Shown: positions 1 through 64,000, counted from the first letter of the stretch. The stretch: 64,000 nt of DNA from Candidatus Poribacteria bacterium (GCA_965222225.1 CBDCTK010000002.1:4576001-4640000), one strand, 5' to 3'. The notes: a model not told the origin generated them from the letters alone. Numbers and translations: made by a program.

Positions 1-834
1 TCCTATCATGCCGAGGTAGACACCGGCGTGGGGGAGCACGATCAAATCATGGATCTGCATGCGCGGGTCAAGCCCTTCCATAACAGGCTCTGTTTTTGAC
101 CATTTCAGAAAGCCCTCCGACTCGCTCCTTACCGCTTGCCGATGCCCCTGGTATCCGTAGCGGCCCGTGGTTTTCTCACCGCCCCAACTACGCGTGATAA
201 GCACATACTTCCCAAGATCTTCGTCCCACCACACGCTCGGGTGCGTGTCGCCAATATCTATGGGTCCGACATCGTGCTTGTTGCCCCAATGAATTCCATT
301 CGGGGAGAACCAAACCGCACTCTTTTGCCTTTCCGGTTTAACTGCCTTGTAACGCCTTTGCGGATCGGTTTCATGCGGATCTTTCATAACCGCTAAACGG
401 TAGTGTTCTATGACAATATTGTTCCTCTTGCTGCCGTTGAAGTCTATCAAACCCAAGTCAGGCTTTTCCCAATTAATCCCGTCCCGAGAAGTCGCATAGC
501 ACACGCCGGACCTACGTTTGCCCTCTGTCCAGTTGACCCATGCCCGTTTTTCGGACGGAATGCCCTCACCCGGGAGATCTCCTTTAGATTCGGACCTGGT
601 GAATATGCTATACCAGCACTTGAAAATCTTCTCCTCTTGGTCATAGATGGCACTACAGTAGGGATTGTCGTATCGGGGCTCCCACGGCTTGTCTTCCTTG
701 AAGAGCGGATTGTTCCTGTCTTTGTGCGCGACACCAACAGTCAGCTCCACGTTGTTTTCCTCTTCGATGATTCGCGAATCAAGAACGAGGTACCTGTCAC
801 GCGCTTTGGTGTTGTCACTTGCTGCACTGGCCAT
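1..834 (-). CDS. Partial CDS, probable five-bladed beta-propeller glycoside-hydrolase-like protein (runs off left edge)
   Basis: Manual translation of minus strand: MASAASDNTKARDRYLVLDSRIIEEENNVELTVGVAHKDRNNPLFKEDKPWEPRYDNPYCSAIYDQEEKIFKCWYS...; GGAAGGA RBS 6 nt upstream; NP(L/V)..D.PWE..Y pattern typical of this family. Confidence 0.6.
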   Translation of the reverse strand, partial: MASAASDNTKARDRYLVLDSRIIEEENNVELTVGVAHKDRNNPLFKEDKPWEPRYDNPYCSAIYDQEEKIFKCWYSIFTRSESKGDLPGEGIPSEKRAWVNWTEGKRRSGVCYATSRDGINWEKPDLGLIDFNGSKRNNIVIEHYRLAVMKDPHETDPQRRYKAVKPERQKSAVWFSPNGIHWGNKHDVGPIDIGDTHPSVWWDEDLGKYVLITRSWGGEKTTGRYGYQGHRQAVRSESEGFLKWSKTEPVMEGLDPRMQIHDLIVLPHAGVYLGMIG

Positions 835-945
835 GGTCATTCCTTCCATCGGGGTTGTATTGTCTCCTGACTATTACACGAATCACCACTGTCTCGGATT
901 CATGCTTGATTATCCCGCTGAATCGCAACTAGGTGTTGTCATCTA

Positions 946-2541
946 TCATCTCGGTTGCTCTGCCCGGTATCGATAGACTTGCAGGTTTTCTGTGGAATGG
1001 ATCACTTCGTAATCGGTGTCCAGACTATCTGTGATCTCCTGAACATCCAGGCCGTGAGTCCGCATAATATCATCACCGCAGGCGAAAGGATCCGATTTGT
1101 CCAGTTTCCATGCCACGATGTAATCAATCACGCCTGAATGTTGGGTGTTCCAATCGAAAGGGAAGTAGTTGAATTTGCATTCGTAATTGCTCAGACTAAT
1201 ACAGCCATTATTCACGCAGTAATAGTTGATGGCATGAGCAAACGGTTCCACAAATTCATCGTGGGTAAATGGCGGCGTGTCCTTGACGTTGGGAGAGGCA
1301 TTTGAGGCGATTCCCAAGACCACTTTGTTCTTTTCAATCAGCTCAATACCTGATGTATACTCTTTCATACTTTTGTCCAGAGGATAATAGTAGCGGCAGC
1401 TTATAGAAAGACGGGTAATGGAAAGGATAATCAAGACAACGACAATCCCGCGCTTGATATATTTGTGGTAATCCTCACTGAGAAACGCCAAAAGCATCGG
1501 GAAAATAAACAGATTCACCCGGTCGTTAATCCAACCGCCACTCGCCATCCCCCCGGGCATAATGAAGTAGAGAACGGTGAAAACGCCGAAAATCAGCAGG
1601 AACTGGTTGTCCTGGCTCATAATCCTTCTTTGGCGGATTCTTTTATATAAAGTGACTGCGAATAACAGCCCCAGCATAATCGCCATAATGCGTGTGGGGA
1701 TCAGGTGAGCGTCGGTAAAAGACATCAACGACTTGGTGCTGAGAAAATAATCCCACGCTTTCCAGTCGCCGAAACGCTCCCATCTCAGGTCCAATTGTCC
1801 ATTGTCTGCAACGACGTTTGTGAGTAGATAATTTGCCATGATGAAGTAGAGCGGCAGCATACAGAGCAGAAGTGCCATAACCCGTTTTGGTCTGCGATAA
1901 AAAGATGTGATAGACAGGAGAGTTAGCGAAAGCATGAGAAGGAGATAAGAGAGGATGTGACTGAAGTAGATCAGGATGCACAACAGATTGAGAATCGCTA
2001 TCTTATTCAGGCTCATATCTTCTTTGTGCTTTATGAAATAGCCCAACGCGAAGAAAAACAGTGGCACAGAAAGGGCAAAGCTGTAGAATCCCATGTGGAG
2101 CAGGTAGTGATCGCTGAACAGAAATCCCAAATAACCGTATAGATTCTTACCCTCGTGTACCGCGCCAAGAAAATAGAAAAGTGACAATGGTAACAAGCCG
2201 ATGATTGCGCTCAAAAGGATTTTTTCCGCTATTAGAGGAGGGAAAATCTTCATCAGCAGCGACATGCAGATGTGTGCGAGCCAGTTGGGGAACAGCGTAA
2301 GATTAAGTTTGTAATATTCCCGCAAGCGAGTTGAATCCTCATCATGGAATACACTCAACACATACGAATTATAGACGTGGGCTGGCCCGTCCTGGGTTGG
2401 GAAGTACTTAAATACCCACAGCGGCGAGATATGCAGGATGATGAGCAAAGAGATAAGAATTCTTTTTCTTCGTACCGAGAGGTCTGTCTCCTTCCAACGT
2501 CCAAGAAGAGATTGCAGACTTGATACTGCTGATTTTAACAT
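946..2541 (-). CDS. Polytopic membrane protein, probable GT-C fold glycosyltransferase-like
   Basis: 531 aa; N-terminal TM followed by PTQDGPAH loop, many TM helices, soluble C-terminal domain. Confidence 0.6.
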   Translation of the reverse strand: MLKSAVSSLQSLLGRWKETDLSVRRKRILISLLIILHISPLWVFKYFPTQDGPAHVYNSYVLSVFHDEDSTRLREYYKLNLTLFPNWLAHICMSLLMKIFPPLIAEKILLSAIIGLLPLSLFYFLGAVHEGKNLYGYLGFLFSDHYLLHMGFYSFALSVPLFFFALGYFIKHKEDMSLNKIAILNLLCILIYFSHILSYLLLMLSLTLLSITSFYRRPKRVMALLLCMLPLYFIMANYLLTNVVADNGQLDLRWERFGDWKAWDYFLSTKSLMSFTDAHLIPTRIMAIMLGLLFAVTLYKRIRQRRIMSQDNQFLLIFGVFTVLYFIMPGGMASGGWINDRVNLFIFPMLLAFLSEDYHKYIKRGIVVVLIILSITRLSISCRYYYPLDKSMKEYTSGIELIEKNKVVLGIASNASPNVKDTPPFTHDEFVEPFAHAINYYCVNNGCISLSNYECKFNYFPFDWNTQHSGVIDYIVAWKLDKSDPFACGDDIMRTHGLDVQEITDSLDTDYEVIHSTENLQVYRYRAEQPR

Positions 2542-2671
2542 TCGTGCATTTCCTTAATTGCTCAAATATATACGAACCTTTCGGTTGGCAAAGTAGAACG
2601 TGCCGCTGGCTTTGTTCAGAATGTGCTAAAAGCACCTTTCGTGGCGATACAGTATTAGATTGAATTAGCCA

Positions 2672-2743
2672 AAGTTGCCACTTTTGTAGCACGATTTGTC
2701 AGATTGTACATGTGATGCGCAAACTGACAGTTTGCGCTACGAA
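2672..2743 (-). repeat. GTAG-type REP doublet (inverted copy of 7880..7952)
   Basis: Palindrome GCGCAAACTGACAGTTTGCGCTAC; reverse complement aligns with 7880..7952. Confidence 0.8.
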
Positions 2744-2860
2744 TCATATCTTCTTGTCCAATCACTGCCTAGGTTGGGGACATCTGACACACTCCTAGAG
2801 AATTAATTCGTTGCTCTCAAATAGTCTTGTCCCGACAGTAAGGAACACAAGGGGGAAAGC

Positions 2861-4268
2861 TTATTGATGCACCTCGAATATGCTGTAGCCGTATGGCGGG
2901 AGCGGCAACTCCAGCGTTTTCTCCACCTTTTGATGTTTCCCGCTAAAGATATCGACCAACTCCGTCTCCCAATCGAGATAAACCTCTATCATCGCATCTT
3001 CGCTCTGGAAGTTAAGCACTACGAGCAGCATCTCATTATCTGTAGTTGATGCGCGAAGGAATGCGTAGTATCGACCATCGTTGTTCGTAGGCAACCGGCC
3101 TCTGGAACCCTTGGCGCAAAGTGTCGGATACTTCTGCCTTGCCTTCATAATCTCTCTGTGCTGTGATAGGAACCACGTCGACCACATAGGCTCATAGATT
3201 CGGTCGCTGGCTACGAACAACTCACCGACTGTCGCCAGCGCCACCACTTCCAACAGCATCTGCGCCGGAGAAAGGTTTCCCGTCGTGTCTCCCATCACCC
3301 GCAACGCGGGGCCGCCCCCATCGCCCGAGCCCCATGACCCTCTCACCCTAGCCCAGGTTATCCCACCGGCTTTGACGACGCGATCCCCGTACAACCGCAG
3401 TTTAATCTCAATTCCGGTGGGATTGCCGCTTTCTAAGGCTATCCTGATGGCTTGCTCCCAGCGCCGACCTGTGGCGATTCCGTAGTCCTGTACGCTGTCA
3501 TAGTGCCCGTCGGTAATCCATGAGACCGGGTCACTGCGGATTCCGGCTCCCTCGGGAAGTACAAACGTATTTGGATATTCGTGAACCACGTCGGTAATCG
3601 TGCGGTTGTTCACTTTCCAAGTACAGTTGGTGTATTCGGGCACGGCGTCAACCATTATGCCGTCTATCCCTCTCTCCATCCAAAAGCGAACAACCTTCCG
3701 GCATTCCTCCTGCCACGATTCCTCTCCATAATTGAACTGAGGCAAATCCCCATCGCCGGACTTGCCGAACCATCTGACCCAAAAGTATTTCCCTGCTCTC
3801 TCGCTGAACCGCCAACTGCCCTCGACATCATTCAGGAAGAAAGGCAATTGGCTTCGATCCAGTTCGGCAGACTTGGTGTCACTCCACACGAACCAGCGAG
3901 ACTCCGGGCTCTCCACGCCGGCTTTCACATCGTCACAGGCATGTATAAAGGGAGGAAACTCCATGGCGGCGTAGCCGAGGTTGAGAAAAGCAATGACGGC
4001 AATGTCTCTGTCGTGACACGCCGTAACGAGTTCATCAAAGTCATCTAATGGATCCAAGGGCGGGATCGACGGCATAGTAGTCGAGGACATCCAGTCCTGA
4101 ATACTGGACGCCTCCATGGTACGGGATCCCCATGCAAATAGCGTTAAAGCCCCACTCGTTGACCTCGTCGACCATTCCGATGATCTTTTTGAGCGTTCGG
4201 CCCTTGTGTTTGGGACTGGTAAAATGCATTAGTGTAGCGTTTTCCCACCAACGAGGTTTCAAACTCAT
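2861..4268 (-). pseudogene. GH13 alpha-amylase family glycoside hydrolase, split by a single frameshift near 4047
   Basis: ORF 4041..4268 ends ...GLDVLDYYAVDPALGSI and continues in another frame as DDFDELVTACHDRDIAVIAFLNLG...GIDGIMVDAV; one extra base in TCC ATT A GAT GAC. Confidence 0.8.
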
Positions 4269-4399
4269 ATGCGTACTGCCTTCCTAACGGGTATTCAAAT
4301 GTGCGCTGTTCGTGGATTCCCCAAACGAATCCTCGTATCGGGATTCATAACGTGGCACTCAGTAGACATTGTTCTCTTCGCATTGGCGTTTTGCTTTAC

Positions 4400-4820
4400 G
4401 GGCAAAAGTGCCAAAAAATTCTCCCGCGCTGTTTCCATTGGTAACAATCAGGAATTCCTCTCTGGTGAAAAGGTTGAACAGGCGATTGCCGACAGCTTCC
4501 GAAGGCTTATCCAAAATGCGATTATCTGCTGGAACTATCTGTATCTCCCTCAGAAGATTACCGAAGCCGAGGGCGAAGAAAAGCGAAAGGAATTACTCAC
4601 AGCGGTCCGGAATGGCTCCATGGCGGCGTGGGGCACGTCAATCCGCATGGCGCGTATGATTTCTCAGATGAAAAACTATCGGATTCGGTCGGATGATACG
4701 CACCTAAGATCCTGGCAAGAAAGACGTATTCTAGGGGAGGATGTGTGGCCAAATAGCAGGTTCTAAGGGGTGGGTCAAAATCCTATGGCAGTTTTCGTGC
4801 ATTTGTTTAACTTGACCGAA
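4400..4820 (+). mobile_element. Tn3-family transposase C-terminal remnant with degenerate terminal inverted repeat
   Basis: Translation ...RLIQNAIICWNYLYL...AAWG then HVNPHGAYDFSDEKL in a shifted frame, typical of Tn3 TnpA C-termini; reverse complement of 4783..4818 CGGTCAAGTTAAACAAATGCACGAAAACTGCCATAG resembles the Tn3 IR (GGGGTC...ACGAAAA...TAAG). Confidence 0.75.
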
Positions 4821-4978
4821 CATTGTCTGGAGTGATTCATTGAGTCGTCATACTTACACTCAACGACGAAATCCATTTCTTCCACCTGGCGTTTTGCGGG
4901 ATTTGAGGTAATCGCTTTTTCGTCGTCACAGGGAAAGAAAAAGGAAGGGCAATTGTCCTTCCTTGTTTTGAGAGACTA

Positions 4979-5797
4979 TCAATCCCCTTTGATGCTGCCC
5001 CAGGTTGTGGAGAGTTTACCGGCAGGTTCAACGGCGAGCAAGTGCATCTCTTCGGTAACCCAGATATTGATGAACTCTGAACACACGGCTCCTCTGTCAC
5101 CCATGTCCTCTATTTTTGATTGACTGATGATGGCTAAGTAACCATTCGTCTTCGTGTTGTGAAGAACTACGGGGTCAACAAAGTTTCCCCTCTCTGCGAA
5201 TATCTCGGCAGCTTCCCAGGGAGCTACAAGGGCATTCAGATTAACAGGTCTGTTGGAAAGATACTTGTCCCCAAGACTCGGCATGAACTTTTTACCCGCA
5301 GCCGTCGCCTTCATTAAGGTAGCATCTCGCCCCACGATAATGTTCTCCGCAAGGTCCAGAATGTTTGCGGCGCCGGCATCCATGTTTCTTTCTTTTTCCC
5401 CGTTCTCGTGGGTTGCCCAGGCAAACCAGTCGGCGACGTTGATAAACATGTTGCCGTCGTCGAGCCATTTTTCAGCGCGAGAGCCGTCCGGCTTCTTGTT
5501 CAAGGTAGGATATAAGGTACTCGGTATCTGCCCGTTTAGCCAGATGATATCGAGATGCCCATCACCCGTGTTCGCATCTGCCCATCGCCCAAATGCATTA
5601 AGATCTTTGTCATCGAACTTCTGGATATCGTCGAACAAAGTTCCGGTATTCTTGATCATCTTCTCAACGTCATTGGTCATCGTTTTCTGATCATACGTGC
5701 CCGGTTGAAACCCCCCGACGTAGAACGCGATGTCGGAAGCTATAGCGATTGGTCCAAAAGCAAATACAATGATGACTGCCGACAATAGTTTTTCCAT
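4979..5797 (-). CDS. Secreted hypothetical protein with C-terminal AVEPAGKLSTTWGSIK motif (paralog of 6170..7063)
   Basis: Signal peptide MEKLLSAVIIVFAFGPIAIA-SD; shares DIIWLNGQIPS and WLDDGNMFINVADWFAWATHENGEKERN with neighbour. Confidence 0.8.
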   Translation of the reverse strand: MEKLLSAVIIVFAFGPIAIASDIAFYVGGFQPGTYDQKTMTNDVEKMIKNTGTLFDDIQKFDDKDLNAFGRWADANTGDGHLDIIWLNGQIPSTLYPTLNKKPDGSRAEKWLDDGNMFINVADWFAWATHENGEKERNMDAGAANILDLAENIIVGRDATLMKATAAGKKFMPSLGDKYLSNRPVNLNALVAPWEAAEIFAERGNFVDPVVLHNTKTNGYLAIISQSKIEDMGDRGAVCSEFINIWVTEEMHLLAVEPAGKLSTTWGSIKGD

Positions 5798-5916
5798 TTT
5801 ATTCACCGTCCTGATTCGACTGTGGCGAAACTCTGTTGAAACCGGAACTAAGTGATTCATTCGCAAAGTAAATAATGCTTACGAGACTGGCACAAGAAAC
5901 CCGTTCTACCACGCCG

Positions 5917-5943
5917 GTCGGTGCGGTTTCTAACCGCACCGAC
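5917..5943. repeat. REP-like perfect hairpin / possible terminator
   Basis: GTCGGTGCGGTT-TCT-AACCGCACCGAC, 12-bp perfect stem. Confidence 0.7.
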
Positions 5944-6169
5944 AACCGACGCTTAATCATATTTTCTTAGAAAGTAAACCGCTAAGTCTACGCTAACGCA
6001 GGAATTAAGCATAAGCGGGGATTAACACCAAAAACCGGATCACATTGCTGATACGGCATCTGCAGCGATTCCGGATTCGGTCCGCTCAATTACGCTTAAT
6101 TCCTCGTCAGTATTGGGTTTAACTCGATTTTGGCGATTAATTTGACAAAGTAAAACTAACTTGTGGTGT

Positions 6170-7063
6170 TTAGTACCTTGTCTTTATCTCGCCCCAGGTT
6201 GCAGAGAGTTTATCAGCAGGGTCAACAGAAGTGGTGAGCCCTCCTCCAAAAACCCAGTTATTGATGAACTCCGAACACATGGCACCTCTGTCACCCGCGT
6301 TACCTATTTTTGATTGACTTATGATAGCTAAGCAACCATTTGTCTCCGTGTTGCAAGCAACTACGGGGTCAGCCAGAACCCCCGCAGGTAGAACCATATC
6401 CTGTACATCGCCTACGTCGGCAACGCCTTCACTCGCACTCACGGCGAATACTTCGGTAACTTCCCAAGGAGGTGTAAAGGCTTCAAGATAGACAGGTCTG
6501 TTGGACAGGAGATTATCGTCAAGACTCGGCATATACTCCCTACCTGCAGCCGTCCTCGACATCACGGTGTCAGCTGCCCCCAGGATAATCGTGTGGTCCT
6601 GGTCTAGTATGAAACCTGCGGCAACATGGGTGTTTCTTTCTTTTTCCCCGTTTTCATGGGTTGCCCAAGCGAACCAGTCGGCGACGTTGATAAACATGTT
6701 TCCGTCGTCGAGCCATCTTTCAGCGACCGAGCCATCCTCCTCCTCGTTAAAGGTTGGATACAAGCTACTCGGTATCTGTCCGTTGAGCCAGATAATGTCG
6801 AGATCGCCGTCACCGATATTTGCCTCTGCCCATTCCCCAAGTCCATCAATATCCCCATCATCAAACGACTGGACATCGTTGAACCTGCCTGCAGTTTCCT
6901 GCATCATCGTTTCAACGTCAAAGGCCATTGTTTCGTCGTCATACGAGCCCCCCTGAAACTCCCCGACGTAGTAGGCTATATCGGAAGCGATAGCCATCGT
7001 ACCAAATGCGAAGACCAAGACGACCGTCATAATAAGGCAAGTAAGAGCCTTTTTGGTGTACAT
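6170..7063 (-). CDS. Secreted acidic hypothetical protein with C-terminal SVDPADKLSATWGEIK motif
   Basis: 297 aa, signal peptide, AGGAGG RBS upstream, tandem paralog of 4979..5797. Confidence 0.85.
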   Translation of the reverse strand: MYTKKALTCLIMTVVLVFAFGTMAIASDIAYYVGEFQGGSYDDETMAFDVETMMQETAGRFNDVQSFDDGDIDGLGEWAEANIGDGDLDIIWLNGQIPSSLYPTFNEEEDGSVAERWLDDGNMFINVADWFAWATHENGEKERNTHVAAGFILDQDHTIILGAADTVMSRTAAGREYMPSLDDNLLSNRPVYLEAFTPPWEVTEVFAVSASEGVADVGDVQDMVLPAGVLADPVVACNTETNGCLAIISQSKIGNAGDRGAMCSEFINNWVFGGGLTTSVDPADKLSATWGEIKTRY

Positions 7064-7690
7064 TACTGTTTTCCTCCTATATCTTCAGAACTTTCTCAGA
7101 AAATCTGGAAAGCGTTATTGAGTTGAGTATTGCAGCGATTTCTGCTTTACTCTTTTGACAGTTTCGTAGCCAACTGCTGTAATAGTCTATTATGGATGCG
7201 TATATCTGTCAATAAAAAAATGCACGCTGTTTCCCCATAAACGTGCACCTTAAATCCTTCATACCCGGTAACCACGCGGGTTTCAGCACTCACAATACAG
7301 ATAAAACTCATAGAACTCCTAAATCCGCCCTGTTGCCCCATGTAATTATGAAGGAAACTCGACAGTCCAAACGACGATAGCCGTTGTCTAGGTAAACTCT
7401 AATTTTTCTCAGGCTGGGTTCATCACTAGCAGACAGGCCCTATACTCCGTTACCTTGGACGTCAATGCAGAACGCATTATCACCATTATCAATCCCTTTG
7501 TCCAATCACTGATGGCCAACGCCTTCGATTCCTGAATCGCTATCTGATTCATGATTCGTCTCCCCGGCTTTCAACGGATCACTGACCACTTGTTATCTCT
7601 AAATACCGATAAGTGGGATCATACTAATACCTTGTCTCTAAATTTTCAGTGCATAAATAGCGTCAATCATGTGGTGTCAAGGCGGGGCAA

Positions 7691-7728
7691 GGGAATCTCT
7701 ATCGCCCTCGCTGTCCGCTCGCTTGATC
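7691..7728 (-). repeat. 38-nt hypervariable insertion unit, copy A (inside a GTAG REP)
   Basis: Minus strand GATCAA GC GA GC G GAC A GC GA GG GCGATAG AGATT CCC, between GTAGGCGGA and TTGCCCCGCC. Confidence 0.9.
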
Positions 7729-7800
7729 TCCGCCTACGGAGAAAGAGAATGATAGGATTAAAGCATCACATTCACTGTTATTCAAGCGAACTGGTAAAAG

Positions 7801-7958
7801 TAACCCAAGTTGCCACTTACAAGATTTTAGGCGTGTAGACACTGTTCTTAATTGAGAATTATTCATTATTCACGGATATTTCGTAGCGCAAACTGTCAGT
7901 TCGCGCACTCACAGGCACAATCTAACAGATCGTGCTACAAAGGTGACAACTTAGGTTA
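7801..7958. mobile_element. MITE-like element with TAACCCAAGTTGC-type terminal inverted repeats carrying an internal REP doublet
   Basis: Left TAACCCAAGTTGCCAC, right GTGACAACTTAGGTTA; similar ends at 51231..51337. Confidence 0.6.
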
Positions 7959-8308
7959 AGTAAGAATGCCGAATATAGAGCCGATTCCTTTGACGCTTTT
8001 CAATTGCAAACCTATACAAATATGTGGCAATATATAGGTATTGCCAATAGGTGGAAAATTTAACTATGGATAAACGCAAGCGATTTACGCTCAAGCAACT
8101 CGACACAGGGGCATCACCGCAAATTACGGGGAACTATCGGAGACTTCATGGACGCTCGGTCGTCCAATGGACGTCATAATTCGTTAATTGAGGATGATTT
8201 GCCACGCTTCGAAGACCGACACCGTCAAGCCATCGAGTTTCTCCACAGACATTTCGTGTTCAAGGCTGGCTATATTCACTTTTGACACGAATCTCCATCT
8301 GAGGTCTT

Positions 8309-9181
8309 ATGACATATCAGGAAATCAAAGAATCTTACGAGCAGAACGGTTACGTTGCCGTTGAAAACATCATTGATGAATCCGAACTGGATCCCATGCG
8401 GAATTTCATCAAGGCTAGGGTAGACGAATATGCCAGTGAACAGTACGCGGATGGCAAACTTTCGTCGCTTTATGAGGAGGAATCCTTCACCCGCCGTTAT
8501 GCCGCTATCAGTGAAGAGCAGGGACTTGTGCCTCGCGGATGGTCCTTGGGCTCCTTTGGCCGCGAATTCTTCAATCTTTACAACCTGCCGGGGATCCTTC
8601 ACGTGGTTGGCCTTCTCCTTGGACCTGAGGTCTCGAATATTGGGGGACCAGCGCTACGGACAAAACTACCCGGCAGCGTAATTACATCGTTTCCATGGCA
8701 CCAAGACAGTCAGTATGTCGACCAGTCCACAATCGGGAAGAAGGAGAGGCGCACGGAACATCTGCATATGGTCACCGTATGGGTGCCGCTTGTGGAGGCG
8801 ACGGTCGAAAACGGCTGCTGCTGGGTCATTCCGGGGAGTCACCGCTGGGGCTTGCTTGACGGTGCGCGCGGCGAGGACTCAAACGTCCAAATGGAGGAGG
8901 ATGTGGAGGCGCGTGGCATCCCCGTTCCGGTTCCGCTCAAAACAGGAGGCGCCATATTTTTCTCGAACCTGTGCGTGCATTGCAGCAAACTGAATTCCAC
9001 GAAGGACTCTCGATGGAGCATCGACTTTCGATATTTTCCCACGCCGGATCGAGCAGACCTGAACCCGGAACAATGGAAAGCGGCTGACTTCGTGAAAAAC
9101 AAGACGCGGCCGCTCGTTGTGCTTTCCAAGGGGCCTAAAACCAGCTTTGAGGAATGGGAAGCAGTGCATCGCAGAAAGTAA
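8309..9181 (+). CDS. Phytanoyl-CoA dioxygenase (PhyH) family Fe(II)/2-oxoglutarate dioxygenase
   Basis: PWHQD, WVPLVEATVENGC, PGSH, distal H and R motifs. Confidence 0.9.
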   Translation: MTYQEIKESYEQNGYVAVENIIDESELDPMRNFIKARVDEYASEQYADGKLSSLYEEESFTRRYAAISEEQGLVPRGWSLGSFGREFFNLYNLPGILHVVGLLLGPEVSNIGGPALRTKLPGSVITSFPWHQDSQYVDQSTIGKKERRTEHLHMVTVWVPLVEATVENGCCWVIPGSHRWGLLDGARGEDSNVQMEEDVEARGIPVPVPLKTGGAIFFSNLCVHCSKLNSTKDSRWSIDFRYFPTPDRADLNPEQWKAADFVKNKTRPLVVLSKGPKTSFEEWEAVHRRK

Positions 9182-9336
9182 CCTCAGTATGAGAGTTGTG
9201 TGCCTGCTCGTGCTGATGGTATGTGAGAATTTCACCAAATAGAAACAACGACAGATGAATTTGAGTTCCACGGCAGGCACTCCACGCCCGAAGCTAATCA
9301 CACCTACTCTTGACACGAGCCACCATCTCAAATATT

Positions 9337-10209
9337 ATGACAGATCAAGATGTCAAAGAATCGTACGAACAGAACGGATTCGTTGTCGTTGAAAATATTA
9401 TTGATGAATCCGATCTAGATCCCATGCGAGGTTTCATCAAGGCTAGGGTAGACGCATATGCCCATGAACAATACGCCGAGGGTAAACTTTCGTCTCTCTA
9501 TGAACACGAGCCCTTCACGCGTCGCTATGCAGCTATTTGCGAGGACCAAAGAATTGAGCCGCGCGGTTGGGGGCATGGCATTTTCGGTCGAGAATTCTAC
9601 GATCTCTATTCCCTCCCCAGCGTCATTCGCGTCATCAATCTCTTCTTGGGCTCTGAAGTCTCGAGCGACGGGCGCCCGGGCCTGAGGACAAAACTCCCCG
9701 ACAGCGAGATAACGTCGTTTCCGTGGCACCAGGACAGTCAATACTACGACCAGCCGACAATCGGGAAAAAAGAGCGGCATACTGAACCTCTGCACGTGGT
9801 CAGCGTGTGGCTGCCGCTCGTGGAGGCAACGGTCGAAAACGGCTGCCTTTGGTTCATTCCGGGGAGTCACCGCTGGGGCTTGCTTGACGGCGCGCGCCGC
9901 GAGGACTCAAACGTCCGGATGGAGGAGGATGTGGAGGTACGGGGCACACCCGTTCCGGTTTCCCTCAAAACAGGAGGCGCCATATTTTTCTCGAATCTGT
10001 GCGTACATTGCAGTAAACTGAACACCACGAAGGACGTTCGATGGAGCATCGACTTCCGCTATTTTCCCACGCCGCATCGCGCAGACCTGAACCCTGAACA
10101 ACGAAAGGCGACTGACTACATGAAAAACAGGACGTGGCCACTCGTCGTGCTTTCCAAGGGACCTAAAACCAGCTTTGAAGCATGGGAAGCGGAGTACCAC
10201 AGGAAGTAA
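9337..10209 (+). CDS. PhyH family dioxygenase, tandem duplicate of 8309..9181
   Basis: Same motifs; ATG at 9337 gives the same length as the paralog. Confidence 0.9.
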   Translation: MTDQDVKESYEQNGFVVVENIIDESDLDPMRGFIKARVDAYAHEQYAEGKLSSLYEHEPFTRRYAAICEDQRIEPRGWGHGIFGREFYDLYSLPSVIRVINLFLGSEVSSDGRPGLRTKLPDSEITSFPWHQDSQYYDQPTIGKKERHTEPLHVVSVWLPLVEATVENGCLWFIPGSHRWGLLDGARREDSNVRMEEDVEVRGTPVPVSLKTGGAIFFSNLCVHCSKLNTTKDVRWSIDFRYFPTPHRADLNPEQRKATDYMKNRTWPLVVLSKGPKTSFEAWEAEYHRK

Positions 10210-10324
10210 CCGCATTCCGACGGTGATGCATCCACGACTGTTAAGCGTTCGCGTAGGCTTGGACAAGGGAAGCTACAACCAAGAAACGTGGCGGTGGGTG
10301 CAGTTGTAATCTTGAGGTGTCGTT

Positions 10325-11161
10325 ATGGATGATTGTGAACGTTATCTTTTTGACCTAAGCGGTTTTCTGCATATCCCCGGTCTGCTATCGGCGACCGAAG
10401 CGCAACGGCTCTATGAAGCGGCGGTAGAGCTTGAGGAACATGCGCTTGCCTGCCAACACGATTCTCCCAAATGGCGCGCGGTTTGGGGACCCGAGTATTG
10501 GCAGAATCAACAATATGCCTATTTTGCGCAAATGGGCGGTCCCGCCGCCGCCAAGACGCTGATGATTGAGGATTTCTGGCTGTATCCCGAAGCGTTCGAC
10601 ATGCTAATTGGTCACGATCGCACCATGTCGTATGTGCGGCGCATCATCCAGAACGCTATCAGCATCAACAACTCTGAATTGAGGATAAGGTACACCAACA
10701 ACGCAAGTGGAATGCACATGGGTCATCCACATGGACGGGGGCAGAAATACCGTTACGAGGTCATTGATGGCGAGATTCAATCTACAATGGTTCGGATGAT
10801 TTATTTCCTACACGACGTTTCCATGGACGAAGGCCCCACCTGCTTCGTTCCCGGATCGCATCGTAACGAATTTCCCGTACCGGTTAACACTGCGTCCGTG
10901 GAGGATGAGCCGGGGGTTGTCGGGATACCTGTCAAAGCGGGTGACGGTATACTGTTTACGGAGGCCTGCCGGCACGGCGGGTTTGCCAACCGCACTGAAA
11001 AGACACGCTACACGTTGCACGTCGGCTACGGTCCGCACTTCCTGAAATCGCAGAACATTTCGACCATGGATGAGCCGGTGCATGTCACGGATGAACTGCT
11101 CGGTCGATTGTCCGATACCCAGCGGCAACTGCTTGTGCCCACCGAACGAATTGCTCTTTAA
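10325..11161 (+). CDS. PhyH family dioxygenase
   Basis: YLFDLSGF N-terminus, GMHMG, PGSH, EACRHG. Confidence 0.85.
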   Translation: MDDCERYLFDLSGFLHIPGLLSATEAQRLYEAAVELEEHALACQHDSPKWRAVWGPEYWQNQQYAYFAQMGGPAAAKTLMIEDFWLYPEAFDMLIGHDRTMSYVRRIIQNAISINNSELRIRYTNNASGMHMGHPHGRGQKYRYEVIDGEIQSTMVRMIYFLHDVSMDEGPTCFVPGSHRNEFPVPVNTASVEDEPGVVGIPVKAGDGILFTEACRHGGFANRTEKTRYTLHVGYGPHFLKSQNISTMDEPVHVTDELLGRLSDTQRQLLVPTERIAL

Positions 11162-11270
11162 CTGTCCAACTCAGACGCGCGAACGTGACCTGTCCCAAAT
11201 TACATTGACATGAGTTACTCCGGTATCCCTTGGACAAGTTACGAGACGGCGGAGCGTGCCTACTAGTCTA

Positions 11271-11306
11271 AGCTATCTATCGCACTCGCTAATCGCTCGT
11301 TTAATC
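11271..11306 (-). repeat. Hypervariable insertion unit, copy B
   Basis: Minus strand GATTAA AC GA GC G ATT A GC GA GT GCGATAG ATAG CT, directly after GTAGGA. Confidence 0.8.
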
Positions 11307-11501
11307 TCCTACAGTAGGTTTGTTGTAACAATCTTCAACAATCAAGTCGCTAATTTCCCTCCTTAATATGTGTAAATGTGAATGGAAATGACTACAGCAG
11401 CCGATAACAGTTCCGTACGCGCTGCGGCGTATTCTTGGGTTCGGAAGCAAATACACGTTCACAGATACCAACTTCAGTAGAGTTTTCCTCATGGAGGCCT
11501 T

Positions 11502-12244
11502 ATGTCGATTGAATCGCCAACCGACTTTGGATGCATGCCACGCGTCGGAAAAACTGTCGCAGCGGCGTTGAAGGCAATGTCGGACTACGTCCGTCCGGGG
11601 GTTTTGACCGCAGAAGTAGATTGTGTTGGCGCAGAAGTTCTCAGGCAGCACGGGGCGCGGTCGGCACCGCAAATTATCTACGGTTTTCCAGGGGTCAATC
11701 TAATCAGTGTAAACGACGAAGTAGTCCACGGTATTCCCGGTAATCGTATGTTACAGCCCGGAGATCTGGTAAGCCTTGATGTTACCGCGGAGTTGGATGG
11801 ATACATTGCGGACGCGGCTACAACCATTCCCCTCGCGCCGTATTCCAGAAAGACTGCGCAATTGTGTCAGTGTGCGAGAACAGCTTTTGAAAAAGCGACC
11901 ATGGTTGCCCGCGCTGGTAGGCCTATCCATTGTATTGGAAGGCCGTTGAGCAAGAAGTGAGGAAAGGTGGATTTGCCGTGATTCAGGAGTTAGGAGGGCA
12001 TGGTGTTGGTAGACATATTCATGAGAATCCGTTCGTTTCCAACGTCTTCCAACCAACTGATGCGCAGCCGTTGACCGATGGCCTCGTCCTTACAATCGAA
12101 CCGCTGATTGCTGAACGATCGGCGAAGATCTTTGAGGACGACGACGGATGGACTATTCGGACAGCCGACGGTGGGCTATCTGCTCATTATGAACACACCG
12201 TTGTGATTAGGGATGGTAAGCCAATTTTACTTACAGCGGCATAG
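11502..12244 (+). pseudogene. map: Type I methionine aminopeptidase with a frameshift near 11940
   Basis: ISVNDEVVHGIPG and DLVSLDV...DAA in first ORF; GHGVGRHIHENP, TIEP and SAHYEHT in second; one A missing at ATT GGA A(A)G GCC. Confidence 0.85.
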
Positions 12245-12313
12245 TCGTCTTGCCCTTCGACAATGTTACGACAGGCTCAAGGGACGCAAAACAATGAAAC
12301 GCTAGATACAACG

Positions 12314-12348
12314 AATCAAAGACTGGATAGCTAGTGCGAAGGTGTTCT
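12314..12348 (+). repeat. Degenerate hypervariable insertion unit, copy C
   Basis: AATCAA A GA CT G GAT A GC TA GT GCGA-AG GTGTT CT. Confidence 0.5.
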
Positions 12349-12351
12349 AAA

Positions 12352-13152
12352 ATGGAACGCACATCTCCGCGACCAAGACAGTTCTGGGACGATCACGCAA
12401 CTCGGTTCAAGAATCGGAGTTTGGCGGAAGCCTATAACCTTCGTCCACCTTATCCGAATGAGATGTATCGGATTCTTCTTAACCTACTCGGGGATAAGCG
12501 CGGGAGAGTTTTGGATGTCGGTTGTGGGCAGGGTAAGATAGCGCGCACACTTGTTGAGCACGTAGAGCGTGTCGATGCAGTTGATTTCTCGCAGGAGATG
12601 ATTCGCGTGGGGAAGTCGATCGTCAACGGGAACCACCCTAACCTTCAATGGATTCACGGTAGAGTTGAAGAGGTGCAGTTGTATCCGCCGTACGATATGA
12701 TTATGGCCGGATCGAGTATCCATTGGATGGAGTGGAGCGTGGTTTTTCCGAGGTTCAAGGAAGTGTTGACAGCAGATGGATATCTCGCCATCTTTGATGG
12801 AGATCGTCCTATAGCGTCGCCTTGGCATGACGCAGAACTTTCACTAATCCGCAAGTATTCCACCACCAAGCACTATGAAGAAATGGATCTGATTAAAGAA
12901 CTTGTGGATAGAGGGCACCTCGAACTGATTGGGGACAAATGGACACAACCGGTTGGCTATTCTCAACGGCTCGCAGACTATGTTGAATCCTTTCACTCAA
13001 GGGAAAGCCTGTGGAAGGAACACATGGGCGAAGAAAATGTCAGGGCTTTCGATACTGAGCTATCGCATATCTTGTTAGACTTCGCCGATGATAAGGGATT
13101 CCTTAGTTTCCAAATAGGAACAAGAGTCACTTGGGGAAAGCCACTGGGATAG
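12352..13152 (+). CDS. Class I SAM-dependent methyltransferase
   Basis: VLDVGCGQG motif I, AVDFSQEM motif II. Confidence 0.9.
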   Translation: MERTSPRPRQFWDDHATRFKNRSLAEAYNLRPPYPNEMYRILLNLLGDKRGRVLDVGCGQGKIARTLVEHVERVDAVDFSQEMIRVGKSIVNGNHPNLQWIHGRVEEVQLYPPYDMIMAGSSIHWMEWSVVFPRFKEVLTADGYLAIFDGDRPIASPWHDAELSLIRKYSTTKHYEEMDLIKELVDRGHLELIGDKWTQPVGYSQRLADYVESFHSRESLWKEHMGEENVRAFDTELSHILLDFADDKGFLSFQIGTRVTWGKPLG

Positions 13153-13289
13153 GGAAGTGGTTCGCAACACCTAACACGTCCACTTAATATTACCTCGCAT
13201 TCGCCCTTTTATCTAATGGCAACCCGCTGCGCGGTGTCGCACGTAGCGAGAATGTGATGCGAAAGGCATTAATACGATTCTCGTGATCG

Positions 13290-14097
13290 GTGAGTTGGCC
13301 AGTGAGAGTTGAAAATCTTCCGGCGCCTGTACAGTCTCATTTGATGGGCTACACATCAGATGGGTACAATCTCAAGACGGAGTCCTGCGCGGACGTATTT
13401 CTTTACACTCACCCAAAAAAGCCGGGCCTGTTTCTTAAGGTTAGAAACACTCGATTGGCACCGCAGGAGTCGGATCTACGGACAGAGAAGATTGCCGTGT
13501 CGTGGTTGCAGGGCAAACTCAACGTTCCAAACGTGATTTGTGTTCATGAAGAGTGTGAGATTCAATATTTGGTGATGACGCAAATTGCGGGTGTCTCGGG
13601 TATTCACCAATCCGCAAAGAACGATATTCCCACTCTTATAGGTGAGTTCGCTTTCGGTTTACGCGAAATTCATTCAGTACGCATGGATTCATGTCCCTTG
13701 GATTGGCGCATGGAGTGCTATTTCTCGTGGGCGGAAGGTCTGATTGAAGTGGGAGCTCTAGACAACCAAATTCCAACTGGCAAGACCAGGACCTTTCCTA
13801 GGAATGAACTGTACAGTATTAAAGCAGGTCTACCTGCCAAGGAGGATTTAGTGTTTACCCATAGTGATTATTGCTTACCCAACATCTTGATCCATAACGG
13901 TCGCCTGAGTGGAATCGCTGATTGGGGATACGCTGGGGTTGGCGATCGATATGGCGACTTCGTGGAAGCTTACTGCACGATTCGCAGAAATCTGGGCGCT
14001 GAATGGGTACCTCTGTTCTTCGAAAGAGTATGGCCTCCGAGAACTAGATTAGGATAAATTGAGAGCGTACCAAAAGGTGCACGATTTCATTGGCTAA
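13290..14097 (+). pseudogene. Aminoglycoside phosphotransferase APH(3')-like kinase with damaged C-terminus
   Basis: LFLK, VFTHSDYCLPNIL, IADWG, GDRYGD; homologous tail EEYGLRELD*DKLRAYQKVHDFIG is in a shifted frame with an in-frame TAG. Confidence 0.7.
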
Positions 14098-14301
14098 AAG
14101 TAATGGTACACACCTCACATAACAATCTTCTAAGGTAGATACTCCTCGTTTTAACATCCAATGAAATAAGACGATTTCGCAGCGGGTTTTTATCAAAAAT
14201 TTTCGGTATTCCGGTGGGATGGATTTTGTATTTCTATCGTTTCACTCCACACTCAATTTCGTCGAAGATCGCCTCCTTTGCATTAACGTTTCACACTAGA
14301 T

Positions 14302-14643
14302 TCAACTCGTTGGGATTGTGTCATACATCTGGTCGTTAAATCCAACAAAGAACGTGTCCCCCACCTGCAATGTCGGTGCGCGCAGGTTGCCGCTTCGACC
14401 CATGACGGCTGCAAGAATGTCGTCTTGTGGGCTATTTTCCGGGTCGAACACATCAACCCTTTTGCCCTTTGCAACGTGGACGGATTCAGCGGTCTCAATG
14501 CGTTCCCACACGGCGCCGGATTCAAACTTCTCCTTTCCGGCATCTGTTCGACTCTCTACCTCAACACCCTTTGCGTCAAGAAACTCTTGCGCTTTTCGGC
14601 AGGAGTTTCAGTTCTTCCTGAAATACATCCAGTTTGCTGTCAT
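14302..14643 (-). CDS. ArsC/Spx-like thioredoxin-fold selenoprotein (UxxC), 113 aa
   Basis: ATG at 14643 with GGAG upstream: MTANWMYFRKN-U(TGA 14610..14608)-NSCRKAQEFL...GRSGNLRAPTL; hairpin AAACTC-C-TGC...GCA-A-GAGTTT immediately after TGA. Confidence 0.85.
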
Positions 14644-15050
14644 TGACTTCCTCCATATCGGGATAGGACTGCGTGGTCAGCTACTTCGGAAAGCGGCGGT
14701 AATAATAGCGCGAAGAAGTTTAGCATAGTACCGATAGGTCTGTAAATGTAATTTGGTTCACCGCACAAGAGAGTCGCGTCTGTTTTGTGGCATGTAGTTG
14801 GCCCTATGGCGGTTAACACGCTATTGATGTAGGCGCGAAATCCGGTTCCCGACGGTTGGGGCAGGGCGGATTCTACGAGGGAATAAGTGGGTTTGTTTTA
14901 TGTTCGAGGTATTTCGGACGGGATTCCAATGGTCGAATCACTCAGCTCGTCAAATGACTCACATCAATCCTCCAACATTGTGTGCTTGAATCACCTTGAG
15001 AAAATAGAATGGTTTCGCCGTTTGGACTTGGGTGCCTTTGATTAGTTCAA

Positions 15051-15668
15051 TTATATGGGCTGTAAATCCCGTATATGGGCTGTAAATCCCGGATGCAGTT
15101 TCCGTTCGGCAAAAGCGGTGGGTATCATAGGAATAGCCTCCTCATTCAAGACAGCTTTCAAATTTGTTCTGGCTCGCATGAGTCTCTGGTTGATGGTATT
15201 TGGAGATACCCGCAATGCTTGGGCAATCTCCTTGCTCCTCATGCCAGCCATTTAACGGAGCACCAAGACTTGACGATGGATCGCAGGGAGAGAAGCCAAT
15301 GCCTCATGGATTTGTTCGTTCCTCAGTTTTTCCGTGTGCGCATCCATGTCTGCTTGGTAATTCTCACTTTGGTCGGAAAGGAAAGCCGTGTCAACCCTTC
15401 TTTTTTCGGCTCGGTGAAATTCCTTGTATCGGTTAGATGCAATAGAATACAGCCACGCATAGAAATTATCCCATCGCCGTAACGTTGACAGCTTCCTATA
15501 GGCGTTAAGAAAGACATCCTGAGTTATATCCTCGGCGTCTTCAAATTGACCGACTTGCGCGTACACAAGCGCGAAAAGGCGCGCCTTATACTTATCAACC
15601 AGCAGCGCAAACGCCCCTGTGTTCCCTGAGAGACATTGATGAACGATATGTCCGTCGTCGGTATGCAT
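15051..15668 (-). pseudogene. ECF sigma-70 factor with premature stop and truncating 20-bp duplication
   Basis: DAEDITQDVFL and FYAWLYSIA (region 2); VLVLR*MAGMRSKEIAQAL (TAA at 15252..15254 inside region 4); ATATGGGCTGTAAATCCCG repeated in tandem at 15053..15091. Confidence 0.85.
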
Positions 15669-15795
15669 AGGTGCTCTTTCGTCATTAAATGGTTGTTACT
15701 GTCTATATAGAAGCCGCACGCTCCCAAATTATTACATCGGATAGGGTTTTTTTGAGAGAACAGTGGCAACGTGAATTGGGTTTGGCTGGAAACTC

Positions 15796-16599
15796 TTATG
15801 AACCTGTGCTTTGATAGCGCCTCAAGCCATAAAACCAGAAGAGATAGCCGACGCCGAGCATCACCAGCGCAACGACAGGTGCTCCGAACTGAAAGAGTTC
15901 CGGCATTCCGAGAAATTCCTCCTTTTGGAGGAGCCTCTGAGCGGGATAATAGGTCACGAAAGCGACGGGCAGAATAAATGTCAACACTAGCCGCACGGCG
16001 AGGGGATAGATGGAGATTGGGAAAGTCGCCGCCTCTTTGGTTGCGGTGATGAGCAAGTCCGTCAACTTGCCCGATTTCGTCGTCCATAGTGCCACGGTGG
16101 CACTGACGAGTATGAGGGCGAACATAATTGCGCCGCCACACAATACTGTCGTGACGGTAAACACGGCAACGCACATTGACCAGCGAATATGTGCGAGGTT
16201 CAGAGCAAGGATGAAAATTGCGACGCTCGTCAGCGCCCGCGCAGCGTGATGAAGTTCCACGCGGCTCGCAAGAATGTAGAATAGTGGAGGTACAGGTTTG
16301 ATTAGCACCGTGTCCAGTTCGCCACGAACAATATACCGGTCAAAATCATTCAACTGACTGCCCAATATCTGCATGAGTGAGTACGCCAAGTTCGCTAAGC
16401 CGTACAAGAATACAATTTCTGCCAGTGTCCAGCCGTCTAAGGCGCGAAACTTGCTAAGCAACGCGCCCAACAATCCGACCATACAGGCTTCGCCAGCAAC
16501 GATCGCGATGCACATCATCCAGAACGACAGCCGATATTGTAGTCGAGAGCGCACATACGCGCCTGCGAGAAGAAAGTAGAGCTTGAGATATCTTTGCAT
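15796..16599 (-). CDS. ABC-2 family transporter permease (ABC2_membrane_6/DUF990)
   Basis: GWTLAEI, IVRGELDTVLIKP, FPISIYP, RYQSTGS. Confidence 0.9.
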   Translation of the reverse strand: MQRYLKLYFLLAGAYVRSRLQYRLSFWMMCIAIVAGEACMVGLLGALLSKFRALDGWTLAEIVFLYGLANLAYSLMQILGSQLNDFDRYIVRGELDTVLIKPVPPLFYILASRVELHHAARALTSVAIFILALNLAHIRWSMCVAVFTVTTVLCGGAIMFALILVSATVALWTTKSGKLTDLLITATKEAATFPISIYPLAVRLVLTFILPVAFVTYYPAQRLLQKEEFLGMPELFQFGAPVVALVMLGVGYLFWFYGLRRYQSTGS

Positions 16600-16787
16600 A
16601 GAGCTACGCAAGTTTCAGTATTAAAGTCTATCTTTTGAATCGATTAGGAGGTCTAAAATTGGAAGGGCAGAGAGTCCTCTTACATGCCACCCTCAATCCT
16701 CTGGAGCGGTAGACTCGAAGCTAGATGCATACGAAAAATCCGCGCCGTCCATCATTCCAATCCCATTCTTCCATCCTTCCATTCTTC

Positions 16788-17585
16788 TTAACCACCCTGA
16801 ACTACCAGTTTGCGGAAAGCCGCACGGTACCCAATCCGTCCAAGACCCATCAGCACAATCGCCCATGTGAGTTGTATCAACAGCGCGCTGACGAGGCTGC
16901 TTCCTGTTAATTGACCGACATAAAGCGCCGTTGGAGTGTAGATAATAGCGCGAAACGGCAACACCTCCGCCACCTTGGCTAAGAACGTAGGATAAAACTC
17001 CAGCGGCAAAAAGTAACCGGAAAACAACATTGATAGCCCCCATACGACAAAGGTGTTAATTCCGCGAATCTCGACAAGCCAGAAGGCGAGACTACCGATG
17101 ATGAATTGGATACTGAAAAGAATGAGATACCCCAAGAACACGCTAAATATAAAGAGCACCACAGTTAGGAACGATGGCGGAAGGGATAAATTGAAAATCA
17201 CATGAAACGAAATAACTTTCGGCAGCATGTTAAATAGCAGCGTATGGGCTGAGGTTCCGGCAGCCGTTGCAAGCGTCATCAACTGAAAATTGATCGGTTT
17301 CATTAAATCCGTGACGATCTCGCCAGTGCGTACCTTCTCTTCGACGATACGCGCCACCGGTAGGGTAAAATTGAAGGTCAGCAAAGTCTGCGAGATTACG
17401 ATATACGTCAGAATTCGATTAAGGTCGTATCCCGCTACCGATCTTTGGTCTGTATACAACGCCTTCCACAGATAGACGTAGATCAGCATAAAGAGCACAT
17501 TGACAAATAGCTCCATCCATAGCTCGAACCGATAGGTTAGCGTTCGCTGAAAGGCTTTCGCCGCAAAAACGAGATATTTCTTCAT
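16788..17585 (-). CDS. ABC-2 family transporter permease
   Basis: VRTGEIVTDLMKP, FSGYFLPL, LPF, C-terminal VVQGG. Confidence 0.9.
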   Translation of the reverse strand: MKKYLVFAAKAFQRTLTYRFELWMELFVNVLFMLIYVYLWKALYTDQRSVAGYDLNRILTYIVISQTLLTFNFTLPVARIVEEKVRTGEIVTDLMKPINFQLMTLATAAGTSAHTLLFNMLPKVISFHVIFNLSLPPSFLTVVLFIFSVFLGYLILFSIQFIIGSLAFWLVEIRGINTFVVWGLSMLFSGYFLPLEFYPTFLAKVAEVLPFRAIIYTPTALYVGQLTGSSLVSALLIQLTWAIVLMGLGRIGYRAAFRKLVVQGG

Positions 17586-17601
17586 CGTGAATTTCCGGCA
17601 A

Positions 17602-18588
17602 CTAATGACTCATACCGAAATTATATATCCGCCGAACAATCTCCTCAATTTCCGGTTCCGAGATTGTCAAATCTTGAATCTCGTAACGCGCCGCCAATCG
17701 AGCGATTACTTCCGAAGCGGGCAGCGCATCTCGGTCAAATGCGAGCCAGATACGGTTTTCCTCACGTCGGGTCAGATTCACACCCTCAAGTTGAATATCG
17801 GGGTATGCTTGCGCCAGATCTACAATGAGCATACGGGTTTTGCCGTACTGTTTCTTCAGGGCATCAATCCCGCCGTCATAGATGATTTTGCCACTGTCAA
17901 TGATAATGAGTCGTTGACATACTTGTTCGACATTGTTGAGGTCGTGAGTCGTCAGGATTACCGTGACTTGACGTTCAGCGTTTATCTGCTTGAGGAACTG
18001 GCGAATCTGCTCTTTGGCAACCACATCCAAGCCGATGGTCGGCTCATCTAAATATAGAATCTCCGGGTTATGTAGCAGCGCTGCAGTTAGATCGCACCGC
18101 ATCCGCTGACCAAGACTCAGTTTTCGTACCGGCGTGGACAGATACGGATGCAATTGCAACAGTTCGCTGAAGAATTCAAGATTCTGCTTGTACTGGTTCT
18201 CGGGAATTTCGTAGATGTGTTTGAGCAACTCAAAGGAATCGATAACGGGCAGATCCCACCAGAGTTGCGTTCGTTGTCCAAACACAACGCCAATCCGGCG
18301 TGCATTTTCCTTCCGATGGAGATAAGGCGTCAACCCCATCACCTCAATATGACCCGAAGTTGGCACAAGAATCCCCGTAAGCATTTTGATGGTCGTCGAC
18401 TTCCCCGCCCCGTTGGCGCCGATGTATCCCACCAATTCCCCGCGTTCAAGGGTGAAGTTCACATTGTCAACGGCTTTTATGATGTCGTATTCGCGCGAGA
18501 CTGTGCTACCAAGGCTTCCCCAAAACCCCTTGCGGCGTTTATGCACCTTGAAGTTCTTGCTTAAATGTTCAACTGAAATAATGGGCAT
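17602..18588 (-). CDS. ABC transporter ATP-binding protein
   Basis: GANGAGKST, LSLGQ, LYLDEPT. Confidence 0.95.
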   Translation of the reverse strand: MPIISVEHLSKNFKVHKRRKGFWGSLGSTVSREYDIIKAVDNVNFTLERGELVGYIGANGAGKSTTIKMLTGILVPTSGHIEVMGLTPYLHRKENARRIGVVFGQRTQLWWDLPVIDSFELLKHIYEIPENQYKQNLEFFSELLQLHPYLSTPVRKLSLGQRMRCDLTAALLHNPEILYLDEPTIGLDVVAKEQIRQFLKQINAERQVTVILTTHDLNNVEQVCQRLIIIDSGKIIYDGGIDALKKQYGKTRMLIVDLAQAYPDIQLEGVNLTRREENRIWLAFDRDALPASEVIARLAARYEIQDLTISEPEIEEIVRRIYNFGMSH

Positions 18589-19174
18589 TTGGTCACCGTG
18601 ACGTTTTTGAGGCACAACTTCGCCTAGAGTTATGGGTTGGGGAACAGTATGGCTAGCTTTACGCGCCGAATTAGCACACTGAATAATATAGCCAGTCTTA
18701 CGAGGAAGAGATTACACAATGGCGCAGTCGGAAGGGAGAAGCGGGTTAATACAGCAAAGACTCACTCGCGTAGACGTGAGGTGGCATGATTCATCAGATA
18801 ACAAACGTTGTGTTCGCCAAAGATTAATTGGCGAACACAAGGATCTCAGCCTAGAGTGGCGTAGGTCAAATTTGGGAAGTGTAACTACATGACTGGGCAA
18901 GGTGATTATTAAAGCCTAGAATTATATCACTTTTCTCTAGTGATAACAACCGCTATTAAACCACACAACGCTCGTGGCTCACAAGACAGGTGAGGAATTA
19001 GCGATAGCCACGTATTTTGCCTCGTCGAATCCGTTCTTTCTTGCCTTCTTATGCCGGGGCAAAAAATCCGTGACAAAACAAACGAGATGTGACATAATTC
19101 GACGATGTTCAACTCATGTGCGGTCACGCCGTAGTCTAGTCTCGCTATCCTCATGATTCACTATTTCGGAGGTA

Positions 19175-19915
19175 TTGATGTCAGAGTTGTCAGAGCAGGA
19201 AATGTTTGCAGTTTTACGAGAGTTTGATACACCTTCAATAACGAATGTTGTCGCAACCTATCCCGGAACCGAAACTTGCCTTGGGCTTTATAATCCTTGG
19301 ACGGAAAATTGGTATACCGACACGTCGATTCGTTGTATGTATCCAGAGTTGGGAGCGCTCGTCGGATATGCTGTCACATGTGTCTACGGTCTGCCAGATC
19401 CAAATTACTCTGAGTTATCGTTCTTGGATGTCATTGACGCGATGGACGCATCCAAGAAACCAACCATTCTAGTATTTGAGCAAAAGTTTCCTCCCGAAAT
19501 AGCCAACAAAGCTGGGCTTGCAGGAGGGAATATGACTTCAGCGATGAAAGCGGTTGGGTGCATCGGCGCCATATCGAACGGTCCTTCGCGCGACCTGGAT
19601 GAGATTCGGCCCATGAAATTTCAGTATCTGCTCAGTGGCATTACGCCGGGCCACGGCGCCATGGCACTTCGGGCAATTAACGTTCCCGTCTCGGTCGCAG
19701 GGATGGATGTGGCACCGGGCGAGCTTATCCACATGGACGAGAACGGCGCGTGCAAGTTCCCGGCAGACAAACTTGAAGCCGTCGTGAAAAACGTTCAGGC
19801 ATTGCGCGATGAAGAAGCTGACCGCATTGGCAAACTGGCAAATGCCACATCTGCAAAACAGGTGCGAGCCATCTTCAGCGGTCATTCCTATGCTGAAGAT
19901 GAAGAAGGTGAATAG
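19175..19915 (+). CDS. RraA / HMG-CHA aldolase family protein
   Basis: VGYAVT, GGNM, NGPSRD, PGELIHMDENG. Confidence 0.85.
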   Translation: MMSELSEQEMFAVLREFDTPSITNVVATYPGTETCLGLYNPWTENWYTDTSIRCMYPELGALVGYAVTCVYGLPDPNYSELSFLDVIDAMDASKKPTILVFEQKFPPEIANKAGLAGGNMTSAMKAVGCIGAISNGPSRDLDEIRPMKFQYLLSGITPGHGAMALRAINVPVSVAGMDVAPGELIHMDENGACKFPADKLEAVVKNVQALRDEEADRIGKLANATSAKQVRAIFSGHSYAEDEEGE

Positions 19916-20080
19916 AGGAACCGCCTGAAGATCCAGCGGAGGTTTGAAGCACCCATCTCAAACACAGATTGACTTCTCTTTACGCCGAATCCTCTTTGTC
20001 CGAGTAAATTAGGAACCCTTACCTTCGGATACCGGTGACAAGCCTTCAGGGTAGAGTATACACATCCAAATACCTTCTAT

Positions 20081-21325
20081 ATGCCCATTCCAAAACGGCT
20101 TTTCTTGGCTGCCCTCGCAATTTCGGGCGCCGCCAGTTTTTTGCTGTTCGGTTACGAATTTATTCGCGCCGTATCGACATCACTGTTTATTGAGGCATAC
20201 GGCGCCGTAAATCTTCCGTGGGTAATGTTTGCGGTACCGCCGAGTACATTCCTGCTGCTATATGTCTATGGTCGGATACTCTCGAAAATAGGGGCAAATC
20301 GTGCCCTATTGCTGACCTCGTTATTGTCCACGGTTCTAATTGGCAGTGGCTACGGTTTGTTATTGCAGCGAGTTGCACTTGCAGCCGCCTTTATCTACAT
20401 CTTTCGTGAAGCTTATATCGTCCTGATTATTGAGCAATACTGGTCACTTGTCAACAGCACGCTAAGTTCTGATCAAGCACGTCGAATCAATGGTCCATTC
20501 TGTGGAATTGCATCGCTCGGCGCCATAATCGGTGGACTTCTTGTGGGGCAATTGGCAACACCGCTGGGTTCCGAGTCGCTACTGCTTTTCGCCGCGGGGT
20601 CGCTTATTCCTGCGGCAGTGTGCTCCGGCTTCGCATACGCGCTGGCTGGCGAACCGAAACCGAGGGTGGAGGAGGCGGGTGGCAAAAAGGGACACATAGG
20701 GATAGCGCTGTTTTTTAAGTCGCGTTATCTGGTGCTTATCGGCTTACTCATCTTGACAACGCAAACCGTCTCAACGGTCTTGGATCTACGCTTCAACGGG
20801 TTAGTGGAGATTGAGAAGGTATATGCGGACGAGAGAACGGCTTTTTACGGTTCGTTCTACGCCGGAATCAGTACGGTGGCGCTTCTGTTGCAATTTCTTG
20901 CCGTCCCGTTGATTCTCAGGTTTGTTTCGCTACGTGCGGTGCATCTCGGGATTCCGGCAGTTCATCTTCTCACTTGCGCAATATTAGCCATCAAGCCTTC
21001 GCTAAGGAGCGGGTCAACGGCTTTTCTCCTATTCAAAGCGCTCGACTATTCGATTTTTCGCGCAGGCAAAGAGATTTTCTACATCCCGTTGTCATTCGAT
21101 GCACGCTACCGAGTGAAACAGATAATTGACACCTTCGGCTATCGGACGGCAAAGGGGGGCAGCGCAGGCGTGTTTGCACTTGTTGGTCTATTCGCGAAGA
21201 TTCCCGGTGTCGCTTTTTCAGTTGTGGCGATGGTAATGGCGGCAGTCTGGTCGGTTCTGGTGTCAACAGTTACAAAGCGCTATCAAGACTTGGAAGCCAT
21301 GAAAAGTCCACCACATGAAGGCTGA
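20081..21325 (+). CDS. MFS-fold transporter of the Npt/TLC (ATP/ADP translocase-like) family
   Basis: About 12 TM; QARRING..G...SLGAIIG and KALDYSIFRAGKEIFYIPLSFDARYRVKQIIDTFGYRTAK motifs. Confidence 0.75.
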   Translation: MPIPKRLFLAALAISGAASFLLFGYEFIRAVSTSLFIEAYGAVNLPWVMFAVPPSTFLLLYVYGRILSKIGANRALLLTSLLSTVLIGSGYGLLLQRVALAAAFIYIFREAYIVLIIEQYWSLVNSTLSSDQARRINGPFCGIASLGAIIGGLLVGQLATPLGSESLLLFAAGSLIPAAVCSGFAYALAGEPKPRVEEAGGKKGHIGIALFFKSRYLVLIGLLILTTQTVSTVLDLRFNGLVEIEKVYADERTAFYGSFYAGISTVALLLQFLAVPLILRFVSLRAVHLGIPAVHLLTCAILAIKPSLRSGSTAFLLFKALDYSIFRAGKEIFYIPLSFDARYRVKQIIDTFGYRTAKGGSAGVFALVGLFAKIPGVAFSVVAMVMAAVWSVLVSTVTKRYQDLEAMKSPPHEG

Positions 21326-21377
21326 AGGGAGCGGCTCAGGAGATGAAGGAGAGCAGTTAGAAGGGGAATGACGGCAA

Positions 21378-21785
21378 ATGCCCGTTTTTGAATCTGCCGA
21401 GAAACTCTATCGTTGTTTAGGCGACTTTCTTGAGTTGATGAGTAATCATCCTCAAACCCGAAGGCTGCTACAAACAACCGAATTGACCGTCAGGTTTGTT
21501 TACACCGAGCCAGAGGCCTCTATCACCTTGGTTGCACGAGACGGAGAGCAATCCGTCCACTACGGAGATTATGGCGAGTCGCCCGACGTACAACTGTCGA
21601 TGTCGGGCGATATAGCGCACCGCTTTTGGATGGGGGAGGTTAACGTAATGAACGCCATTCTCACACGCCAGATTGTGGCGGATGGGCCTCTCAACAAGAT
21701 TATGGAACTCAAACCTCTGATTAAAGCGGCAATGGAAATCTATCCCCGGCACTTTAAGGAGTACGTTTCGCCAGTTTCAAGCTAA
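21378..21785 (+). CDS. SCP2 sterol/lipid-binding domain protein
   Basis: PDVQLSMSGDIAHRFWMGEVNVMNAILTRQIVADG matches SCP2 C-terminal pattern. Confidence 0.8.
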   Translation: MPVFESAEKLYRCLGDFLELMSNHPQTRRLLQTTELTVRFVYTEPEASITLVARDGEQSVHYGDYGESPDVQLSMSGDIAHRFWMGEVNVMNAILTRQIVADGPLNKIMELKPLIKAAMEIYPRHFKEYVSPVSS

Positions 21786-22588
21786 CTAAAAGCGGCTTTC
21801 GATTTCTCCCCATAGATGATTGGCGCGGTATCTAAATCATCTATGTAACCCGCTAATCCTTCCCGCTTGCCGTCAATAGGCCGGCTTCGGTCTGCACGGA
21901 GATGAATGGCTAGGCTTTGACGCGGTGCACTCGACAGGTTGAAATTGCTTCCGTGCAAAACTCTTTTGTCGTGAAGGCTCATTCCGCCGGAGTCCATTAG
22001 AGCTGAAATCTCCTTCCACTTCCGATTGGGTGATAGGGCAAAGACTTCTTCAGAAATGTCCTGACTGTAGAAGTCGCCGCCGGTAATTTCCTTCCAGCGA
22101 TGCGAACCTGCCACGAATTTCATGGGACCTGATGATGCCTCCACATCACTTAACGCGACCCACGCCGTGAGTAGCTGACTCCCGTCTTCCCAAGTTCTAC
22201 CCCAATACTGCCAATCCGTGTGCCATCCAATCTTGGTTGGGGTAGGCTGTTTATCGGACGCTGGCGGTTTGTAGAGCAGTTGTACCCACCACACCTGAAT
22301 CATCTCGGCACCCGTTACGTGGGCAGCCCATTCGCCAATTTCGGGAGACCGAATAAGTTCCCCAATTGCTTTGTTGCCAAGTTGCGGCTGTTCAATTTTG
22401 CAGAGACGATCTGGGGCATCACCGGGTGCCCACGGGGACTTCGCCGGAGGCGTTCCCGTATCATAAACCCCTTCGCGAATCATGTCCAGGCCTTCACTAG
22501 CTTTCCGAACGCTTTCCAGATTTATGAGGGGCTCTTTGAAGACGCAAAAACCGTTCTCGGCGAATGAATTCTTGATGTCCAATGGCAT
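21782..22588 (-). CDS. PhyH family dioxygenase
   Basis: GWHTD, TAWVALSD, AGSH, VLHGS. Confidence 0.9.
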   Translation of the reverse strand: MPLDIKNSFAENGFCVFKEPLINLESVRKASEGLDMIREGVYDTGTPPAKSPWAPGDAPDRLCKIEQPQLGNKAIGELIRSPEIGEWAAHVTGAEMIQVWWVQLLYKPPASDKQPTPTKIGWHTDWQYWGRTWEDGSQLLTAWVALSDVEASSGPMKFVAGSHRWKEITGGDFYSQDISEEVFALSPNRKWKEISALMDSGGMSLHDKRVLHGSNFNLSSAPRQSLAIHLRADRSRPIDGKREGLAGYIDDLDTAPIIYGEKSKAAFS

Positions 22589-22649
22589 TGTTGCGCTCCC
22601 TGTCCTACGAGGGTGAGTCTATCAGCATACAAACACACTTGGTGATCTA

Positions 22650-23342
22650 TCAAACGTTGAACCGTATATCAAGAATAGTGTTTTCCGGGATAATGTAGTC
22701 GCGATCGACCAGCTTCGTCAGATCCTTTGACCGGGCGTCCTGCAGGCTGTGCGCGGTAAGCATGTTGTTGCAACTGATGAGTTCTGCCTTGATGAACCCT
22801 CGGGCGAGATCAGAATGGATCTGGCCCGCGCACGTCACGGCATCTGCGCCTTTCTCCACTAGCCAGGCGTGAACCTCCTGTTTGCCGACGGTATAAAAAA
22901 ACATTACGCCTGCTTGCTCCATGATAGCACAGCATACACGAGTCGCATCCAGCGATATGTCCTCAAAAACGACTGTAGGCTTGCGACTCAATAGACCGAA
23001 TGCGTTGACAATCGACGCTTCACTATCGCTTATAGGCAAATCACAGAGCAGTTTTTCATCCTCAAGATGCGCTAAGCATTTTTCTAGCACTGCCATCTCG
23101 ATCGCATCCTCAACCCTAGTCAGTCGGCTTTCAATCTTTTCCATATCAAGAATCAGCAGATCCAAAAGACTGTTGTCTGCTATGGCTATAGCGTGCGCCG
23201 CCTCGTAGTCATCGAATAGGAACTCGAAATAGTACGGTGAGGATTTGGCCGGTTTAAACTTGTCGACGAGCCCCATGAAAATCTGGTCATTGTATCTCAC
23301 CTTGCCCTGTAGAACATCTAACCCGGAATATGCTATTTTCAC
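22650..23342 (-). CDS. Short YchF/DUF933-domain protein lacking the P-loop
   Basis: FFYTVGKQEVHAW, AGQIHSDLARGFIKAE, DYII...IRFNV are YchF C-terminal motifs; no GxPNxGKST. Confidence 0.8.
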   Translation of the reverse strand: MKIAYSGLDVLQGKVRYNDQIFMGLVDKFKPAKSSPYYFEFLFDDYEAAHAIAIADNSLLDLLILDMEKIESRLTRVEDAIEMAVLEKCLAHLEDEKLLCDLPISDSEASIVNAFGLLSRKPTVVFEDISLDATRVCCAIMEQAGVMFFYTVGKQEVHAWLVEKGADAVTCAGQIHSDLARGFIKAELISCNNMLTAHSLQDARSKDLTKLVDRDYIIPENTILDIRFNV

Positions 23343-23406
23343 TCTGTCTGGAAACCTTTCGCATGATTGAGAACGAGCCTACAACCCGTCCTCGTTAATA
23401 TGCAAT

Positions 23407-26400
23407 CTAGTCGTCTGCGCTTATCTCTGCTCCTACCGGCAGATCCTCCATTACAGGACTTTGGACGGGAGAACGAATTCTTGCAAACAACGCGTTTATA
23501 TCCGTTGTAATCGCGTATAGCGCCGGCATAACAAAGAGTGTCAACAGCGTCGCAAACGTCAGTCCGAAGATGATCGTGCTAGCCAACGGCATCCAGATCG
23601 GCGATTTTCCGCCCAACCCGACCGCCATCGGAATCAATCCGCAGACCGTTGTAATGGTTGTCAACAGAATCGGACGTAATCGGACGCCAGCACCTCTAAG
23701 AATCGCGCGCCACCGACTGCTTCCATTTCTGCGATAGCGGTTAATGAAGTCGATTAGCACAATCGAGTCATTAACCACAATTCCGGCGAGCGCTACAATG
23801 CCAAACATGGCTATCATGCTTAACGTCGCGCCTACAGCCAAGAGTCCAATCATCGCGCCGATGATTCCGAATGGCACCGCCAGGAGAATAATTACGGGTT
23901 GAAGGAAGGACTTAAACTGAGTCGCCAAGATAACATAAATCAAGAAAACACCAATCACAAATAGCTGAACCAGATCGGCAAAGGATTCCTGAATCTGATC
24001 GAATTCACCTCGGAAGTCCAGGCGGTATCCGGGAAACATAGTCTCTATGCCCGCGAATGTCTCAATTAGCGCTTGATTTACTTCAACAGCTGTAGTCTTG
24101 TCAGAATCTACGGAAGCATTTACCGTAATCGCCCGATCTCCGTCAAAGCGGCGAACCTCGACATATCCCCTTTCCTCTTGCACATCGGCGATGTCTCTCA
24201 ACGGAACAATTTCTCCCGCCGGCGTAGATATTAGGAGCTCCTCAAGGTCTGAGATTGTCTGAAGAGCGGCTTCGCTATATTTGACGATCACATCTACGGC
24301 CTCGTCGGCATCACGATAGGTGGTAGTAATATTGCCTTCGACTGCATTGCGAACATTGTAGGCTATTTGAAAGACATTTAACCCAAATTGATGCGCCTTT
24401 TCCTGCTTCACGTGCACTCGGAGTTCGGACTTCCCGACGAGAAAATCATCCTGAATTGCATAGACGCCTTCCATCTGACGCAATTCCGCTTTAAGCAGGT
24501 CGGCAATCCGATTTAATTCACGGAAATCCGGTCCCTTGATTTTCACATCAACGTCGGCTCCCTGGGGCGGTCCTCCTTGCAGTTTATCAATGGTAAGTTT
24601 TTCGATGCCGCTGATTTTCGCAACCTGCGGACGAAGGTCGTTCACAATATCATCTACACTGCGTTTGCGCTGATCTTTCGGAACAAGTTCAACCAGCACT
24701 TCGCCTACATTCGATCGCAATGTTGTACTGCCCAATATACCGGATGTTGGGGTGTGTAATCCGAGGTTGCTTACAATGGCGACCCGTTCGGCAGCCGGGA
24801 TAGACGCGGCGACCTTCTCAAGTTGAGAAATCACCACGCTAGTCTCTTTCATCCCAAACGAAGGAGGCATTTCGGCTTTCAGATAGAATTGGGGAAAGTC
24901 TTCTCCGGGAAACAACTCCTTATCAAGTGCCATGAACGCAGCGGCACAAACCACCACGCCCGTAGCCAATACTCCGATCACCACGGCATACCGCCATCGC
25001 ACGGTGAATTTCAAAACCGCTACGTAACGCTTCTTTATCGGATTAAACCAGTTGTTACGACGGGTATTTTTATTCGATGCCTTTCCCCACTCGGCAACGT
25101 GGGCGGGAAGAATCATAAAGACTTCAAGCAATGATGCTACTAGCACCAAAATGGCAACAATAGGCACAACACGCATAAATTGACCGGGTATACCCGACAT
25201 GAACATCAGCGGCCCAAACGCCGCAACCGTGGTCAAACTTGCAGCAAGAACGGGAGCTCCTACCTGTTCGGCGCCAACGACGGCAGCTTCGCGCGGCGAT
25301 TTTCCTCGCTGAATGTGTCGATAGATATTTTCAATCACCACAATAGCATCATCTACGACAATACCTACGACGAGTATCAAGCCAAATAAAGCGACACCGC
25401 TGAGCACGATCCCCGTCAAGTGCATGAAAAGGAAGGTCGCCATGAATGCAACCGGGATGCCAAGTGCAGCAAAGAGCGCGTTACGAAAGCCCAAGAATAC
25501 GAACAACAGAATAACTACAAGAAAGAGCCCGAAGAAAGCATTGGTTTCGAGGATACCAAACCGTTCCCTCAGAATAACGGAGTAATCATTTACTATTGAA
25601 ATCTTTGCATCCTCCGGCGCAACCAATTTGTAATCTTCAACGAGTTCGCGAATTTGCTCAACCAACTTGATGGTATTTGTTTCTGTCTTGCGTTGAATTG
25701 TCAAACTGATGGAGGGCGTGCCGTGAATACGTGACAACGTGCGTGGCTTCTCGTAGGTATCGGAGACGGTTGCAATATCGCTCAATCGTAATGAGGTGCC
25801 CGTACCTCGCGATCGGATTATCGTGTCTTGAATCTCATCAATACTCCGAAATTCGCCCAAGGTGCGAACAAGGTATTCAGATACGCCAACTTCCAGCGTT
25901 CCCGCAGGCAGGTTGAGGTTGTGGTACCTCAACGCATTTATCACCTCGGTGATAGGAAGCTGATATGCCCGCAGCTTGTTCGGATCGACTTCAATCCAAA
26001 TCTCTCTTTCGCGCACTCCTGCCAAGCGTACAGATCCGACACCCTTGATGTCAAGAATCTCGTCCCTGAGATTCTCGGCGATAGCCTTCATCTGCGGCTC
26101 CGAGATGGATCCTCCAACGACGAGTGTTAGCACGGGAAAATTTGATTCCATGTCGAATTCCACAACTTCCGGCTCATTCAAAATCTCGTTCGGGAGATCG
26201 TTCACGCGTTCCACTGCGGAGCGCAAGTTTTGGAGTTGCTTGCTGTATTCCCTATCGCTAATCTCTTCGAACTGAAGCGCAATTGTAGATATCCCTTCTG
26301 AAGATGTCGAAAGCATCAGATCAATCTTGTTGACCTCGTCTTCGATAGCTTCCTCAATTGGGACCGTTACCAATTTCTCAACCTCTTCGGGAGACGCGCC

Positions 26401-26556
26401 GGGGTAGATGGTTGTAATCGTGGCTGATTGTACCATAATATCGGGGCTTAGCGCCCTTGGGAGCACGAACCACGCGATCGTACCGAACACGATGATTATA
26501 ATCATCAGTAGGTTTGCAAAGACCGGATTACTTACAGAAAGTTTCGGGAGGGACAT
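23407..26556 (-). CDS. RND efflux permease, AcrB/AcrD/AcrF family
   Basis: 1049 aa; GIVVDDAIVVIEN, GIVVNDSIVLID, RLRPILLTT. Confidence 0.95.
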   Translation of the reverse strand: MSLPKLSVSNPVFANLLMIIIIVFGTIAWFVLPRALSPDIMVQSATITTIYPGASPEEVEKLVTVPIEEAIEDEVNKIDLMLSTSSEGISTIALQFEEISDREYSKQLQNLRSAVERVNDLPNEILNEPEVVEFDMESNFPVLTLVVGGSISEPQMKAIAENLRDEILDIKGVGSVRLAGVREREIWIEVDPNKLRAYQLPITEVINALRYHNLNLPAGTLEVGVSEYLVRTLGEFRSIDEIQDTIIRSRGTGTSLRLSDIATVSDTYEKPRTLSRIHGTPSISLTIQRKTETNTIKLVEQIRELVEDYKLVAPEDAKISIVNDYSVILRERFGILETNAFFGLFLVVILLFVFLGFRNALFAALGIPVAFMATFLFMHLTGIVLSGVALFGLILVVGIVVDDAIVVIENIYRHIQRGKSPREAAVVGAEQVGAPVLAASLTTVAAFGPLMFMSGIPGQFMRVVPIVAILVLVASLLEVFMILPAHVAEWGKASNKNTRRNNWFNPIKKRYVAVLKFTVRWRYAVVIGVLATGVVVCAAAFMALDKELFPGEDFPQFYLKAEMPPSFGMKETSVVISQLEKVAASIPAAERVAIVSNLGLHTPTSGILGSTTLRSNVGEVLVELVPKDQRKRSVDDIVNDLRPQVAKISGIEKLTIDKLQGGPPQGADVDVKIKGPDFRELNRIADLLKAELRQMEGVYAIQDDFLVGKSELRVHVKQEKAHQFGLNVFQIAYNVRNAVEGNITTTYRDADEAVDVIVKYSEAALQTISDLEELLISTPAGEIVPLRDIADVQEERGYVEVRRFDGDRAITVNASVDSDKTTAVEVNQALIETFAGIETMFPGYRLDFRGEFDQIQESFADLVQLFVIGVFLIYVILATQFKSFLQPVIILLAVPFGIIGAMIGLLAVGATLSMIAMFGIVALAGIVVNDSIVLIDFINRYRRNGSSRWRAILRGAGVRLRPILLTTITTVCGLIPMAVGLGGKSPIWMPLASTIIFGLTFATLLTLFVMPALYAITTDINALFARIRSPVQSPVMEDLPVGAEISADD

Positions 26557-26894
26557 TTTGGCTTTTCCTTACGTGCGGATTCTTGAGCAAATGGCGTAAA
26601 GGTGCTTCTAGCGTGAGGGAGATTGCTCCGAATTTCACTTACCCGAAGATTATCCGCATATTAGAATTATAGCAACTAGGTCACCATTTTAACAATGCAA
26701 AATCCGATGAATATCAGGTGCGATTGGCTTTTTCTTTCACGAGTCACTCTACCAAACTGACTCCGAAATATGTTATCATTTTGGTTGTCCCGCGGATGTC
26801 AACCGGCGTCAGTTAAGTTGCCGATACACATGAGTTCGACCTTCTTTGAGTCGCACCATCCCCACGCTAAAGTCTAGAGATGAGGTGAATACCA

Positions 26895-29603
26895 ATGTCG
26901 ACACGATGGCCCTACAAATTCCACATTGTTGTGGTGTTACTGCTGCTCAGTGGATGCGCAATTTTTAGACCGCAGCAAGGAACGGAAAAAGAGATTGTCG
27001 ATCCCTTGATTGAACGCCACGAGCAGTGGAAAAAGCAGATTGACCGAGGGAATTGGGCATTTCAAAACGGCGATTTTGGGACGGCAATCACGGCATACGA
27101 GGCGGCGCTCGCGATTAAACCGACATCAAGCGAGGTTCAGCGCAAAATCGGCGAAATTCACTTTCAACAGCAGCACTATGAAAAAACTGCCGCCGCCTTC
27201 GCCGCGTATCTGAAACTGAAGCCGGGAGACACCATCGTACGGAACTATCTTGGGTACACTTATGAAGAACTGAATGACTACGACTCGGCGGCTCAAGAAT
27301 ATGAAGGTACGTTGAAATACGACCCCGTGGATTTGTACGCTTTGAACCACCTCGGTTTGGCGTACAAGCAGACAGGGCATCTTGATGAGGCCGAACGTAC
27401 ACTGCGGAAGGTCTTGGAGCTTGATCCTAAATGCCAGAGGAATGAGAGCGAAAACTTGCATAACTATTTGGGGGCGATTCACCTGGAACGAGAAGAGATT
27501 GGTGATGCTATTGCCGAGTTCCGTGAATCTGCTCGGCTTTTTCCGAATGCCGTTTGGCCGCGTCAGCAACTAGCCGTGCTGTATGAGTCGCGCGGGCATT
27601 ACTACCAGGCACAACTCCAGTATCAGAAAATCTTGGCGATTGACCCAGATAACCTGCTGGCTCCGACGCGTCTCCAAGCGCTGTCGCAACTGAATACGAG
27701 TGCGTCAGTTTCGCCAGAGGTAGCCCCGGTGAATATCGTAGACATCGATTCCGAAAGCATCATCGCGGAAGCATCCAAACGGGACCGTTATCTCGACGCC
27801 GATGTGATAATTCTGCTGAATCAGTTCAGCCATGACATCTCCCCCACCGGGCAGTCGAGATACACGACGCATCAGATTGTAAAACTTTTGACACAGCGTG
27901 GTATTGAGAAATACGACGACATCGCTATTCCCTACCAACCAAATGCGCAAAATCTCAACGTCAACATTGCACGTACAATCACCCCCGACGGAACAATTGT
28001 TCAGCCTTCCGACGAAGGTTATAATGAAGTCACGCCGCCCGGACTCTTGTCATATAATATCTATTCGGATGTTCTATGGAAGGTCATCTCCATGCCTGCG
28101 CTATCGCCGGGGGCAATAATTGAATATCAAGTGACGTTTCAAGATATCGCAAGTGAATCCGTCGGGAAACAAACGTGGTTTTGGGGAGGGTTCAACTTTC
28201 AATCGACCGTTCCGACCTTGGAAGCGCGTTATGCCCTGCGCCTCCCCGATGATTTGAAATTTCGGTGGAAAACGCACAATTGCGAACTTACGCCGCAGGT
28301 ACAACAAGCATCTGAAACAACCACGTATTTGTGGTCGGCAACCGATGTGCCGCCGATTGATGAGGAAACAGGAATGCCCGCTGTCAACGATGTGGCGATG
28401 CGGCTAAGCTATTCGTCATTGGAATCGTGGGACGAGGTCTACACTTGGTATAAAGATCTTGCGAAAAATCGATACCACGCGGATCATGCCATCCAATCAG
28501 TAGTCGATCAACTGACTGTGAACATTCCGAAAACGGAAGACAAAATTCGTGAAATCTACAACTTTGTGGCATCCAAGATTCGTTACGTCGGGATTGAACT
28601 CGGTCAAAGCGCTTATCAACCTTCTCCCGCCTCGGACGTCATGAATAACTTGTATGGCGACTGCAAGGACAAGACAACACTGCTAATAACAATGCTCGAT
28701 CTCGTTAGCGTCAAAGCTTTTCCGGTATTGCTCAACCCTTCGCCTCATGACCGGATCGATACCGACCTTCCATCTCTCGGACAGTTTAGTCATATGATAG
28801 CTGCGGTTCCCAATTCTAACGGGGATTATATATGGCTAGATGCGACATCCAACACCTGCAGCTTTGGAGACCTTCCGGACGTTAATCAGGGACGCAAAGG
28901 ATTTCTAATCGGTGATGAATCCGGGAAATTCATAGACATTCCGATTATTCCGGCAGAAGCCAATCAATTAATCCTCAAGACCGACATGCAATTGGACGAA
29001 GAGGGCGCGGTTCATGGGGAGATTACCATGCGGACGAGGGGACAGTACAACCTTGATTCGCGGTTGAGGTACCGACAATTGAGGCCGAATGATTGGAAAG
29101 ATACCCTTGCTGTCGAACTAAGCCACCAATTTCCGGGGATCCATGTGGATTGGGTAACGTCCTCCAATTTGGGCAACCTTGACAATCCGGTCGAGATGAG
29201 AGTTGGTTTCCGTGTTGACGATTACGCGCAATCCATTGATGGGCGGGTGTTATTGCCTCTCCCGATTGATGAGTTCGGGGATTATGCCGAACTCTTCGCG
29301 GCAACGACGCGAAAGTATGCACTTAATCTCGGCTACCCGATGCAAGTGAAAAAAGAGATTTCAATTGAACTACCGGATGGCTGGATGGCGATACTACCCG
29401 ACGAACTTACCATGGAGTCCAGTGTTGCAACCGTGAATCGTCAATTCAGTGGAGATGGAAATTTCATTCGTTATGAACTCAGTTTTACACTTAATCAATC
29501 AGTGATTTCGCCCGAGGGATATTTTGCAGCCAAGCAGTTTTTTGACACGCTTGCGAGAGAGGATGGCAGCCACCTAATTCTTGAGCGCCTGCAAGGGAGT
29601 TAA
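26895..29603 (+). CDS. Lipoprotein with TPR repeats, DUF3857 and transglutaminase-like domains
   Basis: LSGC lipobox; TPR repeats; YGDCKDK (Cys), FSHMI (His), WLDAT (Asp) triad. Confidence 0.9.
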   Translation: MSTRWPYKFHIVVVLLLLSGCAIFRPQQGTEKEIVDPLIERHEQWKKQIDRGNWAFQNGDFGTAITAYEAALAIKPTSSEVQRKIGEIHFQQQHYEKTAAAFAAYLKLKPGDTIVRNYLGYTYEELNDYDSAAQEYEGTLKYDPVDLYALNHLGLAYKQTGHLDEAERTLRKVLELDPKCQRNESENLHNYLGAIHLEREEIGDAIAEFRESARLFPNAVWPRQQLAVLYESRGHYYQAQLQYQKILAIDPDNLLAPTRLQALSQLNTSASVSPEVAPVNIVDIDSESIIAEASKRDRYLDADVIILLNQFSHDISPTGQSRYTTHQIVKLLTQRGIEKYDDIAIPYQPNAQNLNVNIARTITPDGTIVQPSDEGYNEVTPPGLLSYNIYSDVLWKVISMPALSPGAIIEYQVTFQDIASESVGKQTWFWGGFNFQSTVPTLEARYALRLPDDLKFRWKTHNCELTPQVQQASETTTYLWSATDVPPIDEETGMPAVNDVAMRLSYSSLESWDEVYTWYKDLAKNRYHADHAIQSVVDQLTVNIPKTEDKIREIYNFVASKIRYVGIELGQSAYQPSPASDVMNNLYGDCKDKTTLLITMLDLVSVKAFPVLLNPSPHDRIDTDLPSLGQFSHMIAAVPNSNGDYIWLDATSNTCSFGDLPDVNQGRKGFLIGDESGKFIDIPIIPAEANQLILKTDMQLDEEGAVHGEITMRTRGQYNLDSRLRYRQLRPNDWKDTLAVELSHQFPGIHVDWVTSSNLGNLDNPVEMRVGFRVDDYAQSIDGRVLLPLPIDEFGDYAELFAATTRKYALNLGYPMQVKKEISIELPDGWMAILPDELTMESSVATVNRQFSGDGNFIRYELSFTLNQSVISPEGYFAAKQFFDTLAREDGSHLILERLQGS

Positions 29604-29659
29604 GAGCCGGTATGAATAATAAGTGGCAAAGCCGTTTTTGGGCATTTGAGTTGCTATTG

Positions 29660-29735
29660 CCTGTCGCCCCGCTGGGACTTTTGATGCGTAGTGAATCGGC
29701 GTTTCTACACACCTATCGCCCCGCTGGGGCTTTCA
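29660..29735. repeat. Paired REP-like repeat (TCGCCCCGCTGGG x2)
   Basis: CCTGTCGCCCCGCTGGGACTTT and CCTATCGCCCCGCTGGGGCTTT. Confidence 0.65.
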
Positions 29736-29855
29736 AAGGTTGGTGTGCAGTGCGCACTCTACAAAAGTCGCGAGCTGGAGGAGAGAAGAAATCGACGATT
29801 TGATGATTGCCGATCCTTGAAAATCAGGTGAGATTGTCCTTCAGAAATACTAGGC

Positions 29856-29884
29856 TTGCATTTTTGATTTGAATCGGGTATAAT
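29856..29884 (+). promoter_or_regulatory. Sigma-70 promoter of cold-shock gene
   Basis: TTGCAT-17 nt-TATAAT, about 160 nt upstream of the ATG. Confidence 0.75.
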
Positions 29885-30048
29885 AATATTTTAGTGCAAC
29901 TGCAGCATGGATTTAGCAAGTTCTGTAAGTAGTGTTAGGTTCAAAACTGAAGCATTTTCCCGGCATGGTGTCATTTTGTACCTCTCAGCTTTTCAGGCTT
30001 CACGAGACATTTGCAGGTTGTAGATTCAATCAAAGGAGGTGCAATTCA

Positions 30049-30258
30049 ATGGCGCAAGGTAAAGTAAAATGGTTTAGCGACCAGAAGGGCTATGGATTTA
30101 TTACCACGGATGAAGGTGAAGATGTCTTTGTGCATTATTCCAACATCGGTGGGGATGGTTTCAAGAGCCTTGATGAAGACGACCAAGTTGAGTTTAACAT
30201 GGTTCAAGGGCCCAAAGGCTTTCAGGCTGAGGAAGTAAAGAAGGTTTCGGCTTGGTAA
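30049..30258 (+). CDS. cspA: Cold-shock protein
   Basis: [25 protein letters not shown]; AGGAGG RBS. Confidence 0.95.
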
Positions 30259-30280
30259 ATTAAACAAACACTGTCCGGGG

Positions 30281-30313
30281 AAAAAGGCTCTCAATCAATT
30301 GAGAGCCTTTTTT
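30281..30313. terminator. Bidirectional intrinsic terminator
   Basis: AAAAAGGCTCTCAAT-CA-ATTGAGAGCCTTTTTT. Confidence 0.9.
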
Positions 30314-30724
30314 GTGCCTGAGAGTCGAAGAGGATATCCGCCGAGACGCCGGTCATCTACAATTCTTCAGGGAAGGAAAGTGTGTACAGAATCTACAATT
30401 GCAGGACGTTCATCCGGGGATGCGCGAGGACGACCGTATTCAGCTCGACGCTTTTGATGACGCGATTATCACGGAAACAGATCGCGATTGGCTTCAGGAG
30501 ACAGCCTTAGACACATGGGTTTTGATGGAGGCATGCAACGAATCTGCTCAAACCCGGGAGCGGGTAGATGTTCAAGCGTTTCGGGCGAGGTTGATAGATT
30601 AAGGGATAGGATTGAGGAAGTTCGGATGGTTCTTATCATCCGGACGATAGGATTTAAGGTAACTTCAACTTAACATCCAAGAAGAGCAGGGAGCAGCCGG
30701 AACAAACTAGAGGAAAAGGCTGGT

Positions 30725-30800
30725 GGGATCTCTATCCGGATCTGTTCAGTCGTTTGATTGCAGGGGAATTCTATCGCCCTCCTTAATCAGTCGGTTGATC
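30725..30800 (-). repeat. Two hypervariable insertion units (copies D and E) inside one GTAG REP
   Basis: Minus strand GTAGGGTGC [GATCAA CC GA CT G ATT A AG GA GG GCGATAG AATTC CCC] TGC [AATCAA AC GA CT G AAC A GA TCCG GATAG AGAT CCC] ACC. Confidence 0.9.
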
Positions 30801-30825
30801 GCACCCTACAAAATAACAATCAGTT

Positions 30826-31416
30826 CTAATCGTGGCCGGCACTGGCACTGTAGATGTCAACATCTGAAACCTTGATGTAACTGCCGATTGCGGCTTCGTA
30901 TGTTCCTCCACTCCAGCGCGCCACGTTGATGACGTTTTCGTGTTCCTCGTCCTCAAAATTCCAGTAGTAAAACGGCTCGCTCTCGGAACCGTCATTTTCA
31001 TAAAATTGGCTTTCCCCGGACGCAGTGAAGTAGTAGATTACACCATCAAAGTCAAAGTTGCCAGTTTCCTCATCGTCAACGGCAGTTAAATCTTCGGGCG
31101 TTAAGCCAAGGGAGGCAAAAGGCATTTCTCGTGTGAGGCTCACGTTCAAACCTCCGCGATCTTGCCAGTCGAGCCAATACGTTCGCCCCTCATCGCCGGT
31201 CAACTTTAATTCAAACCACTCTCCGTCTTCTTCCGTATACCTGTCCCTTTGCTCTACGAGGTATTCGATTCCGTTGACAGCAAGGACTCCGCCCGGTTTC
31301 ACGTCATCCAGGGTTGGCGGCGATTCGACAAGATCAGATTCTTTTTTCCGTAAGAAAAGCACCCAAATAACAGCTATCACGACCAAGACGCCCGCAAGTA
31401 CGATTATTAGTTCCAC
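30826..31416 (-). CDS. Membrane-anchored DUF4178-like protein
   Basis: N-terminal TM; GEWFELKL, YWLDW, FYYWNF, ARWSGG..E...G pattern. Confidence 0.7.
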   Translation of the reverse strand: MELIIVLAGVLVVIAVIWVLFLRKKESDLVESPPTLDDVKPGGVLAVNGIEYLVEQRDRYTEEDGEWFELKLTGDEGRTYWLDWQDRGGLNVSLTREMPFASLGLTPEDLTAVDDEETGNFDFDGVIYYFTASGESQFYENDGSESEPFYYWNFEDEEHENVINVARWSGGTYEAAIGSYIKVSDVDIYSASAGHD

Positions 31417-31501
31417 AATCTGTTATTCCGTGTAGACAGTGCCCTGCCTTTGCTAAGCCCTTCCGTGTCGGATATAGACTTGCCGTATTCTCCGACCAGC
31501 G

Positions 31502-32554
31502 TCATTTTCCATATCCCCTACTGCCACCCCTGAACGAACCGCCACTTCGAGTAGAGGCTCGGGTTCTACCAAAACCGGAAGTCCGACTTCTACTAGAGGA
31601 GGTACTGGATCTGTTAACTGACGATCTCGTCGCAGAAGATCTACTGCTTCCAAATCCGCCCCTGCGAGAGGCGCCGCTCGTCCGCGCCGCCATGGCGCGC
31701 TTAGACTTCATCTGCGTGATAGATTTTGGCGCCTGAGTGCGGCTTTGTGCTTTGCTGCTTCTTGCCACATTGCTGGCTGGTCTGGTTGAGGCAGGAGATG
31801 TGTTGTAGCGTGTTACCGTGCGCGTCACGCTGCGGGTCGCCACCGGCATGTGCCTACCGCCGTAGAATCCTCCGTACCAACCACCACCGTACCAACCGCG
31901 CCCGTACCAGCCGTACGGCCGGAAAAGAATGTCGCGAAGAATCATATATTGGAAGTACGACGCCATCCAACTATGCCCCTGGGCGTGATAGGTGCTGTTG
32001 TGGTGAGGAGTCTGTCCCTCGTAGACGTACTTGTTCGATTCCGCGTTAATTGCCATTGACTGCGCCTTCTGATCGTAGGTCACCGAAAGTGCTACCAGTT
32101 CAATGCCGTCTTGTGCGATCTTATGCCAATCCGCATTCTTCTCCGGATCTGTGGGATGATTGCCGGGATCCGGAACACGGAGCGAGTAGACAGCCGCTTT
32201 GCCCTCCACCGATTCGGGAACTACAAGCAGCGGGTCGATTTTTCCATCCTCGTTGAGATCCACCCGATAATTCACCTCCGAGTCGTCCATGATTTTCTGG
32301 CTCAGTTTCTGGACAACCTTTTGCTGAAATTCTTTGGACTCGGGTTTTTTCGTGGGCGCAATTTCTTTAAAGACCTCCTTAAGCACATCCGGGAGGATTG
32401 CCGGGTTAAGTTTGTCGGTCAGGTCAATCTTCGCCGAGACCTGCGATCTGCCAACGCCGACCGGAACGTCCTTTGAACGATTATCGCAACCTGCCAAAGC
32501 CACTAACATGACACACAAGAGACAACCAATCAGCGCTGCGGAATTTTTTTGCAT
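31502..32554 (-). CDS. Lipoprotein with Tyr/Gly and Ser/Arg-rich disordered tail ending GGSRGYGK
   Basis: LAGC lipobox, VDLNEDGKID Ca-binding-like motif, low-complexity C-terminus. Confidence 0.75.
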   Translation of the reverse strand: MQKNSAALIGCLLCVMLVALAGCDNRSKDVPVGVGRSQVSAKIDLTDKLNPAILPDVLKEVFKEIAPTKKPESKEFQQKVVQKLSQKIMDDSEVNYRVDLNEDGKIDPLLVVPESVEGKAAVYSLRVPDPGNHPTDPEKNADWHKIAQDGIELVALSVTYDQKAQSMAINAESNKYVYEGQTPHHNSTYHAQGHSWMASYFQYMILRDILFRPYGWYGRGWYGGGWYGGFYGGRHMPVATRSVTRTVTRYNTSPASTRPASNVARSSKAQSRTQAPKSITQMKSKRAMAARTSGASRRGGFGSSRSSATRSSVNRSSTSSSRSRTSGFGRTRASTRSGGSFRGGSRGYGK

Positions 32555-32565
32555 TAGATTCTCCT

Positions 32566-33444
32566 CTAGAATGCGAGCCAAACAGAACCGATAAACGCAG
32601 CCGTCAAAAGACCACCGCCGATGACAGCATACGGATTATAGTAGAATGGATCGTAACCACATCCATAATCAATCACTTCCTCTTCGTATTCCTCAACCAC
32701 CTCTTTCCGCGTCGTCATGGATTGGGGCGGATTTAGGTACTCACCATCGTCGTCGTCATCCTCTTCTTCTTCCCATCTTTTCTTGGTTTCCTCAATACCC
32801 CGTTCAATCACGTCGAGCATCACGTCATCTCCGGATATCTCGTCCCCCGTTTCCTCGTCAACATAAGCTAAATCCTCGGGCCAGAGGTTTGTATTTACAA
32901 TCTCTTCAACCTTCCCCCAAAACTCGTCGGAAACCAGATCGAATTGCCACGATTTCTCCATTCCGATTCTTCTTTCGGAGAGAAGCGACATGAAGGCTAT
33001 CGTGAAAGGGTTGAGATCCGTCTTGTGCCCTTCTCCTTCAGCGAGTCTCTGTTTGTAAATACATACGGCTACTCGTAAGTCTTCCCAGGTCGGCCGCCCC
33101 TCTTCGTCGAGCGCCTCCCAATCCGCGTCTTCATCGGCAAATGCGCCTTCACCCAAGTCTACACCGGCAAATATATCGTATGTTAGGATAAAGTCCCACC
33201 AACGTGCAATGAAATTGTGGTAAATCATCTCTCCCTTTCGGGTCGGTGAATAGTATTCGGCGCCTTCCTCAATAGTCCAATGCTCATCGAAATGTTCATC
33301 CAGTAGGTTTTCAAGAAACTTATAATCGCCGCTTAGCAAAACTGGCGGCAAATCCTTTTCTTCAATCATGCGATACAGGAGGAATCGGGAAGCCAACTTC
33401 GTCTTTAGTTCTTGATCCATTTGAATCTTTCTTTCAGACATCAC
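32566..33444 (-). CDS. Acidic hypothetical protein with C-terminal hydrophobic anchor
   Basis: 292 aa ORF, GAGGAG RBS, co-oriented with the two downstream genes. Confidence 0.75.
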   Translation of the reverse strand: MMSERKIQMDQELKTKLASRFLLYRMIEEKDLPPVLLSGDYKFLENLLDEHFDEHWTIEEGAEYYSPTRKGEMIYHNFIARWWDFILTYDIFAGVDLGEGAFADEDADWEALDEEGRPTWEDLRVAVCIYKQRLAEGEGHKTDLNPFTIAFMSLLSERRIGMEKSWQFDLVSDEFWGKVEEIVNTNLWPEDLAYVDEETGDEISGDDVMLDVIERGIEETKKRWEEEEDDDDDGEYLNPPQSMTTRKEVVEEYEEEVIDYGCGYDPFYYNPYAVIGGGLLTAAFIGSVWLAF

Positions 33445-33497
33445 AAACTCCTCGCGCCACTAGCAATGACTATCAATAATCGCCAATGCGAAATCTC

Positions 33498-33526
33498 TTG
33501 ACAATTTCGTAGGGATACATTATCAT
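33498..33526 (+). promoter_or_regulatory. Sigma-70 promoter of tRNA-Arg
   Basis: TTGACA-17 nt-TATCAT. Confidence 0.75.
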
Positions 33527-33539
33527 TCAAGTCCACGAC

Positions 33540-33613
<74 letters not shown>

Positions 33614-33879
33614 TCATCATCATCCCACCTTTTGTTCTTACCCACTCTTATGAGGCGTAGAGTTCCGAATTAGCGCCGATGTTCAATTATACTCTTGATT
33701 GACAATCGCTGTCAATGATTTAGATTCATCTGGCAAGAGTGAACTTTCTCCCACCCTTTGACAGCGATGAAGGAGATTTGCATCTCTCACAAGGACTGTA
33801 CGACACTTTCTAATCATTCGTCCGCGGCTTCAGGTCGTGCGTTCAAACGTCAACCAAACCCAAGAGGATACATAATGCG

Positions 33880-35283
33880 TCAATCAGCGCTGTGTAGGGC
33901 CAACCTGCGTTTTCGCGTGAGTGAAATGGAATTCGTCACAATTGAATCAATCTCTTCACGGTCCAAACCCATTAACCTCAAAAGGTAGAGTTGGAAAATC
34001 AACTCTACTTCCAGATAAAGAGACGGTAAATCCACCTTAGCTACTTCAGACTCCAAAGATTTGTCACGATGTGTTAGATAATTGCGCATAATCACAATCT
34101 GATGAATCAACACGCTTCGTTGTCTCTTGTCTCCCACGATTTCTTTGAATGGCGCAATAATCCACTTTATTCTTTTTCTTAAGGATAACTCATTTCCGTA
34201 GGCTAATTTTTCATTTAACCATCTCTGCTTATCGACCGGACATTGAGCCAGGAGGTATTTCTTTAAGTCCTCGAATTCGGATTGGTCCATCTGTGTGTCA
34301 TTTGAGGTCCTCCTATGGCATACTTCCAAACCTTGCACTAAGGTCAAGAATTTTACCTCAACGTATTGCGGTTCCGGCATTTGCGTCCAAAAGTACAAGT
34401 CTAATGTGGGTGCAAGTTGCTCGTAAGTATCTAGCCAATTATTAATTAAACGTTCAGCTTCTTCACGTATCATCTTAAATCCGAATAGCATGTTACTGCC
34501 ATAGTTCTTTGAATCGCTCTGAGAGGGCACCCAGCTCTGATAATAGATGCGAATCGGAATAACCTTTGTGACATCCTTTACAGGGCCTTGGCTTGGACCA
34601 TGTGAAGTTGCTAATATACTATGCAAACAGACGGCTTCGTTCATGGCGAAACGCAAAAATTTCGTGAATCTATGAGCAATCAGTATAAATTGGTCTAACT
34701 CGCGCAATTCCGTAGAAACTAACTTGAGATAAGTTTTCTGGCTTATACTTGCCTCCTTAGCATTCGAATTTGTCACTGGAGCTGTCCAAGCGAACGCGAT
34801 TGAGAATTGCAGATGTTTTTGGAGATTCATTGAAATCTCTGCAGGTTGTTGATATGAGATAGTTGCTTTGTTTTTTCGAAATTTTTCGTCAACCTTCAAC
34901 CCGGTTATTCCGATCCATTCATCAAGGCCTTCTACGCTAAAGGTTACAGTCTTAAAATGGGGTATTTCTTCCTCAGCATAGGAAGCCCCCAGAAACGCTC
35001 TAGACACATGAAGAATTGATTTCAATATCCCTCCTCTAAAATCAAGTGTCCTTGTTTTCTCAGAGCAATCATCCAGAGAAACAGGACCATCTTTTTCAAC
35101 CTGGCCCACTATTCGTTTCACATGATTGTCGTTAGGTCCAATCATTCCACCGTCCAAAGACTCTAGTACCTCCAGTTCAATTATCCCTCCATCTGATATG
35201 GAGAGCGTTCCAGGTACTTTTCGGTCAGGTGTACACGGTAGCCAAAAATAACCGAATCTCTTAAACTCTTCCTTAACTCTCAC
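33880..35283 (-). CDS. ApeA-like HEPN domain protein (putative anti-phage RNase)
   Basis: GYFWLP...VPGTL N-terminus, FLTLVQGLE..HR, NELSLRKRI, RNYLTH (HEPN RxxxxH); AT-rich. Confidence 0.8.
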   Translation of the reverse strand: MRVKEEFKRFGYFWLPCTPDRKVPGTLSISDGGIIELEVLESLDGGMIGPNDNHVKRIVGQVEKDGPVSLDDCSEKTRTLDFRGGILKSILHVSRAFLGASYAEEEIPHFKTVTFSVEGLDEWIGITGLKVDEKFRKNKATISYQQPAEISMNLQKHLQFSIAFAWTAPVTNSNAKEASISQKTYLKLVSTELRELDQFILIAHRFTKFLRFAMNEAVCLHSILATSHGPSQGPVKDVTKVIPIRIYYQSWVPSQSDSKNYGSNMLFGFKMIREEAERLINNWLDTYEQLAPTLDLYFWTQMPEPQYVEVKFLTLVQGLEVCHRRTSNDTQMDQSEFEDLKKYLLAQCPVDKQRWLNEKLAYGNELSLRKRIKWIIAPFKEIVGDKRQRSVLIHQIVIMRNYLTHRDKSLESEVAKVDLPSLYLEVELIFQLYLLRLMGLDREEIDSIVTNSISLTRKRRLALHSAD

Positions 35284-35587
35284 TCAGGTATCCTCCCAAT
35301 GTGGTTAGCGCGGTGGTTAGCGCGCGGATGATTCTTGACCTAGCAAATTAGACGCCGCCAAATGTCCAAGGTTGAATCGCTATACGTCCACCCATGAGGT
35401 CAAATCAAAATCCTTGATTCTCAGGCTACTTTTTGCTATAATCGCTGTGGGCGATTGGCAAGCTACTTTATGCCCATCTCACTTTAATCTGACAATCACC
35501 GTTACTGTGATTGTCAGTTCAGGAGGAAATACTTCTACCAATCTGTCTAATCTTTCCTTCTCGCACTGGAAAAAGCGATCAAAGCCC

Positions 35588-35689
35588 GTAGGTTGGGTTG
35601 AAGGAAATCCGTTAATAAGTGCTAGTCTTAGAGGAGTTTTCGAGTGCCTACTTTGCCTGAATGTACCAAAATTTGAGCGAAACCCAACA
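35588..35689 (+). repeat. REP element (GTAGGTTGGGTTGA...GAAACCCAAC)
   Basis: GTAG-led complementary arms GTTGGGTT / AACCCAAC. Confidence 0.6.
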
Positions 35690-35907
35690 CATTCTACTAC
35701 CATAAGACATCCTCTATGATTAAATGCGTTTCCCCTGGCGATGACCATACCTTTATTTAACAGTAGTTATAATCTATGAACGCCTGAGTGTAATTTATGA
35801 TAAAATATCCATGCCGATTAATATGCCCAAGGGCGCAGGAAAATTGCAGTTACTACGTAATTTTAGCATACCCAAAAGAAACACAACCTTGAACGAGGGA
35901 TTTCAGC

Positions 35908-37554
35908 ATGCCTACACTCGATTTCAAAGGAAAACAACATATCTACGCCCACCATCTTTCCGTTCCATACCAGCCTCTTGAACCTGACGAAACATGCTCC
36001 TGCAACCCGACCGGAAGTGAAGACGACAATCTCATCATCCACGGGGATAACCTGCACGCTCTTAAAGCCTTACTGCCTCGTTATGCGAACCGAGTGAAGT
36101 GTATCTACATCGATCCGCCCTACAATACCGGTAACGAGGCGTGGGAGTATAATGACAACGTAAACAGTCCGCTTATGCAGAGATGGATTAACGAAAACGG
36201 GCCTGTCGACAACGAAGACCTCGAGCGTCACGACAAATGGCTCTGCATGATGTGGCCAAGGCTACACCTACTCAAAGAACTTCTTGCTGAAGATGGTGTC
36301 ATTTTTATCTCAATTGATGATAACGAGCACCACCACCTCCGAATGTTAATGGAGGAGATTTTTGGGGACAATAATTTCAGAAACGTAATTGCCGTCCGGC
36401 GGGGTGTGAAGAATGTTCAAGCCCAATTCGATCGGATTGACCGACTTAATATAGGGTCAGAGTATATAATGTTTTTCAGCAAATCTCACGAAACTAGATT
36501 TGGCCATTTGACCGCTAATACAGAAGGCGATAAGTGTGGCGGATGGAACAATCACTGGCGTGGCACCGATAGACCAACGATGCGATATGAACTAATGGGC
36601 ATAACACCTGAAACAGGGCAGTGGAGATGGAGTGAAGACAGAAGTTCCGCGGCCATACACAACTATGCGCGCATGCTCGAAGAATGTGGACCGACACCTA
36701 GTCAAGCTGAAATCGACGAGTGGTGGTTTGCTCAGTCACCCCAAAAACCTGATTTGTTGCGAATGTCTACGAGAAATCGGCCGGAGCATTACGTACCCCC
36801 AGCAGATAAACGCATACTAAGTTCCCTTTGGACGGATTTGGTTGTTAATGAATCCTCATCAATGACAAAGGCATTGAAAGTGGCCTTTGCAAATCCAAAG
36901 CGCACAGATCTCATGAAACGTGTTATTGATTACGCCACGGCTAACGATGAAAATGCCATCATCCTTGACTCATTCGCAGGATCAGGAACTACTGCTCATG
37001 CGGTCCTAGCACTAAACAAAGAAGATGGCGGTAGCCGAAAGTTTATCCTCATTGAGTGCGAAGATTACGCCGACACGATTACCGCGGAGCGCGTCCGCAG
37101 AGTCATCAACGGCGTACCCGATGCCAGCGACGCTTCACTGCGTGAAGGATTAGGCGGATCGTTCACCTACTGCACATTGGGACCACCGATGGAGATAGAA
37201 GGGATGCTCACCGGGGACGCGCTTCCGCCTTATGAACCACTCGCTGCCTATCTGCTTCATACCGCCTCTGGGATTACACATGGTGAAAGCCGGTTGACAC
37301 CGAAAAACGATGATGGTCTATTTTACAGGGGAGACAAAGTCGATTACTATATGCTCTACAAACCCAATCTTGATTACCTGTGCAGCAATGAGGCGATGCT
37401 AACTCAAGATCAGGCAGAACGCATTCGGGACGCTAGTTGTCGCAATGGAAGGAAGGCAACTGTATACGCACCCGGAAAGTACATCAGCCAGAAAGATCTT
37501 ACACCGATGGGAATTACCTTTTGCCAACTCCCACACGCCCTGCATCAAAGATAA
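35908..37554 (+). CDS. mod: Type III restriction-modification methyltransferase (Mod)
   Basis: IIHGDNLHAL, IYIDPPYNTG, FISIDDNE, LDSFAGSGTT. Confidence 0.92.
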   Translation: MPTLDFKGKQHIYAHHLSVPYQPLEPDETCSCNPTGSEDDNLIIHGDNLHALKALLPRYANRVKCIYIDPPYNTGNEAWEYNDNVNSPLMQRWINENGPVDNEDLERHDKWLCMMWPRLHLLKELLAEDGVIFISIDDNEHHHLRMLMEEIFGDNNFRNVIAVRRGVKNVQAQFDRIDRLNIGSEYIMFFSKSHETRFGHLTANTEGDKCGGWNNHWRGTDRPTMRYELMGITPETGQWRWSEDRSSAAIHNYARMLEECGPTPSQAEIDEWWFAQSPQKPDLLRMSTRNRPEHYVPPADKRILSSLWTDLVVNESSSMTKALKVAFANPKRTDLMKRVIDYATANDENAIILDSFAGSGTTAHAVLALNKEDGGSRKFILIECEDYADTITAERVRRVINGVPDASDASLREGLGGSFTYCTLGPPMEIEGMLTGDALPPYEPLAAYLLHTASGITHGESRLTPKNDDGLFYRGDKVDYYMLYKPNLDYLCSNEAMLTQDQAERIRDASCRNGRKATVYAPGKYISQKDLTPMGITFCQLPHALHQR

Positions 37555-37690
37555 CTAGGAACAGGCGATGGATTCCCTACTTCAAACAATGGTTGTATCT
37601 AGTTTTTCCATGCCATCGGCTATTTTCTCACCGTATCAAACGACCGATCTGAATTCTGAATGAAGTACGTCAGATTCAAGGAATACAGTC

Positions 37691-39226
37691 ATGAGACAAT
37701 TAAGTGAAGCAACTATGAAACATTGGCGCGAGGCAAAAGAGGCTTGCCTAGAAAACGCCCAAGAACTGCTCAACTCGGCGAGAGCCTTGAATGGCAAAAA
37801 AACTGCTCATATTCGCTATCATCTGGCAGTGCTTGCGATGGAGGAAGTAGGTAAAGTTGGGCTTCTCGCGGTGGAATTTACAAGGCACGTGTTTGATGAA
37901 GATGACATTGAACCAAATCTTGCGCTAGACAACCATGTAAAGAAGCTATTTTGGGCTATCTTCACACCACTTATTGAACAGAAACGATTGACAAAAGAAG
38001 ATATTGAATCATATAGAGGTCTTGCTAAGAATGTCCATGAAAGACGCCTAGAATCTCTATACACAAATCCACAAACGCCACTACTTCCGCAAGATAGAGT
38101 TGCAGAAGAGGAAGCGATTAATTTAATAAAATTCGCCGAATCACGGCTAAATTTGGAACAAGGATACGATATTTCTGATATTCCCGATGAGTCAAGACTA
38201 GAAGACTTTTATTGGTTTTACTCTGCTACAAATGATAAAGAAAAACAATGTCAAATTTTGAGCACTACTTCCTTGGATAAATTAGCCGACTTGGGAAACG
38301 TCCACGAATGGATTAAATGGCTACGCGCAGAGTTTAAAAAAAGTGAGGAAGAATCTAGGGAAATCTTGCAGCGGGAAATGGCAAAAGGTGTGGTAGGGGG
38401 AGTTGAAGGTGATGATCCAAAGTGGAAAGTAAAATTCCGTCTATATAGCGCATCACACTCGATTCAACGAAAGGGTTTGAAAAAATGGAATGAAATTGCC
38501 AGATCCTTTATGAAACTTGATAATCCCAACAAGCGAAGAAAGAACGAGATAATCTGTCAACTTACTTTAGCTAAGCGAGTTTCTGTTCAAGCCCTATGGG
38601 ACACTGCATTGGGAATTACTAGGAGTTTTGTTGCCGCATTGAATATAGGGTCTATGGGGTTATTTTGGTGGCATGTTGACAAAGATATAGCGCGGTTTTA
38701 TGAGAAGATCCTGGATATAGAAAATGATGCAGAACCAAAAGTCCGTATTTCCCCTCAATTGAGTGTGGACTGGGGACACCAAGCTTTGACAGAAGATGAT
38801 GCGATTGAAACACACCGTGTTTTCGGTTTTCTCCTGAAACCCAATCGCTTCTCCGAGCAAAAGAGACACGCTTTAGAAATATACCTTACCGGATTGGTGT
38901 TGACAAGCAAGATTGACATTCACCTACGTCTTGAAGCAAGTGCATTTGAATATTTCTTTAAGGCGTTAAAGACCTTATTTGCTGCTAGTGGTGACTGGGA
39001 CGGTCATACAGACCTCAAACTTGCTGTTGAAACTCAACTGAATCAGATTCTTCCATCCATAACAGAACTGTCCGACTATTTGGAACTAGGGATGCGACTT
39101 GAAAGAAGGGACAGTCTTTTCAAACCAATCACTCTAACGGAAGTCGTCGGAATGAAATTCTATTGCGATTCTTACTTCATCTTGTTAGCCCGGAGGGAGA
39201 TTGCTCGACACAGAGCCCACGCGTAA
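37691..39226 (+). CDS. AbiV-family abortive infection protein with long C-terminal extension
   Basis: CLENAQELLNSA...LAVLAMEEVGK...NHVKK...RRLESLY in the N-terminal third; AT-rich. Confidence 0.75.
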   Translation: MRQLSEATMKHWREAKEACLENAQELLNSARALNGKKTAHIRYHLAVLAMEEVGKVGLLAVEFTRHVFDEDDIEPNLALDNHVKKLFWAIFTPLIEQKRLTKEDIESYRGLAKNVHERRLESLYTNPQTPLLPQDRVAEEEAINLIKFAESRLNLEQGYDISDIPDESRLEDFYWFYSATNDKEKQCQILSTTSLDKLADLGNVHEWIKWLRAEFKKSEEESREILQREMAKGVVGGVEGDDPKWKVKFRLYSASHSIQRKGLKKWNEIARSFMKLDNPNKRRKNEIICQLTLAKRVSVQALWDTALGITRSFVAALNIGSMGLFWWHVDKDIARFYEKILDIENDAEPKVRISPQLSVDWGHQALTEDDAIETHRVFGFLLKPNRFSEQKRHALEIYLTGLVLTSKIDIHLRLEASAFEYFFKALKTLFAASGDWDGHTDLKLAVETQLNQILPSITELSDYLELGMRLERRDSLFKPITLTEVVGMKFYCDSYFILLARREIARHRAHA

Positions 39227-39342
39227 GATCATCCCATTTTGTCCGTCTGCATATTAGAATACTGCTGATTCGGATTTACCACAACCTAGTTAATCGAAGT
39301 AAGAGTTTTTCTGACTCCATATCGTAATAAGCAGATGATACT

Positions 39343-41901
39343 ATGCTGGAATTGAAAACTTACCAGACCCGCGTCCTTGATGCTTTTACCAGTTGGTTGG
39401 ATACGCTTGAAACGGCACAACAACAATCCGAAACCGCCATTAGTGCATGGCCAGAGGCTGCTGGCGAAATCCCCGACGCGGTCAAAAACTATCCTAGAAT
39501 GGCGTGGGAAAAACTGTCGGAAACCGGTGGCGTTGCTGACAATGCGCGTGAATACGTTGACCGCACCGACGAGGCGAACCGCCCAATTCCGCATATATGC
39601 TTCAAAGTGCCTACTGGCGGCGGCAAAACCCTGCTCGCGGCTTCTGCTCTGGGACGTCTCAATCGACAAACCGGATTGACATTGTGGATTGTTCCAACCA
39701 AGGCAATCTATCAACAAACGAAAGCCGCGCTCTGGAATCGGGAACACCCCTACCGCCAAACCTTGGATCGTGCCAGCGCAGGCAGAGTCAAAGTGTTGGA
39801 AAAGGACGACTCTTTCAACCGAGACGACATTGCCAATTACCTGTGTGTGATGCTATTGATGTTGCCGGCAACCAACCGGCAAAAAGGGAAAGAATTCCTT
39901 CGTATGTTTCGAGATTCCGGACGTTATCTCAGCTTTTTCCCCGAGATTGATGATGTATTCGGCGATGCTCGACTGTTAAACGAATGCCCTGATCTGGAGT
40001 GTCACGGTCAACGTGGTCACGTCAAACAGAGCCTGTTTAACGTTTTCAAGATACTGCGTCCCGTGGTGGTTCTCGACGAGGCGCATAAAGCCTATGGAGC
40101 GAAAAAGAGGGAATCTAACGAGGAATTCGCCCGTTCCATCTCCCGCCTTAATCCCAGCATGGTTATTGAGCTCTCCGCGACGCCGAACCGTGGCATCAGC
40201 AATCTGCTGGTTGACATTGACGGTCCCGATCTCAAGAAGGAGGAGATGATTAAGTTGCCGGTGCAGGTGACATCATTCCCCAATGCCGAATGGCAGTTGA
40301 CACTAAGTCAGGCAGTGGAAGAGCTGGATCTGCTTAACGCTGAAGCCGAATCGCTCGGCAAAAACACCGGGCGTTATATACGCCCAATCGCTGTCGTGCG
40401 CGTAGAGAGAACAGGAAAAGATCAGAGGGATGGGGAAAATATCCATGCTGAAGATGTGCGGCAGTATCTCGAACAGAATTTGCATGTGTCCTCAGATGCA
40501 ATTCGCGTGAAATCCGCCGAAAACGATGAACTTGGCAGAGAAGATTTGCTCTCCGAATATTCTAAAGTCAAGTGGATAATCACAAAATCGGCGTTGATGG
40601 AGGGGTGGGACTGCCCGTTCGCCTACCTGTTAGTGATGCTAGACAACACGCAATCACAAAAGGCGATTACCCAACTTGTCGGCAGAGTCATGCGGCAACC
40701 TCACGCACATCTCACTGGGAGACAAGCGCTGGATCGGTGTTACGTCTACTGCCATAACGCCGAAGTTGGCGCCGTCGTCAAGCAGGTCAAAAACGGCCTG
40801 GAAGCGGAAGGATTAACAGGCTTGGGCGACGAAGTATTAGGAACGACCGTTGCAGAACAAGCGGATACAGTTCGGAAAACCGTGAAACGACGCGAGCAGT
40901 TTCGCGACGAGGATATCTTTCTGCCGAGGGTTTTACATACAGATGGCGAAAATTGGATTCAACTTGATTACCAGCGACATATCCTACCGTATATAGACTG
41001 GTTAGCGATTGAAGCGCCCGACTCGCATGCATCTGCGCCTGCGAGTGTAAGACGGCAATCCGCAACGGTTAATCTTGATGATAGACCGTCCATTTTTCAT
41101 GATGACCTAGAATTGCAAATTGACAAATCAGTTAAAGTATCCGACCTCGCACGCCATCTTTCCGACGTTGTCCCGAACCCGTGGCACGCTGCACGCATCG
41201 TGCGGCAGATGATTAAAAGTCTTAAAGGGGAAAATTACAGTGAGACAGATATCTATGACCGTCGTGCTTACCTCGCTCAAGTGCTGCGCGAGCACGTGAA
41301 AAACGAAGTGGAAACGCAAGCGGAGGACGTCTTTCGGGACAAACTGAACGAGCACGAAATTCGCTTTGATTTGGAGACAGGCCAACCAAATTACCGGATG
41401 GCAGGAAGCTATGAGATACAGGTTGGTCCTAATGATAGACCTCTCATAAGAAGAAACTATGAACCGGTGCAGCTAACCCTGTTTGAGCCGGTATTTGAGC
41501 GCGAGTTCGATAACGAGTTGGAAAGAAAATTCGCATACTATCTTGATGAGCAGTGTGCGCTGCAATGGTGGCATCGTGTAGCGGCGCGCCAACAGGGGGA
41601 ATACTATCTGCAAGGGTGGAAGCAGGGGCGCATTTACCCGGACTTTGTCGCGTTGGCTAATGGAGGTGCTGACGAAAAGCGCGTTCTGATATTTGATACA
41701 AAAGGCGAACACCTTGCCGGTAACCTCGACACTGAATACAAAAGGAAAGTGTTAGAAACGCTTGAAGGGACGTTTAACGCCGCTGGTACACTGAGACTAC
41801 ACGAAGGCACGACCGTTAAAGGCGTATTTCAGTTGATTTTCAACAGACACCTTGAGACGGACTTTGCAGAGATTACCCCATTGCTAACGGGAGAACTATA
41901 G
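39343..41901 (+). CDS. res: Type III restriction enzyme Res subunit (DEAH helicase plus PD-(D/E)xK nuclease)
   Basis: LKTYQ, VPTGGGKT, LDEAH, SAT, MEGWD, QLVGRVMR, IYPDF...DTKG. Confidence 0.92.
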   Translation: MLELKTYQTRVLDAFTSWLDTLETAQQQSETAISAWPEAAGEIPDAVKNYPRMAWEKLSETGGVADNAREYVDRTDEANRPIPHICFKVPTGGGKTLLAASALGRLNRQTGLTLWIVPTKAIYQQTKAALWNREHPYRQTLDRASAGRVKVLEKDDSFNRDDIANYLCVMLLMLPATNRQKGKEFLRMFRDSGRYLSFFPEIDDVFGDARLLNECPDLECHGQRGHVKQSLFNVFKILRPVVVLDEAHKAYGAKKRESNEEFARSISRLNPSMVIELSATPNRGISNLLVDIDGPDLKKEEMIKLPVQVTSFPNAEWQLTLSQAVEELDLLNAEAESLGKNTGRYIRPIAVVRVERTGKDQRDGENIHAEDVRQYLEQNLHVSSDAIRVKSAENDELGREDLLSEYSKVKWIITKSALMEGWDCPFAYLLVMLDNTQSQKAITQLVGRVMRQPHAHLTGRQALDRCYVYCHNAEVGAVVKQVKNGLEAEGLTGLGDEVLGTTVAEQADTVRKTVKRREQFRDEDIFLPRVLHTDGENWIQLDYQRHILPYIDWLAIEAPDSHASAPASVRRQSATVNLDDRPSIFHDDLELQIDKSVKVSDLARHLSDVVPNPWHAARIVRQMIKSLKGENYSETDIYDRRAYLAQVLREHVKNEVETQAEDVFRDKLNEHEIRFDLETGQPNYRMAGSYEIQVGPNDRPLIRRNYEPVQLTLFEPVFEREFDNELERKFAYYLDEQCALQWWHRVAARQQGEYYLQGWKQGRIYPDFVALANGGADEKRVLIFDTKGEHLAGNLDTEYKRKVLETLEGTFNAAGTLRLHEGTTVKGVFQLIFNRHLETDFAEITPLLTGEL

Positions 41902-42257
41902 TTTTCCTGCCCGAAAGCGTAGGACGATCGAGTGAAACCCAATACCTCATTTATAGCCCCCATCTCCTGATAGCGAATTCTTATTCGTGAGCAAATCGCC
42001 CCCTCCGTTCTTCCATCCTTCCCCATTTCTTTCCTCCCGCAACGGATCGCCTTAAGATTGACAACTATACAATTGTGTAGTATGATTGTAGCAGAGAATA
42101 AGCAACTGTCTATAGAAATACAACAACAGCGGTAGGCGTCTGGCAAGGAATCCGATAACTGAGAATGGGCGTCTTTGCCCAACGCCCTCTTTGGCTTCCA
42201 ACATCGCCATGAATGTTCGTCCCATGCCAACCCGTCATCGCGGCGGAACTTTTTTTC

Positions 42258-42338
42258 TTGTTAGCATTTTGTTAGCATTGTCATTCCTGAGAACCCGCAC
42301 TACCAAAGGAAACATCTATTTCAGAAAATGCTAACAAG
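42258..42338. repeat. TTGTTAGCATT direct and inverted repeats
   Basis: TTGTTAGCATT at 42258 and 42269; inverted AATGCTAACAA near 42328..42337. Confidence 0.7.
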
Positions 42339-42402
42339 CACGCTTAAATCGATTCTCCGTCGGCATCATGTGCGGCAACATCAATAGATTTTGGATACCA
42401 CC

Positions 42403-42857
42403 ATGCAATACGACAGAAGATTAGCAGGCGAAACCGCGTTAGCCTTTGAATATTTTGAACTCTACCGAGATATGCCAGACCGCACGCTGCGCAAACTTTC
42501 CCTGATCCAGGTGCGCGGCAAGACCCGACATTTGAAAACCATCGGGCGCTGGTCAACCAATTTCCGCTGGCAAGAACGAGTGAAATCGTTTGACGACGAG
42601 AAAAACCGCCGCGCCGCTCAGAAATAGCAGCACGCCAACAAGCGGAAATCGAAGCATTCATTGAGGCAGACCTGCAAATCGCGCGAGATATTCAAGAGTT
42701 AACCCAGCAACTCTTGGCGCAAATCAAAGAATCGCAAACGCGAGACGCTGCAGAAATGCGCAAGTTGGCGTTGATGTACAACGTATCGCGCATCTGGCTA
42801 ATGGAGTTGGTTGGCATCATAAAGGAAAAAGATAATGGCAAAACCGAAACGAGTTAA
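42403..42857 (+). pseudogene. Phage-related HTH protein (terminase small subunit-like), frameshifted near 42620
   Basis: GETALAFEYFELYRDMPDRTLRKL...RWSTNFRWQERVKSFD; continues in another frame EIAARQQAEIEAFIEAD...NGKTETS*. Confidence 0.55.
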
Positions 42858-43719
42858 CCTCGGTGAACTCCGCTATCCCGCGCAGCACGCGGCGCACCCG
42901 TGCGGCGGCGACGAACAGCACCAATCCTGCACAGTTTGGACGTTCGCCAAGTTTGAGTTAGATTACCTGTACGACTTGCTCATTAATCTCAAATCGGGGT
43001 ATGCCGCCAGAGAAAGATCATCCATTACATGGGGTGCCCCCGAATGGCCTCTTCCAACCGAGCTGGAGGTCAGCGATTGCTTGCATAAAACGTTCGTTCA
43101 AGACTGCGCACTTCACCAAGCCACAAAACGACTCTCCCATCCCTATCGACGCAAATACTCCTCTGCCTATGTAATCGCCGTACGCAATGCGGTGTACAAT
43201 TCGATTGAGCAAATGAGTGACGAGGGGATGTCCCCGGACCCGATGGCTCCCCTTCATGTGGCTCCCCTTCATGGCCTTGTTTCCGCTGTCGAAGCCCACG
43301 CTGCCCACAGCTTGTCAAAAACGCCGGAACAGTACAATCGAGACACGCAAATCGCTGTTGAAATCGAGAAGGAACTAAACCATAAGAAACACCTGGATTT
43401 GAAGCCCGAAACCCGGAGAATTAGCAATCTGATCAAAGAAACCCCGCTTGCTCACGACGACTGGGATCAGTTTCTATGGAGCGACTTCTTGGACAGCGTC
43501 TTCACCCATTCGGCGCGCTTTACCATCGAAGTTTCACCCGCGGACCTCGGCCCAAACATGCCCTCCCTGCGTCAGAAAGCTGGCGCTCCCGTTAAACCTG
43601 ACGCCCAAATTCTGCGAAGAATGCAGCGGCAAACCGCCCGAACGACATGTCACCAAATCGGACGCGCATATTTCTCTGACGCATTCATTGATGAATTTCT
43701 TCGAAACATCAAGACTTAA
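42835..43719 (+). CDS. Hypothetical protein
   Basis: 294 aa ORF with AAGGA RBS overlapping the upstream gene end. Confidence 0.65.
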   Translation: MAKPKRVNLGELRYPAQHAAHPCGGDEQHQSCTVWTFAKFELDYLYDLLINLKSGYAARERSSITWGAPEWPLPTELEVSDCLHKTFVQDCALHQATKRLSHPYRRKYSSAYVIAVRNAVYNSIEQMSDEGMSPDPMAPLHVAPLHGLVSAVEAHAAHSLSKTPEQYNRDTQIAVEIEKELNHKKHLDLKPETRRISNLIKETPLAHDDWDQFLWSDFLDSVFTHSARFTIEVSPADLGPNMPSLRQKAGAPVKPDAQILRRMQRQTARTTCHQIGRAYFSDAFIDEFLRNIKT

Positions 43720-43721
43720 AC

Positions 43722-43745
43722 GACCAAGCGAATGAACAATGAGTG
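43722..43745 (+). repeat. Truncated hypervariable unit (copy F) abutting REP GTAGGGTGGGCACCGCCCACC
   Basis: GACCAA GC GA AT G AAC A AT GA GT G. Confidence 0.7.
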
Positions 43746-43789
43746 TAGGGTGGGCACCGCCCACCATTCCTTATTCTATTTAGGAGGGG

Positions 43790-44016
43790 AATCAAGCGAC
43801 TGGATAAGGAGCGAACAGCGACCGCGATAGAAATCCTATAGCAAATCCCGTGCGATAGAGATTCCACGCGCGAGAATTCCCATAGAAGATTCTCATAGAG
43901 CTCCCATACATACCGTGTAATCCGTTTAATCCGATCAAGCGACTGGATAGGGAGCGCGATAGAGAATCCCTCAAGCGAGTGAACAGCCAGCGCGATAGAG
44001 ATCCCACAGAGAATCC
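43790..44016 (+). repeat. Reiterated hypervariable unit arrays (copies G and H)
   Basis: Four GCGATAG, three (A/GA)TCAAGCGA starts and multiple ATAG-N4/6-CCC tails, each different. Confidence 0.9.
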
Positions 44017-44258
44017 TGATTCAGACAAGCAGGTTCCTAGCAATTATCACGCTCGTTCAATTGTGGCACTTTTTTCAGTTTCGTTCTCCCTGTGCCAATC
44101 GGCAAATCTGATTTTACTTGTATCAATCTATAGTATTGTGATAACTTAATTCGGGAGGAAAATCGAACTTCGTTCAATTCTAAAGATGCTTGCAGGTCTT
44201 CGTTTGTGCAGCTTGGAACCCGCGATTCTAGGGACGCGAAAAGAACGAAATCAAGTTT

Positions 44259-44699
44259 ATGAAAGTCAAAATCAAGCGAGTAGATAAAGACCTCCCGTTG
44301 CCCAGATATGAAACTCCAGGGTCGGTGGGGTTTGATTTCCTTTGCCGCGAATCCGTGGCAATCAAGCCGCACAGTTTAGGACTCATCCCAGCCAACGTCA
44401 TCGTCGAAACGCCGCCGCGATATATGTTGATGGTCACGCTTCGCAGCAGCACGCCAAGGAAACGGGGTTTGCTGATTCCGCACGGGGTCGGAGTCATCGA
44501 TCAGGACTACTGCGGCGAGGGCGACGAGATAAGAATTCAGGTCTACAATTTTAGCTCCAATCCAGTGACGGTAGAACGAGGGGATAGGATTGCCCAGGGC
44601 GTTTTCGTCAGGGTGGATACGGCGCAGTGGTCGGAGGTCAATCGAATCGAGTCGGAGACACGCGGCGGATTTGGGAGTACCGATACCGTAGGGAATTGA
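44259..44699 (+). CDS. dut: dUTP diphosphatase
   Basis: GSVGFD, RSS, GVIDQDYCG, RIAQ, RGGFGST. Confidence 0.95.
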   Translation: MKVKIKRVDKDLPLPRYETPGSVGFDFLCRESVAIKPHSLGLIPANVIVETPPRYMLMVTLRSSTPRKRGLLIPHGVGVIDQDYCGEGDEIRIQVYNFSSNPVTVERGDRIAQGVFVRVDTAQWSEVNRIESETRGGFGSTDTVGN

Positions 44700-44701
44700 A
44701 G

Positions 44702-45523
44702 ATGGAACAGTATTTGGACGCGCTTAGACAGGTTGTAGAGACCGGGGTTGATCGGAGCGGCCGCAACGGCGATACCCGCGCCGTATTCGGGATGCAGATG
44801 CGTTTCGACATGTCCGACGGCTTTCCCGCCGTTACAACGAAGCAGCTTGCGTTTAACACCGGTGTGAAAGCCGAACTCTTGGGCTTTCTGAGAGGCTACT
44901 CGGATGTCAAGGACTTTCAGAAGCTGGGATGTAATGTCTGGAATCAGAACGCTGAAGCCGATTATTGGAAATCGCGTGCGCGCTTTGAGGGCGACTTGGG
45001 GCGAATTTACGGCGTACAATGGCGCTCATGGAAAACCGTAGACGGACGGACACTGGATCAGCTTGCCGAGGTGATTGATCAGATCAGGAACGATCCGTCC
45101 AGCCGCCGCCATGTGGTGACAGCCTGGAATCCCGGCGAGCTCGGCCAAATGGCGCTCGCCCCATGCCATGCGTTCTTCCAGTTTTTCGTAGCCGATGGCA
45201 AACTTTCGCTTCACATGTACGAACGGAGTTGCGACATGTTCTTGGGTGTCCCGTTTAATATCGCATCGTATGCCCTGCTCCTGCACATGGTGGCGCAGGT
45301 GACGGAACTAATGCCCGCTGAGTTCATTCACTCCCTGGGAGACGCCCATATCTACCATGAACACTTTGAGCATGTGGAAATACAGTTGGAAAGAGAACCT
45401 CTGCGGCTGCCGGAACTTTATCTAAACCCCAAGATAAAATCGATTGATGATTTCAAGATGCAGGACATCAAATTGCAAGATTACAAACACCACGACGCAA
45501 TCAAAGCGCCTATGGCAGTATGA
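44702..45523 (+). CDS. thyA: Thymidylate synthase
   Basis: DLGRIYGVQWR, AWNP, ALAPCH, RSCDMFLGVPFN, GDAHIY, PMAV. Confidence 0.97.
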   Translation: MEQYLDALRQVVETGVDRSGRNGDTRAVFGMQMRFDMSDGFPAVTTKQLAFNTGVKAELLGFLRGYSDVKDFQKLGCNVWNQNAEADYWKSRARFEGDLGRIYGVQWRSWKTVDGRTLDQLAEVIDQIRNDPSSRRHVVTAWNPGELGQMALAPCHAFFQFFVADGKLSLHMYERSCDMFLGVPFNIASYALLLHMVAQVTELMPAEFIHSLGDAHIYHEHFEHVEIQLEREPLRLPELYLNPKIKSIDDFKMQDIKLQDYKHHDAIKAPMAV

Positions 45524-45534
45524 GAGATGCTTCA

Positions 45535-46023
45535 ATGATTATATCGCTGATTGCGGCAATGGATCGGAATCGACTCATCGGACAGGCGAATCGTCTCCCT
45601 TGGCGTCTCCCCGCGGATATGAAGCATTTCAGAAAATTGACGCTGGGCAAACCGGTGGTGATGGGACGGCGAACCTTTGAATCCATTGGCAAACCGTTGC
45701 CCAAACGTACCAACATCATCTTAACTCGCGACCCGCATTTCCGTGCAGGCGGGTGCATTGTAACGCACGGTGTTGATGAAGCACTGAGGAAAGCGAATGA
45801 CTCCGAAGAGGTGATGATAATCGGCGGTTATTCGGTGTACAAGCAGTTCCTGGATTGCGCAGGACGTTTCTACCTGACGCAAATCCACGAATGCTTTGAG
45901 GGGGATGTCTATTTCCCGGAGTTTGAGTTGAGCGATTGGTGTGAGGTCAAACGTATCAGGTGCGAACCGGACAAAGATAATCCGCATTCGTACGACTTTG
46001 TTGTCCTTCGTAGAAACTCTTGA
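45535..46023 (+). CDS. folA: Dihydrofolate reductase
   Basis: LPWRLPADM, MGRRTFESI, PLPKR, IIGG, GDVYFP. Confidence 0.97.
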   Translation: MIISLIAAMDRNRLIGQANRLPWRLPADMKHFRKLTLGKPVVMGRRTFESIGKPLPKRTNIILTRDPHFRAGGCIVTHGVDEALRKANDSEEVMIIGGYSVYKQFLDCAGRFYLTQIHECFEGDVYFPEFELSDWCEVKRIRCEPDKDNPHSYDFVVLRRNS

Positions 46024-46169
46024 ATGTGTTCGTCAATCGATTTTGTAATCTTGCGCCATCTCGGCAATGATATTCATCTGTCACGCCTCCTGATTACCGC
46101 TGAGCAAAACTGTTTTCCAACAGGTATGCCTGCCACGGATAGACTAACCATCATGCGGAGCGGCCGAAC

Positions 46170-46607
46170 ATGAACATTGACGATTCAAATTACCGTACAA
46201 TAGTTATCAGTTTGGTCGTCGTTATACTGCTTGGAAGCGGATTCTGGATGTTGAAACGTCGTCATCCTGCGCTTTTCCTTGGCGAGCCGGATCTCATCGT
46301 GGATAAACAACAGAAATCGGATGAGAGTACGCCGGCAGTCGAATCCTCAATTCCGCCCGCTGGCGCAGATTCGGCTGTGCTTTCTGATCCCTTACCGCAT
46401 GGTACCAAAGATGGGCGAATTGACATCAATTCCGCCACGTTCGAGGAATTCGAATCTCTGCCGGGAATTGGTCCAGCAACGGCCAAAAGAATAATTGATT
46501 ATCGTGACATCAATGGGAGATTCGATATCGTCGACGATATCGCTGAAGTCCATGGAATCGGCGACAAAACGATAGAGAAATTACGAGACAGAATTGTCGC
46601 CCGCTGA
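46170..46607 (+). CDS. comEA: ComEA-family helix-hairpin-helix DNA-binding protein
   Basis: N-terminal TM; IDINSAT, LPGIGPATA, VHGIGDKT. Confidence 0.88.
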   Translation: MNIDDSNYRTIVISLVVVILLGSGFWMLKRRHPALFLGEPDLIVDKQQKSDESTPAVESSIPPAGADSAVLSDPLPHGTKDGRIDINSATFEEFESLPGIGPATAKRIIDYRDINGRFDIVDDIAEVHGIGDKTIEKLRDRIVAR

Positions 46608-46933
46608 TACATAGATTCATTGTTCACAATCTGTAGGATTTTAACATAGTAGCGAGCAATTGCCAAACCACGGAAATAGATATACAATTCCTCCAGATTT
46701 TGGTAGAATTGTCGGGAAGGTGGGGAGATTGGGGGATAGATTTTATCTCAAGGTGGGATGTTTACCCTCGCGCAAGATTTTGGCACTGGAAACTCGCGCG
46801 TACTTGAATAGTCTTGAATAGTATAGTTGTATATCGCAGCCTCGAATCATATTAAGTTGGAGCGATTGGGAACTTTGAAGTGACCTCATTTTTCTTGGCG
46901 CCAAATCGGTTGCTGGTAAGGAGATACTCTCTT

Positions 46934-49900
46934 ATGTATAAATGCCATTTCATTTCCAAATTGATTGGAACTCGGCATTATATTGTTCTTATCGGCCTAT
47001 TGACCCTCATCGTGGGTTCTCAAAACGTGTCCGCCCAATCGCAGTTGGCCCAAGATACCTATGCCATTTTTGAGGGAAGCTGCCTCATCTGCCACGGCCC
47101 CGACGGCGCCTATCGAGAAACGCTCCTCATGGAACACGACGCGCTCATCGGAGGGGGGACCGTCGTTCCGGGAAATCCGAATGCCTCCGAGTTGTATAAA
47201 CGGCTGCTTGGCCCCACCGAAAGCGGCGCACAGATGCCGTTCGGACAACCACCCCTGCCCCCTCAGTCGATTGACACGATTCGACGCTGGATAGTAGCCG
47301 GCGCACCCGATTGGGCGACAATTCCCACGACCAATAGCCGGTTTATCTCGCCCGGTGAAATACTCAAGAGCATTGAGACGCACCTCAACACACTTTCAGC
47401 GTTTGACCGCGCGTTTGCCCGCTACTTCACACTTACCCATCTGTATAACGCAGGGGAAACTCCGGAGTTACTTGGTGAGTACCGCAAAGCACTCTATAAA
47501 CTGGTCAACAGCCTCTCATGGGGACTTGATGTCATCAACCCAATCCCCATCGACACGCAAGCTACCATCTTTTACATAGACCTCCGACACTACGAATGGG
47601 ATGTCAATGACGCCTGGACGAAGATAGAAGAAGAGTATCCCTTTCACATTTCGTTTGACGCACCCGCACAGCTTGGACTGCGGAATCAACTTGGACGGTT
47701 GCAGACTCAGATGAAGACCGATGTGCCGTCGGTTCATATCGATTGGTTTCTTGCAACCGCCTCGACTCCACCGCTTTATCACGACCTGCTTTCGCTGCCG
47801 TTGACGGATAGGGAGCTGGAGACCCGATTGGAGGTTGATGTCGCCCGAAACCTTATCAACGCGCCCGGGGTTCGCGTCTCGCGGGCGGGATTCAACAATT
47901 CGGGCGTCTCCAATAACAACCGGGTAGTGGAACGGCATACCTCTCGCTATGGAGCGTACTGGAAAAGCTACGACTTTGCCGGGAGTGTCGGGGCACAGAA
48001 CATCTTTACCCACCCGCTCAATTTCACGCACGATGGCGGTGAGGCTATCTTCAATCTTCCAAACGGATTGCAGGGATATTACCTTGTCAACGCATCCGGT
48101 TTCCGTCTAGACGAGGCGCCGATAAACATCGTTTCCAACCCCGCTGCCAGCGACCCGACGGTGCGCAACGGAATTTCGTGTATCGGTTGCCATACCGAAG
48201 GCATGAAGACGTTTGAGGACCGGGTGCGTTCGGCGATTGAAAGCACCACCAACCCGCCCTACGACAAAGCGCAGGCGCTTCGACTCTACGTTGAAAAGTC
48301 AGACATGGACGCTCGTGTGGGTGATGACATGGAGCGCTATCGGGGTGCGCTTGAAGAGACGGGCGGTGCGTTGGGCGGTGTTGAACCGATTTCCCGTTTC
48401 CATGAGGCGTTTCATGGACCGGTGGACGCGGCATACGCCGCCGCCGTGGTTGGGTTGGAGACTGAATCCTTCCTCGCAAAGGTTCGTGAGAACGCGGGCC
48501 TGCAGAGCGCAGGTTTGCTCGTATTGGACGGCGGGCAGATTAAACGTGACACCTGGACATCTAGTTTTCGTGACGTGATTTCCGCACTGGATTACCCGCA
48601 GTTAGTCGGAGAGACACCGGTCATAACACAGCCCGATGTGATACCGGGTGGGCAGGTTCAAATCCCGGATCCAAACCTGCGTGCCGCTATTGCGGAAGAA
48701 CTCGGCAAAAGCGTCAATGCCCCGATAACCGCGGAAGACATGGAAGGATTGACTTTCTTGAGCAAAATAGAGGGGCAAGGTATCCGCGATTTAACCGGTC
48801 TTCAGTTTGCGACAAATCTGTCTAGCATAAGGATTGATGGGTCTAAGGTGTCTGATCTCTCTCCGATAGCAGGACTAACCCAGTTAAAAAGGATAGATAT
48901 TGACTTCACCGATCCGCCTTCCATTATTCATGACGCGAAACAGCTTTCCAGATTGGTTAATCTGACTTTTTTAGCTCTTCATGGAGTAGAGGACCTTACA
49001 CCCCTTGCTGGGCTACCCAAGTTAGAGCAACTCTTTGTGAGTCACCCTAACATACGCGATCTATCGCCGCTTGCCGGATTAATCAACTTGGAACTTATTC
49101 ACTTGGAACTTATTCACATGAGCGGCGCCCTTATATCCGATTTATCCCCGCTTGCGGGATTAACAAAACTAGAGCATGTACATCTTCCCGGCGGAGACAT
49201 ATCGGATCTTACCCCTTTGGCGGGATTAACCGAGTTAGAAGAGTTGCATCTGCACCACAACTCAATATCGGATATATCCCCCATCGCGGGGTTAACCAAC
49301 TTGAAGCGGCTAGATCTGTCCCGCATTGATGTCCTATCCGATATATCGCCCCTTGCCACGTTATCGAACTTGGAGTGGTTGAGCCTACGCAACAACAACA
49401 TTTCGGACATTTTCGCACTTGCCCGCTTAACCAATTTAACCTACATGGATCTCGCCAGAAACGAAATCTCGGACGTATCGCCCCTTGCCACGTTATCAAA
49501 CTTAAAGCGGTTGGAGCTCCTCGACAACAACATTTCGGACATTTCCGCACTTGCCCGCTTAACCAATTTAACCTGGCTGAATGTCTCGCAAAACGAAATC
49601 TCCGACCTGTCTCCGCTAGACGGGTTGCGCCCCAACTTGGATTTTCTTAGCGTGTCCGACAATCCGTATTTCCCACCGGGCGGGCCAAAAATTGATGGGC
49701 CTTGGTTATGGCTCCTCTTACCAGGGGCAAAATTGCCTAGCGGTAAGGATTTATTATCAGAAGCGAGTGGAGGCGCCGTGACCGAGTTAACAGTTGCCAC
49801 CCATGGGGCAACGGCGGGCCAAGCGGTCAGGGATAGCATCTGGACCTTAGACACACTCCCGCATCAAAAAAAATATAACATTTCCCATATGCTGAAAGAC

Positions 49901-51199
49901 TCAATCCGTAACGGCACCATCTACGGATCTCTGTCCCTTTATTCACCACGAGAACAGGAAACAATGATATATGTTGGCAGCCAGAATTCGGTAAAAACCT
50001 GGCTGAACGGAGTTTTGGTTCACCAGGTTATCGATTGGCGCGATCCTGATAATTACACGGATGCTGTCCCTGTCACGCTGAAGCCCGGACGGAATGTGTT
50101 GTTAGTCGCGGTTGCTATCCTTGCTGACAACGGTCATGGCTTTTTTGGATTTTCACCCGGCACCGAATACGCAGTGGCCACTGGTATCGGCTATGCTTTT
50201 TCGCACGCGCCAATCCACATCGATGATACCTTTACCTTCGATGTGCGTGCGGAGAACGTGTCTGACCTGGCGGGGTGGCAGTTTGATATTGCGTTCGACC
50301 CTGCCATCCTTGAAGCGGTTGACGTGAGTGAAGGAAATTTCCTGAAAACTGACGGCGGAGCGACCTTCTTTCAGCGTGGGCACATTGACAACGCGGCGGG
50401 CAAAATCACAGGACTCAGTGCGGCACGGATTACGGATCGCGAGGTCAGTGGCACCGGTACCATCCTCCAAGTGAGGTTCAAGGCAAAAATCGGAGGAGAA
50501 ACGGAATTGGCGCTGGGGAACTTCGAGTTCGGCTCTAGCACCGGGGAAAACATCCCTGCAGGCCCCCTTGAAATACGCATCACCGTGGAGGAACGACTTG
50601 CCACCGGGGACGTGAATCGAGACGGACGGGTGAGTATTTTGGATTTGATTCTCGTCGCACAGCAGTTGGGGAGAAGCGTACCCCCCAACTCACCGGTGGA
50701 TATTAACGGAGATGGGGTTGTCAACATCTTCGACCTTAGCCTCGTGGCGCAGGGAATAGGCGGAGCTGCTGCGCCAGCAGCTCGGGGCATAGACTCGGCT
50801 GCGATAGAGGCGTGGATTGCGCTGGCGCGGCTCCAAGATGACGGCTCAATCGCCTTCCGACAAGCCATAGCCAACCTCGAGGTGTTGTTAGCCTCAATGA
50901 TCCCGTCAGAGACGGCACTCCTGCCCAATTATCCGAATCCGTTCAATCCTGAAACGTGGATACCGTACCAGTTGGCTGTCCCCGCGGAGGTGACGCTGAC
51001 AATCTATGACATGAACGGAGGAACGGTTCGGCGTTTGGAGGTAGCGCATCAAGCGGCGGGCACCTATCAGAATCGGAGCCGCGCGGCGTATTGGGATGGT
51101 CGGAATCAACGTGGAGAGTCCGTTGCCAGCGGTTTGTATTTCTACACGCTGAAAGCAGGCGAGTTCACGGCGACGCGCAAGATGCTTATAAGGAAGTAG
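46934..51199 (+). CDS. Large secreted multidomain protein: cytochrome c (2 CxxCH), internalin-like LRRs, cohesin, dockerin-like, FlgD-Ig C-terminus
   Basis: CLICH and CIGCH; IPDPNLRAAI cap followed by ISDLSPLAGLTNL repeats; LAGWQFDIAFDP; GDVNRDGRVSILDL; NYPNPFNPETWIPY...ASGLYFY. Confidence 0.9.
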   Translation: MYKCHFISKLIGTRHYIVLIGLLTLIVGSQNVSAQSQLAQDTYAIFEGSCLICHGPDGAYRETLLMEHDALIGGGTVVPGNPNASELYKRLLGPTESGAQMPFGQPPLPPQSIDTIRRWIVAGAPDWATIPTTNSRFISPGEILKSIETHLNTLSAFDRAFARYFTLTHLYNAGETPELLGEYRKALYKLVNSLSWGLDVINPIPIDTQATIFYIDLRHYEWDVNDAWTKIEEEYPFHISFDAPAQLGLRNQLGRLQTQMKTDVPSVHIDWFLATASTPPLYHDLLSLPLTDRELETRLEVDVARNLINAPGVRVSRAGFNNSGVSNNNRVVERHTSRYGAYWKSYDFAGSVGAQNIFTHPLNFTHDGGEAIFNLPNGLQGYYLVNASGFRLDEAPINIVSNPAASDPTVRNGISCIGCHTEGMKTFEDRVRSAIESTTNPPYDKAQALRLYVEKSDMDARVGDDMERYRGALEETGGALGGVEPISRFHEAFHGPVDAAYAAAVVGLETESFLAKVRENAGLQSAGLLVLDGGQIKRDTWTSSFRDVISALDYPQLVGETPVITQPDVIPGGQVQIPDPNLRAAIAEELGKSVNAPITAEDMEGLTFLSKIEGQGIRDLTGLQFATNLSSIRIDGSKVSDLSPIAGLTQLKRIDIDFTDPPSIIHDAKQLSRLVNLTFLALHGVEDLTPLAGLPKLEQLFVSHPNIRDLSPLAGLINLELIHLELIHMSGALISDLSPLAGLTKLEHVHLPGGDISDLTPLAGLTELEELHLHHNSISDISPIAGLTNLKRLDLSRIDVLSDISPLATLSNLEWLSLRNNNISDIFALARLTNLTYMDLARNEISDVSPLATLSNLKRLELLDNNISDISALARLTNLTWLNVSQNEISDLSPLDGLRPNLDFLSVSDNPYFPPGGPKIDGPWLWLLLPGAKLPSGKDLLSEASGGAVTELTVATHGATAGQAVRDSIWTLDTLPHQKKYNISHMLKDSIRNGTIYGSLSLYSPREQETMIYVGSQNSVKTWLNGVLVHQVIDWRDPDNYTDAVPVTLKPGRNVLLVAVAILADNGHGFFGFSPGTEYAVATGIGYAFSHAPIHIDDTFTFDVRAENVSDLAGWQFDIAFDPAILEAVDVSEGNFLKTDGGATFFQRGHIDNAAGKITGLSAARITDREVSGTGTILQVRFKAKIGGETELALGNFEFGSSTGENIPAGPLEIRITVEERLATGDVNRDGRVSILDLILVAQQLGRSVPPNSPVDINGDGVVNIFDLSLVAQGIGGAAAPAARGIDSAAIEAWIALARLQDDGSIAFRQAIANLEVLLASMIPSETALLPNYPNPFNPETWIPYQLAVPAEVTLTIYDMNGGTVRRLEVAHQAAGTYQNRSRAAYWDGRNQRGESVASGLYFYTLKAGEFTATRKMLIRK

Positions 51200-51230
51200 A
51201 GCCTATTTGCTTGATTCAATTTCAGATGTT

Positions 51231-51337
51231 TAACCCATGTTGCTAGGTATTCCAGTTGGTCAAGTTTTTATTCGACCGGGGAGTTGATAGGTCGGGCTAG
51301 AAGCCAGACCTACCGGGATGGGTAGCAACTTGGATTA
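51231..51337. mobile_element. MITE-like element with TAACCCA(A/T)GTTGC terminal inverted repeats
   Basis: TAACCCATGTTGC ... GCAACTTGGATTA with internal hairpin TAGGTCGGGCT/AGCCAGACCTA. Confidence 0.55.
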
Positions 51338-51405
51338 GCAACGATTCGATTGAAGTCATCAATACCTAAGAATCGGCACTCCTTCACGCGTGCCCATGAC
51401 AGTCT

Positions 51406-52455
51406 ATGTTAGAAAATAATTATCCGAAACTTCATAATGCCGCTTGGCCCGGGGTGGTGGGAAAAGGTGAAGATTCAGAACCGCCCATCCCGTTGGACAC
51501 TATGTTGAACCTCACCGCCGCCGCCGATGCGGACGGCGTAAAATTTGATGGCATTGACCTTTTTCTAGCCGCTCCCCACGTTGACATTGACAGCACCGAA
51601 GATGAGATAAAGGCGCTTGCCGACAAAATTGCTGCGCTCAATCTCAAGATTGGCAGTGTTGTTGCCCCCGTCTGGGAGCCGACCGGTGGCGGTTCCGCTA
51701 TGGGCAACGCGGAAGAGCGAGGACGTTTCTTGACGCAAGTTCGCAAGGCATGCAATATTGTCAAGACGATGCGCGAATTGGGCATCCGTCCTAGTGGAGT
51801 TGTGCGAATTGATTCGTCGGTGGATCCGGAAAGTTGGACGGCGGATCCGGTGGCGAACACGGAGCGGATTGCATCAACCTTCCGCGAAGCCTGCGATATT
51901 GCGGCGGATTACGGAGAATCGCTGGCAGCCGAGGGCGAGATTTGCTGGGGAGGTATGCACGGCTGGAAAACCATGATTGCAACCCTCGAAGCCGTCGACC
52001 GTCCCAATATCGGGTTCCAGGCGGATATGGCACACACCCTGCTATACTTACTGGGATATAACATACCGGAGGAGCGCATCCTACCCGATGATTTCGACTG
52101 GTCGGATCGTGAAGCTTTGACGGAAGGTCTTCGCCAGCTGACGGCGGCGCTGCGCCCGTGGACTACTGACTTTCATGTGGCGCAGAACGATGGCACGGTG
52201 CACGGAACCGGTTCCCATGACAAAACGGGCAGACACTGTCAAGCTACCGACCCCAACGGCAAACTCGATATCCCAGCCGATGCCGGGCACTGGTTTCGGG
52301 AGGAGGATGGCACCCTCACCAAAGCCTTCAGACACATCTGTTGGGATGGCTGCATGTTTCCCAATCAGGTGATGATGGAACAGCAAACCTGGAATGATAT
52401 CCTGGCAGCAATGATTGAGGTTCGGAAGATGCACGGATGGTATGAAGCGGAATAA
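51406..52455 (+). CDS. Xylose isomerase-like TIM barrel sugar isomerase/epimerase
   Basis: [32 protein letters not shown]. Confidence 0.88.
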
Positions 52456-52491
52456 TGGCTCGTTTGAGCGCAACGGAACGACATAATCACC

Positions 52492-53646
52492 ATGGCTAAC
52501 AACAAGACGCTCAGAATAGGACTCATCGGCACGGGCTTTATGGCGCGTGCACACACCAACGCATACAAACGGGTGGGAGATTTTTTCCCCGATCTCGAAT
52601 GGCGACCCGGGTTGAAGGCAGTCTGCGCACGAACTCCGGAGAAAGTTCGAGCGTTTGCGGAGCAGTGGGGTTACGAATCCATTGAGACGGATTGGAGAAC
52701 CCTTGTTTCGAGAGAGGATATTGACGCTATTGATATCTGCGCGCCGAACAATACTCATGCAGAGATTGCCCTCGCGGTCGCCGCGGCGGGAAAGACGGTT
52801 CTCTGCGAAAAGCCGCTGGCGCGGACGGTAGCCGAAGGGCAACCGATGGTGGACGCGGTAGAAGATGCTGGGGTGAAGAACACCGTTTGGTACAATTATA
52901 GGCGTGTACCGGCAGTCACCTTGGCAAAACAGGTGATAGATTCCGGCAAATTGGGTCGGATTTTCCATTATCGTACCAACTTCCTTCAGGATTGGACCAT
53001 CAGTCCCGATCTGCCTCAGGGCGGAGAGGCTTTATGGCGGCTGGACGTGGACGCTGCCGGATCCGGTGTGACGGGCGATCTGCTTGCGCACTGCATTGAT
53101 ACCGCCATGTGGTTGAACGGCGGAATTGCGGATGTTTCAGCCGTTACGGAGACATTCATTAAGGAAAGAGTTCATCAGGCAACCGGGAAGGTGCAGGAGG
53201 TCGGCATTGACGATGCTTGCATTTTTCATTGTCATTTTGATAACGGATCACTCGGTGTGTTCGAAGCGACTCGGTATGCCCGCGGTCAGAAGGCTTCGTA
53301 TACCTTTGAAATCAACGGTCAACACGCCTCCATCCGATGGGACTTGCACGACCAGAACCGACTCGGCTACTTCGATCACAGTGATGATTCGATTGTGCGC
53401 GGTTGGCGCTCTATTCATGTTTCGGACAGCGATCAGCCCTATATTGATAAGTGGTGGGTTCCCGGTCTGTGCCTCGGATACGAACATACCTTTGTGCACC
53501 ACATGGCTGATTTTCTGCAAAGCTTGGAAACAGGCGAACCCTGCTCGCCTACATTTAGGGAAGCCTTAGAAACGCAGAAGGTATGCGAGGCGGTGCTTGA
53601 ATCCGCCGCCTCCAAAAGCTGGAAAGAAACGGGAGTCAACTGGTAA
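52492..53646 (+). CDS. Gfo/Idh/MocA family oxidoreductase
   Basis: [19 protein letters not shown]. Confidence 0.92.
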
Positions 53647-53710
53647 TTTAAGCTAGGCGAGACAAGCGAAAACGGTGTTTTGCGAACACAGGTAGTCAGC
53701 TGTGACGATT

Positions 53711-54448
53711 ATGAAAACCATTGAACAAAAACTCGATCAACTGGAAGAGGAAGGTCATATCCTGATAGAAGGGGCTCTGTCTTCTGAGGAAACCGAACAC
53801 GTTCGGCAACGCATCAATTACGCCCGCGAAATGGGATGGGCTGACGGGCTAAACAGTGTGGGTAACATGTGGTTTGATACACTGCTGGATCGAGAGCCTG
53901 AGACATTCGCGCCGTTGGTAGGCCATCCCGGAATCCGCCCCTACCTTGAGGGGATGATGGGCAAACAGTGTCAACTGCGAAGCCTGCGAATCCACATTAA
54001 TCCGGGCGCTTATCTTCAGGAGTGGCATCTCGATTTCTATGGGTATTGGGAGGAGAAGCGCGACGCAGCGAAATCACGCCTTACGGTGCCTCCGATAAGC
54101 ATCAATACCACGTTCTACCTTCAGGACAATGGCCCCGGTTTGGGGCATCTCAAGTACGTGAAAGACGGACATCGGATGGAACCCCCGCATCTGCATCCGA
54201 TGGATCGTCCCAAATTTGAAGCATGGTGCGAAGCACAAGAGCATGACGTGGTCTATCCCAAGGCGGGGGACTGTGTGATTTTCTTGAGCCACATTCCTCA
54301 TCAGGGGGCTAAAGAGCGCGACGATATGGAGCGAAGCAACGTCGTTTGCCATTACCAGTTGACCCCAATGCACGAAGGTGTTCTCTACGTCTCGCAGCCT
54401 CGCGGTTACAAATGGACATTCCCGTTTGTAATGCGAGACCGTCGATAG
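53711..54448 (+). CDS. PhyH family dioxygenase
   Basis: EWHLD, KAGDCVIF..HIPHQG. Confidence 0.85.
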   Translation: MKTIEQKLDQLEEEGHILIEGALSSEETEHVRQRINYAREMGWADGLNSVGNMWFDTLLDREPETFAPLVGHPGIRPYLEGMMGKQCQLRSLRIHINPGAYLQEWHLDFYGYWEEKRDAAKSRLTVPPISINTTFYLQDNGPGLGHLKYVKDGHRMEPPHLHPMDRPKFEAWCEAQEHDVVYPKAGDCVIFLSHIPHQGAKERDDMERSNVVCHYQLTPMHEGVLYVSQPRGYKWTFPFVMRDRR

Positions 54449-54529
54449 TGATGCCAGCGAGACATCCCCCAATTACTCTACCCCGCGCTTCCAAGTGAGA
54501 GAAAGAAATCAGACGCATAGACAGAAAAC

Positions 54530-55471
54530 ATGACAAACGAAGACTTATGGGTTGTATATGAAGGCGGCCGAGGGCCAGGCGAAGGGGTACATATTGTCTG
54601 GGTTAGCGGCGACGAGGAGTATCGCTCCGAGGAGGCGTTACCCGCATTAGCCAAGATTATGGCGGAGCACCACGGATTCAAGTGTACAGTGCTTTTTGCG
54701 GTTGACCCCAATACTGGAGAGATTGACCCTGTAAACCAAACGAATATCCCCGGGATGCATCACCTAGAGACTGCCGATTTGATGGTACTCTTCACACGTT
54801 TCCGTGAACTCCCTGACGAGCAGATGAAGTACATCGTCGATTTCACGAACGCCGGTAAACCCGTTTTGGGTTTGCGAACGGCAACACACGCCTTCAGTTA
54901 CACTCGAAGCCTGAACAGCCCCTACGCCAAATACAGTTGCGACAATGAAGTGTTTTCGGGCGGATATGGTCGTCAGGTGCTGGGCGAAACGTGGATCTCA
55001 CATCATGGACATCACGGAAAAGAGAGTGCGCGCGGTCTAATAAACGATGAAATGATCGGGCACCCCATTCTCAAAGGTGTTAAAGACATCTGGGGGCCAA
55101 CCGATGTATACGCCATCACAGAACTAACAGGTGACGCTCAAGTCCTGGTTCACGGTCAGGTTCTCTCCGGCATGAAGCCGACGGACGAGCGCAAACCGGA
55201 TACGCCGACCATGCCGTTGGCGTGGATTAAGAGCTATGTCGGAGAGAAGTCGAACTCATCGCGGGTATTCTGTACCACGATGGGCGCGTCCGTTGATCTT
55301 GAAAGCGAGGGGTTACGACGGCTGTTAGCGAATGCCTGCTATTGGTGTGCCGGGTTGGAAAAATTAATTTCCGACGCCAGTGTCGTGGACTTTGTTGGGC
55401 CTTTTCAGCCGACCTTTTTCGGATTCGGAGATTTTAAGAAGGGTGTACGACCATCAGATTTAAGACTATGA
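54530..55471 (+). CDS. ThuA-like domain protein
   Basis: SGDEEYRSEE, GLRTATHAF, HHG, RVFCTTMG. Confidence 0.85.
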   Translation: MTNEDLWVVYEGGRGPGEGVHIVWVSGDEEYRSEEALPALAKIMAEHHGFKCTVLFAVDPNTGEIDPVNQTNIPGMHHLETADLMVLFTRFRELPDEQMKYIVDFTNAGKPVLGLRTATHAFSYTRSLNSPYAKYSCDNEVFSGGYGRQVLGETWISHHGHHGKESARGLINDEMIGHPILKGVKDIWGPTDVYAITELTGDAQVLVHGQVLSGMKPTDERKPDTPTMPLAWIKSYVGEKSNSSRVFCTTMGASVDLESEGLRRLLANACYWCAGLEKLISDASVVDFVGPFQPTFFGFGDFKKGVRPSDLRL

Positions 55472-55549
55472 AGGGAGCTGACAAGCTTGTTATCGGTTAT
55501 TTCCATTCGGAGCGAACCGTGTGCAAGCCATGTACAGAGAATCGAACTT

Positions 55550-56572
55550 ATGAAGCAAGCCGCACTTCTTGGAGAACGTCAAGCCGGACTCATTGATGTT
55601 CCAGATTTAGAGCCTAAGGAAGACTGGGCAGTCGTCAAAATCCACGCTGCTCCGATGTGCACGGAATACCATACCTTTGTCTCCGGACACAGGTCTAATG
55701 CGCTTGGACACGAGGCAGCAGGGGAGGTTGTTGCGATTGCCCAACCGGGGAAAGTTAAAGTCGGGGATCGAGTGGTAGTGCAGCCTCAGTACCCGTGTGG
55801 AAAATGCCATTTGTGCGTGTCGGGCGATTATATTCACTGCGAGGATGGTTATAACTTCGAGGAGTTTACGGGTAGAAGGGACGGAGCAGCGACGATGGCG
55901 CAGTATACCCTCAAGCCGTCTTGGCTGCTTCCAAAAATCCCGGATGACGTTTCGTACGAACATGCCTCATTGGCTTGTTGCGCGTTGGGGCCATCATTCA
56001 ATGCGTTTGAAAAGATGGGGGTCAACTCCTTTGACACCGTCTTGATTACAGGCATTGGGCCCGTTGGATTCGGTGCAATCACGAATGCGAGGTACCGAGG
56101 CGCTCGCGTTATCGCTGTGGAGTCTATCCCTTGGCGCGTTGAACACGCAAAAAAAATGGGTGCGATTGCGGTGATTGATCCAACCGCCGAGGATGCCGTC
56201 CAAAAGATTCGAGATTTGACAACGGGTGGACGCGGGGTTGACTGCGCTCTGGATTGCTCCGGAAATCCGCAGGCGCACCGCCTCTGCATTGACGCAACCC
56301 GACGCCGCGGGCAGGTTTCATTCGTAGGCCAAAGCGGCGGCAGAGAAACCGCGCTTAACATTAGCCCTGACATGATTGGCAAGGGTTTATCTCTCCACGG
56401 CGCGTGGCATTATAATTTATCGCTGTTCCCAAGGTTAGTTAACGTCATTCAGAATTCTGACCTGCTCGATCTTCTCATCAGCCATGTATTCCCCATGAGC
56501 GAGATTCAGAAAGCATTCGAAACATCCTCGTCACAAGAAAGCGCGAAAATCATCCTTAAACCGTGGGAATAA
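55550..56572 (+). CDS. Zinc-dependent alcohol/sugar dehydrogenase (MDR)
   Basis: GHEAAG, CGKCHLC..G...HC, GIGPVG. Confidence 0.92.
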   Translation: MKQAALLGERQAGLIDVPDLEPKEDWAVVKIHAAPMCTEYHTFVSGHRSNALGHEAAGEVVAIAQPGKVKVGDRVVVQPQYPCGKCHLCVSGDYIHCEDGYNFEEFTGRRDGAATMAQYTLKPSWLLPKIPDDVSYEHASLACCALGPSFNAFEKMGVNSFDTVLITGIGPVGFGAITNARYRGARVIAVESIPWRVEHAKKMGAIAVIDPTAEDAVQKIRDLTTGGRGVDCALDCSGNPQAHRLCIDATRRRGQVSFVGQSGGRETALNISPDMIGKGLSLHGAWHYNLSLFPRLVNVIQNSDLLDLLISHVFPMSEIQKAFETSSSQESAKIILKPWE

Positions 56573-56745
56573 CTCCCACGATTGTCTGAGTAATCCCACA
56601 GTTTAGCTTTATATTCTCATTAAGCAAGCTTCAATAATAAATCTTACATTTTGACAAACACAATGGCGTCTAGGAGGGCTGACCGCTCCTGCTGGATTGA
56701 CAAATCCAGCAGGGTCTAATCTAACCACTTTGCTTCCGTTCTTTC

Positions 56746-56857
56746 GCTCCAGAGGAGCGGTATGTCAATAGAAAACCGATGACTCCAATCTTCTGCTCCA
56801 GAGGATCGAACGAGTGGATAACGAGTGCGATAGAGCTCTTGCAGCATGTTTGTAAAA
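56746..56857 (+). repeat. Paired GCTCCAGAGGAGC repeat; second copy interrupted by hypervariable unit I (56804..56840)
   Basis: GCTCCAGAGGA|GCGGTATGT versus GCTCCAGAGGA[TCGAACGAGTGGATAACGAGTGCGATAGAGCTCTT]GCAGCATGT. Confidence 0.9.
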
Positions 56858-56957
56858 TCGATATAGCCTGCATTTTCCCTAGTCAATGCGGAAGCTAAAC
56901 TTTTCTATTGAATCTTGCTTAAAGGAATACCCCTTACCCGCCAAGATACAGATAACC

Positions 56958-58079
56958 ATGAACATAGATACGCATTGTGGCAGTGACGACGATACAAGCC
57001 CAGGCGCTACACCCGACTTGCTTCGCCCTGAAGTGCTTGATGCCTTTGACCGGGAGACTTTCGAGCGCGATGGGTATTGGGTATGGGGAGGAGTAGTCAC
57101 CGATGCCGGCTGCAAACAGTGGACAGCTAATCTAAAGAAACTGCAACAGATGAACGATGGCATTCTCAGGGATACCGATTGGGCTGCCATTGACTTCAAA
57201 GGACGCGGGCTGTCACCGCCTCCGCCAGAACAGATTACGCCTCAATTCTTGGCATCATGCTGCTGCGGATCGGAACAAATGCCACCTTTTCTAAGGTCTG
57301 AAACGCGCCTGTATATGTACCAATACGGGCTGCTTGGTCCTGGAGCCGCACTGGTCGCACGCGGATTCGACTCGATTGGCGTCATGCCGGAATATTTTCC
57401 GGTTGGGTACAATGACTTTGTCCTAGCTGTCACCACTACGCATCCGCAGATGATGGATCTGTTTCGCAAAGTGCTCGGAAATCGCTTTCTGCTCGACCAT
57501 TGCCTCATGCTCAACCGAGGTCCCGGCACAAAGGGTCGTCGTTGGCATGGCCACCCGTATTGGGAGGGGCAGCATGAAGTTCAAGATGCCATAGGCGACG
57601 ACAGCGCGGTTACGCCCGAGTTTCTACAGCGGCAATGTATCCGAACTCTCTGTTACCCGGAGGGTGCTACTACCGATGACGGTGGCGAATTCGCCGTTAT
57701 TCCGGGCGCTCATCTCTATCGCGTTCCATATAAATGGAATACCGAGCGACCGGATGAAGATGACGACATGCGATCTGGCTGGTTGAAGGGAAAGACGCAC
57801 CCCATAACAGGCGAGCCGTTGAAAATTGTGCACCTGTCCCTACCGCCGGGGAGCATGGTTTCCTTTGTCCATCACATGCCGCACTATGTCGGCAGACGAA
57901 AACCCGGCAGTGAGATGCGATGGGGTTTGTTGATGGCATTCCGCACTCCTGATCCCGAGGCAGCTCCCGCCAAGTGGTCCAACGGTGTTCCGCCGCATTG
58001 GGCTGATCGCCTAGAGGCAGAAGGAAAACTTTCTGCCGGCGCGCACCGTGTGTTTGAGGCGGACAATCCTATAGTCTGA
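56958..58079 (+). CDS. PhyH-like dioxygenase (divergent)
   Basis: FERDGYW, RWHGH, IPGAH, PGSMV.F.HH.PH. Confidence 0.75.
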   Translation: MNIDTHCGSDDDTSPGATPDLLRPEVLDAFDRETFERDGYWVWGGVVTDAGCKQWTANLKKLQQMNDGILRDTDWAAIDFKGRGLSPPPPEQITPQFLASCCCGSEQMPPFLRSETRLYMYQYGLLGPGAALVARGFDSIGVMPEYFPVGYNDFVLAVTTTHPQMMDLFRKVLGNRFLLDHCLMLNRGPGTKGRRWHGHPYWEGQHEVQDAIGDDSAVTPEFLQRQCIRTLCYPEGATTDDGGEFAVIPGAHLYRVPYKWNTERPDEDDDMRSGWLKGKTHPITGEPLKIVHLSLPPGSMVSFVHHMPHYVGRRKPGSEMRWGLLMAFRTPDPEAAPAKWSNGVPPHWADRLEAEGKLSAGAHRVFEADNPIV

Positions 58080-58174
58080 AGATTCCTCTCAATCTTGCTT
58101 ATACTGTATAATTCACTTTATCAAAAGTAAGTTGGTTTTTCGATTCACTATCAATCTCGGAACAGGAGAATCTA

Positions 58175-58747
58175 ATGCGCAGGAAAGAGATGTTGTATGC
58201 GGTGATAGGCGGTATCGTCGGAACAGTTCTAACAATGGCGGCGGGGGCATTGGCTCCGCTGGTAGCGCAAGACGAACCGGTAGACCTGAACGCGAGGAAG
58301 ATTACCTGCAGGGAGTTGGACGTGGTTGATGCGAAAGGAAATCTCCATGCGGGGTTGAACTTCTCCGAATTCGGAGGGAGTGTGTTCGTGGTGGGAAAAG
58401 CAGGCAAAGGGGCGGAGATGCACCTCACCGAATTCGGAGGGGCGGTGTTCGTGTGGGGCAAAGAGGCCAAAGGGGGGGCGGCGATGCACCTTGACGAATT
58501 CGGAGGGAAGGTGTACGTGGAGGGCAGAGGGTTCAAAGAGGCGGCGATGAGCATCGACGAACACGGCGGGAGGGTGTCCGTGGAGGGCAAAGAGGGCAAC
58601 GAGCTCAAAAGGGCGGCGATGAGCATCAATGGAGATGGAGGGGCGGTGGACGTGTGGGGCAAAGGGGCGGGGGCGAGGATGAGCGTCAATAAGTCCGGAA
58701 ACGGCGGTTTTTCCTCTTGGGACAAGAACGGCCATCGTTTGGAGTGA
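58175..58747 (+). CDS. Exported protein with ~20-aa internal repeats
   Basis: N-terminal hydrophobic segment; repeats (E/D)(F/H/D)GGxVxVxGK; AGGAG RBS. Confidence 0.75.
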   Translation: MRRKEMLYAVIGGIVGTVLTMAAGALAPLVAQDEPVDLNARKITCRELDVVDAKGNLHAGLNFSEFGGSVFVVGKAGKGAEMHLTEFGGAVFVWGKEAKGGAAMHLDEFGGKVYVEGRGFKEAAMSIDEHGGRVSVEGKEGNELKRAAMSINGDGGAVDVWGKGAGARMSVNKSGNGGFSSWDKNGHRLE

Positions 58748-59190
58748 GGCGGATTACATCATGAATGAATTGGCAATCAGGCAGGACAACGCACTGGCTA
58801 TCAGCCGCGACGCAGCGGAATTGATTAAAACCGGCGTGTCGGAGAACACCCTGATAGCGTAGAGCGTATTGTTGGGGCTGAACGCATGGCTGGACACCGA
58901 TCTGAATGATGCCGTGCTTGCCAATACATCACGCAACTCCACCAGTCGGGCAAAGCACCCGGCACAATCGCCCAAGTCGTGGCGGCAGTCAAGTGGCAAG
59001 CCAAGGACATGAATTGACTGGATGTGGTCGGCACAATCACACAGCGAACACTGGCGGGGTTTAGGGATTCTGCTATGATCAATCTGGTGAGCGATCGCCT
59101 GTTGCGTATTTCGGAGGTCGTCGCGGTCAATGTCGGCGATGTCAGAGGGAGCGTGCTCCATGTGACATCGAGTAACACCAATCAGGAGGT

Positions 59191-59260
59191 ATCAAGGGAG
59201 CGAACAGCAACCGATCAAGCGAACGAACAGTGATTGCGATAGAGTTCCCATAGAGATCCC
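59191..59260 (+). repeat. Hypervariable unit J (abortive start, full unit, extra tail)
   Basis: ATCAA GG GA GC G AAC A GC AA CC / GATCAA GC GA AC G AAC A GT GA TT GCGATAG AGTT CCC / ATAG AGAT CCC. Confidence 0.9.
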
Positions 59261-59340
59261 GAGGCGAGGCGTTGTATATCTGCGAAGCTACCTGACAATT
59301 GATTAAGCGGTGGCCCCGCAAGGCGGGCATAGAACGGGGC

Positions 59341-59432
59341 GATCAAGTGACCGAATAGGATCAACCGACCGGATAGGGAGGGCGATAGCTTATCCCCTGC
59401 GATAGCTTATCCCCTGCGATAGCTTATCCCCT
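59341..59432 (+). repeat. Hypervariable unit K with 3 x 17-bp tandem tail
   Basis: GATCAA GT GA CC G AAT A G / GATCAA CC GA CC G GAT A GG GA GG then (GCGATAGCTTATCCCCT)x3. Confidence 0.9.
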
Positions 59433-59736
59433 GTTCCGAAGAGTGCATACCAGCAACACCTGGGCAAAGGGCGACTATTGAACGTCGGGGCGTGGGCGGC
59501 GATGGGTGAATGAATTCGGCAACGGTGCAACGAGCACTTAGGAGAAGAATGGGAATCGGTTGAAATGACAGGGGATTAACCGACCAATAAAAGCAGTGGC
59601 GAGTAAAGGAGTTAATAACTCTTCACGGAAGTCAAAATCTCTTGGGATTGGTGAATGCCCAAGAGTCGACTTCAGCAGCTTTGACTATTTGGCTCCGCTA
59701 TTACAGTATTCTTCACGATTGTTATGGAGATTAAAT

Positions 59737-60528
59737 ATGGCTTTCAAATTCGGTTATAGCACGTTACGTTGGCAGACGCCAGATCTTGAACCGCTTCTCG
59801 TTCAACTGAAGGAGGCGGGTTGGGACGGATGGGAGATGCGTCAATCACTAGACTGGGTGGGAACACCGGGACGTGTCAGAAGGATCTGCGAAAACGTCGG
59901 TCTCCCTGTTGTTGTGGTGACCGCGCAGGGTTTGCCAATCGACAAGGATTGGACACAGATGGAACTCAACAAACGCCGAATTGATTTCGCCGCAGAGGTG
60001 GGTGCCGATTGTTTCATGTTCATCGGTGCGGCCAAGCCGAGAGATGGTAACGCCAGTTACGATCATATTGCCGCGTTGGCGGATGTATCGGAGGAGTGGG
60101 CGGAATACGCCGCGCAATACGAACTGGAAGTGTGCTACCACATCCATACCAACACGACAGTTGATTCAATTGAAGACTGGGCGAAATATATGAGTCTGCT
60201 GAGAAAGTGCAAGTTGTGTATTGATGTCTCGCATTCCGCGCTCTGGGGCTATAACCCAGTAGAGTCGATACGCCGCTACAAGGAGCAGTTGATTTACGTC
60301 CATCTTCAGGATTATGTGAACTTCTCGGGTGGAAATGGAAGAGATTATCAGGTGAATTGGGTGGACATCGGTGGCGGCTCGTCGCTTGACTTCCCGCAGA
60401 TAATGGAAACATTGAAAAGCATCGGTTATAACTGCTGGATCACGGCGTGTCCCGGGGAGGTAGAAAACCGAACCGATGAGGAGCGGATGCAAGTGAATCG
60501 AAATTACCTGAGACAGCTAGGCTACTAG
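59737..60528 (+). CDS. Sugar phosphate isomerase/epimerase (AP endonuclease 2 TIM barrel)
   Basis: AGWDGWE, CYHIH, CIDVSH, YVHLQD; GGAG RBS. Confidence 0.85.
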   Translation: MAFKFGYSTLRWQTPDLEPLLVQLKEAGWDGWEMRQSLDWVGTPGRVRRICENVGLPVVVVTAQGLPIDKDWTQMELNKRRIDFAAEVGADCFMFIGAAKPRDGNASYDHIAALADVSEEWAEYAAQYELEVCYHIHTNTTVDSIEDWAKYMSLLRKCKLCIDVSHSALWGYNPVESIRRYKEQLIYVHLQDYVNFSGGNGRDYQVNWVDIGGGSSLDFPQIMETLKSIGYNCWITACPGEVENRTDEERMQVNRNYLRQLGY

Positions 60529-60621
60529 CGACGATTCAAGGCAGTGTTCGTCTCAACGAATAATCTCAATCTTGGCTAGCGGGATAAATTATTGATAGAT
60601 TCGTTATCTTTCGTGCCCCCA

Positions 60622-60686
60622 GTAGGAGCGATTTCCGAATCGCGACTGCGATTCCTGACAGGTCGCGATTCGGAAATCGCTCCTAC
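60622..60686. repeat. REP doublet, perfect 25-bp inverted repeat
   Basis: GTAGGAGCGATTTCCGAATCGCGAC ... GTCGCGATTCGGAAATCGCTCCTAC between convergent genes. Confidence 0.9.
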
Positions 60687-60777
60687 AATTGTAAGAGAAC
60701 ACCATGAATCTATCCATAAGTTAACACTCTCCAATTTTTTACTACATTGTTACTTGCCGTATTGAACAGCCACCTTC

Positions 60778-61620
60778 TCACCCACGAGCGGGTTCGGACA
60801 TCGTTTTCTTCAATTCTCTGGTTAATTCGGCAAGATGCGTGTCGTTCTCCATGACCTGCTGTAGGTGCACCATTCGCTCAGGGCCCGCCGTTCTTACCAT
60901 GGTTTCGCCGTGTATACGGTCAATCCAGAATCTGGCTTCGCCTCCAAGCCGGTTTCGCAGTTCGCCGAGTCGTTCTTCAGGGTAGCGGCAGCAGAAGTTC
61001 ATCGTATACATCCGGCGCCGTCCGGAACCGCCGAAGGCGGCATGCTTAAGGCTGTGGTTGAAAACCACAATGTCGCCGGGTGTTGTCTCTAGCGCAACGG
61101 CGGGCACCTCCCACCCGCTCAATCCCCAGATCGTTCCACTATCGCGGATGTCTCGCTCAATGGTATCGGCGTACTCATTGCCAACACGGTGACTGCCCGG
61201 AATGACGCGCAAGGCGCCCGTGTCACGCGTGAGAGGGTCAAGGTAGAAAGCTATCTTGATGCTCATTAGTCGATTCCCCTCGTAGCCGTCCGAGTGCCAG
61301 TTGCTGTCGCCGGCGTAAAAGTTGCCGTCACCGCTCGTATAGTTAAAGTCCTCGCCGCAGATGCTGGCGGCGATGTCATGGATTCGTGGATCGTCCAAGA
61401 AGGAGCTTAGGTATTCGCTCAGATCGGGAAACGGAAAGATACACGACCGCATTACTCCGTCATGGGGCTTGCCAGCGTGCCCGCCCTTGTGTGCTTTCCA
61501 GATAGCTTCAAATTCCTCGATTATTTTGTCGACGCAGTCAGACAGCAGACCGGGAAAATTCAGATACCCGAATGTGTCAAAAGCCGCTAATTGCTGGCGG
61601 TTGAGTTGTGTTGAATTCAT
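60778..61620 (-). CDS. PhyH family dioxygenase
   Basis: NWHSD, LRVIPGSH, PGDIVVFNHSLKHA. Confidence 0.9.
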   Translation of the reverse strand: MNSTQLNRQQLAAFDTFGYLNFPGLLSDCVDKIIEEFEAIWKAHKGGHAGKPHDGVMRSCIFPFPDLSEYLSSFLDDPRIHDIAASICGEDFNYTSGDGNFYAGDSNWHSDGYEGNRLMSIKIAFYLDPLTRDTGALRVIPGSHRVGNEYADTIERDIRDSGTIWGLSGWEVPAVALETTPGDIVVFNHSLKHAAFGGSGRRRMYTMNFCCRYPEERLGELRNRLGGEARFWIDRIHGETMVRTAGPERMVHLQQVMENDTHLAELTRELKKTMSEPARG

Positions 61621-61665
61621 GGGTATTCCTCACAATTTTGGGACAGTGCAAGAGCGGGTTCTATC

Positions 61666-61730
61666 GATCAAGTGAGCGGATAGCGAATGCGATAGAGTTC
61701 CCGTAGAGATCTCAGTGCGATAGGAATCTT
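61666..61730 (+). repeat. Hypervariable unit L with two extra diversified tails
   Basis: GATCAA GT GA GC G GAT A GC GA AT GCGATAG AGTT CCC / GTAG AGAT CTC / A GT GCGATAG GAAT CTT. Confidence 0.9.
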
Positions 61731-61737
61731 TGCTACG

Positions 61738-61791
61738 GTAGGAGCGATCTCCAGGTCGCGACTTCTTATTGCGAGCGGAACTCGCTCCTAC
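61738..61791. repeat. REP doublet related to 60622..60686
   Basis: GTAGGAGCGATCTCCAGGTCGCGAC ... CTCGCTCCTAC. Confidence 0.8.
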
Positions 61792-61961
61792 AGAAGACGC
61801 GCAATAAATTGCGCTACTACAAACCTAACAGCGTAAGTCCCGAATGTATAATTCTTAGTTGCAATGACTATAGCGAACGGGAACGCGATAGTGAATTCTT
61901 CTCCTTACTCAGTCGCTTAATCCTGCAATCAGACATGGATTCCACAATGTTATTCTTGCCG

Positions 61962-62801
61962 TTATTGGGAGTCGGGCGGGATTCCGCACAACCGTCTCAT
62001 GCGGTTATCCATTGAACGCACCTGATCGGAGTGAAAAGCGCTGCTTCTATCTTCAATCGATTCGCCATCTTCACATCGTACGAAGTGGGCAAACATTACC
62101 CTTCGCGGCACGTCGAGGACATTCTCGGAGCGATCGTGCACCATAAACGCGTGAAAAAACACCGCGCTACCCGCGGGAACCCCCATCGCTTTTCGTTCCT
62201 GCAGACCGTCCATCTCTTTGAATTCCTGTGCCACAGCCCGCCCGTGGAGTGCGGGATCTTCGAGACACTTCTGGACAAAATGATGGCTGCCGGGACGTAA
62301 TATGAAGGCGCCCCCGCTAGGTTCGACGGTGCTGAAGTGTAGCACACAGTTGACGTATTTCTCATCCCCGGGTTCGGGGGGAGTGTGCGGCCAATCCACA
62401 TGATCGCTGGTTCCAAACTGCTCTGCCCCCGGCGGGCTCTTGTACGTGACCACCGGACATGAGGTGTGGCAGATTCGTAGCGGACCGCCCAACAACATCT
62501 CGGCTGCCTCGATCAAGCGCGGATGACCCGCTAGATTGGACAGACGCGGCTCACAGTAATCCCCTCTGAGCGCTTTGCGGCCGTTCAATTCACCTCCGGT
62601 GCCGCATACCAATGGTGGTTGCGCGTCCGGTGGCAACAATTGATCGATTTCGGCAACGGCTTCATTGATTTCCTCCTCCGAGAGAATGTCGTTCACAATG
62701 AAATAGCCGTCAAGTTCAAATTGATAGCGGTCAATTTGGTCGGCTATTGATGTGCCGTGGAATCCGTATGAAAGCGATGCCAACGCGAAGAGATTGTACA
62801 T
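61962..62801 (-). CDS. PhyH family dioxygenase
   Basis: FELDGY, DHVDW, PGSH, AGSAVFFHAFMVH. Confidence 0.88.
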   Translation of the reverse strand: MYNLFALASLSYGFHGTSIADQIDRYQFELDGYFIVNDILSEEEINEAVAEIDQLLPPDAQPPLVCGTGGELNGRKALRGDYCEPRLSNLAGHPRLIEAAEMLLGGPLRICHTSCPVVTYKSPPGAEQFGTSDHVDWPHTPPEPGDEKYVNCVLHFSTVEPSGGAFILRPGSHHFVQKCLEDPALHGRAVAQEFKEMDGLQERKAMGVPAGSAVFFHAFMVHDRSENVLDVPRRVMFAHFVRCEDGESIEDRSSAFHSDQVRSMDNRMRRLCGIPPDSQ

Positions 62802-62951
62802 TTTCGTCTTTCCCTTTAACGCGTAGAACGTTGATTATAATAGGGACCTGTCATCCATTAAATATTAGTGAGTGATGCGATTCGTCTTGGACAGTTTGCT
62901 GTTCTTGCTTGACCCGAAAAACGATAAAACTTGCCGTTAGGTGAAGTGCCG

Positions 62952-63437
62952 TCAGAGATTCTGTCGTTTTATTATCGTGGAAACAATTTCGGCTGGGGTG
63001 TGCGTTATGTCTACTTCAATGGCATCGTCGGGTTCTTCCAGCGTTGAAAATTGGCTTTCCAATAACGACTCTCCCATGAAGTGCCCTTTCCGGTCATTAA
63101 GTCTTTTCTTAATCTGCTCGAAATCACCCTTGAGATAGACCAAAGACACATCTTCCGCATCCGTCATCAAGTATCTCCGATAGGAGTGCTTGAGAGCGGA
63201 ACATGCGATTATCCCGTTTTTTCTTTCTCGCCGTAGTCGAATAACGAGGTCCCGCAGCGTACTAAGCCACGCTTCTCTGTCGCTGTCCGTCAAAGGGATT
63301 CCCGCCGCCATCTTCTCCTTGTTGGAAGAATCGTGAAAATCATCTCCGTCAAAGAAATCCCACTGCAACTCTTCAGACAACAGGGCGCCTATCGTAGTCT
63401 TTCCGGATCCGGATACTCCCATCAGAACGATTATCAT
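62952..63437 (-). CDS. gntK: Gluconokinase (GntK/IdnK family)
   Basis: MGVSGSGKTT, DGDDFH, PLTDSDR, CSALK, HFM...LESQFSTLEEP. Confidence 0.93.
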   Translation of the reverse strand: MIIVLMGVSGSGKTTIGALLSEELQWDFFDGDDFHDSSNKEKMAAGIPLTDSDREAWLSTLRDLVIRLRRERKNGIIACSALKHSYRRYLMTDAEDVSLVYLKGDFEQIKKRLNDRKGHFMGESLLESQFSTLEEPDDAIEVDITHTPAEIVSTIIKRQNL

Positions 63438-63829
63438 TGACGTTGCGAAAGTTACGTTTTCAAAACGGTTAATTAAGAAATCTCATTAAGAAAATTACGA
63501 TAGACTTGCTGCCAAGTTGATACCCCGCGCAATCTATCAAGAGGCAAAACTTGCATACGAATTCTAGCATAGAAAAACCTCACTCGCAACACAAAAGGTT
63601 ATCCGACCGCTCCATCTATCTACTTGACAAGCTCAGGCGTCCCTAGTATCATGAACCGTTAAAGCTAGGGCACATCCTAGATTTGCGCTTGGTTGTTACT
63701 AGGAAATGCCGCATATTGGATGGCAACGCTGTGTCTTGCTTTCCTTAGGTAAAATCGAGTCACTCTAGCGTATGAATCTTGGCCGATACAAATGGGAAGT
63801 TGAATCATCAATTACATATTTGAAGACTT

Positions 63830-64000
63830 ATGTTTGAAAACACCTGTGCTCACGAAGTAGATATTGACTTCTTTGACCAAAACGGTTATCTGATTGTGCG
63901 CAAAGCGCTTGACGACAAATCCATTGCCGGTCTGATTGAAGCGGGGAATTGCTTGATTAACAGTAACCTGACCGAAAACAGGCAGCGCTTGGGGGAATCG
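63830..64000 (+). CDS. Partial CDS, probable PhyH family dioxygenase N-terminus
   Basis: MFENTCAHEVDIDFFDQNGYLIVRKALDD..., open to the window edge. Confidence 0.65.
   Translation, partial: MFENTCAHEVDIDFFDQNGYLIVRKALDDKSIAGLIEAGNCLINSNLTENRQRLGES

Follow-up and report, generated by a model that had tools for sequence, protein, structure and literature searches.

The small dispersed repeats of Nostocaceae (SDR1-8) were reportedly described by Elhai et al. in 2008 (Genome Res 18:1484). They measure 21-27 nt, their structure is kept by compensatory change, and they are found nested in other repeats and in minitransposons. In passages of papers referring to them (PMC5861425 / PMC4390886), SDR-like repeats are reported as not detected outside Nostocaceae, and SDR5 is stated to insert precisely at GCG^ATCGC of the HIP1 repeat.

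We analyzed a short dispersed unit in a 64,000-nt window (the whole stretch of DNA under analysis) of a Candidatus Poribacteria MAG (G000). The skeleton GATCAA-NN-GA-NN-G-NNN-A-NN-GA-NN-GCGATAG matched the window eight times at ≤2 mismatches, compared to 0 matches across 100 dinucleotide shuffles. A covariance model trained on 148 copies, no two alike (140 taken from other species and the window's own 8), returned 10 matches, all at E≤3e-4, namely the eight skeleton copies together with 43788-43840 and 43973-44008. The motif described in an earlier sequence-only reading was thereby recovered, and the window copies all differ from one another, as that reading had remarked. Of the partial copies it listed, those at 12314 and 61870-61900 look decayed, as judged by eye only, and the one near 43722 (43728-43745) was not significant in the covariance-model scan (15 bits, E=0.59). 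An Rfam scan of the whole window returned no match to the unit, tRNA alone reaching the gathering threshold, and nothing at E≤1 was found at 43600-44100. The features are as follows.

Skeleton matches, minus strand (≤2 mismatches): 7699-7728, 11277-11306 and 30771-30800.
Skeleton matches, plus strand (≤2 mismatches): at 43933, 56804, 59213, 59359 and 61666.
7689-7730, minus strand: full unit (hairpin module plus GCGATAG-AGATTCCC tail), matched by skeleton and model (54.5 bits), separating the two arms of a REP hairpin with a GTAGG head (GTAGGCGGA ... CTTGCCCCGCC).
11267-11308, minus strand: full unit whose skeleton deviates at a single position (GATTAA), straight after a GTAGGA head (44.2 bits).
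12314-12345, plus strand: probable decayed copy (AATCAAAGACTGGATAGCTAGTGCGAAGG), by eye and below model significance.
30725-30802, minus strand: two units, 30761-30802 intact and 30725-30760 degenerate (55.7 bits), lodged within a REP of the TGTAGGGTGC...ACCAGCC type.
43744-43770, plus strand: uninterrupted GTAGG-headed REP hairpin (GTAGGGTGGGCACCGCCCACC), belonging to the family of host repeats that the unit has invaded at other loci.
43788-43909, plus strand: unit with an 11-nt extra half hairpin module (43788-43840; 35.8 bits, E 5e-5), followed by several tail-like ATAG-N-TCC units (by eye).
43931-44016, plus strand: full unit 43931-43972, then 5'-truncated unit 43973-44008 (56.1 and 32 bits); TRF gives a period of 36 x2.0.
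56802-56843, plus strand: full unit, GATCGA variant, interrupting a REP of the GCTCCAGAGG type in its 3' arm (47.9 bits), with an orthologous copy only in the closest species, G005.
59191-59260, plus strand: hairpin-only module 59191-59212, followed by a full unit at 59211-59252 (49.7 bits) and a further tail unit.
59341-59433, plus strand: truncated hairpin module, then full unit 59357-59398 (52.5 bits), the tail of which is tandemly triplicated (17 nt x3.1, 100% identical, 59382-59433).
61664-61730, plus strand: full unit and tail-like units (57 bits), lying at the left edge of a ~308-nt block (61670-61976).
61868-61900, plus strand: partial copy (ATAGCGAACGGGAACGCGATAGTGAATTC), by eye only.

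The unit is 34-39 nt long (mostly 36-37) and consists of a single-stranded 5' head ATCAA, which is preceded by G, a 17-nt hairpin, and a 3' tail GCGATAG-N4-5-TCCC; 5' hairpin modules and 3' tail modules are mixed in the arrays at 43790-43909, 59191-59260 and 59341-59432. Genome-wide, ATCAA-N17-GCGATAG occurs 812 times in G000, whereas each alternative spacing (10-29) occurs 0-42 times, bearing out the fixed spacing noted earlier. Copies with 0, 1, 2 and 3 skeleton mismatches number 704, 241, 108 and 74 (reversed-skeleton control, 0/0/0/3), and stem pairing drops along this series of decay from 96.7 to 93.2, 87.3 and 70.9%. The copies form 576 clusters, 417 of them singletons; orientation is mixed in only 40 of the 159 multi-copy clusters, and no dominant +/- spacing between units is apparent. 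CRISPR identity was rejected, the units being dispersed over these clusters and not arranged as a repeat-spacer array beside cas genes. The commonest hairpin interior is carried by 47 identical copies riding in one MITE family, and the copy number overstates independent events because many copies are such MITE passengers.

The hairpin comprises 2 bp, a tandem G.A/A.G, 2 bp and a 3-nt loop closed by G.A. In the 812 copies, anchored by their flanks only and with the interior left free, Watson-Crick pairing holds in 584 copies at 1-17, 753 at 2-16, 761 at 5-13 and 683 at 6-12 (expected 247, 305, 286 and 396), and positions 3-15, 4-14 and 7-11 are G.A, A.G and G.A in 755, 784 and 783. G.T/T.G pairs outnumber A.C/C.A by 343 to 41, and therefore one strand folds. 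Among the 148 distinct copies, 94.9% of cells are paired compared to 63.1% +/- 1.4 in shuffles (23.5-60% with slid partners), and 253 cells have changed on both sides compared to 41.5 in shuffles. These results show that compensatory change, on one strand only, maintains the hairpin. The "hypervariable slots" of the sequence-only reading are in fact four base pairs that covary, with tandem G.A pairs between them, and its assertion that there is no hairpin has to be reversed; the structure was missed because energy folding overlooks it (the unit hairpin is not predicted; z-scores 0.2 to 1.8).

Filled and empty sites were found at orthologous as well as paralogous loci. The window interval 61670-61976 is empty in 8/8 sister species examined, with no earlier unit copy there; of 70 orthologous intervals carrying a unit in a relative, not all of them independent, 49 are empty in G000, and a clean 36-nt interspecies indel lies within one orthologous copy. 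Within G000, 235 sites have empty paralogues, with a net insert peak at 34-36 nt (112 sites), and 108 independent full-unit events in 66 distinct target contexts gave inserts of 34-39 nt with a sharp mode at 36-37 nt. None of these 108 comparisons revealed a target-site duplication, nor was a TIR found, in agreement with the earlier reading. The upstream flank and the tail do not covary, leaving no TIR-like pairing, and on these two grounds MITE identity was rejected. A 2418-aa ORF carries a net 72-nt in-frame insertion, the G005 orthologue being 99% identical on both sides of it; this insertion is composite, begins at a pre-existing GGATCAAG, and is missing from 4/4 congeners that matched, the g4 genome G012 giving no match.

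As judged from these alignments, the unit behaves as inserted DNA, and the comparisons show a quick turnover of copies between species, positions mostly differing from one species to the next. With empty alleles present and positions unconserved, the two observations that had been named beforehand as speaking against insertion (no empty orthologous sites; copies conserved in position upstream of co-regulated genes) were therefore not made. The footprint of insertion claimed in the earlier reading is borne out by the empty sites; for its activity, neither an excision product nor ongoing movement of units was observed.

It is improbable that the unit is a host-selected cis element (an mRNA stabiliser, terminator-like signal or nucleoid/topoisomerase site) kept locus by locus and not selfish. 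Such a role would suit the 764/812 intergenic copies (94%, assigned with a crude gene caller), by which the claimed absence of a coding role mostly holds, a few copies being read through in frame within ORFs. It would also suit the strong conservation of structure and unpaired nucleotides, and the resemblance to REPs, for which roles of this kind are proposed (PMC3733652). Against it stand the 49/70 unshared intervals and mostly differing congeneric positions, the indifference of unit orientation to co-directional genes on either side (288 same, 250 opposite), the interruption of CRISPR repeats, other repeats and ORFs by copies, and the taxonomic distribution, the remaining genera searched across the order and phylum having a handful of copies or none. 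Genus g1 carries 459-1094 copies in 10/10 genomes and genus g4, of another family, 142-166 in 4/4, compared to 1-17 copies in 7/162 remaining genomes of the phylum; in the five of these seven low-count genomes that were inspected, all copies but one are on a few small contigs. The motif is abundant in two genera only, both of sponge-symbiont Poribacteria.

All 108 events lie 3' of a G (G at -1 in 108/108) within the consensus A-N-(C/G)-G^C, of which only G(-1) is invariant and positions -4, -2 and +1 are weakly preferred; 0-6 target nucleotides are replaced at the junctions (0-3 in 103/108). The unit targets REP hairpins, MITEs and CRISPR repeats, as well as older copies of itself, in their loop and 3' stem; now and then an ORF is hit. 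Nested arrays arise because units insert into earlier copies, which they enter at GCG^ATAG, and about a quarter of units (200/812) follow GCG. Orientation within REPs is fixed, with 145 G000 units on the GTAGG-head strand and 17 opposite; the GTAGGAGCGATCTCC REP is itself widespread (32/41 relatives). G000 also has genuine MITEs, bounded by TIRs and 8-bp TSDs, some of which contain the unit; its position within them varies between MITE copies that are homologous elsewhere, pointing to independent insertion. The lone true CRISPR array of G000, which has its own 37-nt repeat distinct from the unit and a period of 72-76, adjoins Cas6, Cas3, Cas7, Cas5, Cas1 and Cas4 genes, and 4/12 of its repeats are interrupted by a unit. 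Insertion near loops was found at 29/108 sites compared to 18% at shifted control positions, which is a weak test.

Orientation at the cluster level follows strand-balanced GC skew, with 58 plus and 123 minus clusters in skew-positive windows and 227 plus and 116 minus in skew-negative windows (Fisher p 8e-14), so that the folding strand is mostly the one with negative skew, as read from the irregular skew curve of a MAG. This dependence on skew and not on transcription argues against an RNA route, in which the hairpin would be an RNA structure and new copies would arise by reverse transcription and insertion, and which we regard as unlikely. The tolerance of G.U-type wobble on one strand only agrees with such a route, as does the coverage of some units by contigs from RNA libraries, although such contigs do not demonstrate transcription. 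The co-occurrence with reverse transcriptase or primase-polymerase genes that the sequence-only reading proposed to test was not found: RT (PF00078) is distributed as 7/10 genomes in g1 (matches mostly under the curated cut-off), 2/4 in g4, 4/7 in g6 and 3/10 in g3, the G000 match is a 670-aa RT-like gene within a restriction-modification island, and Prim-Pol likewise showed no specific co-occurrence.

There is a similarly small chance that the units are not independently mobile, and that they instead arise in older repeats through slippage, template switching or gene conversion, spreading only as MITE or REP passengers. The partial-module arrays, the perfect 17-nt x3.1 tandem, gains of 23-nt hairpin-only modules, CGA/GCGAT microhomologies at module borders, the start of the ORF insertion at a pre-existing motif and the MITE family with its identical copies are all compatible with this origin. 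It does not account for 66 distinct and mostly unrelated target contexts, 52 of which lack a match to the unit's first base, for CRISPR repeats among the targets, for the 61670-61976 site with its eight empty counterparts and no prior copy, or for the sharply modal insert length. In vitro, Cas1-Cas2 is able to integrate DNA close to cruciforms, G000 holds a Cas1-Cas4 adaptation module, and the unit is about as long as a resident spacer, but off-target insertion of spacer-sized DNA into hairpin or cruciform DNA by the resident Cas1 integrase is very improbable, given that the repeat-length target duplication is not seen and that such a mechanism leaves no place for selection of a hairpin on one strand.

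Taken together, we favour, with a probability of roughly 60%, the view that the motif represents a family of very small non-autonomous mobile repeats recognised as a single strand and resembling the cyanobacterial SDRs; the earlier observation is thus partly confirmed and its interpretation partly supported. Under this model of mobile repeats, the unit would be recognised as a folded single strand, presumably ssDNA at replication and less likely RNA, and copied or moved by a putative trans-acting enzyme, for which the conserved unpaired and G.A nucleotides may form the protein-recognition surface, the stems needing only to pair. Of the genes seen, the likeliest candidate for this enzyme, if a doubtful one, is a RAYT-type Y1 HUH transposase. 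G000 has five Y1_Tnp matches, of RAYT type, and no match to TnpB (PF07282); no IS200-type TnpA adjoining a long version of the unit was found, and a multicopy tyrosine recombinase that was checked is not consistently next to units. Y1/RAYT genes show no specific co-occurrence with the unit, being present in 34/41 relatives, genera without the motif among them; their REPs are widespread too. For IS608-type targeting of the lagging-strand template, the expected strand bias is opposite to that of the unit. Imprecise junctions and the composite ORF insertion suit clean HUH strand transfer no better than they suit template switching or repair.

We also consider it conceivable, if again doubtful, that an undescribed insertion machinery with no relation to RAYT, RT or Prim-Pol places structured cassettes of 36 nt 3' of G at transiently extruded hairpins. 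If so, no smaller self-defining mobile unit would be known than this cassette, selection for pairing alone would keep its ~84 co-existing stem "haplotypes", and it would be a hyperparasite of REPs and CRISPR repeats that could disable CRISPR arrays. The unit behaves, in any event, like one of the smallest known mobile DNA elements.

With regard to known systems, integron attC sites share with the unit the precedence of structure over sequence, a folded single strand and a crossover 3' of G, but are longer (57-141 nt), contain R and L boxes and travel with gene cassettes. MITEs are likewise non-autonomous, dispersed, intergenic and mobilised in trans; the unit is 5-10 times shorter and lacks TIRs and TSDs. 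IS200/IS605 elements and their gene-less derivatives (PATEs), as outlined in PMC6006769 and in general background, resemble it in having no TIR or TSD, a near-end hairpin, insertion 3' of a short target and replication-strand-linked orientation. In contrast to these, the unit has one hairpin and not a subterminal one at each end, its target is essentially a single G in a weak consensus and not a specific 4-5-nt sequence as for PATEs, its junctions are imprecise, no TnpB was found and its strand bias runs contrary to the IS608 rule.

REP/REPIN-RAYT systems are also short intergenic hairpin repeats with hundreds of copies, presumably read in folded, single-stranded form. Like a REP, the unit is a 20-40 nt imperfect palindrome hairpin, although its stem, with only 4 Watson-Crick and 3 G.A pairs, is much weaker than that of a typical REP. 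It begins with ATCAA and lacks the GTAG or CGTC end, GTAGG belonging to the host REPs, and it does not form the inverted doublets at fixed spacing of REPIN/BIME. The RAYT genes of G000 have their own flanking REPs, other hairpins (GCCCC-N3-GGGGCGACAGGTG; CGCTCC-AGA-GGAGCG), of which the unit is not a cognate but in which it occurs only as an insertion (present in 3 loci with a REP adjoining a RAYT gene, the REP uninterrupted in 4). REPs and RAYTs are, moreover, order-wide, whereas the unit is abundant in two genera alone.

The closest likeness is to the SDRs, which, so far as general background and the citing passages describe them, are similarly very small and dispersed, without TIR, TSD or gene, nested, with covarying structure and a fixed insertion point in another repeat. 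The unit, too, is <40 nt, dispersed and nested, with insertion evident from filled/empty comparison, and its frequent position after GCG, together with its entry at GCG^ATAG of older copies, parallels the GCG^ATCGC site of SDR5. It differs in belonging to another phylum, in its greater length (34-39 compared to 21-27 nt), in its G.A-rich hairpin core, and in targeting REPs, CRISPR repeats and its own hairpins, the SDR5 target HIP1 not being enriched here (120 GCGATCGC in 5.7 Mb). The likeness drawn here is one of behaviour. Rather than fitting no described category, as had been proposed, the unit is a strand-specific hairpin element that behaves closely like the SDRs of Nostocaceae.

The fixed skeleton of the dispersed 34–39-nt unit (an ATCAA head, a 17-nt interior and a GCGATAG-N4-5-TCCC tail) was found in the window at the places where the sequence-only reading had put it, with eight matches at two or fewer mismatches compared to none in 100 dinucleotide shuffles. 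The same eight copies and two variants (43788-43840 and 43973-44008) were recovered by a covariance model, and no two copies in the window are alike. The longer stretches named in the sequence-only reading are arrays mixing 5' hairpin modules (GATCAA-N17) with 3' tail modules (GCGATAG-N4-5-TCCC), in which truncated modules and the following tandem repeat also occur:

59382-59433: perfect 17-nt tandem repeat, 3.1 copies, within an array

In the genome as a whole (G000, a MAG of 5.70 Mb in two contigs, with the window at C2:4576001-4640000), ATCAA-N17-GCGATAG is present in 812 copies, among which 381 interiors are distinct, and other spacings of 10–29 occur only 0–42 times, bearing out the fixed spacing described earlier. 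Copies with 0, 1, 2 and 3 mismatches over the 18 fixed positions number 704, 241, 108 and 74, compared to 0, 0, 0 and 3 for the skeleton read backwards. The motif is real and far above chance, and its total of about 1,100 copies amounts, by our arithmetic, to about 0.7% of the genome.

The slots of this skeleton had been described as hypervariable and the unit as having no hairpin, and neither description holds, as the slots covary as base pairs and four interior position pairs are mostly Watson–Crick. With the copies aligned via their two flanks only, interior positions 1–17, 2–16, 5–13 and 6–12 were Watson–Crick in 584, 753, 761 and 683 of the 812 copies, compared to 247, 305, 286 and 396 expected for independent columns. 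Nearly invariant G.A, A.G and G.A oppositions lie between and above the stem pairs (755, 784 and 783 of 812), and the loop consists of 3 nt, mostly AAT or GAT. In a control set of 148 distinct copies (8 from the window and 140 from other species), 94.9% of cells were paired versus 63.1 ± 1.4% in 500 shuffles, none of which reached the observed value; both sides had changed in 253 cells versus 41.5 in the shuffles, and slid-partner controls gave 23.5–60% pairing. Moreover, G.T/T.G cells exceed A.C/C.A cells among the 812 copies (343 versus 41), which argues that selection for pairing acts on the written strand, in the form of single-stranded DNA or RNA, and not on duplex DNA. The unit keeps a strand-specific hairpin via compensatory change.

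It is covariation alone that reveals this hairpin: nearest-neighbour energy folding, applied to both strands of four window copies, found no significant structure (z 0.2–1.8), which is probably the reason why none was seen at first. No helix joining the unit's upstream flank to its tail was indicated, observed and expected Watson–Crick counts being equal, and nothing resembling the unit was found in Rfam. A conserved "skeleton with variable slots" can thus conceal a hairpin that energy folding overlooks.

Using gene positions from our own crude codon-bias gene caller (79% coding), we placed 764 of the 812 copies between genes, 26 across a gene edge and 22 within ORFs. Their orientation is indifferent to that of co-directional flanking genes (288 same, 250 opposite). 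Counted by cluster over 100-kb windows, with GC skew balanced for gene strand, the tally was 58(+)/123(-) where the skew is positive and 227(+)/116(-) where it is negative (Fisher p 8e-14). Unit orientation is therefore tied to the DNA strand, independent of transcription, a bias that is read only as a DNA-strand link and not as a replichore map since the skew curve of the MAG is irregular. Logan contigs from RNA libraries span 43933-45006 (X17) and 60997-61767 (X15, which runs across the unit at 61664-61705), although transcription, strand and ends are not deducible from such contigs. In the window, a 1439-aa ORF (46880-51199) with a 132-nt tandem repeat (×2) suggests, by eye, a leucine-rich-repeat-like protein, one of the eukaryote-like repeat proteins that sponge symbionts typically encode; tandem repeats of 63–72 nt (58366-58668, 75–77% identical) lie within another ORF (58175-58747).

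That the unit is the footprint of an insertion process, as the sequence-only reading inferred, is borne out by empty alleles between species and by empty paralogues within the genome. Empty paralogues, found via the 13 nt left of each unit, provided 235 sites with an empty counterpart, at which the net insert length peaks at 34–36 nt (112 sites), with minor peaks at 23 nt (18 sites, the hairpin module alone) and at 17–19 nt (19 sites). With duplicates removed, these sites yield 108 full-unit events that are independent of one another and fall into 66 different target contexts, with inserts of 36 nt in 46 events and of 37 nt in 31. A G directly precedes the insert in all 108; the 66 contexts mostly have C or G at -2 (57 contexts), A at -4 (46) and C at +1 (39). 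Each event replaced 0–6 target nucleotides (0–3 in 103/108), and a target-site duplication, sought in all 108 filled/empty comparisons, was seen in none. The unit is hence a discrete 34–39-nt element inserted 3' of G, without terminal inverted repeats (TIRs) or target-site duplications (TSDs). One MITE family includes copies with zero, one or two units, whose stems and internal insertion points differ.

The hosts of these insertions are predominantly hairpin repeats. Short hairpin repeats (REPs) headed by GTAGG received 29 of the events, at the last stem pair or in the loop; earlier units served as hosts in the loop 3' of G7 (13 events) or in the 3' stem (6 events), and their reverse complement was entered at CTATCG^C (10 events), the remaining hosts being assorted other hairpins. 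Insertion into earlier units accounts for arrays in which several heads precede several tails. Where REPs carry a unit, it lies on the GTAG strand in 145 cases versus 17 on the other; proximity to a loop is a weak statistic (29/108 versus 18% at control positions). The unit thus prefers hairpin repeats, with its orientation fixed relative to the REP head. GTAGG-headed perfect hairpins number 367 in the genome.

A further host is found in the following locus:

G000, contig C2, 2692788-2707790 (L153, outside the window): type I CRISPR-Cas locus with Pfam matches to Cas6, Cas3, Cas7/DevR, Cas5, Cas1 and Cas4

The locus also contains a WYL regulator. The array after the cas genes has a 37-nt repeat with a period of 72–76 nt and twelve repeat 5' halves, eight of which continue normally and four of which run into a unit that begins behind base 1 or 2 of the repeat's 3' stem arm. 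The interrupted repeats often hold forward and reverse units separated by degenerate remnants of the repeat. As the CRISPR repeat is unrelated to REPs and MITEs, these results suggest that hairpin-forming DNA itself attracts the unit. That units can break up CRISPR repeats and enter ORFs without shifting the frame has a bearing on genome evolution in sponge symbionts.

Between species, the interval 61670-61976, with the unit at 61664 at its start, is replaced by 3–50 nt in 8/8 congeners fetched. The unit at 56802 has an orthologous copy only in the closest species (G005), and neither G005 nor a further genome (G004) has a counterpart of those at 59211 and 59357, the interval there measuring 85 nt. 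Of 70 orthologous intervals with a unit in a relative, not all of them independent, 49 have none in G000. Many such differences, however, are whole MITEs (TIRs, 8-bp TSDs) that carry units as passengers, so that taken alone they are no proof of movement by the unit. Of the several MITE families that coexist with the unit (L105, L029, L063, L062, L082 and genome-wide), one has TIRs starting GTAACTGTTTAGT with 8-bp TSDs, a second has TIRs starting GAGCCTGTTTGAAAAGTA, and a third starts GGTTCTGTTGACATTT. Two further dispersed repeats, of about 140 nt (61735-61873) and about 300 nt (56621-56921), are each represented by many copies at 80–90% identity in all genomes of the genus. A joint omitting 43773-43837 in Logan contigs of 4/4 runs is not counted as an empty allele because its shorter side is merely 27 nt.

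At the level of sequence comparison, we take two cases as proof that single units move. The first is a 36-nt indel within an orthologous copy (L038 versus G000). The second is a net 72-nt in-frame gain of unit material in the middle of a 2418-aa ORF (L167, contig C2:2917913-2925169, unit region near 2921272), whose G005 orthologue is 99% identical across 329 and 291 flanking nt and lacks the gain, as do all 4/4 congeners giving a match, G005 included; the ORF had no match in the one genome searched of the motif-rich genus from another family. The gain is composite and starts at a pre-existing GGATCAAG. At another in-gene site (L166), the matches formed a large paralogous family with no clean orthologue. 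Units in other ORFs are read through as peptides of the form GSS-x-RI-x-SAI-xx-P.

Stem pairing at 0, 1, 2 and 3 skeleton mismatches is 96.7, 93.2, 87.3 and 70.9%, and the majority of copies are intact. Pairing decays along with the skeleton, as neutral post-insertion decay predicts, so that copies are young or short-lived and their turnover is rapid. Each stem pair has 3–4 alternatives, and the 84 of 192 common-allele combinations seen, versus about 131 under free assortment, indicate many co-existing lineages, neither one master copy nor free shuffling. The exact pattern, sought in 176 genomes of the phylum, occurs 459–1094 times in 10/10 of the window's genus and 142–166 times in 4/4 of the second motif-rich genus, which belongs to another family and prefers a different tail. 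Seven further genomes have 1–17 copies, and in the five inspected all but one copy lie on a few small contigs, which looks like mis-binning; the pattern is missing from the remaining 155. The viral contigs searched gave 0 matches. A search through prokaryotes, with one genome for each species, returned at least 102 stretches, and 80/80 loci among the matches listed belong to Candidatus Poribacteria bacterium records.

We propose a model in which a protein acting in trans would recognise the folded single strand and copy or move the unit. A weak lead to such a protein is a two-gene pair encoding a 330-aa protein (no Pfam match) and a 303-aa tyrosine recombinase (contig C2:3334489-3336533, L154, and paralogues), with 4–6 diverged copies in G000 and a presence of 9/10 in the window's genus, 3/4 in the second motif-rich genus and 3/27 elsewhere. 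As the mobiliser, the pair is disfavoured by its absence from two motif-rich genomes and presence in one motif-free genome, and units adjoin it in some G000 paralogues only and in 0/9 loci fetched from other genomes.

REP-linked Y1 transposase (RAYT) genes are represented in G000 by five PF01797 (Y1_Tnp) matches, including one intact 157-aa gene between inverted copies of its own REP, and at this locus the unit is present only as an insertion into the cognate REP (3 loci versus 4 uninterrupted). These genes and their REPs nevertheless spread through the order, motif-free genera included, and the REP pattern GTAGGAGCGATCTCC-N3-TCGCGA, present in 32/41 genomes, does not discriminate the motif-rich ones. 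The REP families paired with Y1/RAYT genes in G000 are GCCCC-N3-GGGGCGACAGGTG, CGCTCC-AGA-GGAGCG-ATATGT and GTAGGAGCGATCTCC-N3-TCGCGA, and a fourth REP family reads GTAGGGTG(C/G)GCA-NN-GC(G/C)CACC.

Co-occurrence with reverse transcriptase or primase-polymerase genes, proposed in the sequence-only reading as a check, was not found: PF00078 (RT) shows none with the motif, and PF09250 (Prim-Pol) has no match in either motif-rich genus. The RT match in G000 (contig C2:4499561-4501572) is a protein of 670 aa that matches RVT_1 weakly and is probably a defence-associated RT; it lies within a restriction-modification island, beside a type I system with an HsdR-like 1015-aa protein and specificity-subunit fragments. 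TnpB (PF07282) has no match in G000. A self-BLAST inventory of multicopy genes in G000 yielded ordinary IS families, with no extended form of the unit among them; the IS load is high, with a 285-aa zinc-ribbon transposase gene present 46 times, a 340-aa one 24 times and smaller families of 10 and 6. Given the imprecise junctions, and the microhomology seen at one site, repair or template switching may contribute to insertion.

To our knowledge, the question of how sub-40-nt repeats such as the small dispersed repeats (SDRs) of cyanobacteria move has been open since 2008. The unit provides a second, independent system of this size in an unrelated uncultivated phylum, with about 1,000 copies per genome; of the genomes sampled, 14 are motif-rich (10 + 4, in two genera). 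Its copy number, its clear strand asymmetry, a defined rule of insertion (3' of G, in DNA able to form hairpins) and events of very recent date make the question testable, via comparative genomics of the two motif-rich genera and via oligonucleotide biochemistry.

The literature searched on Poribacteria repeats contained no account of the unit. It shares some traits with REP/RAYT systems, IS200/IS605 derivatives, MITEs, integron attC sites and CRISPR and fails defining tests of each. The closest system in behaviour is that of the SDRs of Nostocaceae. Papers citing the original study (PMC5861425, PMC4390886) describe SDR5 as inserting exactly between the third and fourth bases of GCGATCGC, and state that SDR-like repeats were not found outside Nostocaceae. 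Overall, we file the unit as an SDR-like, REP-invading micro-element, from a phylum new to such elements and with a new architecture.
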